Of a stretch of DNA of 64,000 bases, positions 1-64,000 are shown one piece after another (within the stretch, counting starts at the first letter, position 1; each line of letters begins with the position of its first letter). A program made the position numbers and the translations under genes. The notes under the pieces were generated by a model. That model was given only the letters and a program-made list of their open reading frames with translations. It was not told where the DNA came from and did not search any database. This stretch comes from Candidatus Hydrogenedens sp. GTDB lineage: Bacteria > Hydrogenedentota > Hydrogenedentia > Hydrogenedentales > Hydrogenedentaceae. The stretch is from positions 190,013 through 254,012 of the forward strand of contig JBMFRC010000004.1 of the NCBI GenBank assembly GCA_049968235.1, read 5' to 3'.

Positions 1-1
1 A

Positions 2-168
2 CTTATTCAGACATTGATAAAAATTAATGATGAAATATATCAAATAGTGTTAAAACAAAAAGAAAATCTTCAAAAAGAAATGGGTGACTTTTTCTCACTA
101 AAAAGTCGGTTTGAAAAATACAATCCACAGGGGAAAAAGTTATCGGAAAATGTAGATTATGATGTCTA
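2..168 (+). CDS. C-terminal fragment (about 55 aa visible) of an upstream gene of unknown function. It reads ...KINDEIYQIVLKQKENLQKEMGDFFSLKSRFEKYNPQGKKLSENVDYDV and overlaps the kinase start by about 10 nt.
   Basis: Frame 2 is open from the window edge to a TAA at about 166-168. The other two plus-strand frames have early stops. Confidence 0.35.
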
Positions 169-1331
169 AACCTACAGAAAAAATGGTTTCTATTTCTCAG
201 ATAGATTTAGAGAACCTTACAAAAGCATTAGAAGAATTTACCAAAACCAGTCAATCATGGGAGCAGGCATATTCATTACTACAAAAAAGGATTTCCGAAC
301 TTAACCATGAATTGGAATTAAAAAATCATGAATTAGCAATGACATCCGAATATTTAGGTAATCTTCTGGAATCTATATCGGATGGTGTTATTGCAGTAGA
401 TCTGGAGGATAAAATAAATCGTTTTAACCGTTCTGCTTCGCTTATTTCGGGATATAAATCTTCGGAAGTTTTAGGCAAAAAATTTTCTGAAGTTTTTAAC
501 CGCCCCTTCTCTATCGAAGAAAATAATGAGAATACTTATCAACTCTGTTCGAAAACAGGGAGGCTCATTCCTATTACAGAACGAAATTCTTTTATAACAG
601 ATTCACATGGAAATGTAATAGGAAAAGTCAAAGTTTTCCAGGATTTAAGTGAAATTCTTGAGCTAAGGGCGCACATTCAACATAAGGAGAGGTTAGCATT
701 AATAGGAGAAATGTCTGCTACCATTGCTCATGAAATACGCAATCCGTTAGGGGGGATACGCGGATTTGCTTCCTTTCTGGCACAGGACTTACCCGAAGAT
801 GACCCAAGACAAAGATTTGTAAAAAAGATAATGCAAGGAATCCAGACATTAGAACACACTATCAATGATTTATTAGAGTATGCTCGCCCTATAGAATTAA
901 AACAGGAAGTAAGACCTTTATGTGAGTTAATTCGTTCCAGTTTAGAATTTCTATCCTATGATAAAAAGAATATATCCATTCTGGTGGAATGTCCTCCTGA
1001 GATAAAAACTAACTTTGATTTTATCCGCATGAAACAGGTTATCACGAACATTGTTGTAAATGCGGTTCAAAGTATTAGCACACAGGGGATAATTAAGATT
1101 AAAGGCGAAGTAGAAAATAAATTTGTTCGAATAGAAATAAAAGATAATGGCTGTGGAATAAAACCTGAAATACTACCCAAGATTTTTTCCCCATTTTTTT
1201 CGACAAAAGAAAGGGGAACAGGTTTAGGATTAGCCTTGTGTGCTAAAATTGTAGATGCACATGGAGGACAAATTAAAGCAGAAAGTGCTGTGGGCGAAGG
1301 GACTACAATCACAATATGGTTGCCTTTATAG
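159..1331 (+). CDS. Cytoplasmic sensor histidine kinase with a PAS domain, HisKA and HATPase_c domains (NtrB/AtoS-like).
   Basis: H-box ATIAHEIRNPLGGIRGF. N-box VVNAVQS. G-boxes IKDNGCGI and GTGLGLALC. No obvious TM segment. A PAS-like segment lies upstream of the H-box. Confidence 0.85.
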   Translation: MMSKPTEKMVSISQIDLENLTKALEEFTKTSQSWEQAYSLLQKRISELNHELELKNHELAMTSEYLGNLLESISDGVIAVDLEDKINRFNRSASLISGYKSSEVLGKKFSEVFNRPFSIEENNENTYQLCSKTGRLIPITERNSFITDSHGNVIGKVKVFQDLSEILELRAHIQHKERLALIGEMSATIAHEIRNPLGGIRGFASFLAQDLPEDDPRQRFVKKIMQGIQTLEHTINDLLEYARPIELKQEVRPLCELIRSSLEFLSYDKKNISILVECPPEIKTNFDFIRMKQVITNIVVNAVQSISTQGIIKIKGEVENKFVRIEIKDNGCGIKPEILPKIFSPFFSTKERGTGLGLALCAKIVDAHGGQIKAESAVGEGTTITIWLPL

Positions 1332-1363
1332 GAAGAATTCAAATAGTTCAGAAGGGATAAATT

Positions 1364-2755
1364 ATGCCAAAAGCAAAAATTCTTGTAATTGACGATGAGC
1401 CTCTCATGCGTGAATTTATCGAGGAAGCCATGACTCGTGCTGGCTATCGTGTGGTGAGTTCTGGAAGTGGCGCAGAAGGGGTAGAATTGATTAAAACACA
1501 ACCCTTTGATTTGATAATAACGGACTTAAAAATGGAACCGGTTGATGGTATGGAGGTGTTACAAGAAAGTGTTAAGGTCTCCCCGGAGATACCTGTTATC
1601 ATAATGACTGCTTACGCAACAATAGAAACCGCCATCAGGACATTAAAAGCAGGTGCAGTAGATTATCTTGTAAAGCCTTTTACTCCGGAGGCTATTGAAA
1701 TTGCAGTAAAACGGGCTCTGGACAAAGTCAAAATGAACGCAGAAAATAAGTACCTCCGTTCGGAACTGAATGCATATTTAGGTCCTCCTGAAATTATTGG
1801 AAAAAGTAAAATAATGCAAGAATTGCATGAGAAAATAAACAAGATTGCTGATTCTCGTTCCACCGTGCTTATTCGTGGAGAAACTGGAGTAGGAAAAGAG
1901 TTAGTGGCACGGACGATTCATGTCTTAAGTCCTCGAAGAGAAAAACCTTTTATAAAGGTAAATTGTGCCGCTCTTTCTTCAGGTATTCTTGAAAGTGAAC
2001 TTTTCGGGCATGAACGAGGAGCCTTCACTGGTGCTTATGAGAAAAAGATTGGTCGTTTTGAACTTGCCAATGGTGGGTCCTTATTGCTGGATGAAATAAG
2101 TGAGATTCATGTAGACCTTCAGCCCAAACTCCTTCGTGCATTACAGGAACGAGAAATTGAAAGGGTGGGCGGAACAGAGACTATATCTGTAGATGTTCGT
2201 ATTATTGCCACGTCCAATAGAAACCTTGAAGAAGCCATTGAGAAACATTCTTTCCGTCAGGATTTGTTTTACCGCTTAAATGTTATAACGATTTATGTGC
2301 CACCCCTTCGCGAAAGGAAAGAAGACATTCCCGAATTGGCAAATTATTTCTTGAAACGGTTTTCTAAAGAAAATGGGAGAAATGTTGATACCATTACCCC
2401 CAAGGCGATGGAATATTTTATGGAATATGACTGGCCTGGAAATGTTCGTGAATTGCAAAACATAATAGAACGCGCTGTGGTCCTTGCCGGTGATAAGAAA
2501 ACTCTATGTATAAAGGATTTTGAGTTTCTTAAAATAAGGAGTCATAGTGAACATAATGTTTCGCAGATGCAGACAGGTATTACCTTGGCAGAAATGGAAA
2601 AAAATATCATTCTCAAGACATTAGAACATTGTGGAGGTAATAAAACGAAATCGGCTGAGGTTTTAGGCATTAGTGTGCGAACACTTAGAAATAAATTGCA
2701 TGAATATGGATTGGTTAAACCGCAGAAAAATCGAATGGAACGCATTCCAAAATAG
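1364..2755 (+). CDS. Sigma-54-dependent response regulator (NtrC family): REC domain, AAA+ sigma-54 activator domain and Fis-type HTH.
   Basis: ILVIDDE...DLKMEP phospho-acceptor region. Walker A GETGVGKE. ESELFGHERGAFTGA (GAFTGA motif). C-terminal HTH KTKSAEVLGISVRTLRNKLHEYGL. Confidence 0.9.
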   Translation: MPKAKILVIDDEPLMREFIEEAMTRAGYRVVSSGSGAEGVELIKTQPFDLIITDLKMEPVDGMEVLQESVKVSPEIPVIIMTAYATIETAIRTLKAGAVDYLVKPFTPEAIEIAVKRALDKVKMNAENKYLRSELNAYLGPPEIIGKSKIMQELHEKINKIADSRSTVLIRGETGVGKELVARTIHVLSPRREKPFIKVNCAALSSGILESELFGHERGAFTGAYEKKIGRFELANGGSLLLDEISEIHVDLQPKLLRALQEREIERVGGTETISVDVRIIATSNRNLEEAIEKHSFRQDLFYRLNVITIYVPPLRERKEDIPELANYFLKRFSKENGRNVDTITPKAMEYFMEYDWPGNVRELQNIIERAVVLAGDKKTLCIKDFEFLKIRSHSEHNVSQMQTGITLAEMEKNIILKTLEHCGGNKTKSAEVLGISVRTLRNKLHEYGLVKPQKNRMERIPK

Positions 2756-2799
2756 AAATGGAATAAAAAATATCCTATCTTGAAATATAATTATAAAGT

Positions 2800-4983
2800 A
2801 TGAAAAAAAAAGAGACTATATTTTTTCTTTTAATTATTCTTTTTGCGATTGTAATACGGGTTATATATTTCTACTATATCTCACAACAACCTGAATTTTC
2901 ACACCCAATTATAGATCCTCAATTTAACGATTACTGGGCACATAAAATATTGTATCAGGGTAATTATCCATCTCCAACGGGAGATGACCCTATGATAGAA
3001 AATACACCTTATGGAAGACCGCCAGGTTATCCTTTTCTTCTAGCTTTTATATACTTTCTTTTCGGAGATAATTATAATTCTCCGCGGTTAATACAATTTT
3101 TTGTGGGAATTGTAAATGTTTTTTTTATGTATTATTTTGTTTCGAGAATTTTTGTGAGTAAAAAAGCAGGATTAGTTTCTGCATTTTTAATGGCTATCCT
3201 TTGGGAACCTATTTATTTTGAAGGGGAAATAAACTATCCTGTATGGGTAATCTCACTTACAATAGTTCTTTTATTTACCTCATTACGATATCTGCAAATA
3301 AAAACAACAAAATTTGTGATTCTTTCGGGCTTTTTACTAGGAATTATCGCTCTCTTTAGACCCAATGGACTTTTATTGTTACCTATGTATGTTGGAATTG
3401 TGTTTCATATATTTGGGAAACGGAACTTCAAGAAGGCTCTTGCTCATTGCATTCTCTTTTCTGTATCCGTATTCTTAATAATATCTCCTGTTTTTATTAG
3501 AAACTATATAGTCAGTAATGATTTTTTTTTGATTTCGTGTTTTGGGGGGATAAATACATACATAGGTAACAATGCCCAGTCAACGGGGGACAGTCCTACG
3601 GTCCCGAATATAATTCATTTGTGTGGAGTTGATAATTGGGATTGTTTTAATTATCGATTATTAGTAAAAGGTCTTGGGATAAAACAAGAGGGTCGTTACT
3701 ATTCATTCAAGGAGGCTTCTCAGTTCTTTTATAAAAAGGTTTATGAGTATTGGAAAAAAGAACCTATCTCTGCAATCAAATTAACGGCTCGTAAATTCTT
3801 TTTATTTTGGGGTCCTGCTATAGTTTCTGATGGAAAAGTTATTTATCATGACAGGGAAGCAACATTTCTTCGTTTATTGCCCGGTTTTCCTTTTCTGGTG
3901 GGATTATCTTTTTACTTCTTAATTTTGTTTATTCGACAGAGAAATCAATTACCTCCGGAACTTAAAACGCTTCTATTATTTATTTTTACATGGAGTTTTG
4001 TTTATTCGTTATCTGTTATTCCTTTTTTTGTTTCAGAACGATACCGAATCCCTATTATTCCACCTTTATGCATTATAGGGGGAATAGGTACCGTTTTATT
4101 TCTTAGTAATACTGGTAATCAAAATAAGTTAAACAAGTTTAAACAAATTATTATTTGTTTACTATGCCTTACCCTTGTTTATAAGACACCTGTAAAATAT
4201 GAACCGGATACACCTCGATGGTTTTACCATAAAGCCATTGTTTCCTATAAATCTCAAAATGAAAAAGATGCGGTTTACTATGCTAATAAAGCCATTTCAA
4301 AGAACCCCAATTATTCAGAAGTTTATGCCTTTCTTGGTATAATCTCTCTTAATCATCATGAGTTTAAAGAGGCAGAAAATTATTGTTTAAAAGCATTAGA
4401 AAAAAATCCTGATTATGCTATGGCAAATAATAATTTAGGTTATATTATGGAATTAGAAAAGAAATTTGACCTTGCAGAAAAGTATTACTATAAAGCATGT
4501 GAATTAAGTCCTGTATATACCCTGGCATGGATAAACCTCGGGAGAATGTATTTGTATTATCATAACCAGATTAACTTAGCAAAAGATTGTTTCGTAAAAG
4601 TAACTGAGTTAGACCCCAACTCATGGGTTGGATGGTTTCACTTAGGGAATGTATATATACAAATGGGAGAATACTCCTCAGCGGAGAAATTTCTAACAAA
4701 ATCTCTTTCATTAAATCCGGAAAATGCCCTTATTCATAATAATTTTGGTTTTTTATATATACAGAGAAAACAGTATGAAAAAGCGATAGAGTTTTTAAAA
4801 ACAGCATTAGAAAAAGAGCCACAATTTACAGATGCTATGTTTAATCTCGGGAATGCGTTTAAAGAAATGAAGCAATATGAAGAGGCAGAATATTGGTATA
4901 AAAAAGTTTTAGAAATTGACCCACAATTTACAGATGCAGTAGATAAAATCAATGAAATAAATACAAATAAAAAAACTAACTAA
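2800..4983 (+). CDS. GT-C fold membrane glycosyltransferase (ArnT/PMT_2-like, subfamily A) fused to C-terminal TPR repeats.
   Basis: Polytopic N-terminus with NDYWAHKIL...RPPGYPFLLA, parallel to the ArnT-type loop of the paralogs at 4997 and 30979. The C-terminal third carries canonical TPR repeats (AxxNLGxxY...). Confidence 0.7.
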   Translation: MKKKETIFFLLIILFAIVIRVIYFYYISQQPEFSHPIIDPQFNDYWAHKILYQGNYPSPTGDDPMIENTPYGRPPGYPFLLAFIYFLFGDNYNSPRLIQFFVGIVNVFFMYYFVSRIFVSKKAGLVSAFLMAILWEPIYFEGEINYPVWVISLTIVLLFTSLRYLQIKTTKFVILSGFLLGIIALFRPNGLLLLPMYVGIVFHIFGKRNFKKALAHCILFSVSVFLIISPVFIRNYIVSNDFFLISCFGGINTYIGNNAQSTGDSPTVPNIIHLCGVDNWDCFNYRLLVKGLGIKQEGRYYSFKEASQFFYKKVYEYWKKEPISAIKLTARKFFLFWGPAIVSDGKVIYHDREATFLRLLPGFPFLVGLSFYFLILFIRQRNQLPPELKTLLLFIFTWSFVYSLSVIPFFVSERYRIPIIPPLCIIGGIGTVLFLSNTGNQNKLNKFKQIIICLLCLTLVYKTPVKYEPDTPRWFYHKAIVSYKSQNEKDAVYYANKAISKNPNYSEVYAFLGIISLNHHEFKEAENYCLKALEKNPDYAMANNNLGYIMELEKKFDLAEKYYYKACELSPVYTLAWINLGRMYLYYHNQINLAKDCFVKVTELDPNSWVGWFHLGNVYIQMGEYSSAEKFLTKSLSLNPENALIHNNFGFLYIQRKQYEKAIEFLKTALEKEPQFTDAMFNLGNAFKEMKQYEEAEYWYKKVLEIDPQFTDAVDKINEINTNKKTN

Positions 4984-4996
4984 ATATTAAAAGAAT

Positions 4997-7642
4997 ATGG
5001 ATAACGAAAATAAAAAAAATAAAGATTGGGTAATTCTCTCGTGGATACTTTTGTTTGCGTTCTGTTTTCGGATTATTTATCTCTGGCAATTAGTAGATGC
5101 TCCAGACTTTATTGCACTTCGGCAGGACTTGGATGTTCAGGATTATCAGGCAAGAGCGATACTATCCGGAGATTGGACTGTTCGGGAAGGGGTTTCTGAC
5201 CCACATATTCCAACGACGCCGTATTATCGACCTCCGGGTTACCCATACTTCCTTGCAGTTGTATATTATTTTTTTGACGGTTCCTATCTGGCACCGCGAT
5301 TCATTCATTTTTTTCTTGGACTCGTGCATATTGTCCTAATATATTTTTTAGCCAGAATTATATTTAATAGAATCGCAGGTTTATGTGCATCTTTTCTTGT
5401 AGCCACTTATTGGGCTTTTATTTATTATGAAGGAGAAGTAAACGACCCTGCTTTATTTGTTTTTCTTGTCCCCTGTATATTATTTCTGATTTATTATGCT
5501 GTTACTAAGGACTTTATCTTGTATTCTTTTTTCTCAGGCTTATGTATTGGTATATATGCCATCATGAGACCTAATATTCTATCATTTATTCCTTTTTTAT
5601 CATTATGGATTTTGTTCTTTTTTTATAAGCAGAAAAAACTATTTAAGAGTTTCTTTCATATATTTTTTTTGATAATTGCAATTTTTACTGTGATAACTCC
5701 GGTTACAGTTCGGAATTATCTCGTATCGGGTGAATTTGTGCCTATCTCTACTTATTTTGGGGAGAATCTATTGATAGGAAATAGTGAGGATGCTGATGGA
5801 GTAACGCCGTGGTTGCCTTACCTTCAGGAATTAGAAGGAACGGGTAATTGGTCTGTATGGCATTATGATAATGTTGTAAAGGGTTTAGGGAAATTTTTGG
5901 GGAGAGAAGTTTCACATTCCGAAGCATCAAATATTTTTGCTAAAATGGCTATAAATTATATTATTCATCACCCATGGCAAACATTTTTACTCACATGCAA
6001 AAAAGCTATTTTATTCTGGAGTCCACAAGAAATTACAGAGAACAAAGTTGTAGAGGGGGAAAGACAACATTATATACCTCTGAAATATATGCCTCGATTT
6101 CCTATTGTCCTGAGTACATTTTTATTAGGTTTGTTTTTTTTGATAAAAAATATATTTTTCAATAAGACATTTAAAGATACAAATATAAATATTTATTTTC
6201 TAACACTGGTATTGTTGTTTATATTTACATATTTTGCTTCATTTCTTCCCTTTTTTGTAAATGCAAGGGCTCGTGTTCCGATATTGGGATTGATGTTCAT
6301 CATCGGCGGATACACATTTTCAGAAATTCGGTATTTATTTGTTAAGAGAAGAATAACTCCCGCTCTCATAAGTATTTTTGTTTTAGTAATACTTTTTCTC
6401 ATAACTCATATTGATATTATTCCCTATAAACCGGATATGTGCCGTTGGCATTATGACCGTGCTGACTCTTATCTCCGTGTAGGTCGTGTTGATGAAGCAT
6501 TACAGGAAGTACATGCTCTTATGTCTCGTCCGGAACGTCCTATGACTTACATGCCATTCCGGCTGGGACATGCACTTGCAAAGTTAAATTATTCCGAATT
6601 AGCTATAGATTTATTACGACTGGCACTTAGTCCTGACCCTTCAGAACAGCCTTCTATGTATAGAGAAGATATTTACTATCATATCGGTGCTTTATTTATG
6701 AAATTAAAAAGATATGATGAAGCCATCAAAGAATTTGAAAATGCTTTATCTTTAAATCCCAAAGACCCGAGAGTTCATAATGACCTAGGTGTCATTTACA
6801 AAGAACGCAATGACTTAGTAAAAGCCGAACAAGAATATAAATATGCTATTGATACAGAACCAGAATTTAATCTTGCTATAGCAAACTTGACAGAATTGTA
6901 TATTCAACAGAAAAAATACGCTGAAGCGATTGAATTGCTGGGAAATAGCCTAAAATTACAGCCTCAAAATACAGAGTTACTTTATAATTTAGGATTTGTT
7001 TATCATAATTCGGGACAACTTGAAAAAGCACTTTCCTATTACCAACAAGTATTATCTCATGATAGTAAGGAACCTAATACACTTAATAATATGGCTATGA
7101 TTTATTTAGAAAAAAATGACCTGGAAAAAGCCAAAAATACCCTGTTATGGTGTATATGCAAGAATTCCTATTTTACACTCGCATATGCGAATATGGGGGA
7201 CATTTTATATTCAGAAAACCAACTACCAAAAGCCCTATATTATTATGATAAAGGGCTTGAAACGAATTATGAACATATAGGACTTTGCGCTGCGTTAGCC
7301 TTACTTTATACAGAAATGGGTAATGCCGAGAAAGGGATTGTGGAATTAATGGATGTTTTAAAAAAACATCCAGAGTCCACCAATTTATGGTTTGCTCTGG
7401 GAAATATCTATAAAAATAGTAATCAAAATAATGAGGCTATTGGTGCTTATAATAAAGTATTAGATATAGATAGTTCTTATACATCGGCGTATAGAAATTT
7501 GATGGAAATTTATTTAAATAAAGGAGATGTTAATAAAACACTGGAAATCTTTGAAAAAGCGAAACAAAACATTAAAGATTCTGAACAAATAGAATATTTA
7601 TCCTCTCTTATCCTGGAAAAACAAGGAAATACCAATAAATGA
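4997..7642 (+). CDS. GT-C fold membrane glycosyltransferase (ArnT/PMT_2-like, subfamily A) fused to a long TPR array.
   Basis: VQDYQARAILSGDWTVREG...YYRPPGYPYFLA resembles the ArnT D-x-RYA-x-I-x-x-GDW / KPP-x-YW region. Roughly 12 TM helices, then about 10 TPR repeats. Clear paralog of 2800 and 30979. Confidence 0.75.
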   Translation: MDNENKKNKDWVILSWILLFAFCFRIIYLWQLVDAPDFIALRQDLDVQDYQARAILSGDWTVREGVSDPHIPTTPYYRPPGYPYFLAVVYYFFDGSYLAPRFIHFFLGLVHIVLIYFLARIIFNRIAGLCASFLVATYWAFIYYEGEVNDPALFVFLVPCILFLIYYAVTKDFILYSFFSGLCIGIYAIMRPNILSFIPFLSLWILFFFYKQKKLFKSFFHIFFLIIAIFTVITPVTVRNYLVSGEFVPISTYFGENLLIGNSEDADGVTPWLPYLQELEGTGNWSVWHYDNVVKGLGKFLGREVSHSEASNIFAKMAINYIIHHPWQTFLLTCKKAILFWSPQEITENKVVEGERQHYIPLKYMPRFPIVLSTFLLGLFFLIKNIFFNKTFKDTNINIYFLTLVLLFIFTYFASFLPFFVNARARVPILGLMFIIGGYTFSEIRYLFVKRRITPALISIFVLVILFLITHIDIIPYKPDMCRWHYDRADSYLRVGRVDEALQEVHALMSRPERPMTYMPFRLGHALAKLNYSELAIDLLRLALSPDPSEQPSMYREDIYYHIGALFMKLKRYDEAIKEFENALSLNPKDPRVHNDLGVIYKERNDLVKAEQEYKYAIDTEPEFNLAIANLTELYIQQKKYAEAIELLGNSLKLQPQNTELLYNLGFVYHNSGQLEKALSYYQQVLSHDSKEPNTLNNMAMIYLEKNDLEKAKNTLLWCICKNSYFTLAYANMGDILYSENQLPKALYYYDKGLETNYEHIGLCAALALLYTEMGNAEKGIVELMDVLKKHPESTNLWFALGNIYKNSNQNNEAIGAYNKVLDIDSSYTSAYRNLMEIYLNKGDVNKTLEIFEKAKQNIKDSEQIEYLSSLILEKQGNTNK

Positions 7643-8790
7643 CACATTGTGATGAAATAGAACTAAGCGTTGTATTACCTTGTTTGAATGAAGAACGGAC
7701 TATTGGACAATGTGTACAGAAAACACAAAAGGTTTTCGATAAATATCATATTAAAGGTGAAATTATTGTCGCAGATAATAATTCTACGGATAGTTCCTCA
7801 TCAATTGCGGAACAAGCAGGTGCGAAGGTAGTCAAGGTAATTACTCCTGGATACGGGAATACTCTTCGAAACGGTATAAAAGAAGCAAAAGGGAAATATA
7901 TAATCTTTTTTGATTCTGATTTATCCTATGACCCTGAGGATATTCCTCAAATATTAGAGAAATTACGAGAAGGTTATCCTATTGTTCTGGGGTCTAGGAA
8001 AAAAGGAACGATTGATAGAGGCTCTATGCCATGGTTACATAGATATATAGGCACTCCGATAATGACTTTACTTGCGAATATTTTTTTTAAGGCACATATA
8101 ACGGATATTAATTCGGGTATGCGTGGTATGTCCCGAAAAGTATTTGATGAATTAGATTTACATTCGGAAGGCATGGAATTTGCTTCTGAAATGATAGCAA
8201 AAGCACATTGGACCCAAACTAAAATAGCGGAAGTTCCTATTCATTTTCACTGTGACCAGAGGGGAAGGCGTCCACATTTACATTCTGTTCGTGATGGATG
8301 GAGACATTTACAACTTATGTTTCATTATTGTTCTATTAATTGGTTTCTTATACCGGGTTTTATATTGTTATTTTTTTCATACCTTGTATTTTTTATTCTG
8401 CCTCAGTATATGGATATTTATACATCCTTTTTTATTTCTTTACTAACCAACATTATTGCAACCCAAATTTTATTGATTGGAGTCATTGCTCAGGGTAGAG
8501 TTCGTGGTTCAAAGTTTAGATACATTCCATCAAAATATCTCCTTTTTTTATCCCGAATAATCAAAGTCGAAAAGGGTATGTTTTTGGGTTTAGGGATATG
8601 TTTTTTAGGCATGTTTTTAATGCTTTATACTCTTCGTTCAGGAATAAACATGCCAGATATAACTATAAAAATATTTTTTGGGGGTATTCTATGTTTTGTT
8701 CAGGGGGTTCAGGTTTTATTTAGTTCCATTTTAATCGGGCTGTTTGGAATTCGTGTTTCAGAAGAGGAAGAATTTTTTAGAAAATCTTAG
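7639..8790 (+). CDS. GT2 family glycosyltransferase, polyprenyl-phosphate sugar synthase type (DPM1/ArnC/GtrB-like), with C-terminal TM helices.
   Basis: VVLPCLNEERTI N-terminal GT2 signature. DSD (DxD) motif in FFDSDLSYDPEDI. Hydrophobic C-terminal tail. The ATGA 4-nt overlap with the upstream gene suggests translational coupling. Confidence 0.8.
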   Translation: MTHCDEIELSVVLPCLNEERTIGQCVQKTQKVFDKYHIKGEIIVADNNSTDSSSSIAEQAGAKVVKVITPGYGNTLRNGIKEAKGKYIIFFDSDLSYDPEDIPQILEKLREGYPIVLGSRKKGTIDRGSMPWLHRYIGTPIMTLLANIFFKAHITDINSGMRGMSRKVFDELDLHSEGMEFASEMIAKAHWTQTKIAEVPIHFHCDQRGRRPHLHSVRDGWRHLQLMFHYCSINWFLIPGFILLFFSYLVFFILPQYMDIYTSFFISLLTNIIATQILLIGVIAQGRVRGSKFRYIPSKYLLFLSRIIKVEKGMFLGLGICFLGMFLMLYTLRSGINMPDITIKIFFGGILCFVQGVQVLFSSILIGLFGIRVSEEEEFFRKS

Positions 8791-8805
8791 AGTTATAATA
8801 AAGAT

Positions 8806-10269
8806 ATGAAACATGTTGTATTTGTAATGCCACCATATCCTTATTCTCGTTCCATTGGACAGGAGGAAGGAAAAAGGCAAATTGGGTTAATGCCGCCTTT
8901 AGGTGTTGGGTATCTTACTGCATACTTAGAGCGGACAGGGAAATACCAATGTTATTTTGTCGATGCAGTTGCGGAGAGGTTATCTATTGAGGAAACTGTT
9001 TCTCGTATTCTATCATTCGAACCGGATGTAATTGGAATTTCATCTTTTACGACTTTTCTTCTCAATACTTCATATCAACTTGCACGAAGATTAAAAGAAG
9101 AATGTCCTTCGATTCCATTGTTAATGGGAGGTCCTCACACTACTTCTTTCGGGGAACAGGTGTTGAAAGACTGTCCGTATATTGATTATGTCATTCCGGG
9201 AGATGCTGAAGTTCCTCTTTTAGAGTTATTAGAAAAGATTTTTTGTGGAGATATACCGGATAAGGTAAAAGGCATCATTTATAAAAATGAAAAAGATGAA
9301 ATCGTAGATACGGGCTGTTCTATCCCTGTAGATGATATTGATACTCTACCTTTCCCCTCACGACACATTTATAACCATGAGTTATATGAGCCTTTACCGA
9401 GTTTAAGTCCCAAACGCCCTGCCATGTCGATGATTACAGCACGGGGTTGTCCATGGGCACGATGTAAATTTTGTTATCAGGGAGGGAAATATGCATCTCC
9501 ATTTCGTCGTCGGTCTCCGGAAAATGTTGTGGCAGAATTAAAATACCTTATTGAAAAATATAATGTAAAAAATATTGTATTCTGGGATGATAATTTTTGT
9601 ATCTTTCCTGAATGGATACATAAATTTTGCTCCCTTATAAAACAGGGGAAAATAAAATTAGATTGGTCTGTTTTATCGCGTGTAAATACAGTAACACCGG
9701 AAATGTTAAATGAAATGGCAGAAGTAGGTTGTTACAGTATTCAATTTGGTATTGAATCCGGAAATGAGGAAATACTTAAACTTATTCGAAAAGGTCACAC
9801 ATTAGAACAATGTCGAAATGCAGTCCGCTGGGCAAAATCCGCTGGTATGGAGACAAGGGCTTTCTTTGTTTTGGGTTTTCCTACGGAGACCCCAGCAATG
9901 AGTGAAGAGACTATTCGTTTTGCATGTGAATTAAATATCGATTATGTTGTTTTCTTTTCGTATTATGTAGCACCCGGAACACTTCTTGCCGAGATTGCTA
10001 TGAGAGAAGGGCAGTGTTTTGAATTTATAGGACAACATTTACCTTCTTACCTTCCTAATACCTATCCTGATTTGGAGACATTAACAAAGAAAGTACAATC
10101 CGCCTATCGAAGATATTACCTCAGACCTCGATATTTCGCTCGAACTATTACAAGAACGATTCGTCGTCCCCATCATTTGAAAAATCAAATAAAGGCATTT
10201 AATTATTGGCTTGGATTGAGTTTAAAAAAATGGACTCACAACAAAAATTCAACAGTTAACATAACCTAA
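8806..10269 (+). CDS. B12-binding-domain radical SAM protein (class B-like).
   Basis: N-terminal Rossmann-like B12-binding region (PPLGVGYLTAYL...DVIGISSFTT). The cysteine cluster reads GCPWARCKFC, i.e. CX4CX2C rather than the canonical CX3CX2C. The radical SAM core follows. Confidence 0.75.
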   Translation: MKHVVFVMPPYPYSRSIGQEEGKRQIGLMPPLGVGYLTAYLERTGKYQCYFVDAVAERLSIEETVSRILSFEPDVIGISSFTTFLLNTSYQLARRLKEECPSIPLLMGGPHTTSFGEQVLKDCPYIDYVIPGDAEVPLLELLEKIFCGDIPDKVKGIIYKNEKDEIVDTGCSIPVDDIDTLPFPSRHIYNHELYEPLPSLSPKRPAMSMITARGCPWARCKFCYQGGKYASPFRRRSPENVVAELKYLIEKYNVKNIVFWDDNFCIFPEWIHKFCSLIKQGKIKLDWSVLSRVNTVTPEMLNEMAEVGCYSIQFGIESGNEEILKLIRKGHTLEQCRNAVRWAKSAGMETRAFFVLGFPTETPAMSEETIRFACELNIDYVVFFSYYVAPGTLLAEIAMREGQCFEFIGQHLPSYLPNTYPDLETLTKKVQSAYRRYYLRPRYFARTITRTIRRPHHLKNQIKAFNYWLGLSLKKWTHNKNSTVNIT

Positions 10270-10285
10270 AAATAAAGGATAAACT

Positions 10286-11755
10286 ATGAGAACAAATATG
10301 TTCTTTTATTACTTCATAACAGGATTTCTATTCTCAATAATCTTTCAACAAATAGGAATAACCGAAGAAATATATAATATAGGAAACCGACGAGAAATTT
10401 TTATTGATAATAAATTAATTGATAAATTAGAGAATATATCATTTAAGTTATGTGAGCCTATTCCTGCTGAGAAGGTTTTATATTTTGATAAACCGTGGGA
10501 GGGTAAACACAGTGGATATGTGACCTTAATCCATGACCAAGACATTTATCGCCTCTATTACAGAGGACTTCCTGTTTCAAAAGCCGATGGCTCAAATGCA
10601 GAAGTTACCTGTTATGCAGAAAGCACAGATGGTATTCATTTCATTAAACCATCTTTGGGACTCTTTGAAATAGCAGGTTCAAAAGACAATAATGTAATTC
10701 TTGCTAATGATCCACCTTTTTCACATAATTTTGCTCCTTTTATAGACGAAAAGCCCAACATTCCCAAGGAAGAACGATATAAAGCAGTGGCAGGGACTTT
10801 TGATAGTGGTTTATATACCTTCGTTTCCCCAGATGGAATCCGATGGCGGAAATTATCAGAGAAACCTATACTTAAAGGGGCATCATGGAAAGATTTTGCC
10901 TTTGATTCTCAAAATGTAGCTTTTTGGTCTATTTTAGAACAAAAGTATATTTTGTATTTTCGCACCTGGAATGGTCCCAATCAAGAATATCGTTGGGTAA
11001 GTCGAACAACCAGTTCAGATTTTTTAAATTGGGAAAAACCTGTAGTAATGGATAAAGGAAATGCACCATGGGAACATATATATACCAATCAGACAATCCC
11101 TTATTTTAATGCTCCACACCTATATGTTTCAATATCAGCCCGATTTGTCCCTGGATGTAAAGTATTATTACAAGAAGAAATAAAATCCATAGGGGTTGAT
11201 ATAGATTACAGTCATGATTGTTCCGATGTAATATTCATGAGTAGTCGAGGGGATAATATATATAGCCGATTTTTTTTAAATGCTTTCTTAAAACCTGAAT
11301 ATCCTTTAGAAAACTGGGTATCCAGAACCAATTATCCTGTGCGAGGCATTGTTCCTGCAGGTGATTATCAAATGGCTTTTTATATTCAAAAAAATTATGC
11401 ACAGGACACTGCATATATTCAGCGATATTTACTTCGTCTGGATGGTTTTTCCTGTCTTTCCGCAGGATATGCAGAAGGTATTATTACCACTGTGCCGTTA
11501 ATTTTCAAAGGGGATAATCTGTTTCTTAACTTTGTTACCTCTGCTATAGGTTATATAAATGTAGAAGTTCAGGATATAAATGGAAATTCCATATCGGGAT
11601 ATGAGTTTAGTAATTCCATACCGTTGAAAGGAAATCGGATTAATTTCAAAGTATCATGGAATGATACTAATAATTTATCTTCATTGCAGGGAGCACCTAT
11701 TCGATTATCTTTTAAGATGAAAGATGCAGATTTATATGCAATCCAATTTAAGTAA
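10286..11755 (+). CDS. Exported hypothetical protein with BNR/Asp-box-like repeats; possibly a sialidase-like beta-propeller or glycoside hydrolase fold.
   Basis: Hydrophobic N-terminal signal. Three S-x-D-G/x-x-x-W/F motifs (STDGIHF, SPDGIRW, SSDFLNW). No catalytic assignment is possible from the sequence. Confidence 0.45.
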   Translation: MRTNMFFYYFITGFLFSIIFQQIGITEEIYNIGNRREIFIDNKLIDKLENISFKLCEPIPAEKVLYFDKPWEGKHSGYVTLIHDQDIYRLYYRGLPVSKADGSNAEVTCYAESTDGIHFIKPSLGLFEIAGSKDNNVILANDPPFSHNFAPFIDEKPNIPKEERYKAVAGTFDSGLYTFVSPDGIRWRKLSEKPILKGASWKDFAFDSQNVAFWSILEQKYILYFRTWNGPNQEYRWVSRTTSSDFLNWEKPVVMDKGNAPWEHIYTNQTIPYFNAPHLYVSISARFVPGCKVLLQEEIKSIGVDIDYSHDCSDVIFMSSRGDNIYSRFFLNAFLKPEYPLENWVSRTNYPVRGIVPAGDYQMAFYIQKNYAQDTAYIQRYLLRLDGFSCLSAGYAEGIITTVPLIFKGDNLFLNFVTSAIGYINVEVQDINGNSISGYEFSNSIPLKGNRINFKVSWNDTNNLSSLQGAPIRLSFKMKDADLYAIQFK

Positions 11756-11757
11756 TT

Positions 11758-11764
11758 AAGGAGG
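11758..11764 (+). promoter_or_regulatory. Shine-Dalgarno AAGGAGG, 7 nt upstream of the ATG at 11772.
   Basis: Read directly from the sequence. Shows that SD-dependent initiation is used in this genome. Confidence 0.7.
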
Positions 11765-11771
11765 TATAACT

Positions 11772-12845
11772 ATGCTTTATAAAGCATTAACATTACTTCT
11801 TGTTTTTTTCTTAAACCAACAAAACATTTTAGAAAAACCTCCTTTTTATAAGGATAAGAATAATTTGCTTTATTACATTGGAAATGGAGGAGAAATTCAT
11901 GAGATAACGAGTTTAAAAGAATGGGATATAAGGAAAAATCATATACTTCAAAATATGCTTCTTGTAATGGGTCCATTGCCAGACCGTTCCCATTTACCTC
12001 CTCTGGATGTGAAAGTTGAATCTACAGAGGATATGGGGTCATATTGGCGAAAGAAAATTACATTTAATGCTGAAAAAAATGATAGATTACCTGCTTATTT
12101 GTTGGTACCTAAAAATGTTAATGGTAAAAGACCTGCTATTGTATGTTTACATCAAACTATAGATATTGGGAAAGCCGGTCCTGTGGGTATCGGTGATTCT
12201 AAGAATCGACATCTGGCAAAAGAACTTGCTGAAAGAGGATATATTGTTATTGTCCCGGATTATCCGGGCTTTGGCGATTATAAGATTGATGTATATTCAA
12301 TGGGATATGCAAGTGCCACTGCGAAAGGTATTGGGAATCACCGTCGTTGCATTGACCTGCTACAAACAATGATTGAAGTGGATAAAGATAAAATTGGCGC
12401 TATTGGACATTCTTTAGGTGGACACAACACTCTTTTTTTAGGGGCATTTGATAAACGGATTAAAGTAATGGTTACCAGTTGCGGTTTTACCAGTATGAGA
12501 AAATATTATAATGGTGACTTAACAGGGTGGTCTCATAAAGGTTATATGCCAAGAATAAAAGAACAATATCAATGCAATCCGGACTTACTCCCTTTTGATT
12601 TTACGGAAGTTCTCGGGATATTAGCTCCCCGCCCCGTATTTATTAACGCCCCCATACATGACAATAATTTTGAAGTAACAGGTGTAGATGATTGCGTTAA
12701 TTCTGCGCAAAGGATTTATACCCTTTATAAGGCAGAAGAAAACTTAAAAGGAATTCATCCGGATTGTGGACATGATTTCCCCCCTGAAATCCGAGAAGAA
12801 GCCTATCGTTTTTTAGATAAACATTTAGGCTGGAACCCTAAATAG
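11772..12845 (+). CDS. Secreted alpha/beta-hydrolase fold serine hydrolase (dienelactone hydrolase/esterase-like).
   Basis: Signal peptide. Nucleophile elbow GHSLGG (GxSxG). Conserved downstream CGHD (His) region. Confidence 0.65.
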   Translation: MLYKALTLLLVFFLNQQNILEKPPFYKDKNNLLYYIGNGGEIHEITSLKEWDIRKNHILQNMLLVMGPLPDRSHLPPLDVKVESTEDMGSYWRKKITFNAEKNDRLPAYLLVPKNVNGKRPAIVCLHQTIDIGKAGPVGIGDSKNRHLAKELAERGYIVIVPDYPGFGDYKIDVYSMGYASATAKGIGNHRRCIDLLQTMIEVDKDKIGAIGHSLGGHNTLFLGAFDKRIKVMVTSCGFTSMRKYYNGDLTGWSHKGYMPRIKEQYQCNPDLLPFDFTEVLGILAPRPVFINAPIHDNNFEVTGVDDCVNSAQRIYTLYKAEENLKGIHPDCGHDFPPEIREEAYRFLDKHLGWNPK

Positions 12846-12846
12846 A

Positions 12847-15060
12847 TTATCTGCCTTCACTTCCTAATTTTGCTGTTAAATATTCCTCAAAAAAAGACTC
12901 AATAAAAATTCCTTTATCTTTCAATTCATAATATTCCCGCAATGCTTTTTTATAATTCTTTTCTATGAAAATGGAATCAAGAAGATTTTTCCATGACCGG
13001 TATTGCCCATTTTCACATTGTATAGCGGAATAGAACCAATTTTTTGCTTCTTCCTCATTACCTTGAGATAGTGAAATAACACCTAAGGCAATTCGTGGAA
13101 GAGCAATATCAGGATTTATATGGATAATAAAGCGAAGTTTTTCTTGTGTGGTTTTCATATCGCCGTTTATCGATGTCATTATAGCATCAAAACATAGGTA
13201 TGCCAATTTCAAATCTTTATCTAACAGAATCGCTTTTTGAAGGAAATATTCTTTATATCCCGGATTTATGTTTCTCTGACTTATCTGATAATATCTCAGG
13301 GATTTTGTAAGTGTGGTGATATTTCCCCCACTTTTGAGAGTATTATATAAATTCTGAAATTGCAATTTTTGTAATGGGTCATTATTAATCAATTTCTCAA
13401 TTAGATACATTGCACACTCTTTGTGATTGGTTTCGACATTGGCAAGGGCAAAATCAGATATTGTAAATTTAAGGGAATCATTTTCAAATTCTTTGCCTGC
13501 CTGATGAGAATATCCACCTCCTTGTTGGAATAGTACTTTATATAATCGGATAGGTTCTATACCGTATAAATCATAAGTTTCATATTGAATTTGGTTGTTA
13601 CTTAACAAACATTCCAATTCAGGGGAACCAAAATCGCCGAAATAAAAGGAGATATAAACAAACCATATTTTATCCGACAAACAACTTGATTTTCTTTGAA
13701 ATAGTTCATGAATAATTGGAATGAACGTGCTTATATCTTCAACAAAGGACACCGGTATTTTTTCATTTTTAAGATTAAATGTAAAGACATCTTTATTGAT
13801 TGCTTGATACACAAATACAGGGGAGTTCTCTTTATCTGAATTTTGTTTTTCTATAAAATGAACTGTATCTTGCCAATTTGTTCTTTGGGGTCCCGGAAGA
13901 GTAATGATTAATTGATAACACAATATTAATATCAAGAAGATTAATAGTAAATAACCAATAATTTTGTGCTTATTTATTTTTATTAAACTACCATAAAGCA
14001 AATATATTGCAAGGCTACAATATAAGGTATATCTTGGGAATATACATGGTCTCCATATAATAGACAGGACATATAATAATAACGGGGGGATTAAGATTAT
14101 TAACAATAAAAGAACTATTCCATACCTTAATTTTAATTCACTTTCATTATCAACATGCCTAAAAACAAACCTAAAACTTAAAATCATCACTATTGTAGTT
14201 ATAACCAATAGAGAAGCATCAAATATAGAATGTATATTTATAAAATATTTGGGGATAACTTCTTCTATAACTCTTACCTGATATGTCATTTTTACTGCGT
14301 CATCAGCAAATAAATCTCCAAGAAATTCAAATAGTGTCGGTATTTTAAACCAGGAAGACTGTTCCGATGAATAATAATGTATACTTGATATATACACGAT
14401 TGAGGGAATACTAATTAATATTTGAGATGCAATAAAGTAGTATTTCTTATAATCGCTTGTATAAAAAACATAAAATATCCATACTATTTCGATTATAAGG
14501 ATAATTACAGCAAAAGGATGTGTCCATAATAAAAGGATGTTTATTAATGTTAAAGTAATCCAATTTTTTCTATTACGATTCTCAGAATATAAAAGCAAAA
14601 AATATATGGACAGAGTAAACAAAAGTGTTAATAAAACATACATTCGTATTCCCTGTCCAAAAAAACGATGAATCGGAGATATAGCGAAAAAAAATCCCGC
14701 CAACAAGCCCATCTTTTCTGAATTGAATCTTCGACCTATAAGGAATAGAACAGGGATAGTCATTACACTTAACAGAATGGATAGTAAACGCAGACCTATA
14801 ACAGAGGGGGAAACATAATGCCAGAAAAGGTATTCGAGTATATAATAAACAGGCATAGTGGCAGGGTCATAAAGAGGATTTAAGAAAAGGAATTCCTTTA
14901 ATGATTCAGCATTAATATGCACTAAACTGGAATACTCATCCCACCAGACCGATTCATCTGAAATGTTATATATACGAATAACAAAAGCCAATAGGACAAT
15001 AAGTGAACAATAAACTAACACGTGTATTTTATGTTTTTTTTGTCCTTTTATTTTTTCCAC
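12847..15060 (-). CDS. GT-C fold membrane glycosyltransferase (PMT_2-like, subfamily B with a WWDEY loop motif) carrying a C-terminal TPR-like region.
   Basis: After the first TM helix comes WWDEYSSLVHIN (a DE motif in loop 1, typical of PMT/ArnT-type GT-C enzymes). Many TM helices follow, then TPR-like C-terminal repeats. Convergent with the gene at 11772, with a 1-nt gap. Confidence 0.7.
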   Translation of the reverse strand: MEKIKGQKKHKIHVLVYCSLIVLLAFVIRIYNISDESVWWDEYSSLVHINAESLKEFLFLNPLYDPATMPVYYILEYLFWHYVSPSVIGLRLLSILLSVMTIPVLFLIGRRFNSEKMGLLAGFFFAISPIHRFFGQGIRMYVLLTLLFTLSIYFLLLYSENRNRKNWITLTLINILLLWTHPFAVIILIIEIVWIFYVFYTSDYKKYYFIASQILISIPSIVYISSIHYYSSEQSSWFKIPTLFEFLGDLFADDAVKMTYQVRVIEEVIPKYFINIHSIFDASLLVITTIVMILSFRFVFRHVDNESELKLRYGIVLLLLIILIPPLLLYVLSIIWRPCIFPRYTLYCSLAIYLLYGSLIKINKHKIIGYLLLIFLILILCYQLIITLPGPQRTNWQDTVHFIEKQNSDKENSPVFVYQAINKDVFTFNLKNEKIPVSFVEDISTFIPIIHELFQRKSSCLSDKIWFVYISFYFGDFGSPELECLLSNNQIQYETYDLYGIEPIRLYKVLFQQGGGYSHQAGKEFENDSLKFTISDFALANVETNHKECAMYLIEKLINNDPLQKLQFQNLYNTLKSGGNITTLTKSLRYYQISQRNINPGYKEYFLQKAILLDKDLKLAYLCFDAIMTSINGDMKTTQEKLRFIIHINPDIALPRIALGVISLSQGNEEEAKNWFYSAIQCENGQYRSWKNLLDSIFIEKNYKKALREYYELKDKGIFIESFFEEYLTAKLGSEGR
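14728..15033. repeat. About 300-bp segment duplicated at 22608..22890 (roughly 90% identity, one internal indel).
   Basis: Direct DNA comparison, e.g. gatagtaaacgcagacctataacagagggggaaacataatgccagaaaaggtattcgagtatataataaacaggcatagtggcagggtcataaagaggatttaagaaaaggaattcctttaatga occurs in both copies. Confidence 0.8.
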
Positions 15061-15364
15061 AAGAAAGCCTTAAATCACAAGTTATAAGATAGAATTACAT
15101 ACTTACAGTTTAGCAATTGGGTGTTCGTGAATTCCATAGCCCCTTTGTAGCACGATGAATAAATATAAATGTTCAATATCAACAGGAAATAAGACATTTA
15201 TAAAAGTATATAGCAATAAGAAATAAGATAAAGCAGATAATATTAGAAAGCAAGAAGGAGAAATATATACTTGCGATTAAGTATCACCTAAATGCGAATA
15301 CTATTCTGCAAAAACGAAAGATGATTAAAGAACCGAAAGAACCTATAAAACAATCGTAAAACTG

Positions 15365-15983
15365 TTGTATCTACGCCCGAGGATGATAATGAAAGTAGAA
15401 GAATTGAGAAAACTTGATGATAAATCATCACGATCCCATAAACTACGAACCGTGTTCAATCTGAAGAATGACCAGAAAGCAGAGAATGTTAAAGCATTTT
15501 TAGATGAGTTGATGGCAGTCTATCCTTATCCAATACGAATGATACCGACCAATAATGGTAAGGAATCTACTAACTGCTTCTGCCGGGGTAGAAAACAACC
15601 CTCCGGTAAATATATCTTTGGGCACCTCTGTCAGAGACTCGTTATAGGATACTGACTGACTTTCCCTATACACCGGAAATAAATGGTTAGTAGAAGGTTT
15701 TAATGGTATAATAACAGAAATATTAAAACAACATTATTTCACGGATTACAAAAAGTCGATGGATAAATCAAACCAGTATACCTATTGTTATAATTATGTT
15801 CATAAACAACAATTATTAAACAACAAAAGCCCAGCAGAGGCATTAGGTAAATGGTATAATAAAAAATCTTTCCTTTTTCGCCCTCTTTTATTCTATCAAA
15901 TTACATCTTTTCAAAACCTAGCAATTAATTACTATGAGAAAGAAAATCAGACGCAAAGTTATCCCTCAAACCTATTAAACTGA
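15365..15983 (+). mobile_element. Degenerate IS transposase remnant (rve/DDE integrase core, IS3/IS481-superfamily-like). It is 5'-truncated and frameshifted, so it is a pseudogene.
   Basis: Fragment 1 reads ...IRMIPTNNGKEST (the DNG-x-EF region). After a frame change, a second frame reads LTDFPYTPEINGLVEGFNGIITEIL...YNYVHKQQLLNNKSPAEALGKW, matching the PQTNGxVERFN...YNxxRPHxaLgxxTPxE C-terminus. No intact ORF and no N-terminal HTH/DD region. Confidence 0.6.
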
Positions 15984-18249
15984 GTACTTGTTGATACCGC
16001 ATTTCCATTATCTTATTATTAGAGATAACAGGTTCTTTATGCAAAATCTTTCTAAGTTCTTGTTCACTCTTCCATTTATATGGGAAACAGCCCAAGGGAA
16101 GTATACATTGCGAATCTTCCAATTTATGTTTCGCAAAATGGTTTAAGTAATGAGCTGGACAAAAACCATAGTTCATCAATTTTTCAGATTCTTTGGCGAG
16201 AGATCTGTAGTCCTTACTCTTCAAAGCGTTCCAAATAGGTCTCATTGTATAGTAGAAAAATATATTTAACCTTTTGCACTTATTAAATACTTTTTCTGCC
16301 TCATCAGGATTAGTTTCCAAAAGAGATAATGCATATGGAAAACTTATCCAGGAGATAATATCTATTCCTGGCTTTAATAAATTTTCAATCCAGCAAGATT
16401 TCCCAATGGATATCCAATCCATAGCCACCTGAATATACGAGCCTCTTTCAGGTGTCTCGTCTGGATTTATATAGTGGGACAAAATAATCCCATCTAAAGA
16501 ATTTACCTCATTTTCAAAGCATAGTTTAAGGTTGGCCATCAATTCCTCAGGAAGTTCCTTTTTTAACCGAAAGTCTGAAGTTTTTCCGTCAACAATATTC
16601 TTAAGGTTATCTTCTACTCGAAACCCGAAATACGCTAAACCTTCAAAAAATGGAAATTCCTTCACAGTAAAATAAATAAGGTGATTCTCCTCCCACTCTT
16701 TCCTTATTGACGGTGCTAATATCCCATATTCTGTCCTCAGAACGACCCACACCGTATATTCCGAAGGAAGATGCTTAATAAGGTATACGAGGGCATCAGT
16801 GGCTAAATGGAGGGACCCCGCAGAAATTAAGACAGGCTCTTTCTGTTTTAGTCTGGAGCACCAGTGATAGTAAAAAATTGGTGTAATCTCCTGATGAGCA
16901 ATAATGAATATATCTTTACCGCTTACATCTTGGGACAAAAGGTCTGTGCATTCATTCCAGGCAGTATATGGCTTCCCTTGTTGATACATAAGATATTGAA
17001 GAAAAATATATCCCAGCACAACCAAAACCAATAATACCTTCAAAATTCTCTTAGAAGAAGCCCACCTAAAAACCAAATTAATCAGTAGCCCCCACCGAAT
17101 AATCAAAGCAGGCAAAAGAAAGCGGAGTGTCATTACAGGAATCTTTGACACCAGGGTAAATCCTACAAAAAACAATGGCATCAAAAACGCTAAACATATT
17201 AGCGTAAACTCCGGAAGTTCGTCATGTATTGTCTTATCCTTGATACGAGAAAACATCTCCACCAAAAAATAAAATAGTAGAATCAACTCAAAGACAACAT
17301 TCCCGCCCTTAAGGGAATAAACCAATATTTTGTCGACAGCACTTGCAATCATATTAGTAAAATCACTATAGCCAAAGATGGAGAAAATTAAAATTGCAAA
17401 CGATGCAAATCGGGGAACTTCATCATCATAAATCCCAAACACATAATTAAAAATAGTAAATAAACAAATTTGAGGTGTATATGCTACATTAGAAGGCATA
17501 GCAAACAAATCGAGATAAAGCAAAACTAAACAACCCATAAGTAGATTTAACAAACCGAGCATCAGAATTTTTTTCGACCTGTTATTGAGGAAAAAGTAAA
17601 TGATAATCCCCGCCTCAAAGAAGAGTAACCACATATAAATATAATAGGTCAGCAGTAATAAGAGATTTACAAAAATTAGGAGTAAACATTGAGATGTTCT
17701 TATTTCTCCTTCATTCCTTTTGATAAGATTAAAAAATAAATAAAGAGAGCAGATAGAAAGGGAAAAACCCGACGCATGAGGTCTTAAAAGCATACTGTAC
17801 CATAAAAAAGTTGGAATAGTAGCGATTGTCATTGCGGATAAAAAACAAACAATTTCATTCCGGAAAAAAATCTTGAATAATCGGTAGCCAAAAATAACAG
17901 TAAATATACTTGCAATTATAGAGAACAATCTAAAAGATTCCGGAGATATACCCAGCAACTTCACAAATATATAAAATATAGTCAAATAAACAGGGGCAAC
18001 TTCAGGTCCCTGCGTTCCCACCATTTGGATAAAAGTGTACAAATCCTGAACCTTCAAATATGCTACTCCCCAAAAATACTCATCAAACCATATAGAAGGC
18101 TTTTGAGATAAGAACAAAATTAATAAGCAGGTGAGAACTACAAGAATACCTATCGGCAAATACCTTTTTTTTACTAATATCAAAGAGTTATCCATACCTA
18201 TCTCCAAATTACATAATATCTCGAATTCGTATGAGGTCCATAATCTCAC
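15925..18249 (-). CDS. GT-C fold membrane glycosyltransferase (PMT_2-like, subfamily B, WFDEY motif) with a distinct Cys-containing C-terminal domain.
   Basis: WFDEYFWGVAYL after TM1, then polytopic. The C-terminal roughly 330 aa is shared with the 18209 paralog (…HFAKHKLEDSQCILPLGCFPYKW). Confidence 0.7.
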   Translation of the reverse strand: MRLWTSYEFEILCNLEIGMDNSLILVKKRYLPIGILVVLTCLLILFLSQKPSIWFDEYFWGVAYLKVQDLYTFIQMVGTQGPEVAPVYLTIFYIFVKLLGISPESFRLFSIIASIFTVIFGYRLFKIFFRNEIVCFLSAMTIATIPTFLWYSMLLRPHASGFSLSICSLYLFFNLIKRNEGEIRTSQCLLLIFVNLLLLLTYYIYMWLLFFEAGIIIYFFLNNRSKKILMLGLLNLLMGCLVLLYLDLFAMPSNVAYTPQICLFTIFNYVFGIYDDEVPRFASFAILIFSIFGYSDFTNMIASAVDKILVYSLKGGNVVFELILLFYFLVEMFSRIKDKTIHDELPEFTLICLAFLMPLFFVGFTLVSKIPVMTLRFLLPALIIRWGLLINLVFRWASSKRILKVLLVLVVLGYIFLQYLMYQQGKPYTAWNECTDLLSQDVSGKDIFIIAHQEITPIFYYHWCSRLKQKEPVLISAGSLHLATDALVYLIKHLPSEYTVWVVLRTEYGILAPSIRKEWEENHLIYFTVKEFPFFEGLAYFGFRVEDNLKNIVDGKTSDFRLKKELPEELMANLKLCFENEVNSLDGIILSHYINPDETPERGSYIQVAMDWISIGKSCWIENLLKPGIDIISWISFPYALSLLETNPDEAEKVFNKCKRLNIFFYYTMRPIWNALKSKDYRSLAKESEKLMNYGFCPAHYLNHFAKHKLEDSQCILPLGCFPYKWKSEQELRKILHKEPVISNNKIMEMRYQQVLSLIGLRDNFASDFLSHSN

Positions 18250-20458
18250 CGTATCGGGTTTCTATTTTTTGATTCACTGTTTTATTAGGCTCTTTAAGCA
18301 AAATATCCCTTAATCTACTCTCACTATTTGTAGTGAATGGGAAAACACCTATGGGGAGAACACATTTTGAACCTTCTAACTTATGTTCCGCAAGATGATA
18401 AAACACATAAGCAAAAAAATAACCGTCATTTAGGAGCCTCTCAGATTCTTTCTTCAATAATGAATACTCATTCTTTTTAAGGTATTCCCAAATATTGGAA
18501 AACACAAAAGCAAAGTAAGGATTTTGCCCTTTTAGTCTCCGAAATATTTCCTCAGCCACATTCTGATTTTCCAACTCTGATAAAGCATACCCAAAAGTTA
18601 CCCAAGAAGTTAGTTTCTGATATTGCTTTAAAAGAATTCTTGCCCAATCCGACTTTCCTAATCTTATAAGGTCGAGGATTATATGTATAACATTAGTCAT
18701 GCCTATTTCATCCCCAAAATCCCTATAGCGAGCCAATATAATTTTCTCTTCCTCCGTAAACTCATTCTTAAGATTAGCCTGGAGCAGGGGCACCAATGGA
18801 CTAGACGAGTATAAGGATTCTTCTACATAAGGCGACTCTTCCTTCACCTTAAGATTTTCCTCGACGGAAAATATATAACACAAAATCCCTTCCCAAGAAG
18901 GGAATCTTGCCAAGGAGTATCTTAAATTGTATTCATCATAAACGGCGGTCATTTTTTGTTCGAAACTTGGGTCCCACTTAGTATTGTATATAATGCATAT
19001 CTTATGTTCAGGGGGAAGTTGCTTAACCAAATAGAGGAGGAAATCCAGAGAAGTATCTAAAGAATCCGAGGTAAAGATAGAAGGAAACTTTCTCCTTGTC
19101 TTTTCCCGCCAATTGTATTTGAACACAGCACAATCCACATCTGAACCACAAATTATGATGTCATCTTCTCTGAGGTTTTCATTAACATATTGAACGCATC
19201 CTTCCCAATCCGTATAAATACTATTTGCTCTAAACAAAAGATATTGATGTAATGCCCATATTAAAATAACAGCAACAACAAACCACTTTAGTAGAACTTT
19301 TTTAGTATTCCAATTATTCAACATAATAAACAACCAACAGAACTTTGCAACATAACAAACTAAAATATATCGAGCCACCAGAACATTACCACCAGAAATA
19401 AAAGACCAGCCGGCGAAAACAATAGGGCATACAAAGGCAAGTAAGTATATAAATAACAGTTTTTCATCGAATGTCCAAAAGCCTTTTATCAATTTCCAAG
19501 TTGTAGCTAGGAACGAAGCGAAAAGTACCAACGCAATCAATCCGCCTCCAACATTTAAAACTACTAACGGAGCAACATCACATATCTTTTGAATCATCGG
19601 TGGAGGTACATTCGGAGCAATAATCGGCTGAATATAAACACTCCAAGAAACATAAGAAGGCACTTCAAAATTTCTCACCCCAAAAATTATTTCCAACACC
19701 TCCAAAAATGAGTAATTTAAGGGAAGTGCCAAAAACTGGTTGCCATAAAAAACATAAACCAAATACATAAAACCTAAAGAAAAAACTATCAGGTTGAGGA
19801 TAGTAGGAAGTAAATACACAAATTTATCTCTAATTACCCTTAGGAAAAGCAAAAAAATCTCAACAGCAATAATCCAAATAAAGAGATAGTGTGATAAAAC
19901 CATAAAAATATTAATTACAGGAAGAGAAAAAATAAAAAAAAGTGAATTTTTCCTCTCCGAAGACAAACAGCGAATAAGTAAATATAATGAGATAAAAGCA
20001 AACATCTGAACTATGGAGTGATACCTCAAAGAAAAGGCATTCCACAAAAATAGGGGAAAGGATACAAATAATAAACTCGCGGCGAGAGCATATCTTCGTG
20101 GTAACAAACTTTTTGCAATAAGGTAGATAAAATTGGCACTCACAATGTTAAAAAGAACTATTACCCATCGAAAAGATTCCACTGAAACACCTAACCTTCC
20201 ACAAATTAAATAAAGGAAAAAAAAATAAAGAGGAGGGCCCTGGGGGCCATAAGATAAGATATACAGATAAAAAGTAGTGAAACTCGGAACATTTAGGTAG
20301 TCTAACCCTCCTAAATACTCATCTCCCCAAACAGACGGCTTTTGAGCGATTAATAATATAAATGTTAATGTTATAATCGACAATAATAAGTGTTCAATAC
20401 TTCCTATCCGACGGGACAAGTTCCAATATTTACCTATATATATCATGTTAAAATCCAA
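18209..20458 (-). CDS. GT-C fold membrane glycosyltransferase (PMT_2-like, subfamily B, VWGDEY motif); tandem paralog of 15925.
   Basis: VWGDEYLGGLDYL loop motif. Polytopic. C-terminal domain homologous to that of 15925 (…HLAEHKLEGSKCVLPIGVFPF). Its 3' end overlaps the start of 15925 by about 40 nt. Confidence 0.7.
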   Translation of the reverse strand: MDFNMIYIGKYWNLSRRIGSIEHLLLSIITLTFILLIAQKPSVWGDEYLGGLDYLNVPSFTTFYLYILSYGPQGPPLYFFFLYLICGRLGVSVESFRWVIVLFNIVSANFIYLIAKSLLPRRYALAASLLFVSFPLFLWNAFSLRYHSIVQMFAFISLYLLIRCLSSERKNSLFFIFSLPVINIFMVLSHYLFIWIIAVEIFLLFLRVIRDKFVYLLPTILNLIVFSLGFMYLVYVFYGNQFLALPLNYSFLEVLEIIFGVRNFEVPSYVSWSVYIQPIIAPNVPPPMIQKICDVAPLVVLNVGGGLIALVLFASFLATTWKLIKGFWTFDEKLLFIYLLAFVCPIVFAGWSFISGGNVLVARYILVCYVAKFCWLFIMLNNWNTKKVLLKWFVVAVILIWALHQYLLFRANSIYTDWEGCVQYVNENLREDDIIICGSDVDCAVFKYNWREKTRRKFPSIFTSDSLDTSLDFLLYLVKQLPPEHKICIIYNTKWDPSFEQKMTAVYDEYNLRYSLARFPSWEGILCYIFSVEENLKVKEESPYVEESLYSSSPLVPLLQANLKNEFTEEEKIILARYRDFGDEIGMTNVIHIILDLIRLGKSDWARILLKQYQKLTSWVTFGYALSELENQNVAEEIFRRLKGQNPYFAFVFSNIWEYLKKNEYSLLKKESERLLNDGYFFAYVFYHLAEHKLEGSKCVLPIGVFPFTTNSESRLRDILLKEPNKTVNQKIETRYGEIMDLIRIRDIM

Positions 20459-20761
20459 TCATCATCATTATCATAGAGTATAAAACCCCAACTAAATAGG
20501 AGTAATATATGAAGAGAAGTTTTAACAAATCAATTCAATAGTACTATACAACAAATCGTAAATATCCATCTATAAAACTACTAATAACAACTAAGTTCAA
20601 AAAAATTTCAATTAGAGTGGTAAGAACATAAAACAAAAATCTGTCAGTTTGTAATGGTAGTATTTGGAGGATGAAAATTATAATACACGTTTTGTAGTAT
20701 AATAAAGGAATATATTGTGTTATGTTTGTGTTTTATTGAAAAAAAGGGTAAAAGATAGTTT

Positions 20762-22300
20762 ATGAATGTTTTATTAGTTTCACTCCAAAAAAATTTTAGT
20801 ATTATTGGCTTAAAACTCTTACACGAGATATTACGCAGAGAGGGCTTTAATTCTAACATTTTATACATACCGGGCTTCCCACAGGATTCAAAAAATCTCG
20901 ATTCTCTAAAAGGATATATAAAAGATTTTTCACCAGAATGGATAGGGGTAAGTCTTACATCAACAGAGTATAAATATGCAAGGGATTTTACATTATTTAT
21001 GAAAAAAAACTTTGACATCCCGGTAATATGGGGTGGAGTAGAACCTACTGTTTCGCCCGAGCACTGTATAGATTATGCTGACTATGTGTGTATAGGAGAA
21101 GGGGAGAAAGCAGTTATAGATATTTCAAATGTTATAAAAAATGGTAAAAAGTTAGAAAATATTAACAATTTAGCATTCAGAGATGGAAAAGAAATTCATA
21201 GAAATCCATTAAACCCTTTAATTGAGAACTTGGATGAGTTACCTTTTATACCTCGTGTACCCTCTAACTCATTCTTGTTATACAAAGGTAAATTACTAGA
21301 ACTAACTCATAAACTGGTTAGAAAAAATACAGTACTCCACGCAAGCATTTACAGAGTCATAAATAGCCGCGGATGTCCAATGCACTGTACTTTTTGCATA
21401 AATTCCTTCTACTTTGATTTGTATCCCACCTATCATTTTAGGACTGCTTCACCTAAACACATAATAGAAGGTATAGTCCGTGGTCTGCAGGAGCCACTAC
21501 CAGTTGCAGTTATATCATTTTTAGATGAAAACTTCTTCGCCCGCAAAAAAGAAGACTTGGACATGTTCTTCAAACTATACAAGGAAAGGGTAAACATCCC
21601 GTATATCATCTATTCTTCCCCGAATTACATCACCGATGAAAATCTTGAAAAGGCAATTGATTCAGGACTACGAGGTATTCAAATAGGTTTACAGAGCGGA
21701 AGTGAATCAGTCTGCAAAAACATTTACAAAAGGACTGTCTCCATCAAAAAATTCTTGGAAAGTGTAGAAAGAGTAAAAAGATATGATGTTGTCCCTAATA
21801 TTGATGTCATCTGCGATAACCCATTCGAGACACTCGAAGATGACTTAGCGACAATCGAAGTTTTGTGCAAAATTCCAAAACCTTACTTTTTCTATCTGCT
21901 TTCTTTAACATTCTTTGAAGGTATCCCTCTGAGAAAAATAGCTGAAGAAAAAAAACCCGAAGTTCTTCATGACCCACATGTAAAAGATATCCTCATAACC
22001 AAACCTACAACCGTAAACAGACTAAAACATTTAGCTGGCATATCTCCGTCTAAAATTGTCATGTTCTTCAGCAAGTGGTATAAGAAAAATCCTGATTCAG
22101 TAATACTAAAAATACTTGTAGAAATTTGCTTTTGGTTCACACTAATTTTCATCCAACCATTTGTATTTCTCTGGATACTTTATATCTTTAGCAAAAAGTC
22201 TATAAAGCAAATGTTAAAGTATCTTTACTATTTTGTCGATTTCCGTATATTCAAAACCTTCAACTTCTGGCGAACTTCTAAAGACACAGCCCAAACATAA
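20762..22300 (+). CDS. B12-binding-domain radical SAM protein with a hydrophobic C-terminal tail.
   Basis: N-terminal B12-binding-like region. Canonical cluster RGCPMHCTFC (CX3CX2C). C-terminal TM segments (ILVEICFWFTLIFIQPFVFLWILYIF). Confidence 0.75.
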   Translation: MNVLLVSLQKNFSIIGLKLLHEILRREGFNSNILYIPGFPQDSKNLDSLKGYIKDFSPEWIGVSLTSTEYKYARDFTLFMKKNFDIPVIWGGVEPTVSPEHCIDYADYVCIGEGEKAVIDISNVIKNGKKLENINNLAFRDGKEIHRNPLNPLIENLDELPFIPRVPSNSFLLYKGKLLELTHKLVRKNTVLHASIYRVINSRGCPMHCTFCINSFYFDLYPTYHFRTASPKHIIEGIVRGLQEPLPVAVISFLDENFFARKKEDLDMFFKLYKERVNIPYIIYSSPNYITDENLEKAIDSGLRGIQIGLQSGSESVCKNIYKRTVSIKKFLESVERVKRYDVVPNIDVICDNPFETLEDDLATIEVLCKIPKPYFFYLLSLTFFEGIPLRKIAEEKKPEVLHDPHVKDILITKPTTVNRLKHLAGISPSKIVMFFSKWYKKNPDSVILKILVEICFWFTLIFIQPFVFLWILYIFSKKSIKQMLKYLYYFVDFRIFKTFNFWRTSKDTAQT

Positions 22301-22607
22301 GAAAATCAACCTGGTCTCAAGCACAATTAGAATATTCGATAACGACAAGTGTATTGGGTACCACGAAGAAATTCAAAATTTAGCAAGTTAATATCTAAAA
22401 CTAAAAAAACTCCTTTCATCAGTCTGCGAATAATCAATTCATTTAATTAAAAAGTATTCAGCCCACTTTATTACCACTTCACAATTAAAATAAAGAATAT
22501 ATATCCAATATTAAGAGGACGATATGAGAATTTAAGAAACGATAGAATTTGAAGGAGTTTACTACCCACCTTCTGCTGAGTAAAAAAAACAGCCCTCAGG
22601 AAAATAT

Positions 22608-22890
22608 ATCTTCGACCTATAAGAAATTGGACATAGATAGTAAACGCAGACCTATAACAGAGGGGGAAACATAATGCCAGAAAAGGTATTCGAGTATATA
22701 ATAAACAGGCATAGTGGCAGGGTCATAAAGAGGATTTAAGAAAAGGAATTCCTTTAATGACCCAGCATTTATATGAACTAAACTGGAATACTCATCCCAC
22801 CACCCTGATTCATCTGAAGTTTTATATATACAAATAACAAAAGCCAATAAAATAATAAGCAAACAAAAAACAAACACTTGTATATTATGT
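22608..22890. repeat. Second copy of the roughly 300-bp GT-C 5'-end segment (partner of 14728..15033).
   Basis: Direct DNA comparison, as for the partner copy. Confidence 0.8.
22617..22877 (-). pseudogene. Truncated 5' fragment (about aa 14-100) of a subfamily-B GT-C glycosyltransferase gene; a duplicate of the 5' end of the gene at 12847..15060.
   Basis: The translation VFVFCLLIILLAFVICIYKTSDESGWWDEYSSLVHINAGSLKEFLFLNPLYDPATMPVYYILEYLFWHYVSPSVIGLRLLS is nearly identical to the N-terminus of the intact paralog. It terminates after MSNFL. The ORF track start is a GTG. Confidence 0.7.
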
Positions 22891-23389
22891 CTCTTAGGTA
22901 ATAATCCGGGATTTTGGATTATTTCCCCTGTCTTATCCTTCCAGTAAATCCCATTAATATTCTGTAATGACTCTTTTTCCGGAAAAGTTTCTATAATCTG
23001 CTTTAATGCAATTTCGCCTTCCCCGGGACCAGAATATCTATATCTACATCGTCAAAGACACCTTTTCGGACTGCAGAAGCATGTGGTCATCCTACAATAA
23101 TCCATGCAGAAGGACAGGCTGTTCTAAGCATAGGAATTAATGAAGGCAATAAATAGGCAAAGGTTGTAAAAGTAGATATACCTATAATATCGGGATTAAA
23201 TTCTTTAATACGCCCGCATAATTCTTCTACGCTATAATTTTCTAATCTTTGATTTAATATGCCTATATCAATATCTCTTAACGCCCTTCGGAGATACGCC
23301 GAAAGATAAAGTAAACCCATAGGAGGTGTGGCTAATGGATATAAAGGCCTTCGTAAACCCAGATTAACTAAAAACAATCTTTTCTTCAT
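22878..23389 (-). pseudogene. Decayed 5' portion of a third B12-binding radical SAM gene. It has an in-frame stop and a frameshift, and it is fused in frame to the GT-C fragment at 22877.
   Basis: MKKRLFLVNLGL...PPMGLLYLSAYL...NPDIIGISTFTTF aligns to the N-terminus of the 8806 protein. After the stop (IIVG*), PHASA...IDILVPG and then, in another frame, GEGEIALKQIIETFPEKESLQNINGIYWKDKTGEIIQNPGLLPKRHNIQ. These continue the alignment (GGPHTT...IDYVIPGDAEVPLLELLEKIF..IPDKVKGIIYKNEKDEIVDTG..PFPSRHIYNHE). Confidence 0.6.
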
Positions 23390-23439
23390 TTATCTCGGAC
23401 CTAAATAGTTAAAATTATACACCAAATTTTTTTATCATT

Positions 23440-24612
23440 TCAGATAGCATGGAAAAATTTTTCATAGGTATGTGCTGGTATAGCATGAAATTTACATAAA
23501 ATCCATACCAACCATTTAAATTTTCGAAGTAAGGGATAATACGAGGGATAGTCTGTAAAGTACTTATTGGGTGCATTAATAATTGCCTCAAATTCTTCAC
23601 GACTTATACCTTGTTTTCTTAAACAATGTTCAACTCGTTCTTCATCTTCAAAAAATGGAACTTCTCGTAACGCTCTTAATGCGGATTCGCGAGATATTAC
23701 ACCCGTTCTGACTTTTGCAGATAGTTCTACTACACGCCAGTCAAAACCGAATTTTCTCCGGGCATAATAGTAAACCAGAGTAAACAGTTCATTATCCAGG
23801 TGATGTTGCCCTGTATCCTGCCAATCAAATTTCTCTTTTAATAATTTCTCTACTTTTTCCCCCGTATCATCATAGTAATTGGTAATATTTATTACACGGA
23901 TTCTTTTCCAGAGAATCCAATAAATCATATCCTTTAATTCTACATTTTGAAAATGCTTTAACGGTATTGTGCAATATCGTTTGACAATAGCACGCGTATA
24001 TTTCCCGTCAATGTAGTTCCATTTCAATGGCGTTATCCCTTCTTCACGGAAGGAATGACTTAAAATAATGTAATGGACATTCTCGGCAACTGCAGTTCGA
24101 TATAAACTACTTGCAATGCCTATATCATCTGTTAGGTCAATATAAGGGACACAGGCGCGGATAGTTGCATTAGTCAATTCTCGTGATTCAGGCCAGTCCA
24201 TAATTATTGTATGTAATTCTACATCTAATTTATCGCAGAGTTTGGCAAGGTTTGTTTTGGCAATTTCCGAGTCCCAACCGTTATCAAAATGAACAGCCAG
24301 AGGACGCAATTTCATTATTTCCTTAACATAATATAAACAATAAGAAGTATCTCTCCCACCACTGACCCCAACTATACAATCGTATTTTTTTTCTTTTCCA
24401 TCGTTTCTTATCTTCTCTGCAATTTTTTGCAATATCATTGCTCCTTTTTCGCCGGTAGGAAAACGCCTATCCAATTTATCATGTATGTGGCAGAAATTAC
24501 ATATACCTTGATGATCTAAATAAACTCCCGGAATAGATGTATCCATAACACATCGTTTGCATAATGTTTTATCTTCATTTTGTCGAAACATATATCTACC
24601 AACTCTATTCAT
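23440..24612 (-). CDS. N-acetyl sugar amidotransferase (PP-loop ATP pyrophosphatase; WbuX/WbpG/LfnA/PseA family).
   Basis: N-terminal Cys4 zinc ribbon (CKRCVMDTS...CNFC). PP-loop VGVSGGRDTSY (SGGxDS). Followed by hisF/hisH paralogs, as in known acetamidino-sugar loci. Confidence 0.8.
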   Translation of the reverse strand: MNRVGRYMFRQNEDKTLCKRCVMDTSIPGVYLDHQGICNFCHIHDKLDRRFPTGEKGAMILQKIAEKIRNDGKEKKYDCIVGVSGGRDTSYCLYYVKEIMKLRPLAVHFDNGWDSEIAKTNLAKLCDKLDVELHTIIMDWPESRELTNATIRACVPYIDLTDDIGIASSLYRTAVAENVHYIILSHSFREEGITPLKWNYIDGKYTRAIVKRYCTIPLKHFQNVELKDMIYWILWKRIRVINITNYYDDTGEKVEKLLKEKFDWQDTGQHHLDNELFTLVYYYARRKFGFDWRVVELSAKVRTGVISRESALRALREVPFFEDEERVEHCLRKQGISREEFEAIINAPNKYFTDYPSYYPLLRKFKWLVWILCKFHAIPAHTYEKFFHAI

Positions 24613-25427
24613 AATCGTGATAATTCTAAATCAATCGGTTTTTTGGGGTCTCTTTTCCGAACATGTTCAGGTCGAAAATGCTCTAATAATTGTTCTTCTG
24701 TAGGATAAGTTATTAATACTGTTCTTCGAGGACCGTAAAAAAGGAAGAATGCCCCACATGCTACTGCAGAAACTCCCGAAAAATAATAGGCATCCGCTAA
24801 ATCTTTTACAGAACCTGCACCTCCGCAAGCAATTACAGGAATCTGGACATTATCTACAATCACTTTTATTAATTCCAAATCATATCCTTCAAGAGTCCCA
24901 TCTCTATCAATACTTGTAATTAATATTTCACCTGCTCCTTCTTCCTCCGCTCTTTTCGCCAATTCGATTGGATTCAATCCTGTTGATTTTCGTCCTCCAT
25001 GTGTGAATACTTCATATTTGCCATTTACTCTACGGACATCAATGGATACTACAATACATTGTCTTCCAAACTGTTCAGCGGATTTTTTTAATAAATCGGG
25101 AACCTCAATTACAGAAGTGTTAAGGACCACTCTATCAGCCCCTGCATTCAGTAATTCTCTTATGGTATTAATATCACGAATTCCGCCTCCAACTGTAAAC
25201 GGCATGGATGTTTCCGCAGATATTTGTTTCACTATCTCTATTTCTGGAGAGCGATTTTCAAGTGTTGCTACAATATCTAACAAGATTAATTCATCTACAT
25301 TATGTTGATTAAAAACACGAGCTGCATTAATGGGACAACCCACATATTTCGGATTGGTAAATTGGATTGTTTTTTCCAATCCCCAATGTCGTAATAAAAG
25401 GACAGGTATCACTCTAACTTTTAGCAT
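24609..25427 (-). CDS. Imidazole glycerol phosphate synthase cyclase subunit paralog (HisF-like; WbuZ/HisF2-type, LPS-associated).
   Basis: (beta/alpha)8 HisF signatures (VIPVLLL..., DELILLDI, GGGIR, VIACGGAG). 4-nt overlap with the upstream gene. Confidence 0.85.
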   Translation of the reverse strand: MLKVRVIPVLLLRHWGLEKTIQFTNPKYVGCPINAARVFNQHNVDELILLDIVATLENRSPEIEIVKQISAETSMPFTVGGGIRDINTIRELLNAGADRVVLNTSVIEVPDLLKKSAEQFGRQCIVVSIDVRRVNGKYEVFTHGGRKSTGLNPIELAKRAEEEGAGEILITSIDRDGTLEGYDLELIKVIVDNVQIPVIACGGAGSVKDLADAYYFSGVSAVACGAFFLFYGPRRTVLITYPTEEQLLEHFRPEHVRKRDPKKPIDLELSRL

Positions 25428-26109
25428 TCAATACCTCGTTTAAAAAATTTTGTATTAACATTGTACCACTGATATAACTCTTTTCGGGATGAAATTGAGT
25501 TCCATAAATATTCTTGTTTTGATATAAGGAAATAAATGGAATTCCATATTCCGTTATTCCCAGTTTTCCATTAATTTCCTTAAATGGAACAAAATAAGAA
25601 TGAGCAAAATAAAAATTAGGGGTTTCTATCATTCCGGATAACAATGATAATTCTTCTTTATAAACCTTTACATCGTTCCAACCGATATGTGGTACGCGAA
25701 TAGGGTCTTTAACTACATCTCGTATATGACAAACTCTTGCAGGTATCCATCCTAATCCCTTTGATTTTCCTTCCTCACTGAATTCTGTCATAATTTGAAA
25801 GCCTAAACAAATACCCAAGACGGGCTTTTTTAATTCTAATACATAATGATTTAATCTTCTGGTCAAGCCTATCTTTGTAAGGAAATCCATAGCACTTCCG
25901 CAAGCACCAACTCCAGGTAAGACAATTGCATCGAATTTATCCAACTCAATTTCATTACTAACAACTTCAATAGCAACTCCGGTTTTAGCAAAACAACGAT
26001 ATACTGAATGTATATTTCCTGCGGAGTAATCAATAATTCCAATTTTTATATTTTTATCTTGAAATATTTTCATTCCCACGGAAACTATCCTTGTTTTGTG
26101 CCACCACAA
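25414..26109 (-). CDS. Glutamine amidotransferase subunit paralog (HisH-like; WbuY/HisH2-type).
   Basis: Class I GATase: GVGACGSAM catalytic Cys region, and His/Glu in ...GTQFHPEKS. Confidence 0.85.
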   Translation of the reverse strand: MWWHKTRIVSVGMKIFQDKNIKIGIIDYSAGNIHSVYRCFAKTGVAIEVVSNEIELDKFDAIVLPGVGACGSAMDFLTKIGLTRRLNHYVLELKKPVLGICLGFQIMTEFSEEGKSKGLGWIPARVCHIRDVVKDPIRVPHIGWNDVKVYKEELSLLSGMIETPNFYFAHSYFVPFKEINGKLGITEYGIPFISLYQNKNIYGTQFHPEKSYISGTMLIQNFLNEVLNAKS

Positions 26110-27799
26110 AATTATTCAAAAACAGGTAATCCAGTCCTGACTCTATAAATGTCTGTAAGGCTTCTTCTGGAGTCCGAACAATGGGTGATTCATGCATATT
26201 GAAACTTGTATTCAGTATTACACTGGTTCCTGTTAATTCCTTATAATTTTTTAATATTTTATAAAAAGTCGGATTATTTTCTTTTTTTACAAGTTGGGCT
26301 CGCGTTGTTCCATCTATATGTACAACGGCACCATGTTGTTCTTTCATCTTTTGTGTACTTCGAAAACAGCATGTCATAAATTCACCTGCATGCCTTGCTT
26401 TTTCATATCCTATCAAAAACTGTTCCGCGTCCTCATATAAAAGAGCCGGAGCAAAAGGCATAAAATCACTTCGTTTTAACATAATGTTTAACTTTCCTGT
26501 TATATCCCGCATTGTAGAATCACATAAGATAGAACGATTACCTAAAGCACGTGGTCCCCATTCCATTTTATCATAAAATCGTGCAATAATTTTTTTATGA
26601 TAAAGACTTTCTGCTATAAATTGAAATATTTTTGTATCATCAAATTCCTGAAATGGAAGATTATATTTAAGTATTGCTGATTTAATTTCTTCGTTACTAA
26701 AACAATCTCCCCAAAATGCGTGCGGGAGGGGCTGGGGATTGAAATGGAATTGCGAACATATAGCCCCCAGGCTCAGTCCCCCATCTCCCATGTTTGGATA
26801 TACAAATAATTCTTCGACTTCTGGTAATTCATGTATTTTTTGATTTAGCAACACATTAGCAAATACTCCTCCTGCAACGGCTACCTTATTAAGTCCTGTT
26901 TTCTTTAGCCAATATTGAATTAAAGAACCAATTGTCTGTTCTAAGATATTTTGTGACCATGCACATAAATCCTCTCTTGAATATTTTTGTAATAATTGCA
27001 AAAGCCAGTCTCTTAATTTTTTACCATGAGGACCTTTGTATAAGAGAAGATTTTCATTCCATGAAAATGGGTTTTCATCTTTAATTTTGGATGCATCTCC
27101 ATGGGCAGAAAGTCCCGTAAGTTTTCCTTCATCTCTACAAGGAACAAAGCCTAATACCTCTGTTAAATTTTCAAAAAATAGGCCAAAAGAACTTTTAGCA
27201 GAGGATTTCCATAACCTTGTTATAATATTTCCATGTCCTTGAGAAACAGTTAAGGATAGTCCATCCCCCATTCCATCTGCAGTAACAATAAGTGCATTAT
27301 CATACCCCGAACAGAAATAACTTCCCCATGCATGGGCTTCGTGATGCTCAATAAAATAAATAGGGATATGAGGAGGAAGAAAGGGTAATCGCTTATGAAT
27401 TATTTTTTTCAAAATGACAGATAATTTTTTTTTCATTCCTTCGGATGGATTCATATAACTAATAGGATTATAAGAAACAGCCCATTCTGTAATATTACTC
27501 CAATATGTTTTACTTTTTTGATTTTTTTCTCGCCTTGAAAGAAATGCTTTTTTTTGTAAATTTGGGAATAAGCGAAAAAATGGGAATGGGGTTACAAATC
27601 CAGAGACACATACTCCTTCTATATCTTTCCAGGTTAAACCTGTTTGTTTTAAGGCATTTTCTAACGATAGGTATGGAAAGCCTCCCTCATTTTTTCTTTG
27701 TGTGTATCGTTCCTCGTTGGACATAAATAAAATTTTATCATCATCACAAAGAGTAACACCCGCGTCAAAAAAATCTTCACTAATTCCCAATATAATCAT
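26054..27799 (-). CDS. Carbamoyltransferase (NodU/CmcH/TobZ family O-carbamoyltransferase).
   Basis: N-terminal ILGISEDFFDAGVTLCDDDKILFMSNEERYTQRKNEGGFPY. Metal-binding IEHHEAHAWGSY. YrdC/Kae1-like architecture across 581 aa. Confidence 0.85.
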   Translation of the reverse strand: MIILGISEDFFDAGVTLCDDDKILFMSNEERYTQRKNEGGFPYLSLENALKQTGLTWKDIEGVCVSGFVTPFPFFRLFPNLQKKAFLSRREKNQKSKTYWSNITEWAVSYNPISYMNPSEGMKKKLSVILKKIIHKRLPFLPPHIPIYFIEHHEAHAWGSYFCSGYDNALIVTADGMGDGLSLTVSQGHGNIITRLWKSSAKSSFGLFFENLTEVLGFVPCRDEGKLTGLSAHGDASKIKDENPFSWNENLLLYKGPHGKKLRDWLLQLLQKYSREDLCAWSQNILEQTIGSLIQYWLKKTGLNKVAVAGGVFANVLLNQKIHELPEVEELFVYPNMGDGGLSLGAICSQFHFNPQPLPHAFWGDCFSNEEIKSAILKYNLPFQEFDDTKIFQFIAESLYHKKIIARFYDKMEWGPRALGNRSILCDSTMRDITGKLNIMLKRSDFMPFAPALLYEDAEQFLIGYEKARHAGEFMTCCFRSTQKMKEQHGAVVHIDGTTRAQLVKKENNPTFYKILKNYKELTGTSVILNTSFNMHESPIVRTPEEALQTFIESGLDYLFLNNFVVAQNKDSFRGNENISR

Positions 27800-27829
27800 G
27801 AATAATCAATCCTTTGAATTGAAAACAAT

Positions 27830-28816
27830 TTATATCCATAGAGCATTCCAGATTGCAGAAGGATTTAAATTCCATATTAAAGCAAGTTCTACTATCGGTG
27901 CACACCAACAGGTTGCACAACCTATAGGAACTGTTAATTGTTTTATTGACTTCTCGAAATTTTTTTCTGTTTCTTTTTTCTGTTTATACAGTTTTCGTGT
28001 TCCAAACAAGTGGCAGGAAAGTATCGTTCCATCCGGTTCTATTGTATATGTTAACCGACCTGCACAACACCATATTTTCGTGGGATGAGGCCAGTTGCTT
28101 AAATATTTTAAGCCTGCAAATGAATTGCGTACAGGTGCCCCCTGTTTTTTATTTTTTATAATGTACTGTATCGTATCAAAATACTCATCTTTATTAGGAG
28201 CAATTGGATTGGGTTTTAATGATGAATCCAGATGTAGAGTTGCAGGTTGAAACATTACTTTAATATGTTCTTCCTGAGCCTTTTGCAAAACATAATCTAT
28301 TGTTTTTATATTTAGTTTTGAAATTACACATAAAAAAGATGTAGATATATTTTTCATTTTGCAATATTTTACAACCTCAAATAAATGTTTGTAGGTCCCT
28401 TTACCTCGGATTTCATCATGTATCTCTTCGGGACCATCAAAACTTAAATTAATATGGTCAATATACTTCTCAATTCCGTCATGTTTTTCTATGTTTACCC
28501 CCGTAGAACTTAAAAAAATGTTCAATCCAAGTGATTTTGAATGTTGCAAAATTGTCATTATATCTTTTTTAATTAATGGTTCTCCTCCACCAAATGTAAT
28601 CCATCTTACACCTGATTTGTATAAGATTGTTAATCTTTCTATAATTTCTTCCGTATCTAACTCATTTATAGAAACTTCACGAGAACCACAGTAAAGGCAC
28701 TGATAAGGACAACGAAAAGTTAAATTCCATTCTACAAACAATGGTGCATTTATCCCTAATATTTTTGTTTTTATCCATGATTTTAAGAGTGCAGGGACGT
28801 TTTTTATTTTCTTCAT
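27830..28816 (-). CDS. Radical SAM enzyme with a C-terminal SPASM/twitch-type auxiliary Cys cluster domain.
   Basis: FRCPYQCLYCGS (CX3CX2C). C-terminal CCAGR...SCHLF...GCATCWCAP cysteine-rich region typical of SPASM domains. Confidence 0.8.
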   Translation of the reverse strand: MKKIKNVPALLKSWIKTKILGINAPLFVEWNLTFRCPYQCLYCGSREVSINELDTEEIIERLTILYKSGVRWITFGGGEPLIKKDIMTILQHSKSLGLNIFLSSTGVNIEKHDGIEKYIDHINLSFDGPEEIHDEIRGKGTYKHLFEVVKYCKMKNISTSFLCVISKLNIKTIDYVLQKAQEEHIKVMFQPATLHLDSSLKPNPIAPNKDEYFDTIQYIIKNKKQGAPVRNSFAGLKYLSNWPHPTKIWCCAGRLTYTIEPDGTILSCHLFGTRKLYKQKKETEKNFEKSIKQLTVPIGCATCWCAPIVELALIWNLNPSAIWNALWI

Positions 28817-29745
28817 TGAATACTTTCTTCCAAATGAATCTTTTTATATAATTTCAATCGAAATAGTGCTAACCAACCTACGGGAATCCATATCCAGAAT
28901 GTAATTATACGAAACAGTCCTATAACAAGGATTATTTCTGGCAACTGAACCTTAAGCCAGTGCAGAGAAATACTCATTGTTGTTTCAACAATCCCAATTC
29001 CTCCGGGGATTCCGCTACATATTGCGAGGAAGAGATTTCCCAACACAATCATTTCTGCTTGAGTTAAATATATTCCTGATTCTTTTCCTCCTAACAATAA
29101 ATAAAAAATAAGACCGTTAACAGCCCAACCTATTGAACAACCTATGCAAAATATGATGAGGAATAAAGGATGTGATAAATCATCTGCCAGTGATATTTTG
29201 AATTTTGATAACAAGGGCTTTGACATTTTAATGAATAAAGGGAACATAATTAATATTAAAAGTGAAAGAATTATCGGCAGGAGAAAAGTATTCGCATAAA
29301 ATCCTAAGGACATAATTATTATTAAAAATGCTCCTTCAAAAACACATAATAAAAATAGAAATTCTAAAGACATTGCCTTTGAGAGGGAAATATCTGTTGT
29401 TTTTGTAATTATATATCCTCTTAAAGCCCTTCCTAACTGTGCGGGCAATATAATTCCTGCTCCAGAACTCAGGTAAATCCAAACTGACTTCATTATAGGA
29501 ACATTTGCAGAATACTTTTTGAGCATACATCTCCATAAATAATAATCCAATATCCAGTCTAACAACCGTAAAGAACATGCAAACAGGAACAATCGCCATC
29601 TATTTATAATTAAATTCTTTATATCTGTAAGATTCTCTTCTCTTATCTGATAAATTCCAAAACAAGTTATTACAAAAAGAAGAACAAAACCAGATATATG
29701 TAGTAAATTTAATATTTTGTCTTTATTTTTTATAAAATTAAACAT
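28813..29745 (-). CDS. Polytopic membrane protein, flippase-like (UPF0104 / LPG-synthase-TM-region family-like).
   Basis: About 8 TM helices. Gly-rich segments (GIPGGIGIVETT). ATGA overlap with the downstream rSAM/SPASM gene. Confidence 0.5.
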   Translation of the reverse strand: MFNFIKNKDKILNLLHISGFVLLFVITCFGIYQIREENLTDIKNLIINRWRLFLFACSLRLLDWILDYYLWRCMLKKYSANVPIMKSVWIYLSSGAGIILPAQLGRALRGYIITKTTDISLSKAMSLEFLFLLCVFEGAFLIIIMSLGFYANTFLLPIILSLLILIMFPLFIKMSKPLLSKFKISLADDLSHPLFLIIFCIGCSIGWAVNGLIFYLLLGGKESGIYLTQAEMIVLGNLFLAICSGIPGGIGIVETTMSISLHWLKVQLPEIILVIGLFRIITFWIWIPVGWLALFRLKLYKKIHLEESIQ

Positions 29746-29769
29746 TAGTTAAATTATTTTAATTTAGGA

Positions 29770-30966
29770 TTGTATATGATACCACGACGATGGATACATA
29801 TTTTACCTGCTGAATATAACGAAGTTCTAAATCCTTCCCCGGAAGTACTATCCAATTACGATATTATTTCCCGATGGGAAAATGAGTTCCGTTCTTTTAT
29901 AGGTTCTCCAAATGCTGTTTCTTTGCCCTCTGGAAGAGTTGGACTAAAACTTATATTACAACATTTGAATCTTAAAGAGAATGACGAAATAATTATTCCT
30001 GCACTCACATTGAAAGCACTGGTAAGTATTATAACATCATCAGGACTAAAACCTGTTTGTGCAGATATAAACCCTAAAACATTAAATATAGACCCTGAAT
30101 CGGTTCAGAATTTAATTTCACCCCGAACAAAAGCTATAATCGCTTTACATACTTTTGGGAATCCTTGCTTAATTGAAAAAATATGCAAAATAGGTCAGGA
30201 AAATAATATCCCTGTTATTGAAGATACTGCTCATGCTTGTGGTGCCAGAATTCAGAATCAATTTGCGGGGACATTCGGATATGCTGGTTTTTTTAGTTTT
30301 GATATATCCAAGCCCGTAAATACATACGGGGGTGGAATGGTTACCAGTGAAGATTCGTCACTTATTGACTTCATTCGAGAATACAATAAAAAACTTATTA
30401 TAGATACAGTTGAAATAACCAGGAAAGCAAAGTCTATTAAGTTAGAACAGACGTTATATAACATAAAACTCATGTATCCTATTCTTTATTTAAGACTGTT
30501 CCGACCCTTTTTTAAGTCCCTTGAGTTTGTATACCGTAAAATTCAAAGTGTCCCTCCCGAGAATGTTCAGTTTACACCTCTACAAGCAAGTATAGGCATA
30601 GAAAAATTACCTTTCTTAAGTTCAAAAGTAGAACAAAGAAATGAAGTGGCACAATTATATCGTAAGTTATTATCTGATAAAATTAATATTCCTTATGTAA
30701 GACCTGATTGTATACCTTCTTATTACATGTTTGTTGTTATTCTTCCTAAAAAATCTCATAATATCTGTTCTTCCCTTCTTTTTCGTGGTATTGATACTGC
30801 ATTTGAGGAAGAAATAATTGATGATGTTTCTCTAATAATTGAAAAATCACATTGTCCAAACGCTAATAAGGTATACCCAAATTTGTTAGCCTTACCTTTC
30901 TATGATGGTATTTCACAAGATACTATTGAATATATCTGTAATTGTTTAAATAAACTTGTGGAATAA
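29770..30966 (+). CDS. DegT/DnrJ/EryC1/StrS family PLP-dependent sugar aminotransferase/dehydratase.
   Basis: Conserved FSFDISKP PLP-lysine region, plus ALHTFGNP and EDTAHACGA motifs. The true start may be the MIPRRW Met at about 29776. Confidence 0.85.
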   Translation: MYMIPRRWIHILPAEYNEVLNPSPEVLSNYDIISRWENEFRSFIGSPNAVSLPSGRVGLKLILQHLNLKENDEIIIPALTLKALVSIITSSGLKPVCADINPKTLNIDPESVQNLISPRTKAIIALHTFGNPCLIEKICKIGQENNIPVIEDTAHACGARIQNQFAGTFGYAGFFSFDISKPVNTYGGGMVTSEDSSLIDFIREYNKKLIIDTVEITRKAKSIKLEQTLYNIKLMYPILYLRLFRPFFKSLEFVYRKIQSVPPENVQFTPLQASIGIEKLPFLSSKVEQRNEVAQLYRKLLSDKINIPYVRPDCIPSYYMFVVILPKKSHNICSSLLFRGIDTAFEEEIIDDVSLIIEKSHCPNANKVYPNLLALPFYDGISQDTIEYICNCLNKLVE

Positions 30967-30978
30967 AATAAAAAACTA

Positions 30979-33900
30979 TTAATCGGAAAGACCGATTCGT
31001 TTAATTCTTTGCTTTATATCGTCATTTTGAGGATTGAGGCTTATAACTTCTGAAAATACTTTTTTTGCATTATTTTTATCGTTTATTTTGAGGTATGTTT
31101 CCCCTAATTCTATTAACACTTCTGTAAGTGTTTCTAGTGGGACATCTTTTACTTTTAGTTTTTGAACTGCTTCTTGAAAAAGTTGTATTGCCTGTTGATA
31201 ATCACCTATCTCTTTTTTAAATTCAGCATAAGTTGCCCAGCCTTCACCATCACCGGGGTATATATCCAACGCAGTTTTATAAGCCTTCTCTGCCTCCTCG
31301 TATCTTTTCTGCTTTCTATACAAATTTCCTAAATTCCTCCATGCAAGAGGAAATTTGTATTCTAAATTTATCGCTTCCTTTAAATGTTCTTCTGCTAAAT
31401 CAAACATACCCACCTGAAAAGCATAAAATCCTAAGGCATTGTGCAGGTTATGGTCATGAGGCTGTTTTTCTAATGCTTTTTCAAAATAAGGAATTACTTT
31501 TTCCAATTCCCCTTTTACATAAAAGGCATCAGCAATATTATATAGAGCGTTTATTAGGTCGGGTTTTATGGATAATGATTTTTGATAAAGTTCTATTGCT
31601 TTGTCAATATCCCCCGACACAAAAGCATGATACCCTAAATTATTATATGCCAGCGGATTTTTATCGTCTATTTTCAGAGCTTTGTTATACATTTCTTCCG
31701 CTTCTTTTGTTTTCCCTAATCGGTCGTATAAAACTCCTAGGTCATAAGGGACATAAGAATTATTTGGGCTATTTATCATCGCCTTCCGGTATAAGTCTAT
31801 TGCTTGCTCTGTATTCCCCTTCTTTTCTGCCAACTGTGCTAGGTTATAGTATGCCAATTCATCATCAAGTCTTATTTTTAAGGCTTCATAAAATTTACTT
31901 TCCGCTTCTTCCCACTTATTTAACTTGACTAATAAACTCCCCCAGTTGTTCAATACTAAAGTAAAATCAGGAACAATTTCTAATGCCTTTTTAAAGTGCT
32001 CTATGGCTTCTTCAGGTTTATCGTCTTGTATTAAGATTGCTAATTCTCGATGTGCTCGTGCATCCTTCGCATTCATTTCTATTGCTTTTTCAAAATATGC
32101 TATCGCTTCTTCTTTTTTTCCCATCCTTGACAATACCTGTCCTGTCATATAATATACATTCTGAGAGGAGGGGTCAATATTTAATGCTAACTTTAATTTT
32201 TCTAATGACTTTTCATACTCTCCTTTATTAGCATAAATAGCACCCATTTTGGCTATAACATAAGAAAACTGAGGATAGGCTTCTAACGCTTTTTCATAAC
32301 AGGTAATCGCTTGTTCATAGTCTTTCCTCATTTCCATAATCTCTCCCAACTCATTCCATGCCCGAGCATCCCTAACATTTAGTTCTATTGCTTTTCGAAA
32401 ATAAACCTCCGCTTCATCCATTTTTTTCTGTTTCTTTAAAGCACATCCTAAAAGATAAATACTGTCTTGATATTCCGGATTTAGTTGAATTGCCTTTTTA
32501 AAATTATTCACAGCCTCTTGTAAGTTATCTTTGGCAAAAAGAATCCTTCCCAATCGCTCATAGGCATAGGCAAAATCGGGTTTAGCAGATACTGCTCGTC
32601 GGTAATATTCTTCTGCTGTATCCCATTCGCCATCATCCGCATGAATATTCCCCAATTCACAGAGTGCTCTTGCATCCTCTGGATTTAAATCTATCGCTTT
32701 TAACAAAGTATCTCTCGCTTCTTCAATTCGACCTATATTCCTCAATTCTCGACCTATAAGAAAATATACATCTTGATATGAAGGGTCTGTCTCCAACGCC
32801 TTTTTGTAAAAAGTCAGAGCATCTTCAGACCGTCCTTGTGATGAGAGTATTCTGCCATATTTATCCAGGACATAAGTAAAATCGGGTATAATTTGCAGAG
32901 CCTTTTCATAATGTATAAGTGCTTCCTTCCAATTTCCCTGGTGTTCAAGAATTTCTCCTATCTCGTTGTGGGCACGGGCATCATTCGGATTTAATTCAAG
33001 CGACTTTATAAAATATTTCTCTGCCTTCACTTCATCTTTTAATGCAAGATAAGTTTTTCCAAGATAATAAAACATATCTTGATAATCGGGGGCTAATCGG
33101 ATGCCTTTCTCGAACTGTTCTTTTGCCTCGTGAAAATAACCCGATTTAAATAAGTCCTTGCCTAACCGATGATGCATATAGGGTAAACTTTTAGGCATGT
33201 AAAGAAGTGTCTGTGCTTCTTCCAGAGCCTTTTGAATTTCTCCTCTTCTTAAATACGAATCGGCTCGTTGATAATGCCACCTTGCCAAATCTGGTTCAAA
33301 GGGAACCCATCGGATAGAAATAAGAATAAAGCATACAAGGAGTAGTGACAACCAACGCGTTAAAGATAAAGTATCTTTATTTTTTATACATACCCACAAA
33401 AAATAAATAAAGTTTGCACCTATTAAAAAGAACAAAGGGAGAACAGGAACGCGTGCTCTCCCATTCACAAAAAACATCAAGAAACTGCCTAAATAAGTGA
33501 TAATAAATAAATAAATTAACAATAACAATTCGTTAGAATATGAACTATTCGATAGAAAAAGAAATTTTGAAATATTGTCTTTGCTTAACCCAGATTTTAT
33601 GTTTAAAAAAATAAGAATTGTGCCTGCAATAAAAAGCCCGCCTGCCCATGGAAAAGTGGGGAGATATTTCAGAGGAGGGTAATGTTTTATTTCGTAATAC
33701 ACAACTTTATTACAGGTAATTTCGATAGGACACCACAGTAAAATTGCTTTTTTAATAATCTGTATAATTGTTTTTTCAGGATGCGTTTTAATATATTCCA
33801 ATGCTTTCTTTGTAAATATCATTGAAGCATCTGCATGTTTCAAGTTTTTTATCCCCAATTCTTTACCCAATCCTTTTACCACATTCACATAATCACGGGC

Positions 33901-34749
33901 AGTCCAGTTTCCAGTACCTTCTAATTTTTGTAAATATTGATTCCATGGAGTTGTGCCGTCTGCTTCCGGATTATTACCTATAAAAAGATTTTCCCCAAAG
34001 TATGTAGAAATAAGCACCCACTCACCTGATGCAATATAGTTACGGAGTGTAATAGGTATGATAGGGATAAAAGTAAAGATAAAAAGCACAACCCATGATG
34101 GAATAAAAGAAAAATATTTTTTTTCTTTGAATGTAATCCATACCATCCATAAGGCTATAAAAGGTCCAAAGGACAAAATATTCGGTCTCATAGTTGCATA
34201 AGTACCAATGGACAAGCCCAGAGGAATGCACCAGTACCATTTTTTATGGATACTCCAACGATATAGGACATAAAAGATAAAAACAACCAAAAAAACGAAT
34301 AAAGCGGGGTCGTTTACTTCTCCTTCCCAATATATAAAGACACTATAGGTAGAAAGTAAAAAACTGAAAATTAATCCTACAATTTCATTAAATATTGCTT
34401 TCCCTAAATAAAATGAGAGCAAAACTGTCAGGACACCTGCTATGGCATTAAAAATACGGGGGGTCAGGTAACTATCTGAAATAAAACGATAAAGAAAACT
34501 TAGAAAATATCCATGACCTGGTGGACGAAAAAAAGGTGTTGTGCGCATTTCGGGGTCGGTTACACCTTCAGGAACACTCCAATCGCCTGTTACTATTGCA
34601 CGAGCAAAGTAATCTTGAACCTCCGGGTCCTGTTGTAGTGCTGAATAATCGGGAGCATGTTTATATACTTCATAAAGATACCAAATTCTCAGAAACACCG
34701 CTATTAGAATGATTAGAAATAAAACAAACCTAACTTTATTTTCCTTCAC
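30979..34749 (-). CDS. Giant (1256 aa) GT-C fold membrane glycosyltransferase (ArnT/PMT_2-like, subfamily A) fused to about 20 TPR repeats.
   Basis: VQDYFARAIVTGDWSVPEG...FFRPPGHGYFLS. Clear paralog of 4997. The C-terminal roughly 800 aa is almost entirely TPR motifs. Confidence 0.75.
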   Translation of the reverse strand: MKENKVRFVLFLIILIAVFLRIWYLYEVYKHAPDYSALQQDPEVQDYFARAIVTGDWSVPEGVTDPEMRTTPFFRPPGHGYFLSFLYRFISDSYLTPRIFNAIAGVLTVLLSFYLGKAIFNEIVGLIFSFLLSTYSVFIYWEGEVNDPALFVFLVVFIFYVLYRWSIHKKWYWCIPLGLSIGTYATMRPNILSFGPFIALWMVWITFKEKKYFSFIPSWVVLFIFTFIPIIPITLRNYIASGEWVLISTYFGENLFIGNNPEADGTTPWNQYLQKLEGTGNWTARDYVNVVKGLGKELGIKNLKHADASMIFTKKALEYIKTHPEKTIIQIIKKAILLWCPIEITCNKVVYYEIKHYPPLKYLPTFPWAGGLFIAGTILIFLNIKSGLSKDNISKFLFLSNSSYSNELLLLIYLFIITYLGSFLMFFVNGRARVPVLPLFFLIGANFIYFLWVCIKNKDTLSLTRWLSLLLVCFILISIRWVPFEPDLARWHYQRADSYLRRGEIQKALEEAQTLLYMPKSLPYMHHRLGKDLFKSGYFHEAKEQFEKGIRLAPDYQDMFYYLGKTYLALKDEVKAEKYFIKSLELNPNDARAHNEIGEILEHQGNWKEALIHYEKALQIIPDFTYVLDKYGRILSSQGRSEDALTFYKKALETDPSYQDVYFLIGRELRNIGRIEEARDTLLKAIDLNPEDARALCELGNIHADDGEWDTAEEYYRRAVSAKPDFAYAYERLGRILFAKDNLQEAVNNFKKAIQLNPEYQDSIYLLGCALKKQKKMDEAEVYFRKAIELNVRDARAWNELGEIMEMRKDYEQAITCYEKALEAYPQFSYVIAKMGAIYANKGEYEKSLEKLKLALNIDPSSQNVYYMTGQVLSRMGKKEEAIAYFEKAIEMNAKDARAHRELAILIQDDKPEEAIEHFKKALEIVPDFTLVLNNWGSLLVKLNKWEEAESKFYEALKIRLDDELAYYNLAQLAEKKGNTEQAIDLYRKAMINSPNNSYVPYDLGVLYDRLGKTKEAEEMYNKALKIDDKNPLAYNNLGYHAFVSGDIDKAIELYQKSLSIKPDLINALYNIADAFYVKGELEKVIPYFEKALEKQPHDHNLHNALGFYAFQVGMFDLAEEHLKEAINLEYKFPLAWRNLGNLYRKQKRYEEAEKAYKTALDIYPGDGEGWATYAEFKKEIGDYQQAIQLFQEAVQKLKVKDVPLETLTEVLIELGETYLKINDKNNAKKVFSEVISLNPQNDDIKQRIKRIGLSD

Positions 34750-34818
34750 ACACTTTTCCTTACAAATCTACTGGAGCAAATAACTCAAAAAATATAGTAA
34801 GAAGATACAAATTTTACA

Positions 34819-34971
34819 TTACAAAGCGTATATAAACGGCGAAATAACTCCAGCATTTCCTGCAAAGATAAATAAGGCAGCCAGTAATAGTAGGGTTATG
34901 ATAATAGGTGCGAGCCAATATTTCTTTCGAACCTTTAGAAAATCCCAAAATTCCTTTAATAATTCTTTCAT
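34819..34971 (-). CDS. Small (50 aa) single-TM membrane protein resembling the SxtK/DUF5989 family. Not in the ORF track.
   Basis: My own translation: MKELLKEFWDFLKVRKKYWLAPIIITLLLLAALFIFAGNAGVISPFIYAL. GGAGG lies 8 nt upstream of this ATG. A longer MEALF- start is possible at 34986. The FLKxRKKxWLxPII...LLL pattern matches my recollection of DUF5989. Confidence 0.45.
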   Translation of the reverse strand: MKELLKEFWDFLKVRKKYWLAPIIITLLLLAALFIFAGNAGVISPFIYAL

Positions 34972-35058
34972 GAACAATGCCTCCATAGTTTTACTTTATA
35001 ATTTATTATACAAAATTGTCTATTTTAATGGGAAAAGAGTAAAGCCAATCTATATAAG

Positions 35059-35673
35059 TTATTTTTCGACGCTTTTCAGTTTTATCAAAAAAGGCATAAT
35101 AAGTTCCTGAATTCTTATCCCTATTTCTTCAACTCTTCTTGAATATAAATGATATGCAACTAACGAAGGAATTGCAATAATTAATCCGGCCACTGTTGTT
35201 ATCAGTGCTTTGGATATACCCTGTGCCAACATCTGTGCATTTCCGAGACCACCTATCGTAATCACATTAAATATATCAACCATCCCTAAAACTGTCCCAA
35301 GTAAACCCAGCAAGGGACTGATTACAGATATTATTTGTAGCACAGTAAGACCGCGTTCTAAGTAGGACAACTGAGTCCTACCTAATGTATTAATATGTTC
35401 GACAAGAACATCTTTAGGTTCATTACGAAGATTAATTACCTCACTAACAAGAATACCAAGAGGTGAAACTTTCCGCTGAGATAGAGAACGGATAGTTTCA
35501 AGTTCTTTTAACATGTTCGGGTAAGAAAGTAATTGAGTAAGTTCATCAGGTATATTTTTTTTCATTCTCAATGCAAAAAAACGTTCAAATATTATAGCCA
35601 ATGCTATAACAGAGCATATCGCAAGAGGATACATAACCCAACCACCTTGATATAGCATATTCATCCAACTCAT
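35059..35673 (-). CDS. MotA/TolQ/ExbB family proton-channel protein.
   Basis: Three TM segments with the typical ExbB/TolQ C-terminal half (...LGLLGTVLGMVDIF...AQGISKALITTVAGL). Confidence 0.8.
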   Translation of the reverse strand: MSWMNMLYQGGWVMYPLAICSVIALAIIFERFFALRMKKNIPDELTQLLSYPNMLKELETIRSLSQRKVSPLGILVSEVINLRNEPKDVLVEHINTLGRTQLSYLERGLTVLQIISVISPLLGLLGTVLGMVDIFNVITIGGLGNAQMLAQGISKALITTVAGLIIAIPSLVAYHLYSRRVEEIGIRIQELIMPFLIKLKSVEK

Positions 35674-35691
35674 ATGAATCTCCTTTAATTA

Positions 35692-36657
35692 CTACAAAAA
35701 ACTAAATGTCCACCGAATTTGTAAATTTCTATTCTTGTATATATCAGGAACCTGAAAAGGAAACGGCGAAAAAGGTGCTGATTTCTGCAATGCTTGTTTA
35801 CAAATACCTGCAAACAATAGGTCTTCAGGTTCACCGATAATATCTATTTTAACAATTTTACCTTCTGAACTTATCTCGCAATCAATCACGACTTCTGTTG
35901 GTTTTGTCCCTGAATATCGAGTTAATAAATAATGTAACCAGTATTTTTCAACTTTCCGTTGAATTTCCTTTAAATAGGGTGCCAACTGGTCTTGAATCGC
36001 TTCAAAACCAAGTATCCCCTCTTTTTTTACCTGGTTATAAATCTTTCCCTGTGGGTTCTGGAATGCCTTCCCTGAATATTCAGGTTCTACAATCTCTTCT
36101 GGACTTTGCTCTTTTATTAATTTTTCATCATTCGTATTATCTTCTTTTTTAGGGAGTATTGTTCCCCCTTTTTCTCTATGAAGTATTGCTCCCATAGGAA
36201 GATTATTTTTCACTGCTTCTTTATGTTGTATCTTAGTTGTTTTTTTTGTTTGAGGAATAATATTAGCCACCTGCATTTTTTCCGTTTCAGAACCTAATGT
36301 TTCAATTTTTGGATTTTCAACTAATGGTGGTCCCGGAATATCTCCCTCACTTTTAACAGGAGCAGAAGAAATAGAATTAGCCTCTGCAATATTTTCAGTT
36401 TTTGAGGGCACTTCATCTGTTGGTTCTATAACTTCTACCAGTTTTTTTATTGTATTTTGCTGTTCCTGCTTTACAAATTCGACTCTTATAGACTTCTCTT
36501 TTGAAATATACGGGGTTGGTTGGGAATATAAAGATGTCTTTATTAGAATTCCAAGAATACAACAATGGATTATTAGGGAAAACAATATATAAACAGATAT
36601 TGTTTTCGTATAAGATATTTGTTTCCTATTTGGAGCCGAAAAATAAATGCCATTCAT
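35692..36657 (-). CDS. TonB-like energy transducer: N-terminal TM anchor, Pro/Glu/Lys-rich spacer, and a C-terminal TonB-type domain.
   Basis: TM anchor ISVYILFSLIIHCCILGILI. Low-complexity P/E/K-rich middle. C-terminal roughly 90 aa with alternating hydrophobic pattern (VVIDCEISSEGKIVKIDIIG...). Confidence 0.6.
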   Translation of the reverse strand: MNGIYFSAPNRKQISYTKTISVYILFSLIIHCCILGILIKTSLYSQPTPYISKEKSIRVEFVKQEQQNTIKKLVEVIEPTDEVPSKTENIAEANSISSAPVKSEGDIPGPPLVENPKIETLGSETEKMQVANIIPQTKKTTKIQHKEAVKNNLPMGAILHREKGGTILPKKEDNTNDEKLIKEQSPEEIVEPEYSGKAFQNPQGKIYNQVKKEGILGFEAIQDQLAPYLKEIQRKVEKYWLHYLLTRYSGTKPTEVVIDCEISSEGKIVKIDIIGEPEDLLFAGICKQALQKSAPFSPFPFQVPDIYKNRNLQIRWTFSFL

Positions 36658-36678
36658 TAGAAATTTCTATTTTCTGGT

Positions 36679-37722
36679 TTACTTGCCCGATTTAAGAAAA
36701 ACAATTTTCTCGTTTTCAATATAATACGAATATGATATATCCAACCACTGAAAAGTCAACAAATCCAAGGCTAATTTAAGTTTCATTTTATTTAAGTAAC
36801 ACGGATTCACAGGCAAGTTTTCGGTTCCGGGCATCATCTCAATGGTAAGCCCTGTTTGATTTGCAAGCACGGGAGCCACTTTAGATAATGGTAACGCTCC
36901 CTCATAAAAAGGAAGGGTTACTTTCTTATCTAATGGAACATATCTGGGTAAGGAAATAATTACTTCTTTATCTAATGAAGTTTCTTTTGTCCCCACATTA
37001 AAAATTTTACAATCAACAAGTTGGGTTTTTCGCATATTTAATATAGTATAGAAAAATATAAAATCGTCGGTAGCACACCATTGAATATTCTGAGGAACAA
37101 TACGGGCACTTTTCAATATCATTTCCAATGCTACACTTAAAGACTTCTGTGAGATAACAATCTCTCCCACAGGTAATTCTGCTATGCTATTATCTGCAAC
37201 AATATTACAACCATAAGTAAAATTAAGACTATTTAGAACATTAAATAATTTTGTTCCTGCTCCAAATCCTGCAGTTACTGTTATATGTTCATATTTTGAG
37301 GGTAATTTATCAGATAGGGATAATCGTGTTAGATTTTCATATATAGATTGTTCCGTCGGGTATAAAAAATAATAACCATTTATTTCCTGTAAGGACATGT
37401 TTGTCGTTGATGATATTTGTTGAATTAAATTTCCTATTTCTTTTTCAGGCTTATCAATTTGAACCCATCGTGTTTCAGCACCATTAACAACTGAAATGGA
37501 TAAAGGATAGTCCCCTCCTAATTTTCTAATCACGACATTTAATAAAGCGGACTCCTTAATAAGGTCAAATACATTCTCATTTTGTATAATCTCTTCTTGA
37601 AAATTATTTTGTTCTTCCTTTGGAGTAGATTTGCAGGATATACCAGCAATAAGGGAAAGAAATGATACAATGATAAAACACAATAATTTTTTTTGCATAG
37701 GATTTCTTATAAAAGTCTGCAT
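36679..37722 (-). CDS. Hypothetical exported protein or lipoprotein; first gene of the TonB/ExbB operon.
   Basis: Signal peptide ending ...LIAGISCKS. No recognisable domain. Confidence 0.5.
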   Translation of the reverse strand: MQTFIRNPMQKKLLCFIIVSFLSLIAGISCKSTPKEEQNNFQEEIIQNENVFDLIKESALLNVVIRKLGGDYPLSISVVNGAETRWVQIDKPEKEIGNLIQQISSTTNMSLQEINGYYFLYPTEQSIYENLTRLSLSDKLPSKYEHITVTAGFGAGTKLFNVLNSLNFTYGCNIVADNSIAELPVGEIVISQKSLSVALEMILKSARIVPQNIQWCATDDFIFFYTILNMRKTQLVDCKIFNVGTKETSLDKEVIISLPRYVPLDKKVTLPFYEGALPLSKVAPVLANQTGLTIEMMPGTENLPVNPCYLNKMKLKLALDLLTFQWLDISYSYYIENEKIVFLKSGK

Positions 37723-37812
37723 AGTTTTTAATTATGTAATTACAGGTCAAATATCATACAATCTTATATCATATAACGAAAAAAAGTAAAAATTCTTTTC
37801 TTGTAAAAAACT

Positions 37813-38415
37813 ATGTTTCAGTTATCTGTTTATATTCTATTCTGGTGTTTGATTAATGGAGCACAAACTTTTTATGGTGAAGTTCCTGAAAATATTCCCA
37901 CTTTTTTGATAAAAATTCAACGAGAACAAAGCGAGTTTTATGGAGGTATTATTGTTCAGGGACAATGGGTAGATAATGCTTCCCTGCCTGAATTGAAAAG
38001 CAAATCGGTTGAAATTGTTGTAGATACACCCTGGGAAACGCCCCAAATTCATCGTCGTGAATTAGGTCACCGAATTGAACTTTCGTATGAAGCACCTGTA
38101 TTACGTAAAAAAAGACTGGAAGACGGCTGGAAAAAAGCAGGTTATGTACTTTTAGATAATCCACAGGGGAAAAAAGTTATTAAAGAGACTACTTATAAAC
38201 AAGCATTACAGGCAATAGAAATGGCTCAATCTATCTATCAGCAAAATCAGCCACCTGAATTATTGTATAGTCCAAGTGGGGTTGCATTTGATTCTAATAC
38301 CAATAAAAATACTTTTATGAAACAGTGGATTTTCCATATTTTGATAGTAGTTTCAGGGATATTGTGTTTATCTTTCATTATTTGGAAGTTTTTGTTAACC
38401 TCTCATTCCTCGTAA
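37813..38415 (+). CDS. Hypothetical protein with an N-terminal signal peptide and a C-terminal TM anchor.
   Basis: Hydrophobic N-terminus and C-terminus (WIFHILIVVSGILCLSFIIW). Confidence 0.45.
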   Translation: MFQLSVYILFWCLINGAQTFYGEVPENIPTFLIKIQREQSEFYGGIIVQGQWVDNASLPELKSKSVEIVVDTPWETPQIHRRELGHRIELSYEAPVLRKKRLEDGWKKAGYVLLDNPQGKKVIKETTYKQALQAIEMAQSIYQQNQPPELLYSPSGVAFDSNTNKNTFMKQWIFHILIVVSGILCLSFIIWKFLLTSHSS

Positions 38416-38435
38416 AATATCTCTCCTATATTAAC

Positions 38436-40076
38436 TCAAATTAACCCTTTAATCTCATAAGCCACAATGAATTGTTCTTTATTCTTTACCTTAAAGGTAC
38501 CAATGGGAGAACCTCTAACCCTTCCTTTTAATTCTGCCCATGCTTCATTTCCCACAACAACTGTTCCCGGATTTGCCATATCACACAAATGTTTTGCTGA
38601 ATTTACCCTATCCCCAACAACGGTATATTCCATTCGTTTCGGAGAACCAATAAATCCTGCAACTACTTCACCCGTTTCAATACCAATACCCAATTGGAAG
38701 GCAGGTTTCCCCTCAGAAATTCTTAAAACATTCAGTTCCTCATTTCTTTTTAATATATCTAATGAAGCACAAACAGCAGCGTATGTATCATCCCCTGTAG
38801 AGATAGGTGCACCAAATATAGCCATAATCTCATCACCTATATATTTATCTAATGTCCCATTCCATGCAAAAATAATTTCTGTCATTGCGGTAAAATGTTC
38901 ATTTAATAAAAAGAGTAATTCTTGTGGAGAAAGTCGTTCCGCCATTTGTGAAGAACCTCGAATGTCGCAAAACATTGTAGTAACTCTTTTCTTTTCTCCC
39001 CCCAATTGAATTGCAGAACCTTTACTTATAATTTGTTCTACAACAATATCAGGAAGAAATCGTCGGAAGTTCTCTCTCTTGCGTTCTTCCTCAATCATCT
39101 TTGTATTTAATTGAGCATTTTCTATAGCAAGGGCAATCTGATTTCCCATCGAACAGAATAGTTCCAAATCATCCTCATCAAAAAAAGCCTTTTTCCTAAT
39201 TGAATCAATATAAATAGAACCTAAAATTCTATCTTCAATTCGTAAAGGGACACACATAGCACTTATTATTTTCCGTGCAATAACACTCTCCCTATTTCCA
39301 AACTCCATATCCGCTGAACGGTCCATCATAAGTACAGGTTCCCCCTCAATTGCAGATTTCCCGGCGATGCCCATACTCGGTGAACTTGCTTCTAACCCGG
39401 AATCCATTGCCCGAGATACTTTGGTAACTAATGCATTTTTAGTTTCATCCTTCAAAAGAATAAAACCTCGCTCAGCACCCAGAACTTCTATCACAAGGTC
39501 TAATACCTGAGCAAGTTTTGAATCTAAATGATGTGCAGAACCCATAATCTGAGTTGCTTTGTATAACGCATCTAACCGTCGATATGCACGACTTAGTTTC
39601 TTTATATCAATTGACGGAGTAATTACTTCCTTTGCTTTTTGAAGGGTCGGTTCTGTTTGGTCTCGAGATATTTTAAATAGAGTATTTTTAACTTCTTCTA
39701 TTTCTTCTCGAACATGTTCCATTCGGTTTATATATTTACTTTCATGGCTATCCTTTTTCTGAGAATCTTTCAAATCTTTTTTAGGAATATCGTCTCTAAA
39801 AACAATTCTGCATTTACTGCCCAGCCATATTTCATCCAGATGTTTAAGTTTCTGTTCTATAATTCTTTGTCGATTGACATAGGTCCCATTCAAACTTTTC
39901 AGGTCTGTAATAATATAGGCTCCATCTTTCATATAAATCTTTGCATGATGTCGAGATATTTCTTCTGTGGACAAAACCACATCACAATCATTCGACCTAC
40001 CTAAAATTATCTCTTTCTCTTCAATAGGGACCGTCTGTGTTGAAATTCCTTGTTGTTCAATAATCAAGAAAGGCAC
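38436..40076 (-). CDS. FHA domain - GAF domain - class III adenylate/guanylate cyclase (CHD) three-domain signalling protein.
   Basis: FHA: GRSNDCDVVL...SRHHAKIY...DLKSLNGTYVN. Central GAF-like region. C-terminal cyclase core VTTMFCDIRGSS...FGAP...GDxVN. Confidence 0.85.
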   Translation of the reverse strand: MPFLIIEQQGISTQTVPIEEKEIILGRSNDCDVVLSTEEISRHHAKIYMKDGAYIITDLKSLNGTYVNRQRIIEQKLKHLDEIWLGSKCRIVFRDDIPKKDLKDSQKKDSHESKYINRMEHVREEIEEVKNTLFKISRDQTEPTLQKAKEVITPSIDIKKLSRAYRRLDALYKATQIMGSAHHLDSKLAQVLDLVIEVLGAERGFILLKDETKNALVTKVSRAMDSGLEASSPSMGIAGKSAIEGEPVLMMDRSADMEFGNRESVIARKIISAMCVPLRIEDRILGSIYIDSIRKKAFFDEDDLELFCSMGNQIALAIENAQLNTKMIEEERKRENFRRFLPDIVVEQIISKGSAIQLGGEKKRVTTMFCDIRGSSQMAERLSPQELLFLLNEHFTAMTEIIFAWNGTLDKYIGDEIMAIFGAPISTGDDTYAAVCASLDILKRNEELNVLRISEGKPAFQLGIGIETGEVVAGFIGSPKRMEYTVVGDRVNSAKHLCDMANPGTVVVGNEAWAELKGRVRGSPIGTFKVKNKEQFIVAYEIKGLI

Positions 40077-40153
40077 GATATCCCAACTCCTTTTAATAAC
40101 ATACCATTATAGGAATTGATATTTACATTTAACATGAAAATTTTTCTGAATCG

Positions 40154-42697
40154 TTAAGGAATATAAGGTTCTATAGATATTTTATCTGAAGCAATTCCTT
40201 GAAGTTTCGCTGTAAACTCCCAGGCTGCACCTTGATTATATATAGCCATTAACAACACATTGTCTTTTTGTAATTTAATGTTAAATTGGTCCTGGTCAGG
40301 AGTCATGGTTCTTCCCTCTGCAAAAGAATGAACCCGTATTCCATTGAGCCATACTTTAACACCATCATTACTTCCCAATAACATCTTTGCTTCAACAGGT
40401 TCAGGTACTGTAATCTTGCACGCAACATAGGCAACGCATTCTACCTCACCCCCGGAATATTCAGCCAGGTCTGCATAAATCAAACCTTCTCCACGAACCT
40501 TTAATGGTAAGATACGCCAATCCTTAACAGAATTTATTTCTGTTTCGGGGGGGAAAGAAACTTCATCAAATAATCGCCTTGCTCCATAATCTTCCATTCG
40601 ATATGGACCACTTATACTCCATGAACAGATATATTCCCCTTTATTTTTCAATCCATTCAACAAATTTTCTAACTCCTTCGCCTGATTATCTTTCAGGTTA
40701 GGGAGCATTTCTTCTAAAATGGGTATTGTTCTTGAAGGATAAGAGAAACTGATATTCTTCGCCACAGTAAATCTTGCATTTGCCCAATCTGCTTTTACTG
40801 CATCGTTGATGTTCATTCCTTCTATGAAATCCAATACCTCTAACATAGTTAATTTTGCAAGACCACCCAAAATATTTTTTTGGAGTGAAGGATTATTTCC
40901 TGCCATTTTCCAGAGATTTATATAGTAATCATATTTTTGCTTATCTGTTAGATTTAATGTCCTTAATATATTTAAGGAACTTAAAATTCCGGCATTCTTA
41001 ATCTCTTCATTGGTCTCTTTTGAAATTTCACTTACTATCTTTTGCAAAGTATCTGCATCATCACATTGCCCTAAAGATTGTAAGATACTTACTTTTAAAT
41101 TAGGTTCACCTGACCATAAATCTTTAAGCATTGCACATGCTTCTGGGCTTTTAATATTGCCTAATAAGGTTATTAAAGATTTCTTTTGTAAATCATTTTT
41201 ACATTTCTTCCATTGCTCTGTTATAAGCATTATTTTACGACCTTCATCACCTGTTCTATCAATAATTAAAGAAATAGCAGGTATGTAAGCAGAACTATTT
41301 TCTGCATTCGCCATAAGTTTATCAAATAGAAACGGCAAATCCGATTCGTTTCCCAGAACTGCATAATAATTCAATGCTTCATCAAAAATATCTTTGTCAT
41401 CTTTGGATATTGCATCACGAATAACTTCTTTTGCTTCCATTGACCTGCGCTCTGTTAGTAGGTCAACGGCTAATCTTTTAACATCGGCATTCCCCTTCTG
41501 GATTTTTTCAATCAAGTATTTGTTTGCATCGGGATTGTCCAATTTTATTAATGCATCTTTGGCTATTTCTTTAATTTCACGAGAACCATTCATCGCAATA
41601 TTCATTAACGGTTTCATGGCACGATTATCTCCCATTCGGCCAAGACATTGAATTGCGGATATTTTTACTTCTCCATCTACATTTTCGGCAAGGTTTACAA
41701 CCTCTGAAATAGCACCTGTAATTTTGCGAGAAGCAATTACTTCTAATATTCCCAGTTGAAGCCTTGAATTTGCTGTTTTTAATGTATTTACACATTTTTC
41801 CATAAGTAATTTATCGGGGAAAGATTTATCTTTCAATAAATCAATACCGGTCGAAGAGAGGATTACATCTTCATTTCCAATACTTTGCCAAACTTCATTA
41901 AAAGCCTCCTTGCCTTTTAACTGGACTAATCCTCTCAGAGCATACCCTCTACTTACAGGCATTGTCTTATCATTGGCAAATATGGATGAATAAATTTGTA
42001 AAGCCATATCTTTTTCAGACAAATCTTCTGCTAATTGACCGGCAATTTTCAAGAGAGCAGACTGCACATTAGAATTTTCGAGCATAGATTTATTTTTAGC
42101 CCAGTTCCATAGTATATTCCCTGCTTCTTTTCCACCTATAGAACCAAGTGCAATTACCGCAGAATTTTGTATTTTTTGTGATGGGTTCTCCAGATATTGG
42201 GATAATACTTCAATAGATAGAGAATCTTTTCTTCTTCCCAGCGAGTTGATAAGAGCGATTTTATCATCTTCAGGGGTAGATTCTTGTTTCAATACCTGTA
42301 TAAGAGATTGTGTTGCTTCTTTGCCGGGGATTTGCTCTAATATTCGGCAACCGATATCAATCGTTTCCTTATCTTTTAATAATGGTTCAATTCCCGGAAC
42401 TGCGGATGGTGTAGCAATTACAACTAATTGGCGAGCAAGAAATCTCTTCCCATCAATAGAACATTTTGGTAAAATTGCTACAAGTTGTTTTGATAACTGC
42501 TCCTGTTTCGCAGGATTATTTTGAGTTGTTTTTACTGCCTCTAAAATAGGCTCTAATGGTTCACGGTTCATACCAAACTTATAGGTTTGCAAATAATTTA
42601 GGGCATCTTTAATGTTTGGAATCTCCTGAGCGGAGATAATGGATGTTAAGAATATCAATGTCAGGAATATGTTCATTAAAATGTAATTATTTTTCAT
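40154..42697 (-). CDS. Secreted HEAT/PBS-lyase-like repeat protein with a C-terminal roughly 170-aa domain of unknown function.
   Basis: Signal peptide. Repeated ...LG.IG...A...L... HEAT-like units through most of the length. The C-terminal segment (CSWSISGPYRMEDYG...) is not assignable. Confidence 0.65.
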   Translation of the reverse strand: MKNNYILMNIFLTLIFLTSIISAQEIPNIKDALNYLQTYKFGMNREPLEPILEAVKTTQNNPAKQEQLSKQLVAILPKCSIDGKRFLARQLVVIATPSAVPGIEPLLKDKETIDIGCRILEQIPGKEATQSLIQVLKQESTPEDDKIALINSLGRRKDSLSIEVLSQYLENPSQKIQNSAVIALGSIGGKEAGNILWNWAKNKSMLENSNVQSALLKIAGQLAEDLSEKDMALQIYSSIFANDKTMPVSRGYALRGLVQLKGKEAFNEVWQSIGNEDVILSSTGIDLLKDKSFPDKLLMEKCVNTLKTANSRLQLGILEVIASRKITGAISEVVNLAENVDGEVKISAIQCLGRMGDNRAMKPLMNIAMNGSREIKEIAKDALIKLDNPDANKYLIEKIQKGNADVKRLAVDLLTERRSMEAKEVIRDAISKDDKDIFDEALNYYAVLGNESDLPFLFDKLMANAENSSAYIPAISLIIDRTGDEGRKIMLITEQWKKCKNDLQKKSLITLLGNIKSPEACAMLKDLWSGEPNLKVSILQSLGQCDDADTLQKIVSEISKETNEEIKNAGILSSLNILRTLNLTDKQKYDYYINLWKMAGNNPSLQKNILGGLAKLTMLEVLDFIEGMNINDAVKADWANARFTVAKNISFSYPSRTIPILEEMLPNLKDNQAKELENLLNGLKNKGEYICSWSISGPYRMEDYGARRLFDEVSFPPETEINSVKDWRILPLKVRGEGLIYADLAEYSGGEVECVAYVACKITVPEPVEAKMLLGSNDGVKVWLNGIRVHSFAEGRTMTPDQDQFNIKLQKDNVLLMAIYNQGAAWEFTAKLQGIASDKISIEPYIP

Positions 42698-42715
42698 TTT
42701 TTATCTCCTTTTTGT

Positions 42716-44044
42716 TTAACCTAATGTCCAGGGTGCTCTCATAGAAGGTTGCATCATACGGTTGGCTTCATCATCGTTGATAAACATTTCTTTTTCAGGG
42801 TCCCAATTTAATTTTCGTCCGAGTCTCATCGCAATATTTGCCATATGACACATAGTTGCTGTGTGATAACCTACTTCAACAGGAGCCGTCGGGTCTTTGC
42901 GGGATTTAACGCATTCGATAAAATTCTTATGGTGACCCTTACTTCTTCCTAAATGTATTTCATTTGGGGCTATGGTTTCTTGAAGTAATGAAGGAGGATT
43001 TGCACGGAGGTCACCTCCATGAATATAAATAAAAATCCAGCCCTTATCACCCTCAAATTTAATCCCGCGAGGACCTATACTCTTCCCTAACAATTCGACA
43101 CCATTAGCATATTCAAATCGAAATTCATAACTCATTGCAGTATTAAATAATCCTTCTTTCGGGAAGAAACCTTTTCCTTCTACAGAGATAGGGAAAGTAT
43201 CATCCGTTCCGTTACCTAATTGACCTAAATCTATAATATGAGCACCACGGTCTGTCATTTCTCCACCACTATAGTCTAGAATATAACGGAACCAGAAATG
43301 GCATCTTTTTTCGGTATAGGGTTCTTTTGGAGCAGGTCCCAGCCAGAAGTCATAATCAAAACCGGGAGGTATGGGCATTTCGGGCTGTGGAGGAATTGGA
43401 GTATGATTATCTACAGGCATATTTACTCGTATCGTATGTAATTTCCCTATTCTTCCATTCCTTACCAATTCGCATGCATACCTTGCGTTGTCACGGGAAC
43501 GCTCATGACTACCTGTCTGAAATACTCTGCGATATTTACGAACTGCTTCTACTACTGCTTTACCTTCCGGAATAGAATTTGCCAATGGTTTTTCGCAATA
43601 AATATCTTTTCCTGACTGAGCAGACATAATAGATATAATAGGATGCCAATGGTCAGGAGTTGCTATCATTACTGCATCTACATCTTTGCGTGCAATTACA
43701 TCTCTAAAATCGTGATACACATCACAACCTTTGTAATTTGGTATATTTTTCTTCTCTGCATAAAAATCATTTACTATCTTTTGGGCTTCCTGTGCATGAT
43801 TGTCATCTACATCACAAACAGCAACCACTTGCACTTCAGGTAGATTTAAAAAAGCCTTCATATCATATTTACCCTGACCTCCAACGCCAATACAGGCAAC
43901 TGTAATCCGTTCATTAGGCAAAGCAGATGGTTCTGCTCCCCAAACATAGGAAGGGATAATCATTGGTGCAACAGATATTCCTGCCGTTCCCATAAGAACA
44001 TTTTTCATAAATGTCCTTCGTGAATAATAATTTGTTTTATTCAT
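42716..44044 (-). CDS. Tat-exported Gfo/Idh/MocA family NAD-binding oxidoreductase (GH109-like architecture).
   Basis: Twin-arginine signal SRRTFMKNVLMGTAGISVA. Rossmann motif GVGGQG. Gfo/Idh/MocA EKP motif (YCEKPLA). Confidence 0.85.
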   Translation of the reverse strand: MNKTNYYSRRTFMKNVLMGTAGISVAPMIIPSYVWGAEPSALPNERITVACIGVGGQGKYDMKAFLNLPEVQVVAVCDVDDNHAQEAQKIVNDFYAEKKNIPNYKGCDVYHDFRDVIARKDVDAVMIATPDHWHPIISIMSAQSGKDIYCEKPLANSIPEGKAVVEAVRKYRRVFQTGSHERSRDNARYACELVRNGRIGKLHTIRVNMPVDNHTPIPPQPEMPIPPGFDYDFWLGPAPKEPYTEKRCHFWFRYILDYSGGEMTDRGAHIIDLGQLGNGTDDTFPISVEGKGFFPKEGLFNTAMSYEFRFEYANGVELLGKSIGPRGIKFEGDKGWIFIYIHGGDLRANPPSLLQETIAPNEIHLGRSKGHHKNFIECVKSRKDPTAPVEVGYHTATMCHMANIAMRLGRKLNWDPEKEMFINDDEANRMMQPSMRAPWTLG

Positions 44045-44211
44045 AGGATAAACTCCAATTTAATTTTAATAACCAATATCTATTTTTTACCCAATAAAAA
44101 AATATATAGCAATTTTAATGCAAATAGAGGTGTTAAATAAAGCAAGCGACTACTCTAAAATAATCTATCACAAGGAAGAATGTATCTTATAAGAATTTTT
44201 CACTTTTGGAA

Positions 44212-45762
44212 CTATTTTACTTCTAAAAGTGATTGGGCTGTAACGGTCTTTATTTGATACCATGCTCGGAACAAAGAGACTCGTGCAGAAGCAAGCCTTC
44301 CCTCTGCTTCAATTAAATCTTTCTGTGCCTGATTTAACCGCACCAAAGATGTCTGCCCTGCTTTATATTCCTGTTCCACCAAATCTCTATTTTTTCTGAC
44401 ATATTGGGCATTTTCTCTTTGTAGTTTTAACTGTTCCTGTGCAGATTTTAATTCCTGAAGGGTACTTTGGACATCTGTTATAACATCAATTCTCCCTGCA
44501 TAGTAATTTTGCTCCGCTTCCCGAAGTTTTGCCCTTGCTTCTGCGCGTAATGCGCGATTTTTACCACCCGTAAAGAGGTTATATGAGACATCTACACTTA
44601 CCGTAGTAGCAAAGTCATCGGAACGAAATTCACTATCTACAGTCCGTGTCGCTGAACGGGATAAAGAGACTCCTATTTGTGGGAATAAAGTAGAACGACT
44701 TTGCCCAACCTGTGCTTCGGTTTGTTGAACAATTAATGTCAACATCTTCAAATCAGGTCTGCTTTGTAAGGCAAGTGATAATAATTCGTCCACATTCGGA
44801 GTTTCCAAATCTTTATCGGTTTCATCTTTTAAAGGTGTTAACTTTACATTATCTGGAAGTACACCTGTATTCAAACCCATTACACCTGCTAAGGATATTC
44901 GTGCAATTTCACGATTTTGACGAGCATTTATAATTTGTGCTTCTGCGGACCTCAATAGAACTTCAAAATTTAGGACATCGCTTAAAGAACCTGCTCCTAA
45001 TTCTTGTTTTACTTTTGCTTCATAGAGTTGTCTTTCGTTAAATGCTTTATCTGCTTCTGCTATACGAAGATTCTCCTCTGCTAATTGCACAGCATAAAAA
45101 CTATTTGCTACTGCAGATAATAACATACGGATGGCTTCCTGTTGGGATTCTTCCGTTGCCTTTTCACCTAATTTTGCAAGAGCAACAGAATATTTACGGG
45201 CAAAACCATCAAATAAGGTATAGCGAATGATAAAATTTATTGCATAGTTATTTTGTGATTCCGGAATGCTATTACTTGCTTGATATGCAGAAATCCACGA
45301 GTTTAATACGGTCTCCCATGGGATTGAGGATAGAATATCTGAACCAGTTGTTCCTCCGGCACTTCTAAGAACAGATTGAGAGATTGTATTTGAACTCTGT
45401 TGCCAAACAGCATTCTGTGAATGACGGATAGCAGTATCTGACAACTCTGTGTGTGAAGCGGTATAATTGGCAATAATTTGTGGATAGTACTGAGATAATG
45501 CTTGTTTAACCTTCTGTCGGGCTTGCTCTATCCGTTCGGACACTGCCTTTAATGAGGGGTTCTGTTCTAATGCTATTTTTTGTGCTGTTTGCAGGTCTAA
45601 ATATTCAGGAAGTTCCTGTGTAATCGGGGGAGTATTTCCTGATTGTAATGGGAATGTATCTGTATTTGTATCTTGTGAACTACCTGAAAAACACACGAAT
45701 ATACATAAACTTCCAATCCATATACAGAATAATTTTTTAATATCGAAATTTGCGAATTCCAT
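44212..45762 (-). CDS. TolC-like outer membrane efflux protein (OMF), partner of the RND pump.
   Basis: Signal peptide. Two OEP repeat halves rich in Q/A/L coiled-coil segments. Confidence 0.8.
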   Translation of the reverse strand: MEFANFDIKKLFCIWIGSLCIFVCFSGSSQDTNTDTFPLQSGNTPPITQELPEYLDLQTAQKIALEQNPSLKAVSERIEQARQKVKQALSQYYPQIIANYTASHTELSDTAIRHSQNAVWQQSSNTISQSVLRSAGGTTGSDILSSIPWETVLNSWISAYQASNSIPESQNNYAINFIIRYTLFDGFARKYSVALAKLGEKATEESQQEAIRMLLSAVANSFYAVQLAEENLRIAEADKAFNERQLYEAKVKQELGAGSLSDVLNFEVLLRSAEAQIINARQNREIARISLAGVMGLNTGVLPDNVKLTPLKDETDKDLETPNVDELLSLALQSRPDLKMLTLIVQQTEAQVGQSRSTLFPQIGVSLSRSATRTVDSEFRSDDFATTVSVDVSYNLFTGGKNRALRAEARAKLREAEQNYYAGRIDVITDVQSTLQELKSAQEQLKLQRENAQYVRKNRDLVEQEYKAGQTSLVRLNQAQKDLIEAEGRLASARVSLFRAWYQIKTVTAQSLLEVK

Positions 45763-46354
45763 ATTGTTTTATTAACTCCTCTGTTTGTTGTAATTTTTCG
45801 GGGGGAACATTTTCAATACGATGACCTATTTTTCGTGCTGGGACCCCTGCCCATATTTCCAGAGGTCCTACTTTCGTATCCTCTACAAGGACACTACCCA
45901 CACCAATAATAGCACCATCTCCAATTTCTACCCCTGGATGTATATAACATCGGCTTCCTACAAGGACATCATCTCCGATAATAATCGGTTTGGCTATATG
46001 GGGTGTTAAAGCAAAATGCTCTTTTGTCCCCCAGAATACATGATTTGTATCTCGAATAACTGTAAATTCCGCAACAGCGGTATTACTTCCAATTTGTATC
46101 AATGCTGTAGATTCTAAAATTGTATAGTAACTCAATAGTGAATGGGTCCCCATTATTATTTTTCCTTCTTTATGAGTGCGAAGTATCACATAATCCCGAA
46201 ACCGGCAATAATCCCCGCACTCCACATGTCCCTCTATGGTAAAGTGTTTTCCTTGAATACGACATTTTTTTCCTTTCCTGGCAAATTTCAAGCCATGATA
46301 ATAACTTCGCCAGCGAACTAAAAAAGCCTCAAACATGTTATACAATTCCTCCAA
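45737..46354 (-). CDS. Hexapeptide-repeat (left-handed beta-helix) acetyltransferase (WbbJ/WcaF-like).
   Basis: IGDDVLVGSRCYIHPGVEIGDGAIIGVGSVLVED hexapeptide repeats. Sits between the RND and OMF genes and overlaps the OMF start by about 26 nt. Confidence 0.75.
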   Translation of the reverse strand: MEELYNMFEAFLVRWRSYYHGLKFARKGKKCRIQGKHFTIEGHVECGDYCRFRDYVILRTHKEGKIIMGTHSLLSYYTILESTALIQIGSNTAVAEFTVIRDTNHVFWGTKEHFALTPHIAKPIIIGDDVLVGSRCYIHPGVEIGDGAIIGVGSVLVEDTKVGPLEIWAGVPARKIGHRIENVPPEKLQQTEELIKQYGIRKFRY

Positions 46355-46363
46355 TATCTATTT

Positions 46364-49300
46364 TCATAAGGAACTATTTTCTAATTGCTGTTTTTGTTCT
46401 AACATTGAAAATACAGGCTCTACTTCTTCAGGTTTTGGAATTCTTCGATTTCTAATTGTATATGCTAATCTTCGAATATCATTTAATACACCAATAATAG
46501 CAGGTATAAATAGAAGTGTAACACTAGTCGCAAACACTAATCCTATAGCTAACGAGACTGCCATCGGTTTCAGGAACTGTGCTTGCATATCTCGTGTAAA
46601 AAGCAAACTTATAAGCCCTCCAAATGTAGTAACTGAAGTTAAGAAAATAGCACGAAATCTTCTCTTACCCGCCTGGAGAATAGAAGAAATAAAACTATTC
46701 CCTTCGCCAAGGTTTGCATTAAAGCAATCAACAAAAACAATAGCATCATTAACAACTACTCCGGAAAGGGCAACAATACCGAATAGACTCATAAGTGTAA
46801 CAGTTTGTCCGAACAATAAATGTCCAATCAATGCGCCTACAACTCCAAATGGAATGGTAAGCATAATTAATAGCGGTTGAGAATAAGAATGGAATATCGA
46901 GGAAATAATTAGGAAAATTAATAACAATGCAATAGGAAAACCCACTTTTAAGGAGCTAAGGGCATCACTACTATTTTGTTGAGGTCCTTCAAACGACCAT
47001 ATTAATCCCGGATATTTCCTTTGGAGCAATGGGAGGAAATTACTTGTTAAATCGCCAATAATTTCTGTTGAATTTGCTTTTGTTGTTTCTATATCTGCTG
47101 TTACGACAACTCTTCGCATCCCATCAACACGGGTTATTGAAGAAAATCCAGGAGTATAATCTACATCAGCAACAGCAAATAAAGGAACTTCATATCCTTG
47201 ATTGGTTCGTATGCGAACTTGATTTAATATAGAAAGATAACTTCGGTCCTCACGGGGATAACGAACCCGTATGCGAATATCATCTCTACCTCTTTGTATT
47301 CGGACAGCCTCTTCTCCGAAGAAGCCACCCGCTAATTGTCTTCCTAATGAATCCAGAGTTATCCCCAATGTTTGTGCCTCTGGTTTCAGATAAAATCTCG
47401 CTTCAATTTTTGCAGGTCGATAATCATCCTCAATTTGATAAACTCCATCATAAGTTTTAAGTTTCTCTTTTATCTCCTGGCTTGCACGAATCAGATCTTG
47501 AAGGTTTTCACTCCTTAACCACAACTCAATACCTGTTCCACGGGGACCTCCTCCACTTACATCATATTTCTGTTTTAATGTTCCGGGGATAGTCCCTGTT
47601 TCTTTTGCCCACATGGAAGATAATTTCTTGGCATGAATCCCTCTTCGTTCTGTGGGTAACAATTCTACACGGATTTCACCTACATTACTCCCCCCCTGAG
47701 CCGAAAAACCGCTACTGCTCTGACCCACAACACTGTAAACATTCTGAACTAAAGGTTCACCACTTATTGTTGTTGTTTTTTCTACTAATCGTTTCAAGGC
47801 GGATTCCATCCTCTTCACCGCATCTTTTGTAACATGAAACGGTGTCCCGGAGGGAAACTCAACCTGTGCCATTAAATAGTCCCCATCAGCCTCAGTAAAA
47901 ACTTCAAATTTAATAATTTGCCCCCGAACAAGTCCCATTATTGTTAATAATATAGCAATAGAGGCAGTTAACGAAATGTAACGATGCCTTAACATGGCAT
48001 TTAAAAACGGAAGATATATTTTGTCAACAAAAGCATCAAGGGAATCGCTGAAGAACCATCTTAATTTTTTCAGAGGATGTTTCCGATTATCCGAATTCGA
48101 AATGGTATGAGATAAATCAGGCAAGTCATTAAGGTGAGCGGGGAGTAAGAAGAGAGATTCAAATAGTGATACACTCAACGCTGATATAACAACAATTGGT
48201 AAAATACGGATAAACTTACCCATAATTCCACTTACAAACATTAATGGGATAAATGCGGCTATTGTTGTTGTTACAGCCCCTATCACGGGCAGCCCCACTT
48301 CTTCTACACCCGTTAACGCCGCTTTCATGGGTGGCAATCCTCGCTGGCGATGATAGTATATTGCCTCTCCTATAACAATCGCATCATCAACCAACATACC
48401 TAATACCATGATTAGTCCAAACAATGACATCATATTTATAGTATCCCCATGAATATACATAATACTGATAGCCCCAGCAAAGGAAATAGGAATACCTAAA
48501 GTAACGAAAAAGGACAAACGAGCATCCATTAATAACAACAACATCAAAATAACGATAACTAACCCTTGAACACCATTCATTTCAAGCAAATTTAACCGGG
48601 CTCGAATGAGCCGGGCACTATCGTTCCACACGGAGATTTTTACACCCGGAGGCAATTGTTTTTGTTTCGCCTCTACATATTTATGGACCGCATCGGATAT
48701 AGCTATATCATCTTCCTCCTGTGTTTTGAAACATGAAATCAAAACTGATTTTTCTCCATTAAAATCTGCCTCTAAGGGGTCTTCATTAAAATCATCTCGT
48801 ATTTCCGCTACTTGGTCCAGAGTAATCACTTCACCTGTAGGTTTGGCTAATACTACTATCTTAGCCAATTCATCCGCATAATATTTTCTACCTATTGTTC
48901 GAATACGTATTTCGGCTCCTTTAGAACGAATAAGTCCCCCAGAAATGTTTAAGTTTCCGGAACGAATTGCTGATGCCACCTGTGAAAATGTTAACCCCAA
49001 CTTTTGAAGTTTTTCTTCGGAAATTTCAATTCCTATTTCATACTGTTTCGCACCAAAAATAAAAACCTGTGATAGTTCCGGAAGTGCCTGTAATTCATCT
49101 TTTATCTGTTCTGCCCACTCTTTTAAGATTTTATCGGGTAAATTTCCGGATAATGCAACCTGAATAACTTCACGGCGAATAGTTACTTCATTTGTTATTG
49201 GTTTCTCTGCGTCTTTTGGAAATGTAGAAATAGAATCAATGGCATTACGAACCTTATCATATACCTTACTTAAATCATAACTATCCATTACCTCAATATT

Positions 49301-49576
49301 TGCCATCCCCATATTTTCCGAAGCAACGGTAGTATATCGTTTAATTCCTTCCACAGTATCCAGTGATTCTTCAATTTTACGACAGATGCCTTCCTCAACT
49401 TCTTCAGGGTCTGCACCGGGATAAATTACCTGCACTGTTATCATATCTAAAGAAAATTCAGGGAACAACTCTCTTCGAATTAATAAGAGAGAAATTATTC
49501 CCCCAATTAGGATAACTGCAGTCAGTATATTTGCAAAAACACGGTTTCCAACAAAATACCCTAAGAACTGATTCAT
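46364..49576 (-). CDS. RND family efflux transporter (AcrB/HAE1-type), inner membrane subunit.
   Basis: 1070 aa. 12-TM pseudo-twofold architecture with two large periplasmic loops and typical AcrB N-terminus (…FVGNRVFANILTAVILIGG). Confidence 0.9.
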   Translation of the reverse strand: MNQFLGYFVGNRVFANILTAVILIGGIISLLLIRRELFPEFSLDMITVQVIYPGADPEEVEEGICRKIEESLDTVEGIKRYTTVASENMGMANIEVMDSYDLSKVYDKVRNAIDSISTFPKDAEKPITNEVTIRREVIQVALSGNLPDKILKEWAEQIKDELQALPELSQVFIFGAKQYEIGIEISEEKLQKLGLTFSQVASAIRSGNLNISGGLIRSKGAEIRIRTIGRKYYADELAKIVVLAKPTGEVITLDQVAEIRDDFNEDPLEADFNGEKSVLISCFKTQEEDDIAISDAVHKYVEAKQKQLPPGVKISVWNDSARLIRARLNLLEMNGVQGLVIVILMLLLLMDARLSFFVTLGIPISFAGAISIMYIHGDTINMMSLFGLIMVLGMLVDDAIVIGEAIYYHRQRGLPPMKAALTGVEEVGLPVIGAVTTTIAAFIPLMFVSGIMGKFIRILPIVVISALSVSLFESLFLLPAHLNDLPDLSHTISNSDNRKHPLKKLRWFFSDSLDAFVDKIYLPFLNAMLRHRYISLTASIAILLTIMGLVRGQIIKFEVFTEADGDYLMAQVEFPSGTPFHVTKDAVKRMESALKRLVEKTTTISGEPLVQNVYSVVGQSSSGFSAQGGSNVGEIRVELLPTERRGIHAKKLSSMWAKETGTIPGTLKQKYDVSGGGPRGTGIELWLRSENLQDLIRASQEIKEKLKTYDGVYQIEDDYRPAKIEARFYLKPEAQTLGITLDSLGRQLAGGFFGEEAVRIQRGRDDIRIRVRYPREDRSYLSILNQVRIRTNQGYEVPLFAVADVDYTPGFSSITRVDGMRRVVVTADIETTKANSTEIIGDLTSNFLPLLQRKYPGLIWSFEGPQQNSSDALSSLKVGFPIALLLIFLIISSIFHSYSQPLLIMLTIPFGVVGALIGHLLFGQTVTLMSLFGIVALSGVVVNDAIVFVDCFNANLGEGNSFISSILQAGKRRFRAIFLTSVTTFGGLISLLFTRDMQAQFLKPMAVSLAIGLVFATSVTLLFIPAIIGVLNDIRRLAYTIRNRRIPKPEEVEPVFSMLEQKQQLENSSL

Positions 49577-50922
49577 GAAACAGATTCCTTATCTCCCGAT
49601 TTCTGGATTTCTAATAGTGAATTTTCTATTGGATTAATCAAACGCGTTGTAACAACAACAGTTCCTGGATTAAGACCACTCACAATAACTTCATCACCTT
49701 GAATATATAATCTTTCCACCTGAACCGATTTCAATCGGTCATTCTCTGCGGTATATACTGTCCCTTCAAAACTTACAGCGGTGTCCGGTAACCGATATAC
49801 ACTTGATAATGTTTTGCCCGGAATTTTTACCTGACAGAACATACCCTGAACCAGTGGCATTTTATCATCAGACACCGAAAAAATATTTTCCTTTTCAATA
49901 CGAACAACTGCATAAATAGTCCTGGTTTTCTCGTCATATCTTTCGACACGATGTAGTAACCCTTTCCATTTATGATTTTCTTTATCTTCTGTCCATAGAA
50001 TTTCACATTCTTTAGGCTCTAATGGTGGAAACCATGCAGAATCAATATTTATATTATCCTTTTGAAATGGAAGCCACTGTGTTGCCTGTTTCGCATCTAA
50101 AGGGACGGATATTTCCAGAATGGAATCATCTGAAAGTGTCATTACAACAGAACCAGGGGTTACATATTGTCCTGCTTCAAGATTCACTGTTTTAATCCGT
50201 GCATTAAAAGAAACCTTTACCTGGGTTCGCGATAAATTTATTTCTGCCTGAGATAACTGAGATTCTGCATTTTTCACTGCTTCCTCTGATTCCCTGACTC
50301 GTAAAGGATACAAATCGATAGATTGAACTAATAAATTATAAGCGTCTAATGCTTGATTATATGCCCGTTCCGTTTGCTCAACATTGGATTGCGTACCTAC
50401 TTTATCTCGTTCAAATAACTGTTTCACTCGTTGGAATTCTGAATAAGCAAGATCTTTAGTACGCTCTAATGTTTTAAGCCGTTCTTTATCGGAGGCAAAC
50501 TGTTCTTGTGTTCTTTTCAATGCCTGCTTTGCCTGTTCCAAACTTGCCTGCGCAGATTTTAGTCGAACTTGATAATCACTGGGGTCTATTTCAAATAAGA
50601 CTTCCCCGGCAGGGATAACCTCACCGGCTTCCAATCTTGGATGAATACGAATAACACGCCCTGATACTTCCGGCGCTATAGGGACCGTTGCTAAGGTTCG
50701 AACTTCTCCAAATCCATTTAATATAATCGGAACATTTTCCGGTTGCACCTGAATTACATCAACAGGGATGGGACGTTCTTCCTGTTCTGCTTGTGCTGGA
50801 GGTTTACGAAAGGAAGAAAAGAAAACAAAAGAAATTATTCCCAACAGCAAAATTAGAATAGCGATTACAAATGAGAATAATTTTGCAAATGTAATATATT
50901 TTTTTACTTCTTCGTTACTCAT
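49573..50922 (-). CDS. RND efflux periplasmic adaptor (membrane fusion protein, HlyD/AcrA family).
   Basis: N-terminal TM anchor, long coiled-coil hairpin, beta-barrel C-terminus. ATGA overlap with the RND gene. Confidence 0.85.
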   Translation of the reverse strand: MSNEEVKKYITFAKLFSFVIAILILLLGIISFVFFSSFRKPPAQAEQEERPIPVDVIQVQPENVPIILNGFGEVRTLATVPIAPEVSGRVIRIHPRLEAGEVIPAGEVLFEIDPSDYQVRLKSAQASLEQAKQALKRTQEQFASDKERLKTLERTKDLAYSEFQRVKQLFERDKVGTQSNVEQTERAYNQALDAYNLLVQSIDLYPLRVRESEEAVKNAESQLSQAEINLSRTQVKVSFNARIKTVNLEAGQYVTPGSVVMTLSDDSILEISVPLDAKQATQWLPFQKDNINIDSAWFPPLEPKECEILWTEDKENHKWKGLLHRVERYDEKTRTIYAVVRIEKENIFSVSDDKMPLVQGMFCQVKIPGKTLSSVYRLPDTAVSFEGTVYTAENDRLKSVQVERLYIQGDEVIVSGLNPGTVVVTTRLINPIENSLLEIQKSGDKESVS

Positions 50923-50936
50923 AAAACTTCCTCACT

Positions 50937-51410
50937 TTATTTATTGTTATTCTGAACAGACATTAAGTATTCTCTTATCTTTTTATAAACATCAACCCAT
51001 TGGGAGGATGTTTCATCACCTAAACCTTTTAATAATTCACCTATACCTTTTAACACTTGATTTTCATGCCATTTCATAGATTCACTGGCTTCCGGACTTA
51101 ACCTTATTTGAATTTCTCGACGGTCCTCAGATGACTGCTCACGAACTACCAGTCCCAATTCTACCAATCGGTCCAACATGAGACTTGCCGCAGAAGGGGA
51201 TACATTAAGATATTCCGACAATTCTTTTAAGTTTAAAGGCTCAAAGTTTTTTATCGTCATTAACATATGAAACTGGGGCATAGTAAGGTTATGCTCGAAC
51301 TTTAATTTTTCCTTTTCAGGGGAACAGCAATGAAACCGGCTATGTATCCATTTCTGAATCATTTGAATTGTTTTTAATATCTCATAGGCTGACTGTTCAT
51401 ATCGTTCCAT
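50937..51410 (-). CDS. MarR family transcriptional regulator.
   Basis: Winged HTH LTMPQFHMLMTIKNF...LSEYLNVSPSAASLMLDRLVELGLV. Confidence 0.8.
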   Translation of the reverse strand: MERYEQSAYEILKTIQMIQKWIHSRFHCCSPEKEKLKFEHNLTMPQFHMLMTIKNFEPLNLKELSEYLNVSPSAASLMLDRLVELGLVVREQSSEDRREIQIRLSPEASESMKWHENQVLKGIGELLKGLGDETSSQWVDVYKKIREYLMSVQNNNK

Positions 51411-51449
51411 TATGCATCTCCAACAATTTGTGTAATGCTATCTCTATCT

Positions 51450-51827
51450 TTATATTTTTTTCTTAACTACTTCAATAATTTCATGGACTAATTCGTCCGT
51501 AACAACTGTTTTCCCTTTTTCAACACCTAAATCTGTTATCACAATATGTTCAAATGGTATTTGTCTCTTCTCAAATATTTTCTTCCCACAGGAAACAGGA
51601 CAACCATCTATTACTACATTCCTATCTGCTCCCAAAGCAGATTGGATAAAACCTGAAGAATCAGAGGCTACTCCAGAAAGGCATGAACCACGACATACCT
51701 TCTCTTTTACTAAATTTCTCATAACCCGGTCTGCAATCAGGCCTGTGTTAGCAATACCTGAACATGCGTAAACAAGAATAGTGCCTTTTTCATCAGAACA
51801 ATTACATTGTATAAAATCAATTCCTTT
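51450..51827 (-). CDS. DGC-domain (putative metal-binding) small protein. The ORF track reports 51450..51722, but the conserved N-terminal Cys segment extends upstream with no canonical start codon.
   Basis: The VIDGCPVSCGKK DGC motif lies in the annotated part. Upstream and in frame: ...GIDFIQCNCSDEKGTILVYACSGIANTGLIADRV(M)RNL..., open to about 51827. Confidence 0.5.
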   Translation of the reverse strand, partial: KGIDFIQCNCSDEKGTILVYACSGIANTGLIADRVMRNLVKEKVCRGSCLSGVASDSSGFIQSALGADRNVVIDGCPVSCGKKIFEKRQIPFEHIVITDLGVEKGKTVVTDELVHEIIEVVKKKI

Positions 51828-52001
51828 TTAAATAATTTATCAAATTATTTTATAATAAAATAATTAAAAAATCAAATTATTTTTTTTATTTATTATTTAA
51901 CTATCAAAATATTTTATTTTTTTATTAATAAACATTTGAAATAGACAAAAAGTTCCCTTTCTATATTTTTTACCGTTATAATATTGAATAAATGATTATA
52001 T
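51828..52001. promoter_or_regulatory. AT-rich divergent intergenic region with a 13-bp perfect direct repeat ATCAAATTATTTT (51839-51851 and 51871-51883) and a TATAAT-like -10 box at about 51975.
   Basis: Read directly from the sequence. Lies between the DGC/MarR side and the AmmeMemoRadiSam operon. Confidence 0.4.
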
Positions 52002-52985
52002 TTGATTAAGATGACTACATTAATAAAATGTGAACTTTGTCCTCGTTATTGCATTCTTGAAGATGGTCAAAAGGGGGAGTGTCGTATTCGCATAAATATA
52101 GAGGGGAAACTTTATACTGTTACTTATGGGCATCCTTGTTCTATTCACATTGACCCTGTTGAAAAAAAACCTCTATATCATTTTTTACCGGGGACACCTA
52201 TCCTATCCCTTGCTACGGTAGGTTGTAATCTTCATTGCAAAAATTGCCAAAATTGGGAAATATCTCAGACAGAACCATACCAATTAGTAACGGAATATGT
52301 AGAACCTGATAAAATTTCCGATCTGGCTGTTCAGTATCATTGTCCTTCCATCGCTTATACCTATACGGAACCACTGGCTTATTATGAATACACTTACGAG
52401 TGCTGTAAAATATCTATTGAAAAAGAATTAAAAAATGTTCTTGTAACTGCGGGATATATTAATGAAGAACCTTACAAACGATTACTACCTTTTATCCATT
52501 CTGCAAACATAGATTTAAAAGGCTTTTCGGAGGAATTTTACAGAACTGTATGCGATGGAACGCTAAAACCTGTATTAAGAACACTGGAATTAACTAAAAA
52601 TGCAGGGGTTGAATTAGAGGTTACAAATTTAGTCATTCCAACATTAAATGATAAAGATGAAGACCTAAAAAAACTTTGTGAATGGGTCGCACATAATTTG
52701 GGGAAAGATACACCGTTGCATTTTTCCCAATTTTATCCACGATATAAAATGACACATTTACCTCCAACACCATTAGAGACTCTTCTAAAAGCACGTCAAA
52801 TTGCTTTAAATGAAGGTTTACAATTTGTATATATCGGTAATATTATTCACAGAGAAAGTTCAAATACCTATTGTCCTTCCTGTAAAACTTTACTTGTTGA
52901 GCGATATGGTTTTAGTGTGCTTCAAAATAATATTTCACAGGGGAAATGTCCCAAATGTAACACGGAGATATATGGAGTATGGTAA
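52002..52985 (+). CDS. AmmeMemoRadiSam system radical SAM enzyme.
   Basis: Family-specific N-terminal Cys motif CELCPRYCILEDGQKGECRIR, followed by ...EKKPLYHF...GCNLHCKNCQNWEISQ (CX3CX2C). Confidence 0.85.
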   Translation: MIKMTTLIKCELCPRYCILEDGQKGECRIRINIEGKLYTVTYGHPCSIHIDPVEKKPLYHFLPGTPILSLATVGCNLHCKNCQNWEISQTEPYQLVTEYVEPDKISDLAVQYHCPSIAYTYTEPLAYYEYTYECCKISIEKELKNVLVTAGYINEEPYKRLLPFIHSANIDLKGFSEEFYRTVCDGTLKPVLRTLELTKNAGVELEVTNLVIPTLNDKDEDLKKLCEWVAHNLGKDTPLHFSQFYPRYKMTHLPPTPLETLLKARQIALNEGLQFVYIGNIIHRESSNTYCPSCKTLLVERYGFSVLQNNISQGKCPKCNTEIYGVW

Positions 52986-53198
52986 TAAATAGACGAAGAT
53001 TTTTATCATATATTTTAACTGCTGTAATTACGAAACAGGGTATTAAAAAACCCTCATTAATCCGGCAAACTTACGCAATACCTCTTTACAATAAGGAACT
53101 TTCTAAATATAATAAGAAAAGTATTTTTTCGTCCAAACCTTCACCATGGATGGGTTAAAATTTAATATAATAAAACAGAATAAATAAGGGGATATTTA

Positions 53199-54734
53199 AT
53201 GAAATATTATTATTTTATTATTTTGTTCTTTCTATTCATTGTTGTTATTCCATTTGCATGTGGTGATAATTCTAATTCGGATAAGGAAAAAGAAATGCAG
53301 TTACCAAAAGTTTATAAATCATTAATAGCAGGTCAATGGTATGATGCATCTCCCGAGAAACTTAGACAGCAAATTTCGGAGATGTTTAATAATGCTAATG
53401 TAGAATCCGCAGGAAATGTGATAGGGCTTATATTACCTCATGCGGGTTATACATACTCAGGATTAACTGCATGTAAAGGAATTAAAACAACGGAAAAATC
53501 TTTACACTCAAGAATAATTATATTAGGGACAAGTCACAGAGCACCTTTAGAGAATATAGTAAGTGTTCCATCTGTGGATTTTTATGAAACTCCATTAGGA
53601 CAAATACCTCTTGACGTGGATACTATTCAAGAATTAAAAAAATTCCCATATTTTAAGGAAGTTCCTTTAGCACAACAGGGAGAGCATAGCGTTGAAATTG
53701 AACTGCCATTGTTACAATACTTAAAAAAAGATTTTAAATTAATCCCTTTAATTTGTGGACGATTGGATATTGAAACGACAGAAAAAATAGCCCGGATATT
53801 ACAAAATTACATAGATGAAAAAACATTGGTTATTGCCAGTAGCGATTTTACTCATTACGGACACAATTACAATTATGTCCCTTTTAGTGAGAATATTCCG
53901 GAAAATATTAAAGAATTAGATATGGGAGCATATCAATATATAGAGAAACGAGATGTGAAGGGATTTTATGAATATATCAAAAGAACAGAAATTACTATTT
54001 GTGGTCCGTATGGGATTGGAGTTTTGATGTATCTATTACCCGAAAATACTCAAACAAAACTTTTAGAATATAAACAATCCGGTGAAATTGTAAATGATTA
54101 TCAGAATTCTGTAAGTTATTTCAGTATTGTTTTTACCGGGACATGTGAAAAGAAAGAAAGGACTCCTATGAATAGTTCAACGACATTAACATCTGAAGAG
54201 AAAAAAGATTTATTAAAATTGGCACGCTGGACACTTGAATATGTGTTAGAACATAACAAATTGCCTGCGGATAACGAAATACCTATTAAAATAACAGAAA
54301 CAATGAAAACGCCACGCGCCGCATTTGTTACATTAAAAATAAATGATGATTTACGAGGTTGTATCGGTGAAATTTTTGCAACGAAATCTATGTATAGGTC
54401 GGTTCTTCAGAATGCATATAATGCAGGCTTTAAAGACCCCCGATTTTATCCTATTACAAAGGATGAACTACCTAAGATTAAAATTGATATATCCCTTCTA
54501 ACACATCCCAAAAAAATAAATCATTATACCGAGATTGAATTAGGCAAACATGGAATTATTCTAAAAAAAGGGTATAACCAGGCTTTATTCCTACCACAGG
54601 TAGCCCCGGAACAGAATTGGAATTTACAGCAAACTCTGGAACATCTGTCTATGAAAGCGGGTTTACCGCCGGATGGATATAAAGAAGGTGCTGAATTTGA
54701 AGTTTTTGAAGCAGAGGTATTCCACGAAGAGTAA
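53199..54734 (+). CDS. Fusion of a Memo-like domain (AmmeMemoRadiSam protein B) and an AMMECR1 domain (protein A), with an N-terminal signal peptide or lipoprotein-like leader.
   Basis: Memo motifs AGQWY, PHAGYTYSG, GTSH, SSDFTHYG. AMMECR1 motif LRGCIGE in the C-terminal half. Leader MKYYYFIILFFLFIVVIPFACGDNSNSDKEKE. AAGGGGA SD before the first ATG. An alternative internal start (MQLPKV, about 53295) would remove the leader. Confidence 0.8.
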   Translation: MKYYYFIILFFLFIVVIPFACGDNSNSDKEKEMQLPKVYKSLIAGQWYDASPEKLRQQISEMFNNANVESAGNVIGLILPHAGYTYSGLTACKGIKTTEKSLHSRIIILGTSHRAPLENIVSVPSVDFYETPLGQIPLDVDTIQELKKFPYFKEVPLAQQGEHSVEIELPLLQYLKKDFKLIPLICGRLDIETTEKIARILQNYIDEKTLVIASSDFTHYGHNYNYVPFSENIPENIKELDMGAYQYIEKRDVKGFYEYIKRTEITICGPYGIGVLMYLLPENTQTKLLEYKQSGEIVNDYQNSVSYFSIVFTGTCEKKERTPMNSSTTLTSEEKKDLLKLARWTLEYVLEHNKLPADNEIPIKITETMKTPRAAFVTLKINDDLRGCIGEIFATKSMYRSVLQNAYNAGFKDPRFYPITKDELPKIKIDISLLTHPKKINHYTEIELGKHGIILKKGYNQALFLPQVAPEQNWNLQQTLEHLSMKAGLPPDGYKEGAEFEVFEAEVFHEE

Positions 54735-54736
54735 TT

Positions 54737-57700
54737 GTGAAGAAATATTTTTTACCCATTGCATTAGGTTTCTTTTCAATCACAGCACAAGCATTGCTTG
54801 TGCGTGATTTTCTACATTGTATCGAAGAAAATGAACTTTCATTAGGTATTCTTTATTTTTTCTGGTTCTTGTGGATTATCCCCGGTTCTCTTGTGGGAAA
54901 ACTTTTATATAAATATTCCCATCTTTTTCCTGTTATCTCCCTTTTTTATATTCCATCATGGCTATGGGGACACTTTTTGGTTCGTAATTCGCGAGATATC
55001 TCAGGCATCGCTACCTATGAACTTTTTGACATTCATTCTCTTTTTTTATACTCCGCAATAGCACCTGCAGGAATAAGTTTTCTTACAGGATTTTTATTTA
55101 CCCATTGTTCCTTATGGTGGCAGGATAATTTTACATATGGAGAAAGCAATTCCAAACCTTCGACGGTAGTTCGTTATGTATATGCTTATGAGGCTTTCGG
55201 CGCAGTATTAGGTGGAATTACTACTTCATTTAGTATTTACCTCGGATTTTCCCATTGGATACCTTTTTGTATTTCCGTAGGATTCCTAATTATTTCCTCT
55301 CTTTTATTATTGGACTATCCATTTTTGAAAAAGGCATTTCTTATCATTCTTCTCCCCTTACTCCTGCTATCAGCATTCCTGCTGGAAACATGGGAAAATA
55401 AATCTTTGTGGGAATATATTACAAAAAATGAAAATTTTAAGGGAAAAATAATTACCCAAAAGGGAGAATATTTATATGGATATGATACCAACCAATTTAT
55501 ACTTTTAAGAAATCTCAAACCTACATTAAGGTTTCCAAATCAAGAATATGGCTTACAGTTACTATCTACTTTTATTGCTCAGAAAAACGATGCTACAAAC
55601 ATTTTACTCATTGGAGAGCCTTTCGTTTATACATTACCTTATCTAATAAATATTAAGAGCATCGAAAAAATTTTATGGATACCTTTTGATTTTGAATTAT
55701 CTACAAAAATTATTTCACTATTGCCTGAAAATTCCCTATTCAATAATAAAAAACTCATTTTCCCGCATAATGAACCTCGTTCTTTTTTGAAAAGCACTAA
55801 TGACAAGTTTGACATTATTCTTGTTTATACGGATAACCCACAAACTATTTCTTCTAATCAATACTTAACAGATAGTTTTTTTAGTTTACTCAAAATTCAC
55901 CTTACAGATAAAGGCATGGCAGGGATTCGAATGTCGGGAGGAGAAAATTTTTTAGGTGGAGAAATATCAGCACTTGGTTCGTCTATATATTTTACTTTCC
56001 AACAGGTATTCAAAGTTAACGCACTAAAACCCGGTGAAGAAACCTGGTTATTTGGCTCTTTGAATTACCCTATAAGTGAACATGTGCCGACCCTTGAACA
56101 ACGATTGTCTAACATATCAGAACAAATCCCGGAAATCAAACCCGGTATCGTAAGAGATCTATATCCCGCTGATAGAATTATTTTTCAAAAAAATCGCTAC
56201 GAGGAAATTAAGAAATTTATCCGTGAAGATTATTTGATTAATACGGAAGACAAATATCTCGGTTTTCTGTATAGCAATCTTTTTTATCTCTGGAAGCAGG
56301 GCTATTCGGGACTGTTAGATAAAATTGATATTATTAAGCAAATTACTCTTTTCCTTTTATTTTCATCTCCTTTATGCTTCTTATTAGCACGCTGGATATA
56401 CAAAAGGAAGTCAATCCGAAAAGGGAAAGAAAAAATTTTTGCTACTACTTTAGAAACATATTTCGCTATTCTTGCTATTGGGACCATTGGCATGGGAATT
56501 TCTATTCTTCTACTTATACAATTTCAATACTGTTATGGAACACTCTCAACTTATATTGGTCTCTTATCATCAATGTTTATGCTGGGACTTTCAACAAGTC
56601 CCATTACCTTTAATTCATTGTATGCGGATAAAAATCATAAGCAATCGTTTTTTGTTGTTTTCTCTCTTTTTTCTATCTGTGCTATTTATACACTTGCGAT
56701 ACTTTTTGAATTGTCCGTTCATTTTTATACCTACCTCGTTATACTCTTTTTATGGGGGCTTTCGTTAGGCTTTCTTCTCTCCATGTTTCTTAATACATTA
56801 GATAAAGAATCAACTACTTCTCAGATTGCGGTAAATTTAGAGATATGGGACCACCTTGGAGCAGGGCTAGGGGCTTTTATATTTCCAATTATTCTACTCC
56901 CTCTGTTCGGATTGCAGTTTTCTGTCGGATTTATTCTCTTATCTCTGCTACTGGTTCTTTTATTTATACCTCTTCTTCAAACAATTCCTGTCTGTAAGTC
57001 TTCATCGTGGGGAAGAGTTTACGGCTATACCTTATTCCCCATCCTTGTATTATGTTTTATCTCTACGGAGATATATCATCGTTCCACAGTTCCCTTACCA
57101 GGAGATGCATTTACAAAAATTGCTCAAGAATTATCTGATGGTGGAAAACTTCAACTTGAAACAATAACGCTTCCTGATAATAGACAACTCCGTTATTATA
57201 CAGTTACAAAAAAAGATGAAAATCAGAATAAAAATATCTCATATATTTTTTCTACTGCTTCATTATTTAAGGTAATTGGATATGGTGGGGAAATGGATAT
57301 CGCCGTTAAGGTATCTCGGGAAGGAAATATTGAAAACATTAAAGTTATTCAATCCAATGAAACCCCTGATTATTTGTCCCGGGTTGAAGATTACTTCTTT
57401 TTATATAAAGGGAAAAATATATTTCAGCCTGAAAGTATCTCGGAAATAGATAGTGTAAGTGGAGCAACAACAACCGCTGATGCTGTGAAGCGTGCTGTCC
57501 AATTTGCGGGAAAAGAATTTGCACAAATTATCCAGAGCAACAACATAACTCAAACAAAAACATCGTTCAATTATGATTTTTCTGCCCCAACGACATACTC
57601 CATATATATCTTCCTCTTATTTATTCTTCTGGCTATAATTTTTCGATTTTTCCATAGTGACTTACTACGGACATTATGGTTAATCTGTGTAGTATTGATT

Positions 57701-58294
57701 TTAGGTTTCTGGCTAAATATCCAATATGGTCTATATTTTATCGTTCAACTTTTATATGTGGATAAGTTACAATTTCATTTAAATGTCCCAACCCTTTTAA
57801 TTATTGGTATTCCTGTGCTCATTTTAATAAACGGCAATATTTATTGTGGGTATTTATGTCCATTTGGAGCGTTGTCCGAACTAATAAGCAAACTGGATTG
57901 GATAAACAAAAAAATAATCCCAACAAAACAAACATGGTATATAACCCGACAGTTTAAATACATTCTTGCTTTTGTATTTTTCTCTACATATTTTTTTAAG
58001 AGAGAAGTAAAAATGATAGATATTGACCCTTTGCTTTCCTTTTTTACTCTGGATATATCAAACTATATAACAATATTTGGAATTTGTGTTTTATTGGCAA
58101 GTTTTTTATATAACCGTTTTTGGTGTAGGGTACTTTGTCCCACAGGTGCTTTTTTAAGTTTAATTCAATCTCTTCGAATATTTTCATTTTTCTGGCAAAA
58201 AACTTTCCCTACACATTGTGACCTTGGAATATCAAGACCTGAAGAAATAGACTGTATTCAATGTAATCGGTGTTATAAACATGAAAAAAAATGA
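54737..58294 (+). CDS. Giant (1185 aa) polytopic membrane fusion protein. N-terminal TM block, degenerate spermidine-synthase-like (PABS/MTase-fold) segment, second TM block, FMN-binding (FMN_bind) domain, and a NapH/NosR-type TM domain with two CX3CP motifs plus a C-terminal CxxCxxC Fe-S motif.
   Basis: SpeE-like: NILLIGEPFVY...DKFDIILVYTDNPQT...FFSLLKIHLTDKGMAGI. FMN_bind: DSVSGATTTADAVKRAV. CX3CP: CGYLCPFGAL and WCRVLCPTGAF. Terminal HCDLGISRPEEIDCIQCNRC. Starts 2 nt after the Memo-AMMECR1 stop. Confidence 0.6.
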   Translation: MKKYFLPIALGFFSITAQALLVRDFLHCIEENELSLGILYFFWFLWIIPGSLVGKLLYKYSHLFPVISLFYIPSWLWGHFLVRNSRDISGIATYELFDIHSLFLYSAIAPAGISFLTGFLFTHCSLWWQDNFTYGESNSKPSTVVRYVYAYEAFGAVLGGITTSFSIYLGFSHWIPFCISVGFLIISSLLLLDYPFLKKAFLIILLPLLLLSAFLLETWENKSLWEYITKNENFKGKIITQKGEYLYGYDTNQFILLRNLKPTLRFPNQEYGLQLLSTFIAQKNDATNILLIGEPFVYTLPYLINIKSIEKILWIPFDFELSTKIISLLPENSLFNNKKLIFPHNEPRSFLKSTNDKFDIILVYTDNPQTISSNQYLTDSFFSLLKIHLTDKGMAGIRMSGGENFLGGEISALGSSIYFTFQQVFKVNALKPGEETWLFGSLNYPISEHVPTLEQRLSNISEQIPEIKPGIVRDLYPADRIIFQKNRYEEIKKFIREDYLINTEDKYLGFLYSNLFYLWKQGYSGLLDKIDIIKQITLFLLFSSPLCFLLARWIYKRKSIRKGKEKIFATTLETYFAILAIGTIGMGISILLLIQFQYCYGTLSTYIGLLSSMFMLGLSTSPITFNSLYADKNHKQSFFVVFSLFSICAIYTLAILFELSVHFYTYLVILFLWGLSLGFLLSMFLNTLDKESTTSQIAVNLEIWDHLGAGLGAFIFPIILLPLFGLQFSVGFILLSLLLVLLFIPLLQTIPVCKSSSWGRVYGYTLFPILVLCFISTEIYHRSTVPLPGDAFTKIAQELSDGGKLQLETITLPDNRQLRYYTVTKKDENQNKNISYIFSTASLFKVIGYGGEMDIAVKVSREGNIENIKVIQSNETPDYLSRVEDYFFLYKGKNIFQPESISEIDSVSGATTTADAVKRAVQFAGKEFAQIIQSNNITQTKTSFNYDFSAPTTYSIYIFLLFILLAIIFRFFHSDLLRTLWLICVVLILGFWLNIQYGLYFIVQLLYVDKLQFHLNVPTLLIIGIPVLILINGNIYCGYLCPFGALSELISKLDWINKKIIPTKQTWYITRQFKYILAFVFFSTYFFKREVKMIDIDPLLSFFTLDISNYITIFGICVLLASFLYNRFWCRVLCPTGAFLSLIQSLRIFSFFWQKTFPTHCDLGISRPEEIDCIQCNRCYKHEKK

Positions 58295-58595
58295 TTTTAT
58301 TTTTTTTACCGTTTCATTACTTTATGTTATTGCCTTTTTTGTCATTTTTATCTATCATATTCTACCTGAAAAATTACCAACAGAATTATCTTATATACAA
58401 ACAGAAGGGGATTCTATAAAACCGACAGGAACTGCAACGGATATTGAAAAAATTAAAAGCATGATACAAAACAATCAACTTTCTGATAAGGAAGCGTTGT
58501 TTTACAAAAAATTGCAGGAAGAGGGAAAAAAAAATCCTCAAAAACATCAACAAATCCGTAATCGTTGGAGACGAGGTAAACAAAGAGATAATTAG
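58281..58595 (+). CDS. Small membrane-anchored hypothetical protein (single N-terminal TM, Lys/Gln-rich tail).
   Basis: FFTVSLLYVIAFFVIFIYHIL TM segment. Overlaps the giant ORF by 14 nt. Confidence 0.4.
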   Translation: MKKNDFIFFTVSLLYVIAFFVIFIYHILPEKLPTELSYIQTEGDSIKPTGTATDIEKIKSMIQNNQLSDKEALFYKKLQEEGKKNPQKHQQIRNRWRRGKQRDN

Positions 58596-58677
58596 TCTTG
58601 TTTTAAAATATAAATTCTTTTTAAAATTTGTTAACATAAAAGCCAATTTCCGAAGTAAATCTGCAGGAGTTATTTTA

Positions 58678-60849
58678 ATGAATCACGAACAAACAACTAT
58701 CTTTTCCGAAATTCAAACATTAGATTTATTAGAAAAATATAAAATACCTGTGGCAGGATTTCGCATCTGTCATAATTTAAATGAAGTTGTTTCGTCTGCA
58801 CAAGAATTAGGATTCCCGATAACTATAAAAGGCATGGTGGAAGGGATTGCCCATAAAAGCGATTGGGGATTAGTAAAAACAGATATAAAATCAGAAGAAG
58901 ATTTACTCAAAGTAGTGAAAGAGATTCAAAACAACGCACAAGATAAGTGTTTATCCGGATTTTTATTACAAAAACATATTTATGGTAAACGAGAACTTAT
59001 CGTGGGGGGGATGAAACATAATGAATATGGTTTATGTGTTTACATTGGAATAGGCGGTATTTTCGTAGAAGCGTTAGAGGATGCATCTTTTCGTTCTGTT
59101 CCCATTCGTGAAATTGACCTACAAGAAATGATTTATGAATTGCATTTCAAAAAAATCTTTCAATCATTTCGTGGAGACCCTCCTGTTGATATACAAAAAC
59201 TTTTCCAGGTAGTAAAATCCATTGAAAATCTATTAAATAATGAAAAAGAAATCAGTCAATTTGAACTTAATCCCATTTTAATACATTGCGACACACCCAT
59301 TGCAGTAGATGCCCTTGCAATTAAAGGGGATATCATAATAACTGATAAACAATCTGAGATAATATCGCTTGATTTTAATAAATTATTAAGACTATTTGAA
59401 CCGGAAAGTATAGCCATTGTTGGTATAACAGATACTCCAATTAAATGGGGCTTTCGTGTCCTGTTCAATACTTTAGAAGGTGGGTATACCGGAAAAATAT
59501 ATGGCGTTAATCCGAAGCGAAGTGAGGTCCTAAATATTCCTTGTTATCCCTCTATTTTGGATATACCCGAAGTGGTTGATTTAGCAGTTATTATTGTCCC
59601 TCCACATGCGGTTCTACCTTCAGTTCAGGAATGTGTTCAAAAGGGTATTCAAGTCGTTCTTGTTATAACGGCAGGTTTTGGAGAATTGAATGATGAAGAG
59701 GCTCAATCTGCTCAGGAGAAATTAAGACAAATTGCTCGAGAAAATGACCTATATCTTATCGGTCCTAATTGTGCGGGTGTGGTTAGTCCAGTTCCTAAAA
59801 AACTATACTGTTCCATGATAGGAAGATACCCACAACCTGGTGGTTTAAGTATTCTATCACAAAGTGGAAACATTGGAAACACGGCTATGAGTTGGGCGAT
59901 GGAACATCATTTAGGACTATCACGATTTATCAGCACAGGCAACGAAGCAGTTATTAAAAATTACCACTACCTGAACTTTTTTGGTTCTGACCCTAAAACA
60001 AAAGTGATATTTTCTTATATTGAAAGTGCTAAAGATATTCGGATTTTCTTTGATGAATTAAAACATGTAACGAAGAAAAAACCGGTTATAGTATTGAAAG
60101 GAGGCAAAACCCATGCGGGTTCTCGTGCCGCTTCTTCCCACACTGGAGCATTAGCTACTGATTACCGATTATTTCGCGGAATTTGTGTTCAACAAGGGGG
60201 AATCTTAACTGAAGATATTTATGAAGCAATGGAAACAGCTCATCTTCTTTCGAATGTTCCACTTCCTCGAGGCAGAAATGTAGGTATTTTATCTCAGGGA
60301 GGTGGTTGGGGTGTGATTTCTGCAGATGTATGCACAAAAGCAGGTTTAAATGTTGTTCCTCTTTCTGAAAATACATTAAAAAAATTAGATGCTATTATGC
60401 CTAAATGGTGGAATCGGACAAATCCTGTAGATATGGTCGCAGGAACAGATATGGACTTATTTAAAAATTCTATGGAGATATTGATACAGGACGAAGAAAT
60501 CGATATTTTGGTTATCTTAGGTATTGGCTACATCGCAAGTGCTTATGTGCGTTTACAAAATTCGGAACGAGCAAAAAGTTTGAGGCTTGATAAATTATCT
60601 GAATTTGGAACCCAATTGGAGATAAAGGATGCAGAAGAAATTGCAAGACTTATGCAAACATACCAAAAACCCATTATAGTAGCTTCTGATACGACCATTT
60701 TATCACATGGTCAAAATATAAACCCCGTATTAAAAAAACTTGAAGAAATGAACATCTATGTTTTTCAAAATCCAAACAGCATGGCAAAAGCCATCGCTCA
60801 TCTTTGCCAATACAGCGAATATATCCGGGCTACTCCTCGCATTTTTTAA
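58678..60849 (+). CDS. NDP-forming acyl-CoA synthetase (acetate--CoA ligase, ADP-forming family), with domains in beta-alpha order: ATP-grasp first, then CoA-binding/ligase-CoA.
   Basis: N-terminal ATP-grasp (LLEKYKIPVAGF...GFPITIKG). Then CoA-binding Rossmann SIAIVGITDTPIKWGFRV. Then the ligase-CoA domain. GGAG SD upstream. Confidence 0.75.
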   Translation: MNHEQTTIFSEIQTLDLLEKYKIPVAGFRICHNLNEVVSSAQELGFPITIKGMVEGIAHKSDWGLVKTDIKSEEDLLKVVKEIQNNAQDKCLSGFLLQKHIYGKRELIVGGMKHNEYGLCVYIGIGGIFVEALEDASFRSVPIREIDLQEMIYELHFKKIFQSFRGDPPVDIQKLFQVVKSIENLLNNEKEISQFELNPILIHCDTPIAVDALAIKGDIIITDKQSEIISLDFNKLLRLFEPESIAIVGITDTPIKWGFRVLFNTLEGGYTGKIYGVNPKRSEVLNIPCYPSILDIPEVVDLAVIIVPPHAVLPSVQECVQKGIQVVLVITAGFGELNDEEAQSAQEKLRQIARENDLYLIGPNCAGVVSPVPKKLYCSMIGRYPQPGGLSILSQSGNIGNTAMSWAMEHHLGLSRFISTGNEAVIKNYHYLNFFGSDPKTKVIFSYIESAKDIRIFFDELKHVTKKKPVIVLKGGKTHAGSRAASSHTGALATDYRLFRGICVQQGGILTEDIYEAMETAHLLSNVPLPRGRNVGILSQGGGWGVISADVCTKAGLNVVPLSENTLKKLDAIMPKWWNRTNPVDMVAGTDMDLFKNSMEILIQDEEIDILVILGIGYIASAYVRLQNSERAKSLRLDKLSEFGTQLEIKDAEEIARLMQTYQKPIIVASDTTILSHGQNINPVLKKLEEMNIYVFQNPNSMAKAIAHLCQYSEYIRATPRIF

Positions 60850-60899
60850 ATTATTTTTTACTAATTAAAATATTTTTTTTTACTTTCAATCTTAAATTA

Positions 60900-61760
60900 T
60901 TACTTGGCAATTCGTGGTTTAATAATGTGCTCTATCCAATTGATAAATTCGCATTCGCGGATTTTATCGTCAATTAAATCGTCATCAATCTTATATTGCC
61001 AGCGAATATATTTCAGGGAAGGATTTTCATATACCATTTCGAGGCGTGTTACATATATCATCATGTCTTCGTGGTCACGGAACATTCCTTGTTGGATAAG
61101 TTTAGGTTCACGGGCGATAATTAACCTTGCGACCTCGTGAAGGTTATATTCGGGATGATATTGGGTTGCCCAGAAAATTCCTTTTTTATAATGCACTTCG
61201 CATGCTTGAACAGTACTCCAATCGTTGCCCGCCAATAAGATTGCACCATCGGCTAATTTTGTTACTTGGTCATCGTGGCTGACGAAATGAGAATATACCT
61301 CAGGCTTTCCCTTAAACATGGGATGTTTCTTCCCTTCTTCTGTCAATCGGATTTTTGTCGCAATTCCCATTTCTCTACCTCTGGGGTGAGGTTCTACTTT
61401 TCCACCGGCGGAGTAATTGGCTAACTGAATTCCCCAACAACTTCCTATTTGAGGAATACCTGCTTCATAACAACGCTGACACAAACGGATATGGGCTTGA
61501 ACGCGAGGGTCATCTTCATGATAAATCGTCAGATTACATCCCGGCCAGATAACACCTGTGTATTGGCTTAATTGTTCATCGGTCGGTGGAACAGCCCCTT
61601 CATCACTACTGTACCAGATGTAATATTCTGCCTCTGGTAAATATTTTACAAGTAAATCTGCATAAAGCACTCCGGCAAGTTTCATTCCTACCTGATCGAA
61701 TTGTTCACGGCTCTTTATGGGATAGCCATCTACTATAAGAAATCGAGGGACTTTAGTCAT
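60900..61760 (-). CDS. Class I glutamine amidotransferase-like protein.
   Basis: Nucleophile elbow IGSCWGIQL and a YHPE His/Glu pair. Family assignment is uncertain. Confidence 0.5.
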   Translation of the reverse strand: MTKVPRFLIVDGYPIKSREQFDQVGMKLAGVLYADLLVKYLPEAEYYIWYSSDEGAVPPTDEQLSQYTGVIWPGCNLTIYHEDDPRVQAHIRLCQRCYEAGIPQIGSCWGIQLANYSAGGKVEPHPRGREMGIATKIRLTEEGKKHPMFKGKPEVYSHFVSHDDQVTKLADGAILLAGNDWSTVQACEVHYKKGIFWATQYHPEYNLHEVARLIIAREPKLIQQGMFRDHEDMMIYVTRLEMVYENPSLKYIRWQYKIDDDLIDDKIRECEFINWIEHIIKPRIAK

Positions 61761-61814
61761 ATGAACTACTCCTTTACTACTTTTTTATTTTTCTTTATTC
61801 ATAAAAAACATTAT

Positions 61815-62576
61815 TTAGTTATCTGTGTCCATTTCTTGAATAATACGGGGTAAATCTTCATATTTTTTGCAAACAGCATCCGGACACGTTCCTTCTAAAG
61901 GTCTTTCTTTTACGGCTGTTAAAAGCACACCTCTTGCACCTACAGATTGTGGTCCTAAAATATCATTGTGCGGACGGTCTCCGACATGCACGATATTTTT
62001 TAATTCAATATTAAAATGGCGGGCTACCGCTTCAAAAACAGCCGGATGTGGCTTGGATACTCCTATTTCGTCCGAAAAGACAAAATAGTCAAAATAGGTA
62101 TACATGCCTGCTTCTTGTAATAAAATTCTCAAATTCCTGCCGGGTGTAAAAATAGCGTCTGATATGATAGATAATTTATATTGTTTGCTTAATTTTTGTA
62201 ATGCATCTACAGCCCCCGGAACAGGGTCAGGCATATATTGGATTTCCATATCTTCATATGATTCTACTATCTCATTAAAAACATCTTCAGGTAGAGAACG
62301 ACCTAATCCTTCCAGTAGAACAGAAACTCGTTCTGCAACAGTCCATGTAACGAGTTGGTCATGCCATACTTTACGAAAGGCTGAATCCACTACATCGAAA
62401 GCAGTATCAACGATGTTACGGTCAATAGGTGATATTTTTGATAACGCATTATGAAGCATTTCTCGTCGTGCAACTTTCTTGCTTTTCAATCCCGCCTTTG
62501 TTCTTTTAGGTTCATCACTATCATCTACAAAAAGGCAATCCCACAAATCAAAAGTAATAACTTTAACTTTCGCCAC
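61815..62576 (-). CDS. HAD superfamily hydrolase.
   Basis: Motif I ITFDLWDCLF (DxD). Motif IV HVGDRPHNDI. Confidence 0.8.
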   Translation of the reverse strand: MAKVKVITFDLWDCLFVDDSDEPKRTKAGLKSKKVARREMLHNALSKISPIDRNIVDTAFDVVDSAFRKVWHDQLVTWTVAERVSVLLEGLGRSLPEDVFNEIVESYEDMEIQYMPDPVPGAVDALQKLSKQYKLSIISDAIFTPGRNLRILLQEAGMYTYFDYFVFSDEIGVSKPHPAVFEAVARHFNIELKNIVHVGDRPHNDILGPQSVGARGVLLTAVKERPLEGTCPDAVCKKYEDLPRIIQEMDTDN

Positions 62577-62661
62577 TATTCATTCTCCAGTTTGTAATAA
62601 TAAAAAAAACATTTTTTATGTATGAAATTAAAGAAGGGAAAAAGATGTACAATTATAACAA

Positions 62662-63525
62662 CTATGAACGCCATTTGAAAACAGTTATAACCGGGAAGTG
62701 GTCTGATGGATACCTGCCTTCCTTGTTATTGATGATTGTCTCGCATTTAATCGGATGGAATGGTCCTTGATATAAAATCCAATCGATGCGATAATCAGAA
62801 TTCAGGTCCGGGTCTTTAAATCCACACCATGTTGTTAAAGGACCTAATTTTTCATCTGCTTTTAACCATGAGTCGTTAAAGCCATTATTAACAAAAATCT
62901 TCCACGGTTCTGATTTTTCACCTACCGCATTAAAATCGCCTGTAATTATCACTGGCAAGTTTTCATTTTCCTTTTTGATTCTATTGCAAATAATTTCTGC
63001 TCCTTTTTGACGCGCTATTTCCCCTTTATGGTCAAGGTGCGTATTAATATAAAGAATTTCTTTACCCGAAGGTTTATGTTTTAATTTCAACCAGGTAACA
63101 ATTCGTGTGCAGGCGGTATCCCATGATTTGGAGCCTGGCTCTTCTGGGGTTTCTGAAATCCAGAAATATTTTGTGTCTAAAACTTCCCATAAATCTTTTT
63201 TATAAAATATGGTCGTTTGTTCACTGGAACCATCTTTTTCTCTACCCCTTCCCACATAGGAATATGAAGGAATTTTTTCTGCAATATATTTTGCTTGGAA
63301 ATCAAGGCACTCCTGTGTTCCCAATAAGTCTGGGTCATGATTTTTAATTACTTCGACGAGAATATCCTTTCTTTTATTCCAGTGATTGGGACCGTCCATA
63401 GCAGTGCCATAACGAAGATTGAAAGTCATTATTGAAATTGTTTCTTCTGCAAAAGTATGTTCTTGGAAGAAACAAATGTTAAAAAGAATAAGAAACAAAA
63501 AAATAAAGAATGTTGTCTGTTTCAT
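62662..63525 (-). CDS. Exported endonuclease/exonuclease/phosphatase (EEP) family protein.
   Basis: Signal peptide. IMTFNLRYG N-terminal motif, GTQE, and terminal SDHFPV motif. Confidence 0.8.
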   Translation of the reverse strand: MKQTTFFIFLFLILFNICFFQEHTFAEETISIMTFNLRYGTAMDGPNHWNKRKDILVEVIKNHDPDLLGTQECLDFQAKYIAEKIPSYSYVGRGREKDGSSEQTTIFYKKDLWEVLDTKYFWISETPEEPGSKSWDTACTRIVTWLKLKHKPSGKEILYINTHLDHKGEIARQKGAEIICNRIKKENENLPVIITGDFNAVGEKSEPWKIFVNNGFNDSWLKADEKLGPLTTWCGFKDPDLNSDYRIDWILYQGPFHPIKCETIINNKEGRYPSDHFPVITVFKWRS

Positions 63526-63634
63526 ATCATTTTCCTTTTTATATTATTTCATCATTAAACTTAAATCTTACGAAATGATTTTTTCATTTATCAAATTAAG
63601 GTATAAACAAATCCATTCAAATCATAGCATGAAT

Positions 63635-63670
63635 AAAAAAGCACAGATTACATAAAAATGTAACCTGTGC
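63635..63670 (-). terminator. Intrinsic terminator: 12-bp stem (one mismatch), 6-nt loop, followed by a T-tract on the minus strand.
   Basis: gcacagattaca-taaaaa-tgtaacctgtgc (63641-63670). A6 on the plus strand at 63635-63640, which is T6 on the minus strand just 3' of the stem. Confidence 0.55.
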
Positions 63671-63698
63671 TTGGAAAAGTAGTAATTATTGCCCTACT

Positions 63699-63794
63699 TT
63701 ACTTTTTGCAGCCGGCTTTCTTTGCAGGAGCTTTCTTTGCAGCGGCTTTCTTTGCAGGAGCCTTCTTTGCAGCGGCCTTTTTTTCTGTAGCCAT
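63699..63794 (-). CDS. Tiny (31 aa) Lys/Ala-repeat basic protein: MATEKKAAAKKAPAKKAAAKKAPAKKAGCKK. It resembles the histone H1-like / AKKA-repeat nucleoid-associated tails.
   Basis: My own translation. AAGGAGA SD lies 7 nt upstream. The terminator hairpin lies about 30 nt downstream. The underlying DNA is four tandem 15-bp repeats (ctttctttgcagg/cgg). Confidence 0.4.
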   Translation of the reverse strand: MATEKKAAAKKAPAKKAAAKKAPAKKAGCKK

Positions 63795-64000
63795 TTCCAT
63801 TCTCCTTTTTATTAGTTTACATAAATTGTTAGTTACACAGGGTATACGCAACTTTTATATTGTGTATACCGATAATATTTATACTATATATTGATAGTCT
63901 TTGTCAACATAATTTATATTTTTCATTAAATACTTTTATTTTCATATAAAATTATTATTTTATTTATGTTCATTTTTTTCACTAATTTTATCCGAAGGAA

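Follow-up and report, generated by a model that had tools for sequence, protein, structure and literature searches.

The 64,000-nucleotide stretch of a Candidatus Hydrogenedens contig analysed here (the window) holds, within 32 kb, six full-length GT-C glycosyltransferase genes and one pseudogene fragment, falling into two subfamilies (A1 to A3 and B1 to B3). Together with synteny retained in relatives, this is not a chance pattern. We consider it likely that a GT2 enzyme encoded among them makes a lipid phosphate-linked sugar that the GT-C enzymes use as donor. The fuller reading, an extracytoplasmic polyprenyl-phosphate-sugar ('three-component') glycosylation system in which paralog-specific tails choose the acceptors, is a serious possibility, if a slightly less than even one. 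The organism is known from metagenome-assembled genomes only.

Layout of the locus

All six open reading frames lay exactly where they had been predicted, with A3 and the fragment outside the predicted span (2800-20458). The locus did not prove to be a single operon. It consists of a conserved plus-strand operon, the convergent B1 gene, an inserted B2-B3-rSAM2 module and an A3 sugar-tailoring cluster:

1..168, + strand: 3' end of an upstream ORF running off the left edge; read from the sequence, TAA stop at 166-168
159..1331, + strand: PAS histidine kinase (HK); Pfam PAS, HisKA, HATPase_c; operon adjacency kept in 9 loci
1364..2755, + strand: NtrC-type sigma-54-dependent response regulator (RR); Pfam Response_reg, Sigma54_activat (234.6 bits), HTH_8; adjacency kept
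2800..4983, + strand: A1, GT-C (PMT_2) with TPR tail, 727 aa; PMT_2 44.2 bits, TPR families; invariant D/D, RPPG and EGE motifs
4997..7642, + strand: A2, GT-C (PMT_2) with TPR tail, 881 aa; PMT_2 42.9 bits
7639..8790, + strand: GT2 of polyprenyl-phosphate sugar synthase type, 383 aa, C-terminal TM helices; Glycos_transf_2 99.6 bits
8806..10269, + strand: rSAM1, B12-binding radical SAM enzyme; Pfam B12-binding, Radical_SAM; HpnJ 185 and BchE 181 bits, both below cut-offs
10286..11755, + strand: 489-aa protein, hydrophobic N-terminus, probably exported; no Pfam match, weak GH130-like match (E 2.6e-5)
11772..12845, + strand: alpha/beta hydrolase resembling carbohydrate esterases (CE15); Pfam Peptidase_S9, GCE_fung
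12847..15060, - strand: B1, divergent GT-C, 737 aa, convergent with the plus-strand operon; PMT_2 21-22 bits, below cut-off
15365..15655, + strand: IS481-family transposase remnant; aligned by tblastn to plasmid genes with an IS481 transposase annotation (34-36% identity, E 2e-5)
15925..18249, - strand: B2, divergent GT-C, 774 aa; no Pfam match; true start probably the ATG at 18195
18209..20458, - strand: B3, divergent GT-C, 749 aa; PMT_2 32.2 bits
20762..22300, + strand: rSAM2, B12-binding radical SAM enzyme, divergent from B3-B2; Pfam matches
22566..22895, - strand: B1', pseudogene from a recent, incomplete duplication of the 5' part of B1; protein 72% identical to B1 residues 8-112
23087..23389, - strand: N-terminal remnant of a truncated gene for a B12-binding radical SAM enzyme; Pfam B12-binding 35.5 bits, 100-aa ORF
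23440..26109, - strand: WbuX, HisF2/WbuZ and HisH, sugar acetamidino (amidotransferase) trio; all above NCBIfam cut-off
26054..27799, - strand: NodU-like carbamoyltransferase; Pfam Carbam_trans_N, Carbam_trans_C
27830..28816, - strand: radical SAM enzyme; best NCBIfam matches are radical SAM/SPASM-type maturases, all below cut-off
28813..29745, - strand: LPG_synthase_TM membrane protein, flippase-like domain; Pfam PF03706 75.3 bits
29770..30966, + strand: DegT-family sugar aminotransferase; Pfam 211.5 bits; LegC, PseC and ArnB models all below cut-offs
30979..34749, - strand: A3, GT-C (PMT_2) with a tail of ~22 TPR repeats, 1256 aa; PMT_2 41.2 bits on the N-terminal domain

The order HK, RR, A1, A2, GT2, B12-binding radical SAM gene, with a convergent B1, was kept in 7-9 Hydrogenedens-clade MAGs. 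The sigma-54 two-component pair had been thought to head this operon; instead, the HK start lies within the end of an upstream ORF, and two further upstream genes are present in relatives. In loci L006 and L004, the equivalent of this ORF is a 148-149 aa protein without assigned function, preceded by the gene for an 832-867 aa single-pass TPR/YfiO-like protein. No -24/-12 promoter match was found upstream of A1. At the other end of the operon, the 489-aa protein was kept within the Hydrogenedens clade only and had no sequence relative in the PDB, and the hydrolase matched glucuronoyl and acetyl xylan esterases there (E 1e-10 to 1e-7).

Fold and tails of the six GT-C proteins

PMT_2 matches, AlphaFold models and fold searches identify all six proteins as GT-C, with the acidic motif of the first periplasmic loop intact; assignment to an unrelated membrane family, the outcome that the original prediction had named as fatal to it, was looked for and was not seen. 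The models were confident (pLDDT 94 and 90), and their top fold-search matches were exclusively GT-C. A1, A2, A3 and B3 scored above the Pfam gathering cut-off for PMT_2 (26.1 bits). BLASTP separated A1/A2/A3 (27-38% mutual identity over the full length) from B1/B2/B3 (B2 and B3 31% identical, B1 a distant member with E 2e-11 to B3), in agreement with the proposed division into two subfamilies.

The loop motifs were also seen as described for A2 (VQDYQARAILSGDW...RPPGYP) and A3 (VQDYFARAIVTGDW...RPPGHG), with a looser form in A1 (NDYWAHKI...RPPGYP). B1 has WWDEY, B2 WFDEY and B3 WGDEY, and the B motif is therefore W-x-DEY, invariant across the three. The A family shows no variation at D44 and little or none at D49, RPPG, E145-G-E147 and R239-N240. 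D56 is invariant in the 40 sequences of the B-family alignment (three window proteins and 37 relatives), and W54 and E57 in a closer set.

These data bear on whether the six proteins are glycosyltransferases at all, rather than an unrelated polytopic family or GT-C relics that have lost activity and act as TPR scaffolds. B2 lacks a Pfam match, B1 falls below the PMT_2 cut-off, and sequence and profile searches found no PDB relative of either family. However, the GT-C fold matches and the invariance of the acidic loop-1 residues across 40-63 homologs largely refute a non-glycosyltransferase reading, which we regard as highly improbable; moreover, the B-family profile retrieves 23,150 representative proteins, 33 of the 40 B-family alignment members match PMT_2, and sequence conservation between orthologs is strong in the transmembrane domains. 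The label 'ArnT-like' holds at the level of fold but not in PDB sequence or profile searches, which returned no ArnT match. Since the protein-modifying Pmt and STT3 and the glycan- or lipid-modifying ALG12, AftA and ArnT come out close to each other in fold searches, fold does not identify the acceptor class.

The A-type proteins are modelled as PMT_2 domains with 11 TM helices and canonical TPR tails. The long tail expected of A3 is present (766 aa, 17 Pfam TPR_2 stretches, room for ~22 repeats). A GT-C-TPR fusion had been proposed for both subfamilies; it applies to the A tails, whereas the B tails, which are not canonical TPR, combine an alpha/beta domain with helical repeats. A weak resemblance links the tail of B1 to the TPR region of A3. 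Lys and Arg abound in the inferred cytoplasmic loops, and the last TM helix of the models runs from inside to outside, which would place the tails in the periplasm. Paralogs are 25-48% identical to each other, while each has its own ortholog at 72-91%. For the tails, identity is 63-88% between orthologs but only ~25% between A paralogs, which fits paralog-specific partners. Elsewhere in the phylum, A-type paralogs are mostly isolated genes with no GT2 nearby. A DUF1559/N_methyl pseudopilin-like gene adjoins an A-type paralog in three other Hydrogenedentota loci.

Proposed donor synthesis and conservation of gene modules

In the mechanism that we propose, a nucleotide amino-sugar would be tailored in the cytoplasm by the DegT, WbuX/HisH/HisF2, carbamoyltransferase and radical SAM enzymes, and the DPMS/ArnC/GtrB-type GT2 (7639) would place a single sugar on polyprenyl phosphate at the inner membrane face. 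The lipid-linked sugar would then be flipped, and the six GT-C paralogs would transfer it in the periplasm through the conserved Asp/Glu of the first periplasmic loop, each picking its acceptor by its own C-terminal domain (a TPR superhelix in A1-A3, alpha/beta plus helical repeats in B1-B3).

The assignment of the GT2 to the lipid-linked-sugar synthase type was supported by its C-terminal TM helices and its PDB sequence matches, led by the P. furiosus Dol-P-Man synthase (5mlz, E 2e-16) and followed by ArnC (2e-11) and GtrB (8e-11); its DxD region aligns as FDSDL against MDADL. Its best NCBIfam match, AglJ (132 bits), lies below the 325-bit cut-off, as does a match to the PgfS model (E 1.3e-12) below its own. 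That it shares an operon with GT-C genes was likewise confirmed: its start (7639) overlaps the A2 stop (7642) by 4 nt, indicating translational coupling, and the adjacency is kept even in a distant Hydrogenedentes genome. The enzyme most likely makes the lipid-linked donor for the GT-C enzymes. For the tailoring trio, NCBIfam scores were 218.6 bits (WbuX), 327.7 (AglZ/HisF2) and 197.6 (HisH), and A3 orthologs adjoin the same DegT-to-wbuX cluster, with its flippase-like gene, in L037, L042, L043, L046 and L047. Family membership hints that the LPG_synthase_TM protein at 28813 may be the flippase (TIGR00374 flippase-like domain 30.9 bits, below cut-off); the window contains no GtrA-type or MATE flippase gene.

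Not all of these genes need act together. Possibly only A1, A2, the GT2, rSAM1 and probably B1 cooperate, with B2-B3-rSAM2 a module rearranged into the locus, A3 part of its own cluster, a separate donor for each module, and the 'seven-copy expansion' partly an accident of gene order. The trio rSAM2/B3/B2 recurs in GCA_017880035.1 (89%, 72% and 72% identity) at an unrelated position; Ca. H. terephthalaticus and L009 have no such module separating B1 from wbuX. Here it is flanked by the IS481 remnant, by B1' (92% DNA identity to B1 over 258 bp, with in-frame stops) and by the truncated radical SAM gene; its occurrence elsewhere in a related genome and the adjacent remnant imply that B2 and B3 need not share the donor made by the GT2. 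The paralogs are also old, as their identities to orthologs and to each other indicate. B1, for its part, has orthologs at the same position in at least seven loci. Against a composite origin, the A3 cluster adjoins the operon on one contig in each of several genomes (L007/L037, L009/L042 and L011/L046). Furthermore, a distant Hydrogenedentes chromosome (L084) keeps the GT2-rSAM1 pair (down to 47% and 56% identity) in a compact cluster with two B1-like GT-C genes, an LPG_synthase_TM gene and a second B12-binding radical SAM gene, an argument that genes of these types are genuinely linked in function. We consider a composite locus of independent modules less likely than not; it would be compatible with the core GT2-to-GT-C mechanism.

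Acceptors and related systems

A co-conserved acceptor gene was sought, as the original prediction had suggested, and none was found in the window; protein acceptors are proposed by analogy. By description, the A-type enzymes stand beside TfpW, the pilin D-arabinofuranosyl transferase of Pseudomonas aeruginosa Pa5196/PA7. TfpW, a GT-C protein, has 11 TM helices and, on the periplasmic side, a TPR domain; it was modelled on ArnT (membrane part) and OGT (TPR part), and it glycosylates pilin from a lipid-linked monosaccharide (10.1101/2020.04.19.049825). However, it has 646 aa and a short TPR domain, compared with ~22 repeats in A3, and its gene follows immediately after that of its acceptor, pilA, whereas the window has no pilin gene. 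TMTC1-4 (GT105), GT-C proteins that carry TPR domains, belong to the pathway of cadherin O-mannosylation (PMC7801869). These and the other eukaryotic protein O-mannosyltransferases, PMT (GT39), show 11-14% sequence identity to the window proteins in structural alignments, and none of the six had a Pfam match to PF02366 (PMT), MIR, PMT_4TMC or DUF1736 at E <= 0.01. The pairing of a GtrB-type GT2 with a GT-C enzyme is shared with the streptococcal Pgf and GtrB/PgtC2 systems, the latter glycosylating extracytoplasmic regions of membrane-associated proteins (PMC12041528), but these are Gram-positive, their acceptors are Ser/Thr-rich disordered regions, and TPR tails are not described. By analogy with TfpW/pilin and TMTC/cadherins, we tentatively suggest specific envelope proteins as the likeliest A-type acceptors.

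The same chemistry could instead modify lipid A/LPS core, O-antigen or exopolysaccharide, with the repeat tails binding polymer or bridging to outer-membrane machinery and each paralog decorating a different position; ArnC/ArnT, RgtE with RgtA-D/F, GtrB/GtrC and the GT136 pentofuranose systems are models. We find this plausible but lean against it. Among the closest known systems are ArnC/ArnT (Ara4N transfer) and the Rhizobium GalA system, in which bactoprenyl-P-GalA is the product of RgtE, and lipid A the target of RgtD and RgtF (PMC7663294); the Rgt system thus has precisely the arrangement of a single GT2 feeding several GT-C paralogs that differ in acceptor site. O-antigen-modifying three-component systems are widespread, the C-terminal domain of a GT136 enzyme is a glycan-binding CBM (PMC11127046), and periplasmic TPR domains also serve polysaccharide export, as in BcsC (PMC11379886). 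In the window, the WbuX/HisF2/HisH, DegT and carbamoyltransferase neighbours are typical of LPS/O-antigen sugar pathways, exported esterase-like and GH130-like genes share the operon, and OEP and BamD/YfiO-like genes show that this bacterium has an outer membrane. However, Wzx/Wzy/WaaL, ABC-transporter O-antigen genes and a Leloir GT array are absent from the window, and proteins are the acceptors of those GT-C enzymes with TPR domains that have been characterised (TfpW, TMTC). To our knowledge, TPR tails of 8-22 repeats are not carried by any of the characterised GT-C enzymes that modify lipid A, core or O-antigen.

With either class of acceptor, the nearest framework is that of the three-component systems (GtrA/GtrB/GtrC; CsbB/GtcA/YfhO; GT136), in which a polyprenyl-phosphate sugar synthase, of GT2 type or otherwise, works with a flippase and with a GT-C enzyme that owes its choice of acceptor to a variable extracytoplasmic part (PMC11127046, PMC7389260). 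The GtrB match of the GT2 fits this scheme. The locus differs in having six GT-C paralogs and not one, TPR or helical-repeat tails, the LPG_synthase_TM protein as its only flippase-like candidate, and coupling to B12-binding radical SAM genes and a sigma-54 two-component pair. The one unusual feature of the locus is the recurring association of genes for B12-dependent radical SAM enzymes with GT-C genes; as a system for glycosylation at the cell envelope it is otherwise of a known type.

Two subfamilies of GT-C glycosyltransferases

An open reading frame was present at every one of the coordinates predicted for six full-length paralogs, of which A1 (2800..4983, +), A2 (4997..7642, +) and A3 (30979..34749, -) form subfamily A, and B1 (12847..15060, -), B2 (15925..18249, -) and B3 (18209..20458, -) form subfamily B. 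BLASTP comparisons among the six showed A1, A2 and A3 to be 27%–38% identical over their full length and B2 to be 31% identical to B3, with B1 a more remote member of the B group (E = 2e-11 against B3). The fragment proposed as a seventh copy (22566-22895, -) proved to be a recent, incomplete duplicate of the 5' end of B1, with 92% DNA identity to B1 over 258 bp, and is interrupted by stops. This pseudogene and all six proteins carry an acidic loop motif, and the predicted motifs were borne out as (Q/N)DY...RPPG(Y/H) in subfamily A and W-x-DEY in subfamily B (WGDEY in B3). A recent burst of paralogs was rejected, since identity between paralogs (25%–48%) was far below that between ortholog pairs (72%–91%), which makes the duplications old.

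The proposed Pfam assignment to PMT_2 (PF13231, gathering cut-off 26.1 bits) held for A1 (44.2), A2 (42.9), A3 (41.2) and B3 (32.2), but not for B1, which scored below the cut-off (21–22), or B2, which had no match. Within a B-family alignment of 40 sequences (the three window proteins and 37 relatives), PMT_2 matched 33 of 40 members at E <= 0.001 and TPR models matched 8 of 40. An exhaustive HMMER search with the B profile, at a threshold of E <= 1e-3, recovered 23,150 proteins from a representative set, 182 of them at E <= 1e-30. Profile-profile comparison of A with B yielded a probability of 62% (E = 7e-5) spanning TM2–TM6; because this match is weak, the relationship between the two subfamilies rests on their common PMT_2 matches and common fold.

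AlphaFold models were obtained for A2 (pLDDT 94.1, pTM 0.82, 63 sequences) and B2 (pLDDT 90.2, pTM 0.91, 40-sequence alignment), with helical membrane domains at residues 5–470 and 19–425, respectively, in agreement with hydropathy. This accords with the layout typical of the GT-C superfamily, a polytopic membrane domain of about 11–13 TM helices at the N-terminal end of the protein, whose N-terminus lies on the inside. The fold of B2 was similar to those of solved GT-C enzymes: its top 36 Foldseek PDB matches were all GT-C, and included STT3, PglB, AglB, ArnT, ALG12, Pmt4, AftA and DPY19. The A2 model, together with alternate loops that are rich in K and R, leads us to infer 11 TM helices and a periplasmic tail for this protein. 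In B2, the last helix (401–425) follows a basic loop and precedes an alpha/beta domain (447–544) and helical repeats (568–773). Acidic residues of the first loop outside the cytoplasm were strongly conserved in both families, with D44 invariant and D49 at least nearly invariant in A (13–63 sequences), and D56 invariant in B (40 sequences), where W54 and E57 were also invariant in a closer set. Further invariant, periplasm-facing motifs in A comprise RPPG, E145-G-E147 and R239-N240. In view of the GT-C fold matches, PMT_2 scores and invariant loop acids, an unrelated membrane family, the alternative against which the original prediction was set, was rejected. The A and B proteins are GT-C enzymes and new members of known families.

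Narrower family assignments fared differently. The description of the proteins as ArnT-like applies at the level of fold but not of sequence, as no ArnT chain in the PDB was matched by sequences or profiles, and ArnT orthology was rejected for both A and B given no sequence-level similarity to ArnT (GT83). ArnT models were likewise absent among the NCBIfam matches listed (none for B2 and B3, one unrelated weak match for B1, the best 25 of 30 families for A1 and the best 25 of 36 for A2). No GT-C chain was recovered when PDB sequences were queried with A2, with the A N-domain profile or with the B profile, and output from the full-length A profile was dominated by TPR proteins. Informative matches came solely from the fold searches. 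The suggested PMT family (PF02366) had no match in any of the six, nor did MIR or PMT_4TMC (E <= 0.01), and membership of the PMT/GT39 protein O-mannosyltransferases was not supported; the name "glycosyltransferase family 39" carried by homologs is an NCBI annotation label and does not test such membership. A1–A3 share a C-terminal TPR tail with TMTC (GT105) but have no DUF1736 match, making the architecture analogous and membership unsupported.

Gene order and conservation in Hydrogenedentota

The window belongs to a metagenome-assembled Candidatus Hydrogenedens genome (GC ~34%), the NCBI label of its homologs being "Candidatus Hydrogenedens sp.", and no tRNA genes were found in the window. 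Identical proteins are present in GCA_049971155.1 and GCA_049969095.1, and the nearest named relative is Ca. Hydrogenedens terephthalaticus (91% identity in the A2 N-terminal domain). Scanning one genome per species identified 78 loci with A-type genes, which were then searched by tblastn with the window proteins. Nearly all were in Hydrogenedentota, with a few in Planctomycetota and Eisenbacteria, and genomes carried several paralogs each. A PAS histidine kinase, an NtrC-type regulator, A1, A2, the glycosyltransferase gene GT2 (7639..8790, +) and the radical SAM gene rSAM1 (8806..10269, +), usually followed by genes for a 489-aa protein and an esterase, and with B1 convergent, were kept in 7–9 Hydrogenedens-clade MAGs, at ortholog identities down to 67% (A2) and 38% (B1). 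Orthologs of A3 always adjoin genes for DegT, LPG_synthase_TM, a radical SAM protein, a carbamoyltransferase, HisH, HisF2 and WbuX, and in several genomes this second cluster lies near the operon on one contig. The remaining A paralogs (45%–50% identical) are scattered single genes.

The genes B2, B3 and rSAM2 (20762..22300, +) form a separate module, which is located elsewhere in GCA_017880035.1 and, in Ca. H. terephthalaticus, is missing from the interval between B1 and wbuX. In the window, the module is flanked by the B1 pseudogene and by two further degraded features:

15365-15655, plus strand: IS481-family transposase remnant between B1 and B2 (tblastn against plasmids, 34%–36% identity, E = 2e-5)
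23087-23389, minus strand: truncated B12-binding radical SAM gene, a 100-aa N-terminal fragment beside the B1 pseudogene

The transposase remnant, recognized by its tblastn match to IS481-family transposases and not supported by the Pfam scan, marks an edge of the inserted module. The B1 pseudogene and the truncated radical SAM fragment, side by side, are scars of recent rearrangement. With the GTG listed as its start (18249), B2 overlaps B3 by 41 nt, and orthologs align only from about residue 30; the ATG at 18195 (M19) is more likely the true start.

The kinase and regulator genes (159..1331 and 1364..2755, both +) are kept next to A1. Contrary to what had been proposed, they do not head the operon, given that an upstream plus-strand reading frame (1-168) runs off the window edge and its stop overlaps the kinase start. 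Relatives encode at this position an 832–867 aa single-pass periplasmic TPR/YfiO (BamD-like) protein, then a 148-aa protein, with no assigned function, and then the kinase (locus L006, 2212-5169; locus L004 in GCA_017880035.1, 2139-5213). No sigma-54 -24/-12 promoter (TGGCAC-N5-TTGC, <=2 mismatches) was detected in the 44-bp gap before A1, and the sole 1-mismatch site is inside the kinase gene. A 2-mismatch sigma-54-like site also occurs at 51772-51786 (-), upstream of a block (38436-42697, -, and 44212-50922, -) encoding an FHA-GAF-adenylate/guanylate cyclase, an 847-aa HEAT-repeat protein and an RND efflux set (OEP, hexapeptide transferase, AcrB-type pump and HlyD). The stretch 52002-54734 (+) has an AmmeMemoRadiSam arrangement, in which a Memo-AMMECR1 fusion lies downstream of a radical SAM gene; a 1185-aa FMN_bind/Fer4_5 protein (54737-58294) comes next.

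Proposed donor supply and B12-binding radical SAM genes

GT2 starts 4 nt before the A2 stop. As predicted, it is of the polyprenyl-phosphate sugar synthase type, with a GT-A domain (PF00535, 99.6 bits), a DxD motif, C-terminal TM helices (the hydrophobic C-terminal 150 aa, approximately the last third) and similarity to characterized members. Its best solved relative was the P. furiosus Dol-P-Man synthase (DPMS; E = 2e-16, residues 6–288), followed by ArnC (2e-11) and GtrB (8e-11), and its FDSDL aligned to MDADL of P. furiosus DPMS, placing the DxD region in register. The best NCBIfam models (AglJ, PpgS, Dol-P-hexose transferase, ArnC and PgfS) were all below their cut-offs (AglJ 132 versus 325), so the evidence supports the enzyme class but not any particular sugar. 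The putative donor for the six GT-C enzymes, based on sequence similarity and gene order, is a polyprenyl-phosphate-linked sugar from this adjacent, conserved DPMS/GtrB/ArnC-type enzyme.

No GtrA- or MATE-type flippase was found among the annotated genes of the window. The LPG_synthase_TM protein at 28813 contains a flippase-like domain (TIGR00374, 30.9 bits, below the cut-off of 43.2), and its family adjoins GT-C genes in L084, a locus on a distant Hydrogenedentes chromosome. In the same second cluster, WbuX, AglZ/HisF2 and HisH scored above NCBIfam cut-offs, indicating acetamidino sugar modification, and DegT resembles LegC, PseC and ArnB while staying under their cut-offs; the rest of the cluster comprises a NodU-like carbamoyltransferase and a radical SAM enzyme. 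Together, these genes could supply and flip a lipid-linked sugar. The 489-aa protein (10286, +) has a hydrophobic N-terminus and a weak GH130-like match; it was assigned to no Pfam family and had no sequence relative in the PDB. It and the CE15-like esterase (10286-12845, +) are kept in the Hydrogenedens-clade operon and absent from the L084 cluster and L004; they may process the glycoconjugate or be unrelated catabolic genes.

Genes for B12-binding radical SAM enzymes are repeatedly found directly next to GT2 and GT-C genes, both in the window (8806-10269, 20762-22300 and 23087-23389) and at three loci in other genomes (L003, L084 and L085). Here, rSAM1 begins 15 nt after GT2, and rSAM2 is divergent from B3-B2. 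On the distant Hydrogenedentes chromosome OY782877.1, two B1-like GT-C genes cluster with orthologs of GT2 (47% identity) and rSAM1 (56%), a radical SAM/SPASM gene, an LPG_synthase_TM gene and a further B12-binding radical SAM gene. A homolog of rSAM1 is convergent with an 876-aa PMT_2 gene on a second contig, and a third context for such homologs has no GT-C gene. Such coupling to GT-C or GT2 genes was not found described in the literature searched.

In hopanoid synthesis, the GT2 enzyme HpnI yields a product that then undergoes a ring rearrangement by HpnJ. Identity of rSAM1 with HpnJ or BchE was rejected (185 bits versus the HpnJ cut-off of 578, and 181 versus the BchE cut-off of 481), and rSAM2 scored lower still on both models. 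The two are generic B12-binding radical SAM enzymes. It is rather improbable that the B12-binding radical SAM enzymes encoded beside GT2 and GT-C genes modify the sugar on its lipid, or the lipid carrier, ahead of transfer in the periplasm, for example by C-methylation or an HpnJ-like ring rearrangement. If they did, the modified polyprenyl-phosphate donor would be of a kind undescribed in any organism and would imply a new envelope glycan or protein modification, delivered by a tail-diversified GT-C family specific to Hydrogenedentota and their neighbors.

Predicted periplasmic tails and candidate acceptors

The long TPR tails predicted for A1–A3 were strong and canonical; that of A3 has 17 TPR_2 stretches and a length corresponding to ~22 repeats. 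Tails were conserved between orthologs like the membrane domains (88%, 78% and 63% for the A3 tail; 76% for the B2/B3 tails versus 70% for the membrane domain), while between A paralogs they were only ~25% identical. This combination of retention between orthologs and divergence between A paralogs is the pattern that would be expected from paralog-specific binding partners. Tails of the B enzymes are not canonical TPR, one of only two unusual features of the locus, the other being the B12-radical SAM coupling.

The reading with the best support is that the locus encodes a variant of a known system, in which glycosylation in the periplasm depends on a polyprenyl-phosphate sugar. The observations behind the original prediction are confirmed, and its interpretation is supported in part. 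Whether acceptors would be proteins or other molecules divides the precedents. By analogy, protein acceptors are favored by TfpW (10.1101/2020.04.19.049825), TMTC (PMC7801869) and streptococcal GtrB/PgtC2 (PMC12041528), and by PMTs as top fold matches. In favor of glycans or lipids stand the precedents of Rgt, Arn and Gtr (PMC7663294, PMC11127046), the LPS-type sugar genes at the locus, and the role that periplasmic TPR domains play in exporting polysaccharides (PMC11379886). Compared by description, the architecture of A1–A3 (GT-C plus periplasmic TPR) is like that of a TfpW-type pilin glycosyltransferase. No pilin-like ORF was found in the window, and DUF1559/N_methyl pseudopilin-like genes, which resemble type IV prepilins, lie directly beside A-type paralogs at three Hydrogenedentota loci (L005, 8828-9784; L058, 6391-7443; L079, 4180-5187). 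Across ~1.16 Mb of flanking DNA, 6 pilin-like ORFs were seen, and these adjacent genes account for 3 of them. Pseudopilins are a possible acceptor class, on the model of TfpW and PilA, and a weak lead toward proteins. Literature searches on bacterial GT-C plus TPR oligosaccharyltransferases in Bacteroidota and on Hydrogenedentes glycosyltransferases returned nothing specific.

To our knowledge, Hydrogenedentota are an uncultured phylum whose cell-envelope chemistry is wholly uncharacterized. The finding so far is a well-supported annotation and not a discovery, and the locus provides a concrete, testable model of envelope decoration in this phylum: a single pathway would provide the lipid-linked donor for several GT-C enzymes, and their conserved periplasmic tails should reveal the targets. 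The B12-radical SAM link to GT-C and GT2 genes could be a sign that the lipid-linked sugar is modified. Should the targets be proteins, the system would be a bacterial counterpart of TMTC/TfpW substrate selection, and glycoengineering could draw acceptor-specific glycosyltransferases from it.

Follow-up and report, generated by a model that had tools for sequence, protein, structure and literature searches.

Within the window analysed here, a 64,000-nt stretch of the genome of Candidatus Hydrogenedens sp., an intact gene for a B12-binding radical SAM protein (rSAM1; positions 8806..10269, + strand, 487 aa) lies in a row of glycosyltransferase genes, and its cluster motif reads as CX4CX2C and not as CX3CX2C. 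This raises two questions, namely what the unusual spacing means and what a radical SAM enzyme of this type may do beside glycosyltransferases.

The rSAM1 gene belongs to a six-gene operon located at 2800-12845 (+ strand), in which the intergenic gaps are 16 nt or less. Its first two genes encode GT-C (PMT_2) glycosyltransferases with TPR (2800..4983, +, PMT_2 44.2 bits; 4997..7642, +, 42.9 bits; cutoff 26.1 in both cases). The second of them overlaps by 4 nt the start of a GT2 gene of the polyprenyl-phosphate sugar synthase type (7639..8790, +; Pfam 99.6 bits) whose product has four C-terminal TM helices, so that the operon pairs GT-C with a GT2 that is membrane-anchored, as in the GtrB/ArnC/DPMS type. 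The best matches of this GT2 are the AglJ, PpgS, Dol-P-hexose and ArnC models, all below the equivalog cutoffs. It ends 15 nt upstream of rSAM1, and a GT2 gene was also found directly 5' of the rSAM1 orthologue in loci L011-L015 and L025. The operon is completed by two genes present only in close relatives, one for a 489-aa protein of no family with a hydrophobic N-terminus and a weak GH130-like match (10286..11755, +) and the last one for an alpha/beta hydrolase (esterase/peptidase S9-like; 11772..12845, +). No match to a sigma-54 promoter was revealed in the interval between the operon, which starts at 2800, and the gene of a sigma-54 response regulator located before it (1364-2755), and the sigma-70 and terminator scans gave results at or below shuffle expectation.

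Further genes of the same kind are located downstream. A GT-C-like membrane protein with a weak PMT_2 match is encoded at 12847..15060 (−); in relatives, a gene of this type lies directly downstream of an intact third B12-binding radical SAM gene (rSAM3). Another GT-C (PMT_2) membrane protein is encoded at 18209..20458 (−; 32.2 bits). A sugar-tailoring block at 23440..29745 (−) comprises genes for a WbuX-type N-acetyl-sugar amidotransferase, HisF, HisH, a carbamoyltransferase, a non-B12 radical SAM protein and a flippase-like LPG_synthase_TM protein, the last of them (28813-29745) about 18 kb from rSAM1. In a relative (locus L002/L003) a block of this type abuts the GT2-rSAM1 pair. DegT is also among the nucleotide-sugar tailoring enzymes encoded in the window.

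Two more B12-binding radical SAM genes were examined. The gene rSAM2 (20762..22300, +, 512 aa) is intact, encodes the canonical motif CPMHCTFC and has a hydrophobic C-terminal segment. Its orthologues lie directly downstream of the rSAM1 orthologues in loci L018, L029, L039 and L048, and rSAM2 is a conserved partner of rSAM1. The third gene, rSAM3, is a pseudogene that retains the N-terminal ~176 aa (22866..23389, −): the GGPH motif has an in-frame TGA stop (23089-23087) where its second Gly should be, and this is followed by a frameshift and then by truncation. An intact 479-aa orthologue with 87% identity is present in a relative (L012), and tblastn with it (aa 462-479, 83% identity) located the last 18 codons of rSAM3 at 15113..15166 (−). 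An N-terminal GT-C fragment at 22617..22877 (−) shares 88% identity with the GT-C protein encoded at 12847-15060 (aa 14-95 of the latter). Thus, the picture drawn by the initial annotation, with two intact genes and one pseudogene embedded in glycosyltransferase surroundings, was borne out, and GT-C (PMT_2) genes flank rSAM1, rSAM2 and the rSAM3 remnant. The presence of several paralogous B12-binding radical SAM genes per locus would be in keeping with a series of regiospecific tailoring enzymes.

The class of rSAM1 was assessed from its domains, cofactor motifs and fold. The protein contains a cobalamin-binding Rossmann domain at aa 28-141 (8887..9228, +; PF02310, 68.1 bits, cutoff 32.1) and a radical SAM core at aa 209-373 (9430..9924, +; PF04055, 91.8 bits over the full profile length, cutoff 29.5). 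The Cbl motif set, as defined earlier, consists of a downstream G-x-S-x-L, a Gly-Gly and a Gly-Glu motif (PMC9204698). In rSAM1 the corresponding motifs are G77-x-S79-x-F81, G108-G109 and G132-D-A-E135, all inside the Rossmann domain. Among 63 family members, G77 and S79 are each conserved in 61, with L, F, M, I or V at position 81; G108 is present in 63/63 and G109 in 62/63; and in the G-[E/D]-[G/A]-E motif G132 is found in 62 and E135 in all 63. The core carries, after beta-2, a SAM-binding GGE-type motif, D261-D262-N263 (63/63, 60/63 and 51/63 sequences, respectively), with which D250-A251-N252 of TokK aligns as its GGE-equivalent, and in addition G315-x-E317-S-G319 in invariant columns; the three cluster cysteines are invariant across the aligned family.

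The AF2 model of rSAM1 (pLDDT 91.4) shows a beta-alpha domain over residues 1-150, and its best PDB matches in Foldseek were AprD4, TsrM, OxsB, MgmA, TokK and CysS; the B12 domain could be aligned with its counterparts (Cbl domains) in TokK and OxsB. The protein is predicted to be soluble, with no TM segment. Taken together, the HMM matches above cutoff, the conserved cofactor motifs and the modelled fold place rSAM1 in the cobalamin-type (class B) radical SAM group, as had been supposed. Cobalamin binding is predicted from the motifs, while a B12-type domain alone is no proof of cobalamin use because of the example of AprD4.

The spacing of the cluster motif reads in the DNA as it had first been reported. 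The codons ggt tgt cca tgg gca cga tgt aaa ttt tgt at 9445-9474 encode G-C-P-W-A-R-C-K-F-C, and the predicted [4Fe-4S] cluster motif C215-P-W-A-R-C220-K-F-C223 (9448..9474, +) has four residues between its first two cysteines. A protein identical to rSAM1 is encoded in an independent NCBI assembly (GCA_049971155.1). The C-x4-C-x2-C spacing is present in 120/120 of the homologues listed, which have from 85% to 40% identity and come from independent assemblies, and was likewise seen at 56 genomic loci, spread over many phyla. The loop consensus of the subfamily is C-P-[W/Y]-[A/G/S]-[R/K]-C-x-F-C, i.e., a one-residue insertion. In the tree, 50/51 CX4 sequences form one clade, whereas BchE and HpnJ have CX3 and HpnJ falls outside the CX4 clade. 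As judged from these alignments, CX4CX2C is a trait of the whole clade and not a peculiarity of rSAM1.

Neither is the motif new, since it is documented in this class for OxsB, GenD1 and GenK. OxsB, an enzyme of oxetanocin A biosynthesis, is a cobalamin-dependent radical SAM enzyme whose solved structure (PDB 5UL2-5UL4) binds the cluster and SAM through CX4CX2C. Its loop CDYSRCTFC has aromatic and basic residues at positions matching those of CPWARCKFC in rSAM1; it also has cobalamin motifs of its own (G-x-S-x-N, GG and GE) and, as a further likeness, a sugar ring as its target. However, OxsB shares only ~20% identity with rSAM1 (E 4.4e-10), is 744 aa long with an additional N-terminal domain, belongs to a different clade, acts on a nucleotide substrate and lacks a glycosyltransferase context. 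GenD1 and GenK of the gentamicin pathway, likened to rSAM1 by description only, are reported to be cobalamin-dependent radical SAM enzymes with Cx4Cx2C and are sugar C-methyltransferases acting on unactivated carbons; unlike what is seen here, their substrates are soluble aminoglycosides and their genes lie in actinomycete antibiotic clusters. By analogy with OxsB, the extra loop residue of rSAM1 would be a structural variant of the cluster loop and not a defect. By itself the motif is of little consequence, although it is a handy marker of one subfamily.

Comparison with curated families did not give rSAM1 a name. It scored under every NCBIfam cutoff, and for this reason no function can be transferred to it; its subfamily is unnamed and uncharacterised. 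The best match was HpnJ (TIGR03471; 185.4 bits, cutoff 577.6), followed by BchE (TIGR02026; 181 bits, cutoff 481.35), while the AprD4 diol-dehydratase model (NF033070) gave 68 bits (cutoff 500). Kinship with TIGR04072 (lipid/ladderane B12-binding radical SAM proteins), to which the initial annotation had pointed, did not hold, rSAM1 reaching 94.1 and rSAM2 81 bits against a cutoff of 360. PhpK and the RiPP methylases ApyD and rSAM_ocin_1 were rejected as well, with rSAM1 far under their cutoffs. BchE, the anaerobic Mg-protoporphyrin monomethyl ester cyclase, aligns with rSAM1 nearly over its full length (aa 4-449), but has CX3CX2C (CPFTCRFC), and rSAM1 has no photosynthesis context. It should be noted that neither the nearest named families (HpnJ, BchE) nor the nearest solved structure (AprD4) is a methylase.

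The neighbourhood of rSAM1 homologues was then surveyed in the best 78 loci, which were partly seeded with the CX4 motif and do not represent an unbiased sample; in all, roughly 9,400 relatives have E < 1e-30. These loci span Hydrogenedentota, Nitrospirota, Elusimicrobia, Omnitrophota, Patescibacteria, DPANN archaea and Magnetospirillum. A GT-C or a polyprenyl-phosphate-type GT2 gene was found within 10 kb of the rSAM1 homologue in 57 of the best 78 loci, and neither of them in the other 21. GT-C genes were present in 42 of these loci, 17 of them within 300 bp (16/17 co-directional), and GT2 genes in 41. The density of both decreases about ten-fold with distance, that of GT-C from 13.4 per 100 kb (<1 kb) to ~1 at 8-10 kb, and that of GT2 from 12.1 to ~1.5 over the same range. 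GT-C genes were detected by iterated HMM, and Pfam PMT_2 matched in 10/10 adjacent GT-C calls sampled; BLASTP with the GT-C proteins of the window itself recovered only 3-6 of the best 78 loci because these proteins diverge fast, and the iterated HMM was needed for this reason. All linked GT2s sampled (10/10) matched best the AglJ, ArnC, Dol-P-hexose, PpgS or PgfS models.

The same set of genes was revealed in a Woesearchaeota operon (B12-binding radical SAM, GT-C-like, LPG_synthase_TM, GT2, PMT_2 and CX4 radical SAM), and in Magnetospirillum sp. LM-5 the rSAM1 homologue (locus L046, 9727-11361) adjoins a GT-C-like gene. LPG_synthase_TM genes were not found in the best 78 loci by a single-sequence HMM; a multi-seed HMM detected such genes in only 9 of them, so that a fixed flippase partner is unsupported. 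No domain fusion of a radical SAM protein with a glycosyltransferase (a "Rosetta stone" link) was found among the relatives of rSAM1. Where its relatives are longer, they carry a class-I methyltransferase domain, a 2Fe-2S ferredoxin domain or several B12-binding radical SAM modules in tandem. The survey thus shows a genetic linkage between the rSAM1 subfamily and the genes for GT2 polyprenyl-phosphate sugar synthases and for GT-C transferases. Gene linkage alone cannot separate a lipid-linked sugar, a nucleotide sugar, a finished glycan and the lipid carrier as the substrate.

On balance, we lean towards rSAM1 being a functional class B enzyme that tailors the lipid-linked sugar donor made by the adjacent GT2. 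The GT2 would load a sugar onto polyprenyl phosphate at the cytoplasmic face of the membrane. The soluble rSAM1 would then generate a 5'-deoxyadenosyl radical that abstracts hydrogen from the lipid-linked sugar and would carry out the tailoring, after which the edited donor would be flipped to the outside, where the GT-C/TPR enzymes would consume it; rSAM2, together with rSAM3 in relatives, may add further modifications. C-methylation from methylcobalamin is our preferred chemistry, with somewhat less than an even chance. The suggestion of the initial annotation that these proteins modify the glycan or lipid donor was strengthened by the survey, whereas methylation became only one of the possible chemistries, HpnJ, BchE and AprD4 not being methylases.

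More broadly, it can be tentatively proposed, with rather more doubt than confidence, that the locus represents a new four-component system of extracytoplasmic glycosylation, in which a sugar carried on polyprenyl phosphate is edited by one or several cobalamin-dependent radical SAM enzymes, at an unactivated carbon, before its flipping and transfer by GT-C. Such editing would take place at the cytoplasmic face and could be C-methylation or carbocyclic ring contraction, and the module would be common to Hydrogenedentota, Nitrospirota, Elusimicrobia, Omnitrophota, CPR bacteria and DPANN archaea.

A different chemistry on the same donor was considered, in which a lipid-linked hexose or hexosamine ring is contracted to a five-membered carbocycle (cyclitol), as for HpnJ and Cds, or undergoes another radical rearrangement. 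For both enzymes it has been proposed that lipid-linked sugars undergo ring contraction by radical SAM chemistry. HpnJ, which acts in hopanoid cyclitol-ether formation, is a 473-aa protein with a matching two-domain layout, has a lipid-linked amino sugar as its substrate and is the top NCBIfam match of rSAM1. The order of genes in the hpn locus, GT2 (hpnI), B12-binding radical SAM (hpnJ), hydrolase (hpnK) and LPG_synthase-domain protein, parallels the GT2, rSAM1, alpha/beta hydrolase and LPG_synthase_TM genes of the window, and OxsB, with its CX4 loop, is a ring-contracting enzyme and not a methylase. However, the HpnJ score is far under its cutoff, HpnJ, with its CX3CX2C motif (CRSRCTFC), is not part of the CX4 clade, and the hpn-type neighbours are absent: the adjacent GT2 matches AglJ, PpgS and Dol-P-hexose transferase, that is, polyprenyl-phosphate synthases, and not HpnI; an HpnK-type deacetylase is missing; and the hydrolase is confined to close relatives (3 of the best 78 loci). 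The two or three paralogous radical SAM genes per locus are also hard to account for by ring contraction, and we regard this chemistry as unlikely.

The target might also be something other than a lipid-linked sugar, i.e., the lipid itself (polyprenol or membrane lipid), a soluble nucleotide sugar, or a finished glycan or glycoprotein. Many B12-binding radical SAM enzymes modify lipid chains (HpnP/HpnR, GrsA/B and Gmm are cited as lipid examples), rSAM2 has its hydrophobic C-terminal segment, nucleotide-sugar tailoring enzymes are numerous in the window (WbuX, HisFH, carbamoyltransferase, DegT), and 21 of the best 78 loci are without GT-C and GT2 nearby. On the other hand, no linkage is tighter or more widespread than that to the polyprenyl-phosphate GT2 and GT-C genes, often adjacent and co-directional, rSAM1 has no TM segment, and an exported glycan would be out of reach for a cytoplasmic, oxygen-sensitive radical SAM enzyme. 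Such substrates thus seem improbable.

It is still harder to see in rSAM1 a cobalamin-independent sugar dehydratase or deoxygenase that removes a hydroxyl, with the N-terminal domain as a structural remnant. Among solved structures AprD4 is indeed the top match of rSAM1, in sequence (E 5.4e-16) as in fold (TMq 0.72); its substrate, paromamine, is a sugar, and its cysteines, which read CPYPCRFYC in the alignment, likewise depart from the canonical spacing. In sequence, however, AprD4 matches rSAM1 over aa 176-402 only, within the radical SAM half, while TokK and OxsB can be aligned in their B12 domains as well; the family has kept the three cobalamin-binding motifs almost invariant; the AprD4 model of NCBIfam is missed by a wide margin; and a network of B12-dependent radical SAM enzymes in a 2026 review puts AprD4 among unrelated enzymes. 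We consider this reading very improbable. Finally, an origin of the CX4 spacing in a sequencing or assembly error that conceals CX3CX2C, or in gene decay, for which only the departure from the textbook motif speaks, was rejected with practical certainty given the independent assembly, the conservation in homologues, the single clade in the tree, the intact ORF and the invariant catalytic residues, the true pseudogene of the window looking quite different.

Donor editing by rSAM1 would have a parallel in a known glycosylation system. In the Arn pathway, ArnD edits the lipid-linked sugar before flipping. A polyprenyl-phosphate GT2 and a GT-C are encoded together, as here, in the GtrA/GtrB/GtrX, ArnC/ArnD/ArnT and polyprenyl-phosphoribose systems (PMC11127046); these described systems include no radical SAM enzyme, while the module studied here has one to three B12-binding ones. 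Literature searches found no described link of B12-binding radical SAM enzymes to GT-C or polyprenyl, and lipid-linked sugar donors are not named as substrates in two 2026 reviews, one on B12-dependent and the other on lipid-modifying radical SAM enzymes.

Thus, rSAM1 adds a new member to a known enzyme class, and what is less ordinary is its linkage to lipid-linked-sugar glycosyltransferases in many uncultured phyla. This linkage is of more use than the motif: a widespread subfamily, often with a partner B12-binding radical SAM protein, is encoded beside the synthase of a lipid-linked donor and the GT-C enzymes that consume it. Magnetospirillum sp. LM-5 may offer a cultured entry point. If the four-component pathway exists, unusual C-branched or cyclitol surface sugars would be expected in mostly uncultured lineages. 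Should donor editing prove true, radical chemistry would join the known Gtr/Arn-type pathways, new sugar structures would be predicted in uncultured phyla, and there would be a concrete substrate hypothesis for a part of the class B radical SAM sequence space, which is large and unexplored.

The rSAM1 gene (8806-10269, +) is intact and encodes a protein of 487 aa with a B12-binding domain at aa 28-141 (68.1 bits against a Pfam cutoff of 32.1) and a full-length Radical_SAM domain at aa 209-373 (91.8 bits, cutoff 29.5). No transmembrane (TM) segment is predicted in it. Nucleotides 9445-9474 translate as G-C-P-W-A-R-C-K-F-C, so that four residues separate the cluster cysteines C215 and C220 and two separate C220 and C223. 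This agrees with the initial annotation, which had read the motif as CX4CX2C.

The same annotation had considered that a sequencing error might conceal an ordinary CX3CX2C motif. However, an identical protein is encoded on the independent NCBI assembly GCA_049971155.1, and a copy with 92% identity is present in Candidatus Hydrogenedens terephthalaticus, so that the window can be assigned to a Hydrogenedens-like bacterium of the Hydrogenedentota. The C-x4-C-x2-C spacing was found in all 120 homologues listed, out of 910 at E <= 1e-10 (identity from 85% to 40%), with the loop pattern C-[P/S/A]-[W/Y]-[A/G/S/N]-[R/K/Q]-C-x-F-C. When 1.84 billion cluster representatives were searched exhaustively, 9,426 relatives were retrieved at E <= 1e-30; of the 135 best representatives with a single module, 32 had the CX4 and 103 the CX3 spacing, and the CX4 sequences ranked first. 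Of the 157 sequences placed in a neighbour-joining tree, 51 are CX4, and 50 of these, rSAM1 included, share a single 54-leaf clade; BchE, HpnJ and other CX3 proteins lie outside. A sequencing error is thus excluded, and the extra residue is an insertion that is old, has become fixed and marks out a subfamily.

It should be mentioned that the CX4CX2C spacing is not new for the B12-rSAM class. OxsB uses it instead of the usual motif (PMC9204698), and in a phmmer alignment the OxsB of the solved structure has CDYSRCTFC, matching rSAM1 in spacing and in the aromatic and basic positions. GenD1 was also reported with Cx4Cx2C, as were GenK and Sis14 (PMC4340712). RadicalSAM.org has a CX4CX2C cluster on record, but in a different megacluster. 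Unlike rSAM1, the nearest named families have canonical motifs: BchE (CPFTCRFC in Thiodictyon) and HpnJ (CRSRCTFC in Mycetohabitans).

The top NCBIfam matches of rSAM1 are HpnJ with 185 bits (cutoff 578) and BchE with 181 (cutoff 481), followed by RiPP methylases and P-methylases. Since all these scores are far under the curated cutoffs, rSAM1 is a member of an unnamed subfamily. The AlphaFold2 model, which is of high confidence (pLDDT 91.4, pTM 0.90, 63-sequence alignment), has its best PDB matches in AprD4, TsrM, OxsB, MgmA, TokK and CysS, and therefore shows the B12-rSAM fold. The placement in class B made in the initial annotation is supported by this fold and by both Pfam domains scoring above cutoff. 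Cobalamin-binding motifs, as defined from the OxsB, TsrM and TokK structures (PMC9204698), are near-invariant in the rSAM1 family: (i) G77-x-S79-x-[L/F/M/I/V], (ii) G108-G109 and (iii) G132-[E/D]-[G/A]-E135. The long beta1-alpha1 loop contains no histidine, in keeping with the base-off, His-off binding known from the solved enzymes. In place of GGE there is D261-D262-N263, aligned to D-A-N of TokK. With this arrangement the unique iron remains available to SAM, and ordinary radical initiation is expected.

Ten giant proteins of 1,500-2,600 aa (P0125, P0126, P0134, P0148, P0153, P0154, P0163, P0176, P0202 and P0210) match rSAM1 in two to five separate stretches, with up to four CX3CX2C motifs each, and seem to be single polypeptides made up of tandem B12-rSAM modules. 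Two CX3 relatives (P0180, P0249) are fused C-terminally to a class-I SAM methyltransferase domain, and another (P0266) to a thioredoxin-like 2Fe-2S ferredoxin, which might serve the enzyme as an attached electron donor. Plasmid 1 of Lawsonia intracellularis (NC_008012.1, 5995-7458) encodes a CX3 B12-rSAM 26% identical to rSAM1, in a polysaccharide locus with GT2 genes, GalE, DUF2304 proteins, a second radical SAM and five class-I methyltransferases; here, too, an uncharacterised B12-rSAM is part of a glycan cluster.

In the window, rSAM1 belongs to a co-directional array (2800-12845, +) with gaps of <= 16 nt and one 4-nt overlap, in the order GT-C+TPR, GT-C+TPR, GT2, rSAM1, a 489-aa protein and an alpha/beta hydrolase. 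In the GT2 (7639-8790, +) a cytoplasmic GT-A domain is followed by four C-terminal TM segments. Its best NCBIfam hits are AglJ, PpgS, Dol-P-hexose transferase and ArnC, and it is thus of the type that loads sugar onto polyprenyl phosphate. The 489-aa protein (10286-11755, +) has a hydrophobic N-terminus, belongs to no Pfam family and has only a faint match, to a GH130 beta-1,2-mannobiose phosphorylase model (E 2.6e-5). It is present in the closest relatives only (4/78 loci) and could be an enzyme that is exported and processes glycans. Directly upstream of the array, 44 nt from its first gene, lie genes for a PAS histidine kinase and a sigma-54-dependent response regulator (159-2755, +). No -24/-12 promoter match was found in this gap; loose TGGCAC-N5-TTGC matches (<= 2 mismatches) number 45 across the window versus 27 +/- 5.5 in shuffles.

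Further GT-C genes are located at 12847-15060 (-) and 18209-20458 (-), and a sugar-tailoring block at 23440-29745 (-) comprises a WbuX amidotransferase, HisF, HisH, a carbamoyltransferase, a non-B12 radical SAM and a flippase-like LPG_synthase_TM. The GT2-rSAM1 pair (7639-10269) is 13 kb from this block, with the extra GT-C genes between. In a 60%-identical relative (L002/L003, 8759-17827) the pair directly adjoins a WbuX-like/HisF/HisH/carbamoyltransferase/radical SAM/LPG_synthase_TM block, and so the two probably belong to one pathway; the window has extra genes interposed.

Two other B12-rSAM genes had been described in the initial annotation as one intact and one pseudogene, and both descriptions hold. 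The intact rSAM2 (20762-22300, +) has the same two domains as rSAM1 and the canonical CPMHCTFC. Its orthologues (310-343 bits) are immediately downstream of rSAM1 orthologues in four loci (L018:10170-11765; L029:11370-12965; L039:11409-12971; L048:1813-3375), and 8 kb from the rSAM1 orthologue in a complete Hydrogenedentes chromosome; a further one is at L015:19277-20953. The adjacency occurs in several phyla, and given these positions the two families are conserved partners. The hydrophobic C-terminal segment of rSAM2 is scored as TM in the window's own protein and in two orthologues (L015, L048); in three others (L018, L029, L039) it is not.

The disrupted rSAM3 (22866-23389, -) is the N-terminal third of a B12-rSAM. 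It has an in-frame TGA at 23089-23087, replacing the second glycine that relatives carry in GGPH; a frameshift follows some 70 nt later, after which the stretch ends. In relatives the gene is intact (479 aa, CPYQCMWC; L012:16288-17724) and immediately precedes the gene orthologous to the GT-C 12847-15060. In the window its first ~176 codons are at 23389-22866 and its last 18 at 15166-15113 (-), separated by ~7.7 kb containing a 12-TM protein, a GT-C gene, rSAM2 and a duplicated GT-C N-terminal fragment. It looks as if an insertion or rearrangement replaced the middle of rSAM3. The fragment, an 86-aa ORF (22617-22877, -) adjoining the remnant, duplicates part of the N-terminus of the GT-C protein 12847-15060 (88% identity to its aa 14-95) and is probably a scar of that rearrangement.

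A neighbourhood survey, suggested in the initial annotation, scanned one genome per species and retained the best 78 loci with 10-kb flanks, from Hydrogenedentota, Nitrospirota, Elusimicrobia, Omnitrophota, Patescibacteria, Woese- and Nanoarchaeota, Magnetospirillum and others; the CX4 motif was itself one scan seed, which biases this sample to the rSAM1 clade. With an iterated HMM seeded by the GT-C domains of the window, GT-C genes were found in 42 of the 78 loci, 17 of them within 300 bp (16/17 on the same strand), and with a GT2 HMM, GT2 genes in 41. One or both were present within 10 kb in 57/78. Per 100 kb of flank, GT-C density falls from 13.4 within 1 kb to ~1.0 at 8-10 kb, and GT2 density from 12.1 to ~1.5, so the association is local and not an effect of genome-wide abundance. 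Among sampled adjacent GT-C calls PMT_2 was found in 10/10 (8/10 above the Pfam gathering score), and for all 10 GT2s sampled polyprenyl-phosphate glycosyltransferases were the best NCBIfam match. The link is a property of the wider clade and not of the CX4 insertion, since 20 of 22 CX3 sister loci share it. In a Woesearchaeota MAG one co-directional operon (L049:1933-11401) encodes a B12-rSAM, a DUF6541 membrane protein, LPG_synthase_TM, a GT-C-like protein, a short GT2, PMT_2 and a CX4 B12-rSAM, and thus this DPANN archaeon has the same component set as the bacterial window.

From the enzyme class, conserved cofactor sites and genetic linkage established for rSAM1, we infer the remainder of the mechanism. 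The GT2 would make a polyprenyl-phosphate sugar, soluble rSAM1 would abstract a hydrogen from it and tailor the sugar, and the product would be flipped and used by the GT-C/TPR enzymes. In the Arn pathway, too, the lipid-linked sugar is edited before flipping. The proposed route would also follow the logic of three-component glycosylation systems (PMC11127046). For the reaction itself, C-methylation is tentatively the most likely option, at somewhat less than an even chance. It is favoured because methylases make up the majority of the characterised class B radical SAM enzymes, GenD1 and GenK methylate sugars and have the CX4 spacing, rSAM1 has a TokK-like SAM site, and several paralogues per locus suggest regiospecific tailoring. 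Its main rival is ring contraction as by HpnJ or Cds; HpnJ is the best-scoring named family and lies outside the CX4 clade. AprD4-like deoxygenation (AprD4 being among the closest structures) and a non-sugar substrate are lesser rivals.

The rSAM1 subfamily is thus new and uncharacterised, within a known enzyme class and with a known motif variant. In targeted literature searches we found no description of conserved rSAM pairing with polyprenyl-phosphate GT2 and GT-C, and 2026 reviews of B12-dependent and lipid-modifying radical SAM enzymes make no mention of polyprenyl or undecaprenyl substrates. It is this pairing of a B12-rSAM with polyprenyl-phosphate GT2 and GT-C genes that is worth pursuing.

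Follow-up and report, generated by a model that had tools for sequence, protein, structure and literature searches.

Our analysis indicates that the minus-strand locus at 22608-23389 is, in all likelihood, a dead and functionless relic, the remnant of the first copy of a gene pair made up of a B12-type radical SAM gene (R) and a GT-C glycosyltransferase gene (G). It lies in what we take to be the sugar-coat (surface-glycan) gene island of its host, Candidatus Hydrogenedens, and was analysed within a stretch of 64,000 nt that we refer to as the window. Read along the minus strand, the relic runs from R codons 1-165 across a joint at 22896/22895 into codons 8-112 of a second, truncated copy of G (G′). 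Two lesions interrupt its R part and one its G′ part, and the radical SAM core is gone. As such it is an ordinary pseudogene in the course of decay, within a glycan island that recombines, and would not surprise a specialist. An earlier note on this DNA had described the locus as chimeric and decayed, with a radical SAM 5′ part fused to a duplicated 5′ fragment of a GT-C gene, and blastx, Pfam and blastn searches bear out that description, with small corrections. The coordinates of all features are collected in Table 1.

Table 1. Features of the relic, its parent genes and the insert (positions in the window)
Feature	Coordinates	Strand	Description
G	12847-15060	-	Intact 737-aa GT-C-fold glycosyltransferase with C-terminal TPR domain
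R3′	15110-15166	-	Last 18 codons of R (IFIHRATKGLWNSRTPNC) and the stop codon, directly upstream of intact G
Insert absent from relatives	15167-22607		7,441 nt; IS481 relic, GT-C2, GT-C3, B12-rSAM, spacer, IS481 fragment
IS481-family transposase relic	about 15365-15900	+	C-terminal 40%, several frameshifts and stops
GT-C2	15925-18249	-	
GT-C3	18209-20458	-	
B12-rSAM512	20762-22300	+	512 aa; followed by a 250-nt spacer (22301-22551)
IS481-family transposase fragment	22552-22612	+	KEFT...KKQPSGKYIF; abuts the 3′ end of G′
G′	22608-22895	-	G codons 8-112: TM1, first external loop with WWDEYSS, TM2-3
100% identity tract	22636-22760	-	125 nt; equals 14780-14904, 7.9 kb apart
R5′	22896-23389	-	First 165 codons of R, B12-binding domain only
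Frameshift (-1)	23021-23024	-	G4 run where G5 is needed; one G lost
TGA nonsense codon	23087-23089	-	At the first Gly of the GGPH motif; orthologues read IVGGPHAS
WbuX-type N-acetyl sugar amidotransferase	23440-24612	-	TIGR03573, 219 bits against a cut-off of 203

The R frame opens with an ATG at 23389, 50 nt downstream of the amidotransferase gene, and runs for 100 codons to the TGA. When the relic was compared by blastx with the proteins of the window itself, radical SAM homology passed through this TGA, then shifted frame and finally entered G′ in frame. The segment that follows the frameshift (PGEGEIALKQ...NPGLLP) continues directly into the N-terminal region of G (72% over 110 aa, E = 2e-45), with G′ read in the same frame. 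Both interruptions of R had been noticed in the earlier note, and they can be stated more exactly: the stop after IIVG is a TGA in place of the first Gly of GGPH, and the frameshift reflects the loss of one G from a run of five. At the frameshift site the window reads GTC CCG GGG AAG GCG against GTT CCA GGG GAA GGA in the related lineage L004. Orthologues carry CCA GGG GAA or CCA GGT GAG at this position, and restoring the lost G gives the translation ILVPGEGEIALKQII, identical to the orthologues. The frameshift is common to all three assemblies that contain the relic. The TGA is the youngest lesion of the relic and is polymorphic among co-occurring strains, since the assembly GCA_049969095.1 (L028) has GGA at this site and is otherwise identical over 22608-23389.

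The repaired translation of R5′ matches the Pfam domain PF02310 (56 bits against a cut-off of 32) and is 85% and 76% identical at the amino acid level to the intact 479-aa orthologues of L005 and L004, respectively, in the best tblastn segments. Homology to R stops at codon 165, and the PF04055 radical SAM core with its CxxxCxxC motif, present in the R orthologues (SSRGCPYQCMWC), is absent. Class B radical SAM proteins combine PF02310 with PF04055. The intact orthologues in L005, L004 and L029 have both domains, whereas the relic keeps the N-terminal B12-binding domain, including the GGPH region, lacks the core and is interrupted. Because the core is absent, the relic is a fragment of a class B member rather than a member, and so cannot be such an enzyme. 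The earlier note was thus right to recognise a B12-radical SAM 5′ part, while its length of roughly 190 aa has to be shortened to 165 codons. The similarity of KRHNIQ to SRHIYN of the protein encoded at 8806, through which that longer alignment had been drawn, is spurious: KRHNIQ lies in the GT-C part and corresponds to KKHKIH in G.

Species-representative genomes were scanned with the repaired chimera, which yielded three close loci, and further contigs were reached through orthologues of G. In L005 and L004 the amidotransferase gene is followed by an intact 479-aa R, directly by G and then by the same convergent block that occupies 12845-4997 in the window. The same intact order, amidotransferase-R-G, is found in L029-L032. 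Altogether, R stands directly upstream of G in four lineages with a full-length R (L004, L005, L029-L032 and the decayed L035), and in related Hydrogenedens genomes the R-G pair sits after the WbuX/HisF2/HisH acetamidino-sugar genes. The amidotransferase gene, the conserved upstream neighbour of R, has the same orientation as the relic, and its synteny is kept in L004-L006, L029, L033 and L034. These comparisons indicate that the ancestral order was amidotransferase-R-G, with R and G in the same orientation, and that the R of the relic is best regarded as the positional orthologue of the conserved 479-aa gene. It is not, as had been supposed, a mere paralogue of the gene at 8806-10269, whose product is the closest in-window paralogue of R with 39% identity to R5′ over 110 aa. 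As for a unitary pseudogene, intact orthologues are found in L004, L005 and L029, disabling lesions are found here, and one of these, the TGA, is missing in L028.

The other end of R survives as the R3′ stub in front of intact G, where 15 of 18 residues are identical to the R proteins of L005 and L004 (tblastn, E = 1e-6). Upstream of 15167, tblastn detected no R homology beyond these last 18 codons, and Smith-Waterman scores against L006, L005, L004 and R5′ of the window itself did not exceed those of shuffled sequences. The window aligns to L005 and L004 from 33354 or 25227 to 22892, skips about 880 nt, which are the remainder of R, and resumes at 15166-15172. Considering L004, L005 and L006 together, the alignment extends up to 22892 or 23259 before resuming at those same positions. 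The intervening 7.4-kb insert is absent from all seven related lineages (L004, L005, L006, L029, L033, L034 and L035).

Decay of R is not confined to the window lineage. In Ca. H. terephthalaticus (L006), R has lost an internal stretch that reaches from codon 46 to about codon 462, and its remainder is badly decayed; L033 and L034 share this deletion. L035 has a full-length R with two frameshifts and one stop. R has accordingly been inactivated independently at least three times, including in at least two lineages besides that of the window.

At the joint between the two parts of the relic the window reads CCT/AAG AGA CAT (the slash marks the joint), where R orthologues read CCT ATG ATT and G orthologues AAA AAA CAT, so that microhomology amounts to 1 nt at most. 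Since R lies directly upstream of G in the relatives, the simplest account of the joint would be a deletion of about 1.0 kb, covering R codon 166 through G codon 7, inside an ancestral R-G tandem. The earlier note had instead attributed it to homologous recombination between paralogous glycosylation cassettes, by which a radical SAM paralogue was joined to a GT-C fragment. The island does hold several B12-radical SAM and GT-C paralogues, and homologous exchange does occur there, but R and G are unrelated sequences that offer no more than that single nucleotide at the junction, and even the closest paralogue of R in the window is only 39% identical to it. Moreover, R and G are ancestral neighbours: as the positional orthologue, R always adjoins G, and no exchange is needed to bring the two together. 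We therefore consider cassette recombination a very unlikely source of the joint and retain the deletion within the R-G tandem.

G, the source or partner of the duplicated fragment, is represented by an AlphaFold2 model built on 38 homologues (pLDDT 89.8, pTM 0.88). Its top 31 Foldseek matches in the PDB consist entirely of GT-C enzymes (lowest E-value 3e-6) and include STT3, PglB, AglB, ArnT, DPY19, Pmt4, ALG9, ALG3, AftB and PimE; a PDB search with the sequence of G gave noise only. At the level of fold, the model thus supports the GT-C label of G. Against PMT_2 (PF13231), G scores 21.2 bits, below the cut-off of 26.1, and the paralogue GT-C3 scores 32.2 bits. Most homologues of G carry PF13231 together with TPR repeats, and some are named GT39. 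Within the WWDEYSS motif, D41 is invariant and E42 nearly invariant among the 38 homologues. G shares the fold and the acidic pair in the first external loop with GT-C enzymes of the PMT_2/GT39/ArnT type that have a C-terminal TPR domain, whereas G′ keeps only codons 8-112 of 737 and has suffered a frameshifting deletion in addition. This is far too little for glycosyltransferase activity.

We next consider how G′ relates to G. As the earlier note had stated, G′ is an in-frame duplicate of the 5′ region of G, although it spans codons 8-112 rather than amino acids 14-100. The DNA identity of about 90% with an internal indel that had been reported was also recovered when the alignment was run: 22633-22890 matches 14777-15034 at 92.2% over 258 nt without gaps (blastn, E = 5e-106), and beyond this lies a deletion of 25 bp. 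This deletion sits between two ACTATC repeats, of which the survivor is at 22636-22641, and shifts the frame. Past it there are about 34 more homologous nucleotides, 85% identical, which end at 22608.

Identity along this alignment is bimodal, at 84% (113 of 134) over 22894-22761, complete (125 of 125) over 22760-22636 and 81-88% past the deletion. The tract and its flanks differ sharply, with mismatches at none of 119 positions in the former and 28 of 170 in the latter (Fisher p = 1.7e-7). Conservation does not account for the tract, because orthologues of G differ by 12-27% over the same 125 nt. The pattern suggests that the tract was produced by recent gene conversion with intact G, although consensus blending by short-read assemblers is conceivable as well. 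Over the 5′ 135 nt, G′ and G are 84% identical to each other, while the orthologues of sister species are 79-84% identical to G′ and 79-82% identical to G. Since the 5′ parts of the two copies are as distant from each other as from the sister clade, G′ is not a recent copy of the resident G. The proposal that the fragment was duplicated from this GT-C gene thus holds as far as homology goes, and fails as to recent origin from the resident gene, with which G′ is identical over the 125 nt only.

The exact 125-nt repeat, 7.9 kb away from its twin, and the fact that all of these sequences come from metagenome assemblies raise the question of whether the relic is an assembly artefact, that is, a collapsed or chimeric repeat of the 12847-15060 region. 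The sequence on either side of the tract argues otherwise, as it differs from G: upstream the identity is 84%, and downstream there are the 25-bp deletion and the IS fragment. Furthermore, the structure of the relic is common to the source assembly, GCA_049971155.1 (L001) and GCA_049969095.1 (L028), each of which shows the R-G′ fusion, the frameshift, the deletion of 25 bp and the junctions that lie downstream. The L001 contig, on which a 100-aa R product is on record, is 99.92% identical to the window over 20349-25311, with four SNPs that all fall outside the relic. L028 spans 21488-24396 with three SNPs, one of which is the GGA in place of TGA at 23089. Both of these assemblies cross the relic and its junctions unbroken. 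Because three assemblies, each with its own SNPs, agree, the relic is not mis-assembled. The mis-assembly that the earlier note had named as grounds for refuting its reading is not borne out, and we regard an artefact as extremely unlikely.

Given that repair of the frameshift brings both parts of the fusion into one frame, the locus could conceivably be a functional recoded gene, in which TGA read-through and a programmed frameshift produce a B12-binding domain on a membrane anchor. It would suit such a gene that terminator prediction gave nothing in the stretch from the amidotransferase gene to the relic; for the same reason, we predict that the relic itself is probably transcribed by read-through of the operon. 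Against a recoded gene, the TGA is missing from the sister strain and is therefore a fresh mutation rather than a conserved recoding site, the radical SAM core is missing, G′ carries a frameshifting 25-bp deletion of its own, and a scan of the window found no Rfam element. The chance that the locus is a functional recoded gene is so slight as to be nearly negligible. A tRNA scan of the window likewise found nothing. Recoding of UGA as Gly was considered separately and rejected: TGA is an ordinary stop in the window, where it terminates 8 of 39 ORFs and occurs in frame at none of 19,630 codons, and the sister strain has GGA. Our search of the literature on Hydrogenedens found nothing that bears on the locus.

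Between the R3′ stub and the distal end of G′ lies the insert, which in plus-strand order opens with about 200 nt of unassigned sequence. The earlier note had pointed to a nearby IS remnant as a clue to how such rearrangements arose, and this remnant is real. Its stitched translation matches NF033577 over profile positions 167-283 of 284 (E = 2e-12; 47 bits against a cut-off of 224), the Pfam rve_3 match is weak, and the stitched peptide matches 15461-15878 by tblastn. The involvement of IS elements gains weight from a second IS481 fragment that abuts the end of G′ and is recognised solely through its similarity to the first relic (75% over 61 nt against 15560-15618, same orientation, E = 7e-6 within the window). 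At the junction between G′ and this fragment the two overlap by 5 nt (ATCTT). Taken at face value, the alignments place IS481-family debris of the same orientation at both edges of the insert, with G′ ending against one of the pieces. In sequence, the two relics resemble the DDE transposase (rve) core of the IS481 family, though no more survives than the C-terminal 40% of one copy and 20 codons of the other, and there is no intact IS copy.

No terminal inverted repeats or target-site duplication were recognisable for the IS481 copies. A pair of candidate IS ends at 15170-15186 and 15987-16001 was rejected, as its right arm falls in the codons for the conserved RYQQV of GT-C2. In the 22301-22551 spacer, global alignment to the IS relic did not rise above shuffles and so revealed no more IS sequence, and the GC composition of the insert is not distinct. 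The three genes GT-C2, GT-C3 and rSAM512 are found as a unit in another context on four metagenome contigs (L024-L027), where rSAM512 is 82-83% and the GT-Cs are 52% identical at the amino acid level. Apart from the three genes, the flanks of the module on those contigs share nothing with the window.

The state of R gives an indication of when it died. Over R5′, dN/dS against L005 is 0.04, equal to the value between intact orthologues over the same codons, although dS is saturated and the ratio is a rough one. When changes were polarised with the outgroups L005 and L004, the first 130 nt of R showed 6 derived changes in the window and 24 in L006 (p = 0.0014), and the R3′ stub showed 2 and 10 (p = 0.04), while the intergenic spacer had 4 in each. 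The dN/dS value and these relative-rate tests indicate that strong purifying selection on R persisted in the window lineage until well after its loss from the terephthalaticus clade, and that R died here only recently.

The divergence of the two G copies then leaves two possibilities: a duplication that dates back to the split from the terephthalaticus clade, or the arrival of one of the copies from another lineage. Derived states in the 5′ part are split about evenly between the two (8 versus 11), and both are equally far from the sister clade, so that neither can be called foreign. When proteins were searched for a donor of the G′ allele, the sole match was this relic in a sister assembly, and the N-termini of the orthologues P0006-P0013 showed no decisive affinity to either copy. 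We favour import because R died recently, because the insert carries IS debris and its module is found elsewhere, and because the island contains a clear case of recent import, at 10150-11120, where the window is 97-99% identical to L029 against 65-85% elsewhere.

The older alternative is a tandem duplication in situ that gave two functional R-G-type units with four GT-C genes in a row, of which the left G′ and R were recently destroyed by deletions, while conversion from time to time would have kept stretches of the copies similar. It fits with the 84% identity of the 5′ 135 nt, a divergence that matches the sister-clade split, and the evident gene conversion between the copies could also explain the fresh appearance of R3′. 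Nevertheless, a second unit or an insert is present in none of the seven related lineages, the IS481 debris at both edges and the occurrence of the module as a unit elsewhere point to insertion, and the non-coding R3′ stub would have had to be rescued repeatedly by conversion. We therefore judge an old duplication to be unlikely and keep to the import of one copy.

Under import we infer the following order of events. The module would have brought along, or given rise to, a direct duplication of about 440 bp, from R codon 462 to G codon 112, on both of its sides. One of the G copies probably entered with the module from another Hydrogenedens lineage by homology-anchored integration, given that the copies differ by 16% while R died recently; a flanking duplication of about 440 nt is what such integration of module DNA carrying this segment would leave. 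An illegitimate deletion of about 1.0 kb may then have joined R codon 165 to G′ codon 8, the frame being kept by chance, while IS-associated deletions would have shortened the IS copies as well as G′ at its distal end. The later lesions are the 25-bp deletion between the 6-bp repeats, the loss of one G and the change from GGA to TGA, which is still polymorphic; recent gene conversion with intact G would have homogenised the 125 nt.

A separate observation concerns the 3′ end of R. The boundary of the insert, at R codon 461/462, lies within about 2 nt of the deletion endpoint in the R-deleted clade (L006, L033 and L034): the window reads ...ACATTT/ATA TTT ATT CAT CGT and the deleted clade ...CTT A/T ATC TTT CAT CGT. 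The model of deletion and import does not explain this shared boundary, though the rate tests indicate independent events. A block just downstream of the boundary (AATTGCTAAACTGTGAGTA) is conserved in all lineages, and the decayed R of L035 likewise switches reading frame near codon 46. Possible causes of the shared boundary include a hot spot, trimming down to a constrained G promoter, or conversion that keeps R3′ fresh. It is a quite doubtful idea, which we put forward as speculation, that the 3′ end of R at codon 461/462 is a preferred point of breakage or exchange for Hydrogenedens glycosylation cassettes; if true, the swapping of glycan modules would be shaped by a mechanism directed at this site or by a strict functional limit, for example the G promoter.

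Gene remnants at IS-associated rearrangement joints are known from surface-polysaccharide clusters, such as O-antigen, capsule and S-layer glycan loci. The present locus has in common with these clusters pseudogenes that are truncated and fused, IS debris bordering an inserted glycosyltransferase module, deletions between short repeats, mosaic identity produced by recombination between lineages, and glycan-modifying genes that vary among close relatives. It differs in that the host is an uncultured Candidatus Hydrogenedens (Hydrogenedentota), that there is no intact IS copy, and that B12-type radical SAM and GT-C/TPR genes are involved instead of the usual GT-A/GT-B and Wzx/Wzy.

In public annotation the pieces of the relic, of 100 or 128 aa and of 81 or 86 aa, are treated as 'cobalamin-dependent protein' and 'hypothetical protein', and are really one dead fusion. 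The repeated loss of R in sister lineages suggests that the glycan modification to which it contributes is dispensable or under varying selection. By way of its sister genomes, the locus offers a small, well-dated case of the turnover of a surface-glycan island in an uncultured phylum, in which the gain of a module with IS debris would have been followed by illegitimate deletion, gene conversion and, finally, point lesions that segregate among co-occurring strains.

The ORF at 10286-11755 encodes a conserved protein of 489 aa; in every related locus it has the hydrolase on one side and the rSAM gene on the other. It has no Pfam match, and its match in NCBIfam, to beta-1,2-mannobiose phosphorylase, is weak and falls far under the cut-off (E 2.6e-5). 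Within this ORF, about 1 kb of the window (10150-11120) is 97-99% identical to the distant Hydrogenedens lineage represented by locus L029, whereas outside this stretch the identity to that lineage is only 65-85%; this indicates a recent homologous import into the island from another lineage. The sister (terephthalaticus) clade, represented by L006 and L033, is 78-88% identical to the window across the same positions. A stretch of 58 nt (GGGTCATTAAAGGAATTCC...CTATGCCTG) is the same in L029 and in both window copies of the GT-C glycosyltransferase gene, the intact G and its partial copy in the relic, while the sister clade differs from it at many sites. This stretch may be a further small recombination tract within G.

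Coordinates of the features, in the window unless another locus is named
Feature	Locus	Position	Detail
58-nt identical stretch	window, G	14846-14903
58-nt identical stretch	window, partial copy of G	22702-22759
58-nt identical stretch	L029	about 10160-10220
Loss of R	L006	2990-3190
Loss of R	L033	9731-10001
Loss of R	L034	9814-10080
Loss of R	L035 (GCA_964387125.1)	1-1517
Shared R resumption point	window	15110-15166
Shared R resumption point	L006	about 3126-3185
Shared R resumption point	L033, L034		directly 5' of G
Adjacent B12-binding / Radical_SAM calls	L002 (GCA_029776995.1)	2453-3874	149 aa + 299 aa
Adjacent B12-binding / Radical_SAM calls	L003	138-1387	218 aa + 187 aa
GT-C2	window	15925-18249
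GT-C3	window	18209-20458
WbuX/AglZ-HisF2/HisH acetamidino trio	window	23440-26109	in the 1-35000 island

The B12-rSAM gene R has been lost more than once among relatives. The sister-clade loci L006, L033 and L034 have in common a deletion from codon 46 to codon 462, and R in L035 is full length, with apparent frameshifts near codons 46 and 340 and an apparent in-frame stop. R resumes at codon 461/462 (within about 2 nt) both at the boundary of the window insert and at the internal deletion of the terephthalaticus clade, yet relative-rate tests point to independent events. B12-binding and Radical_SAM halves are annotated as separate neighbouring genes in two further loci (L002 and L003); these pairs are split or frameshifted B12-rSAMs in contexts unrelated to the window.

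Pieces of the relic (window 23087-23389 and 22617-22877) have been entered as proteins in the public annotation, where the names are 'MAG: cobalamin-dependent protein' (P0001) and 'hypothetical protein ACP5QY_12645' (P0004, 81 aa). Since L028 (GCA_049969095.1) lacks the TGA, its annotation gives the first piece a length of 128 aa.

The GT-C paralogues of the insert, GT-C2 and GT-C3, overlap by 41 nt. The last 12 residues of GT-C2 (DNFASDFLSHSN), encoded by sequence adjoining the IS481 relic, are missing from the orthologues in L024 and L026. GT-C2, GT-C3 and rSAM512 are kept together in four JGI metagenome contigs (L024, L025, L026 and L027) in another gene neighbourhood, with a homologue of the window ORF 42716-44044 about 2.5 kb downstream of the module.

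Window positions 1-35000 hold at least six genes that combine PMT_2/GT-C with TPR, as well as three B12-rSAM-type genes that are intact. Synteny with L029 assigns three more genes there, one to a carbamoyltransferase, one to a DegT aminotransferase and one to an LPG_synthase_TM protein. This region is a large surface-glycan island.
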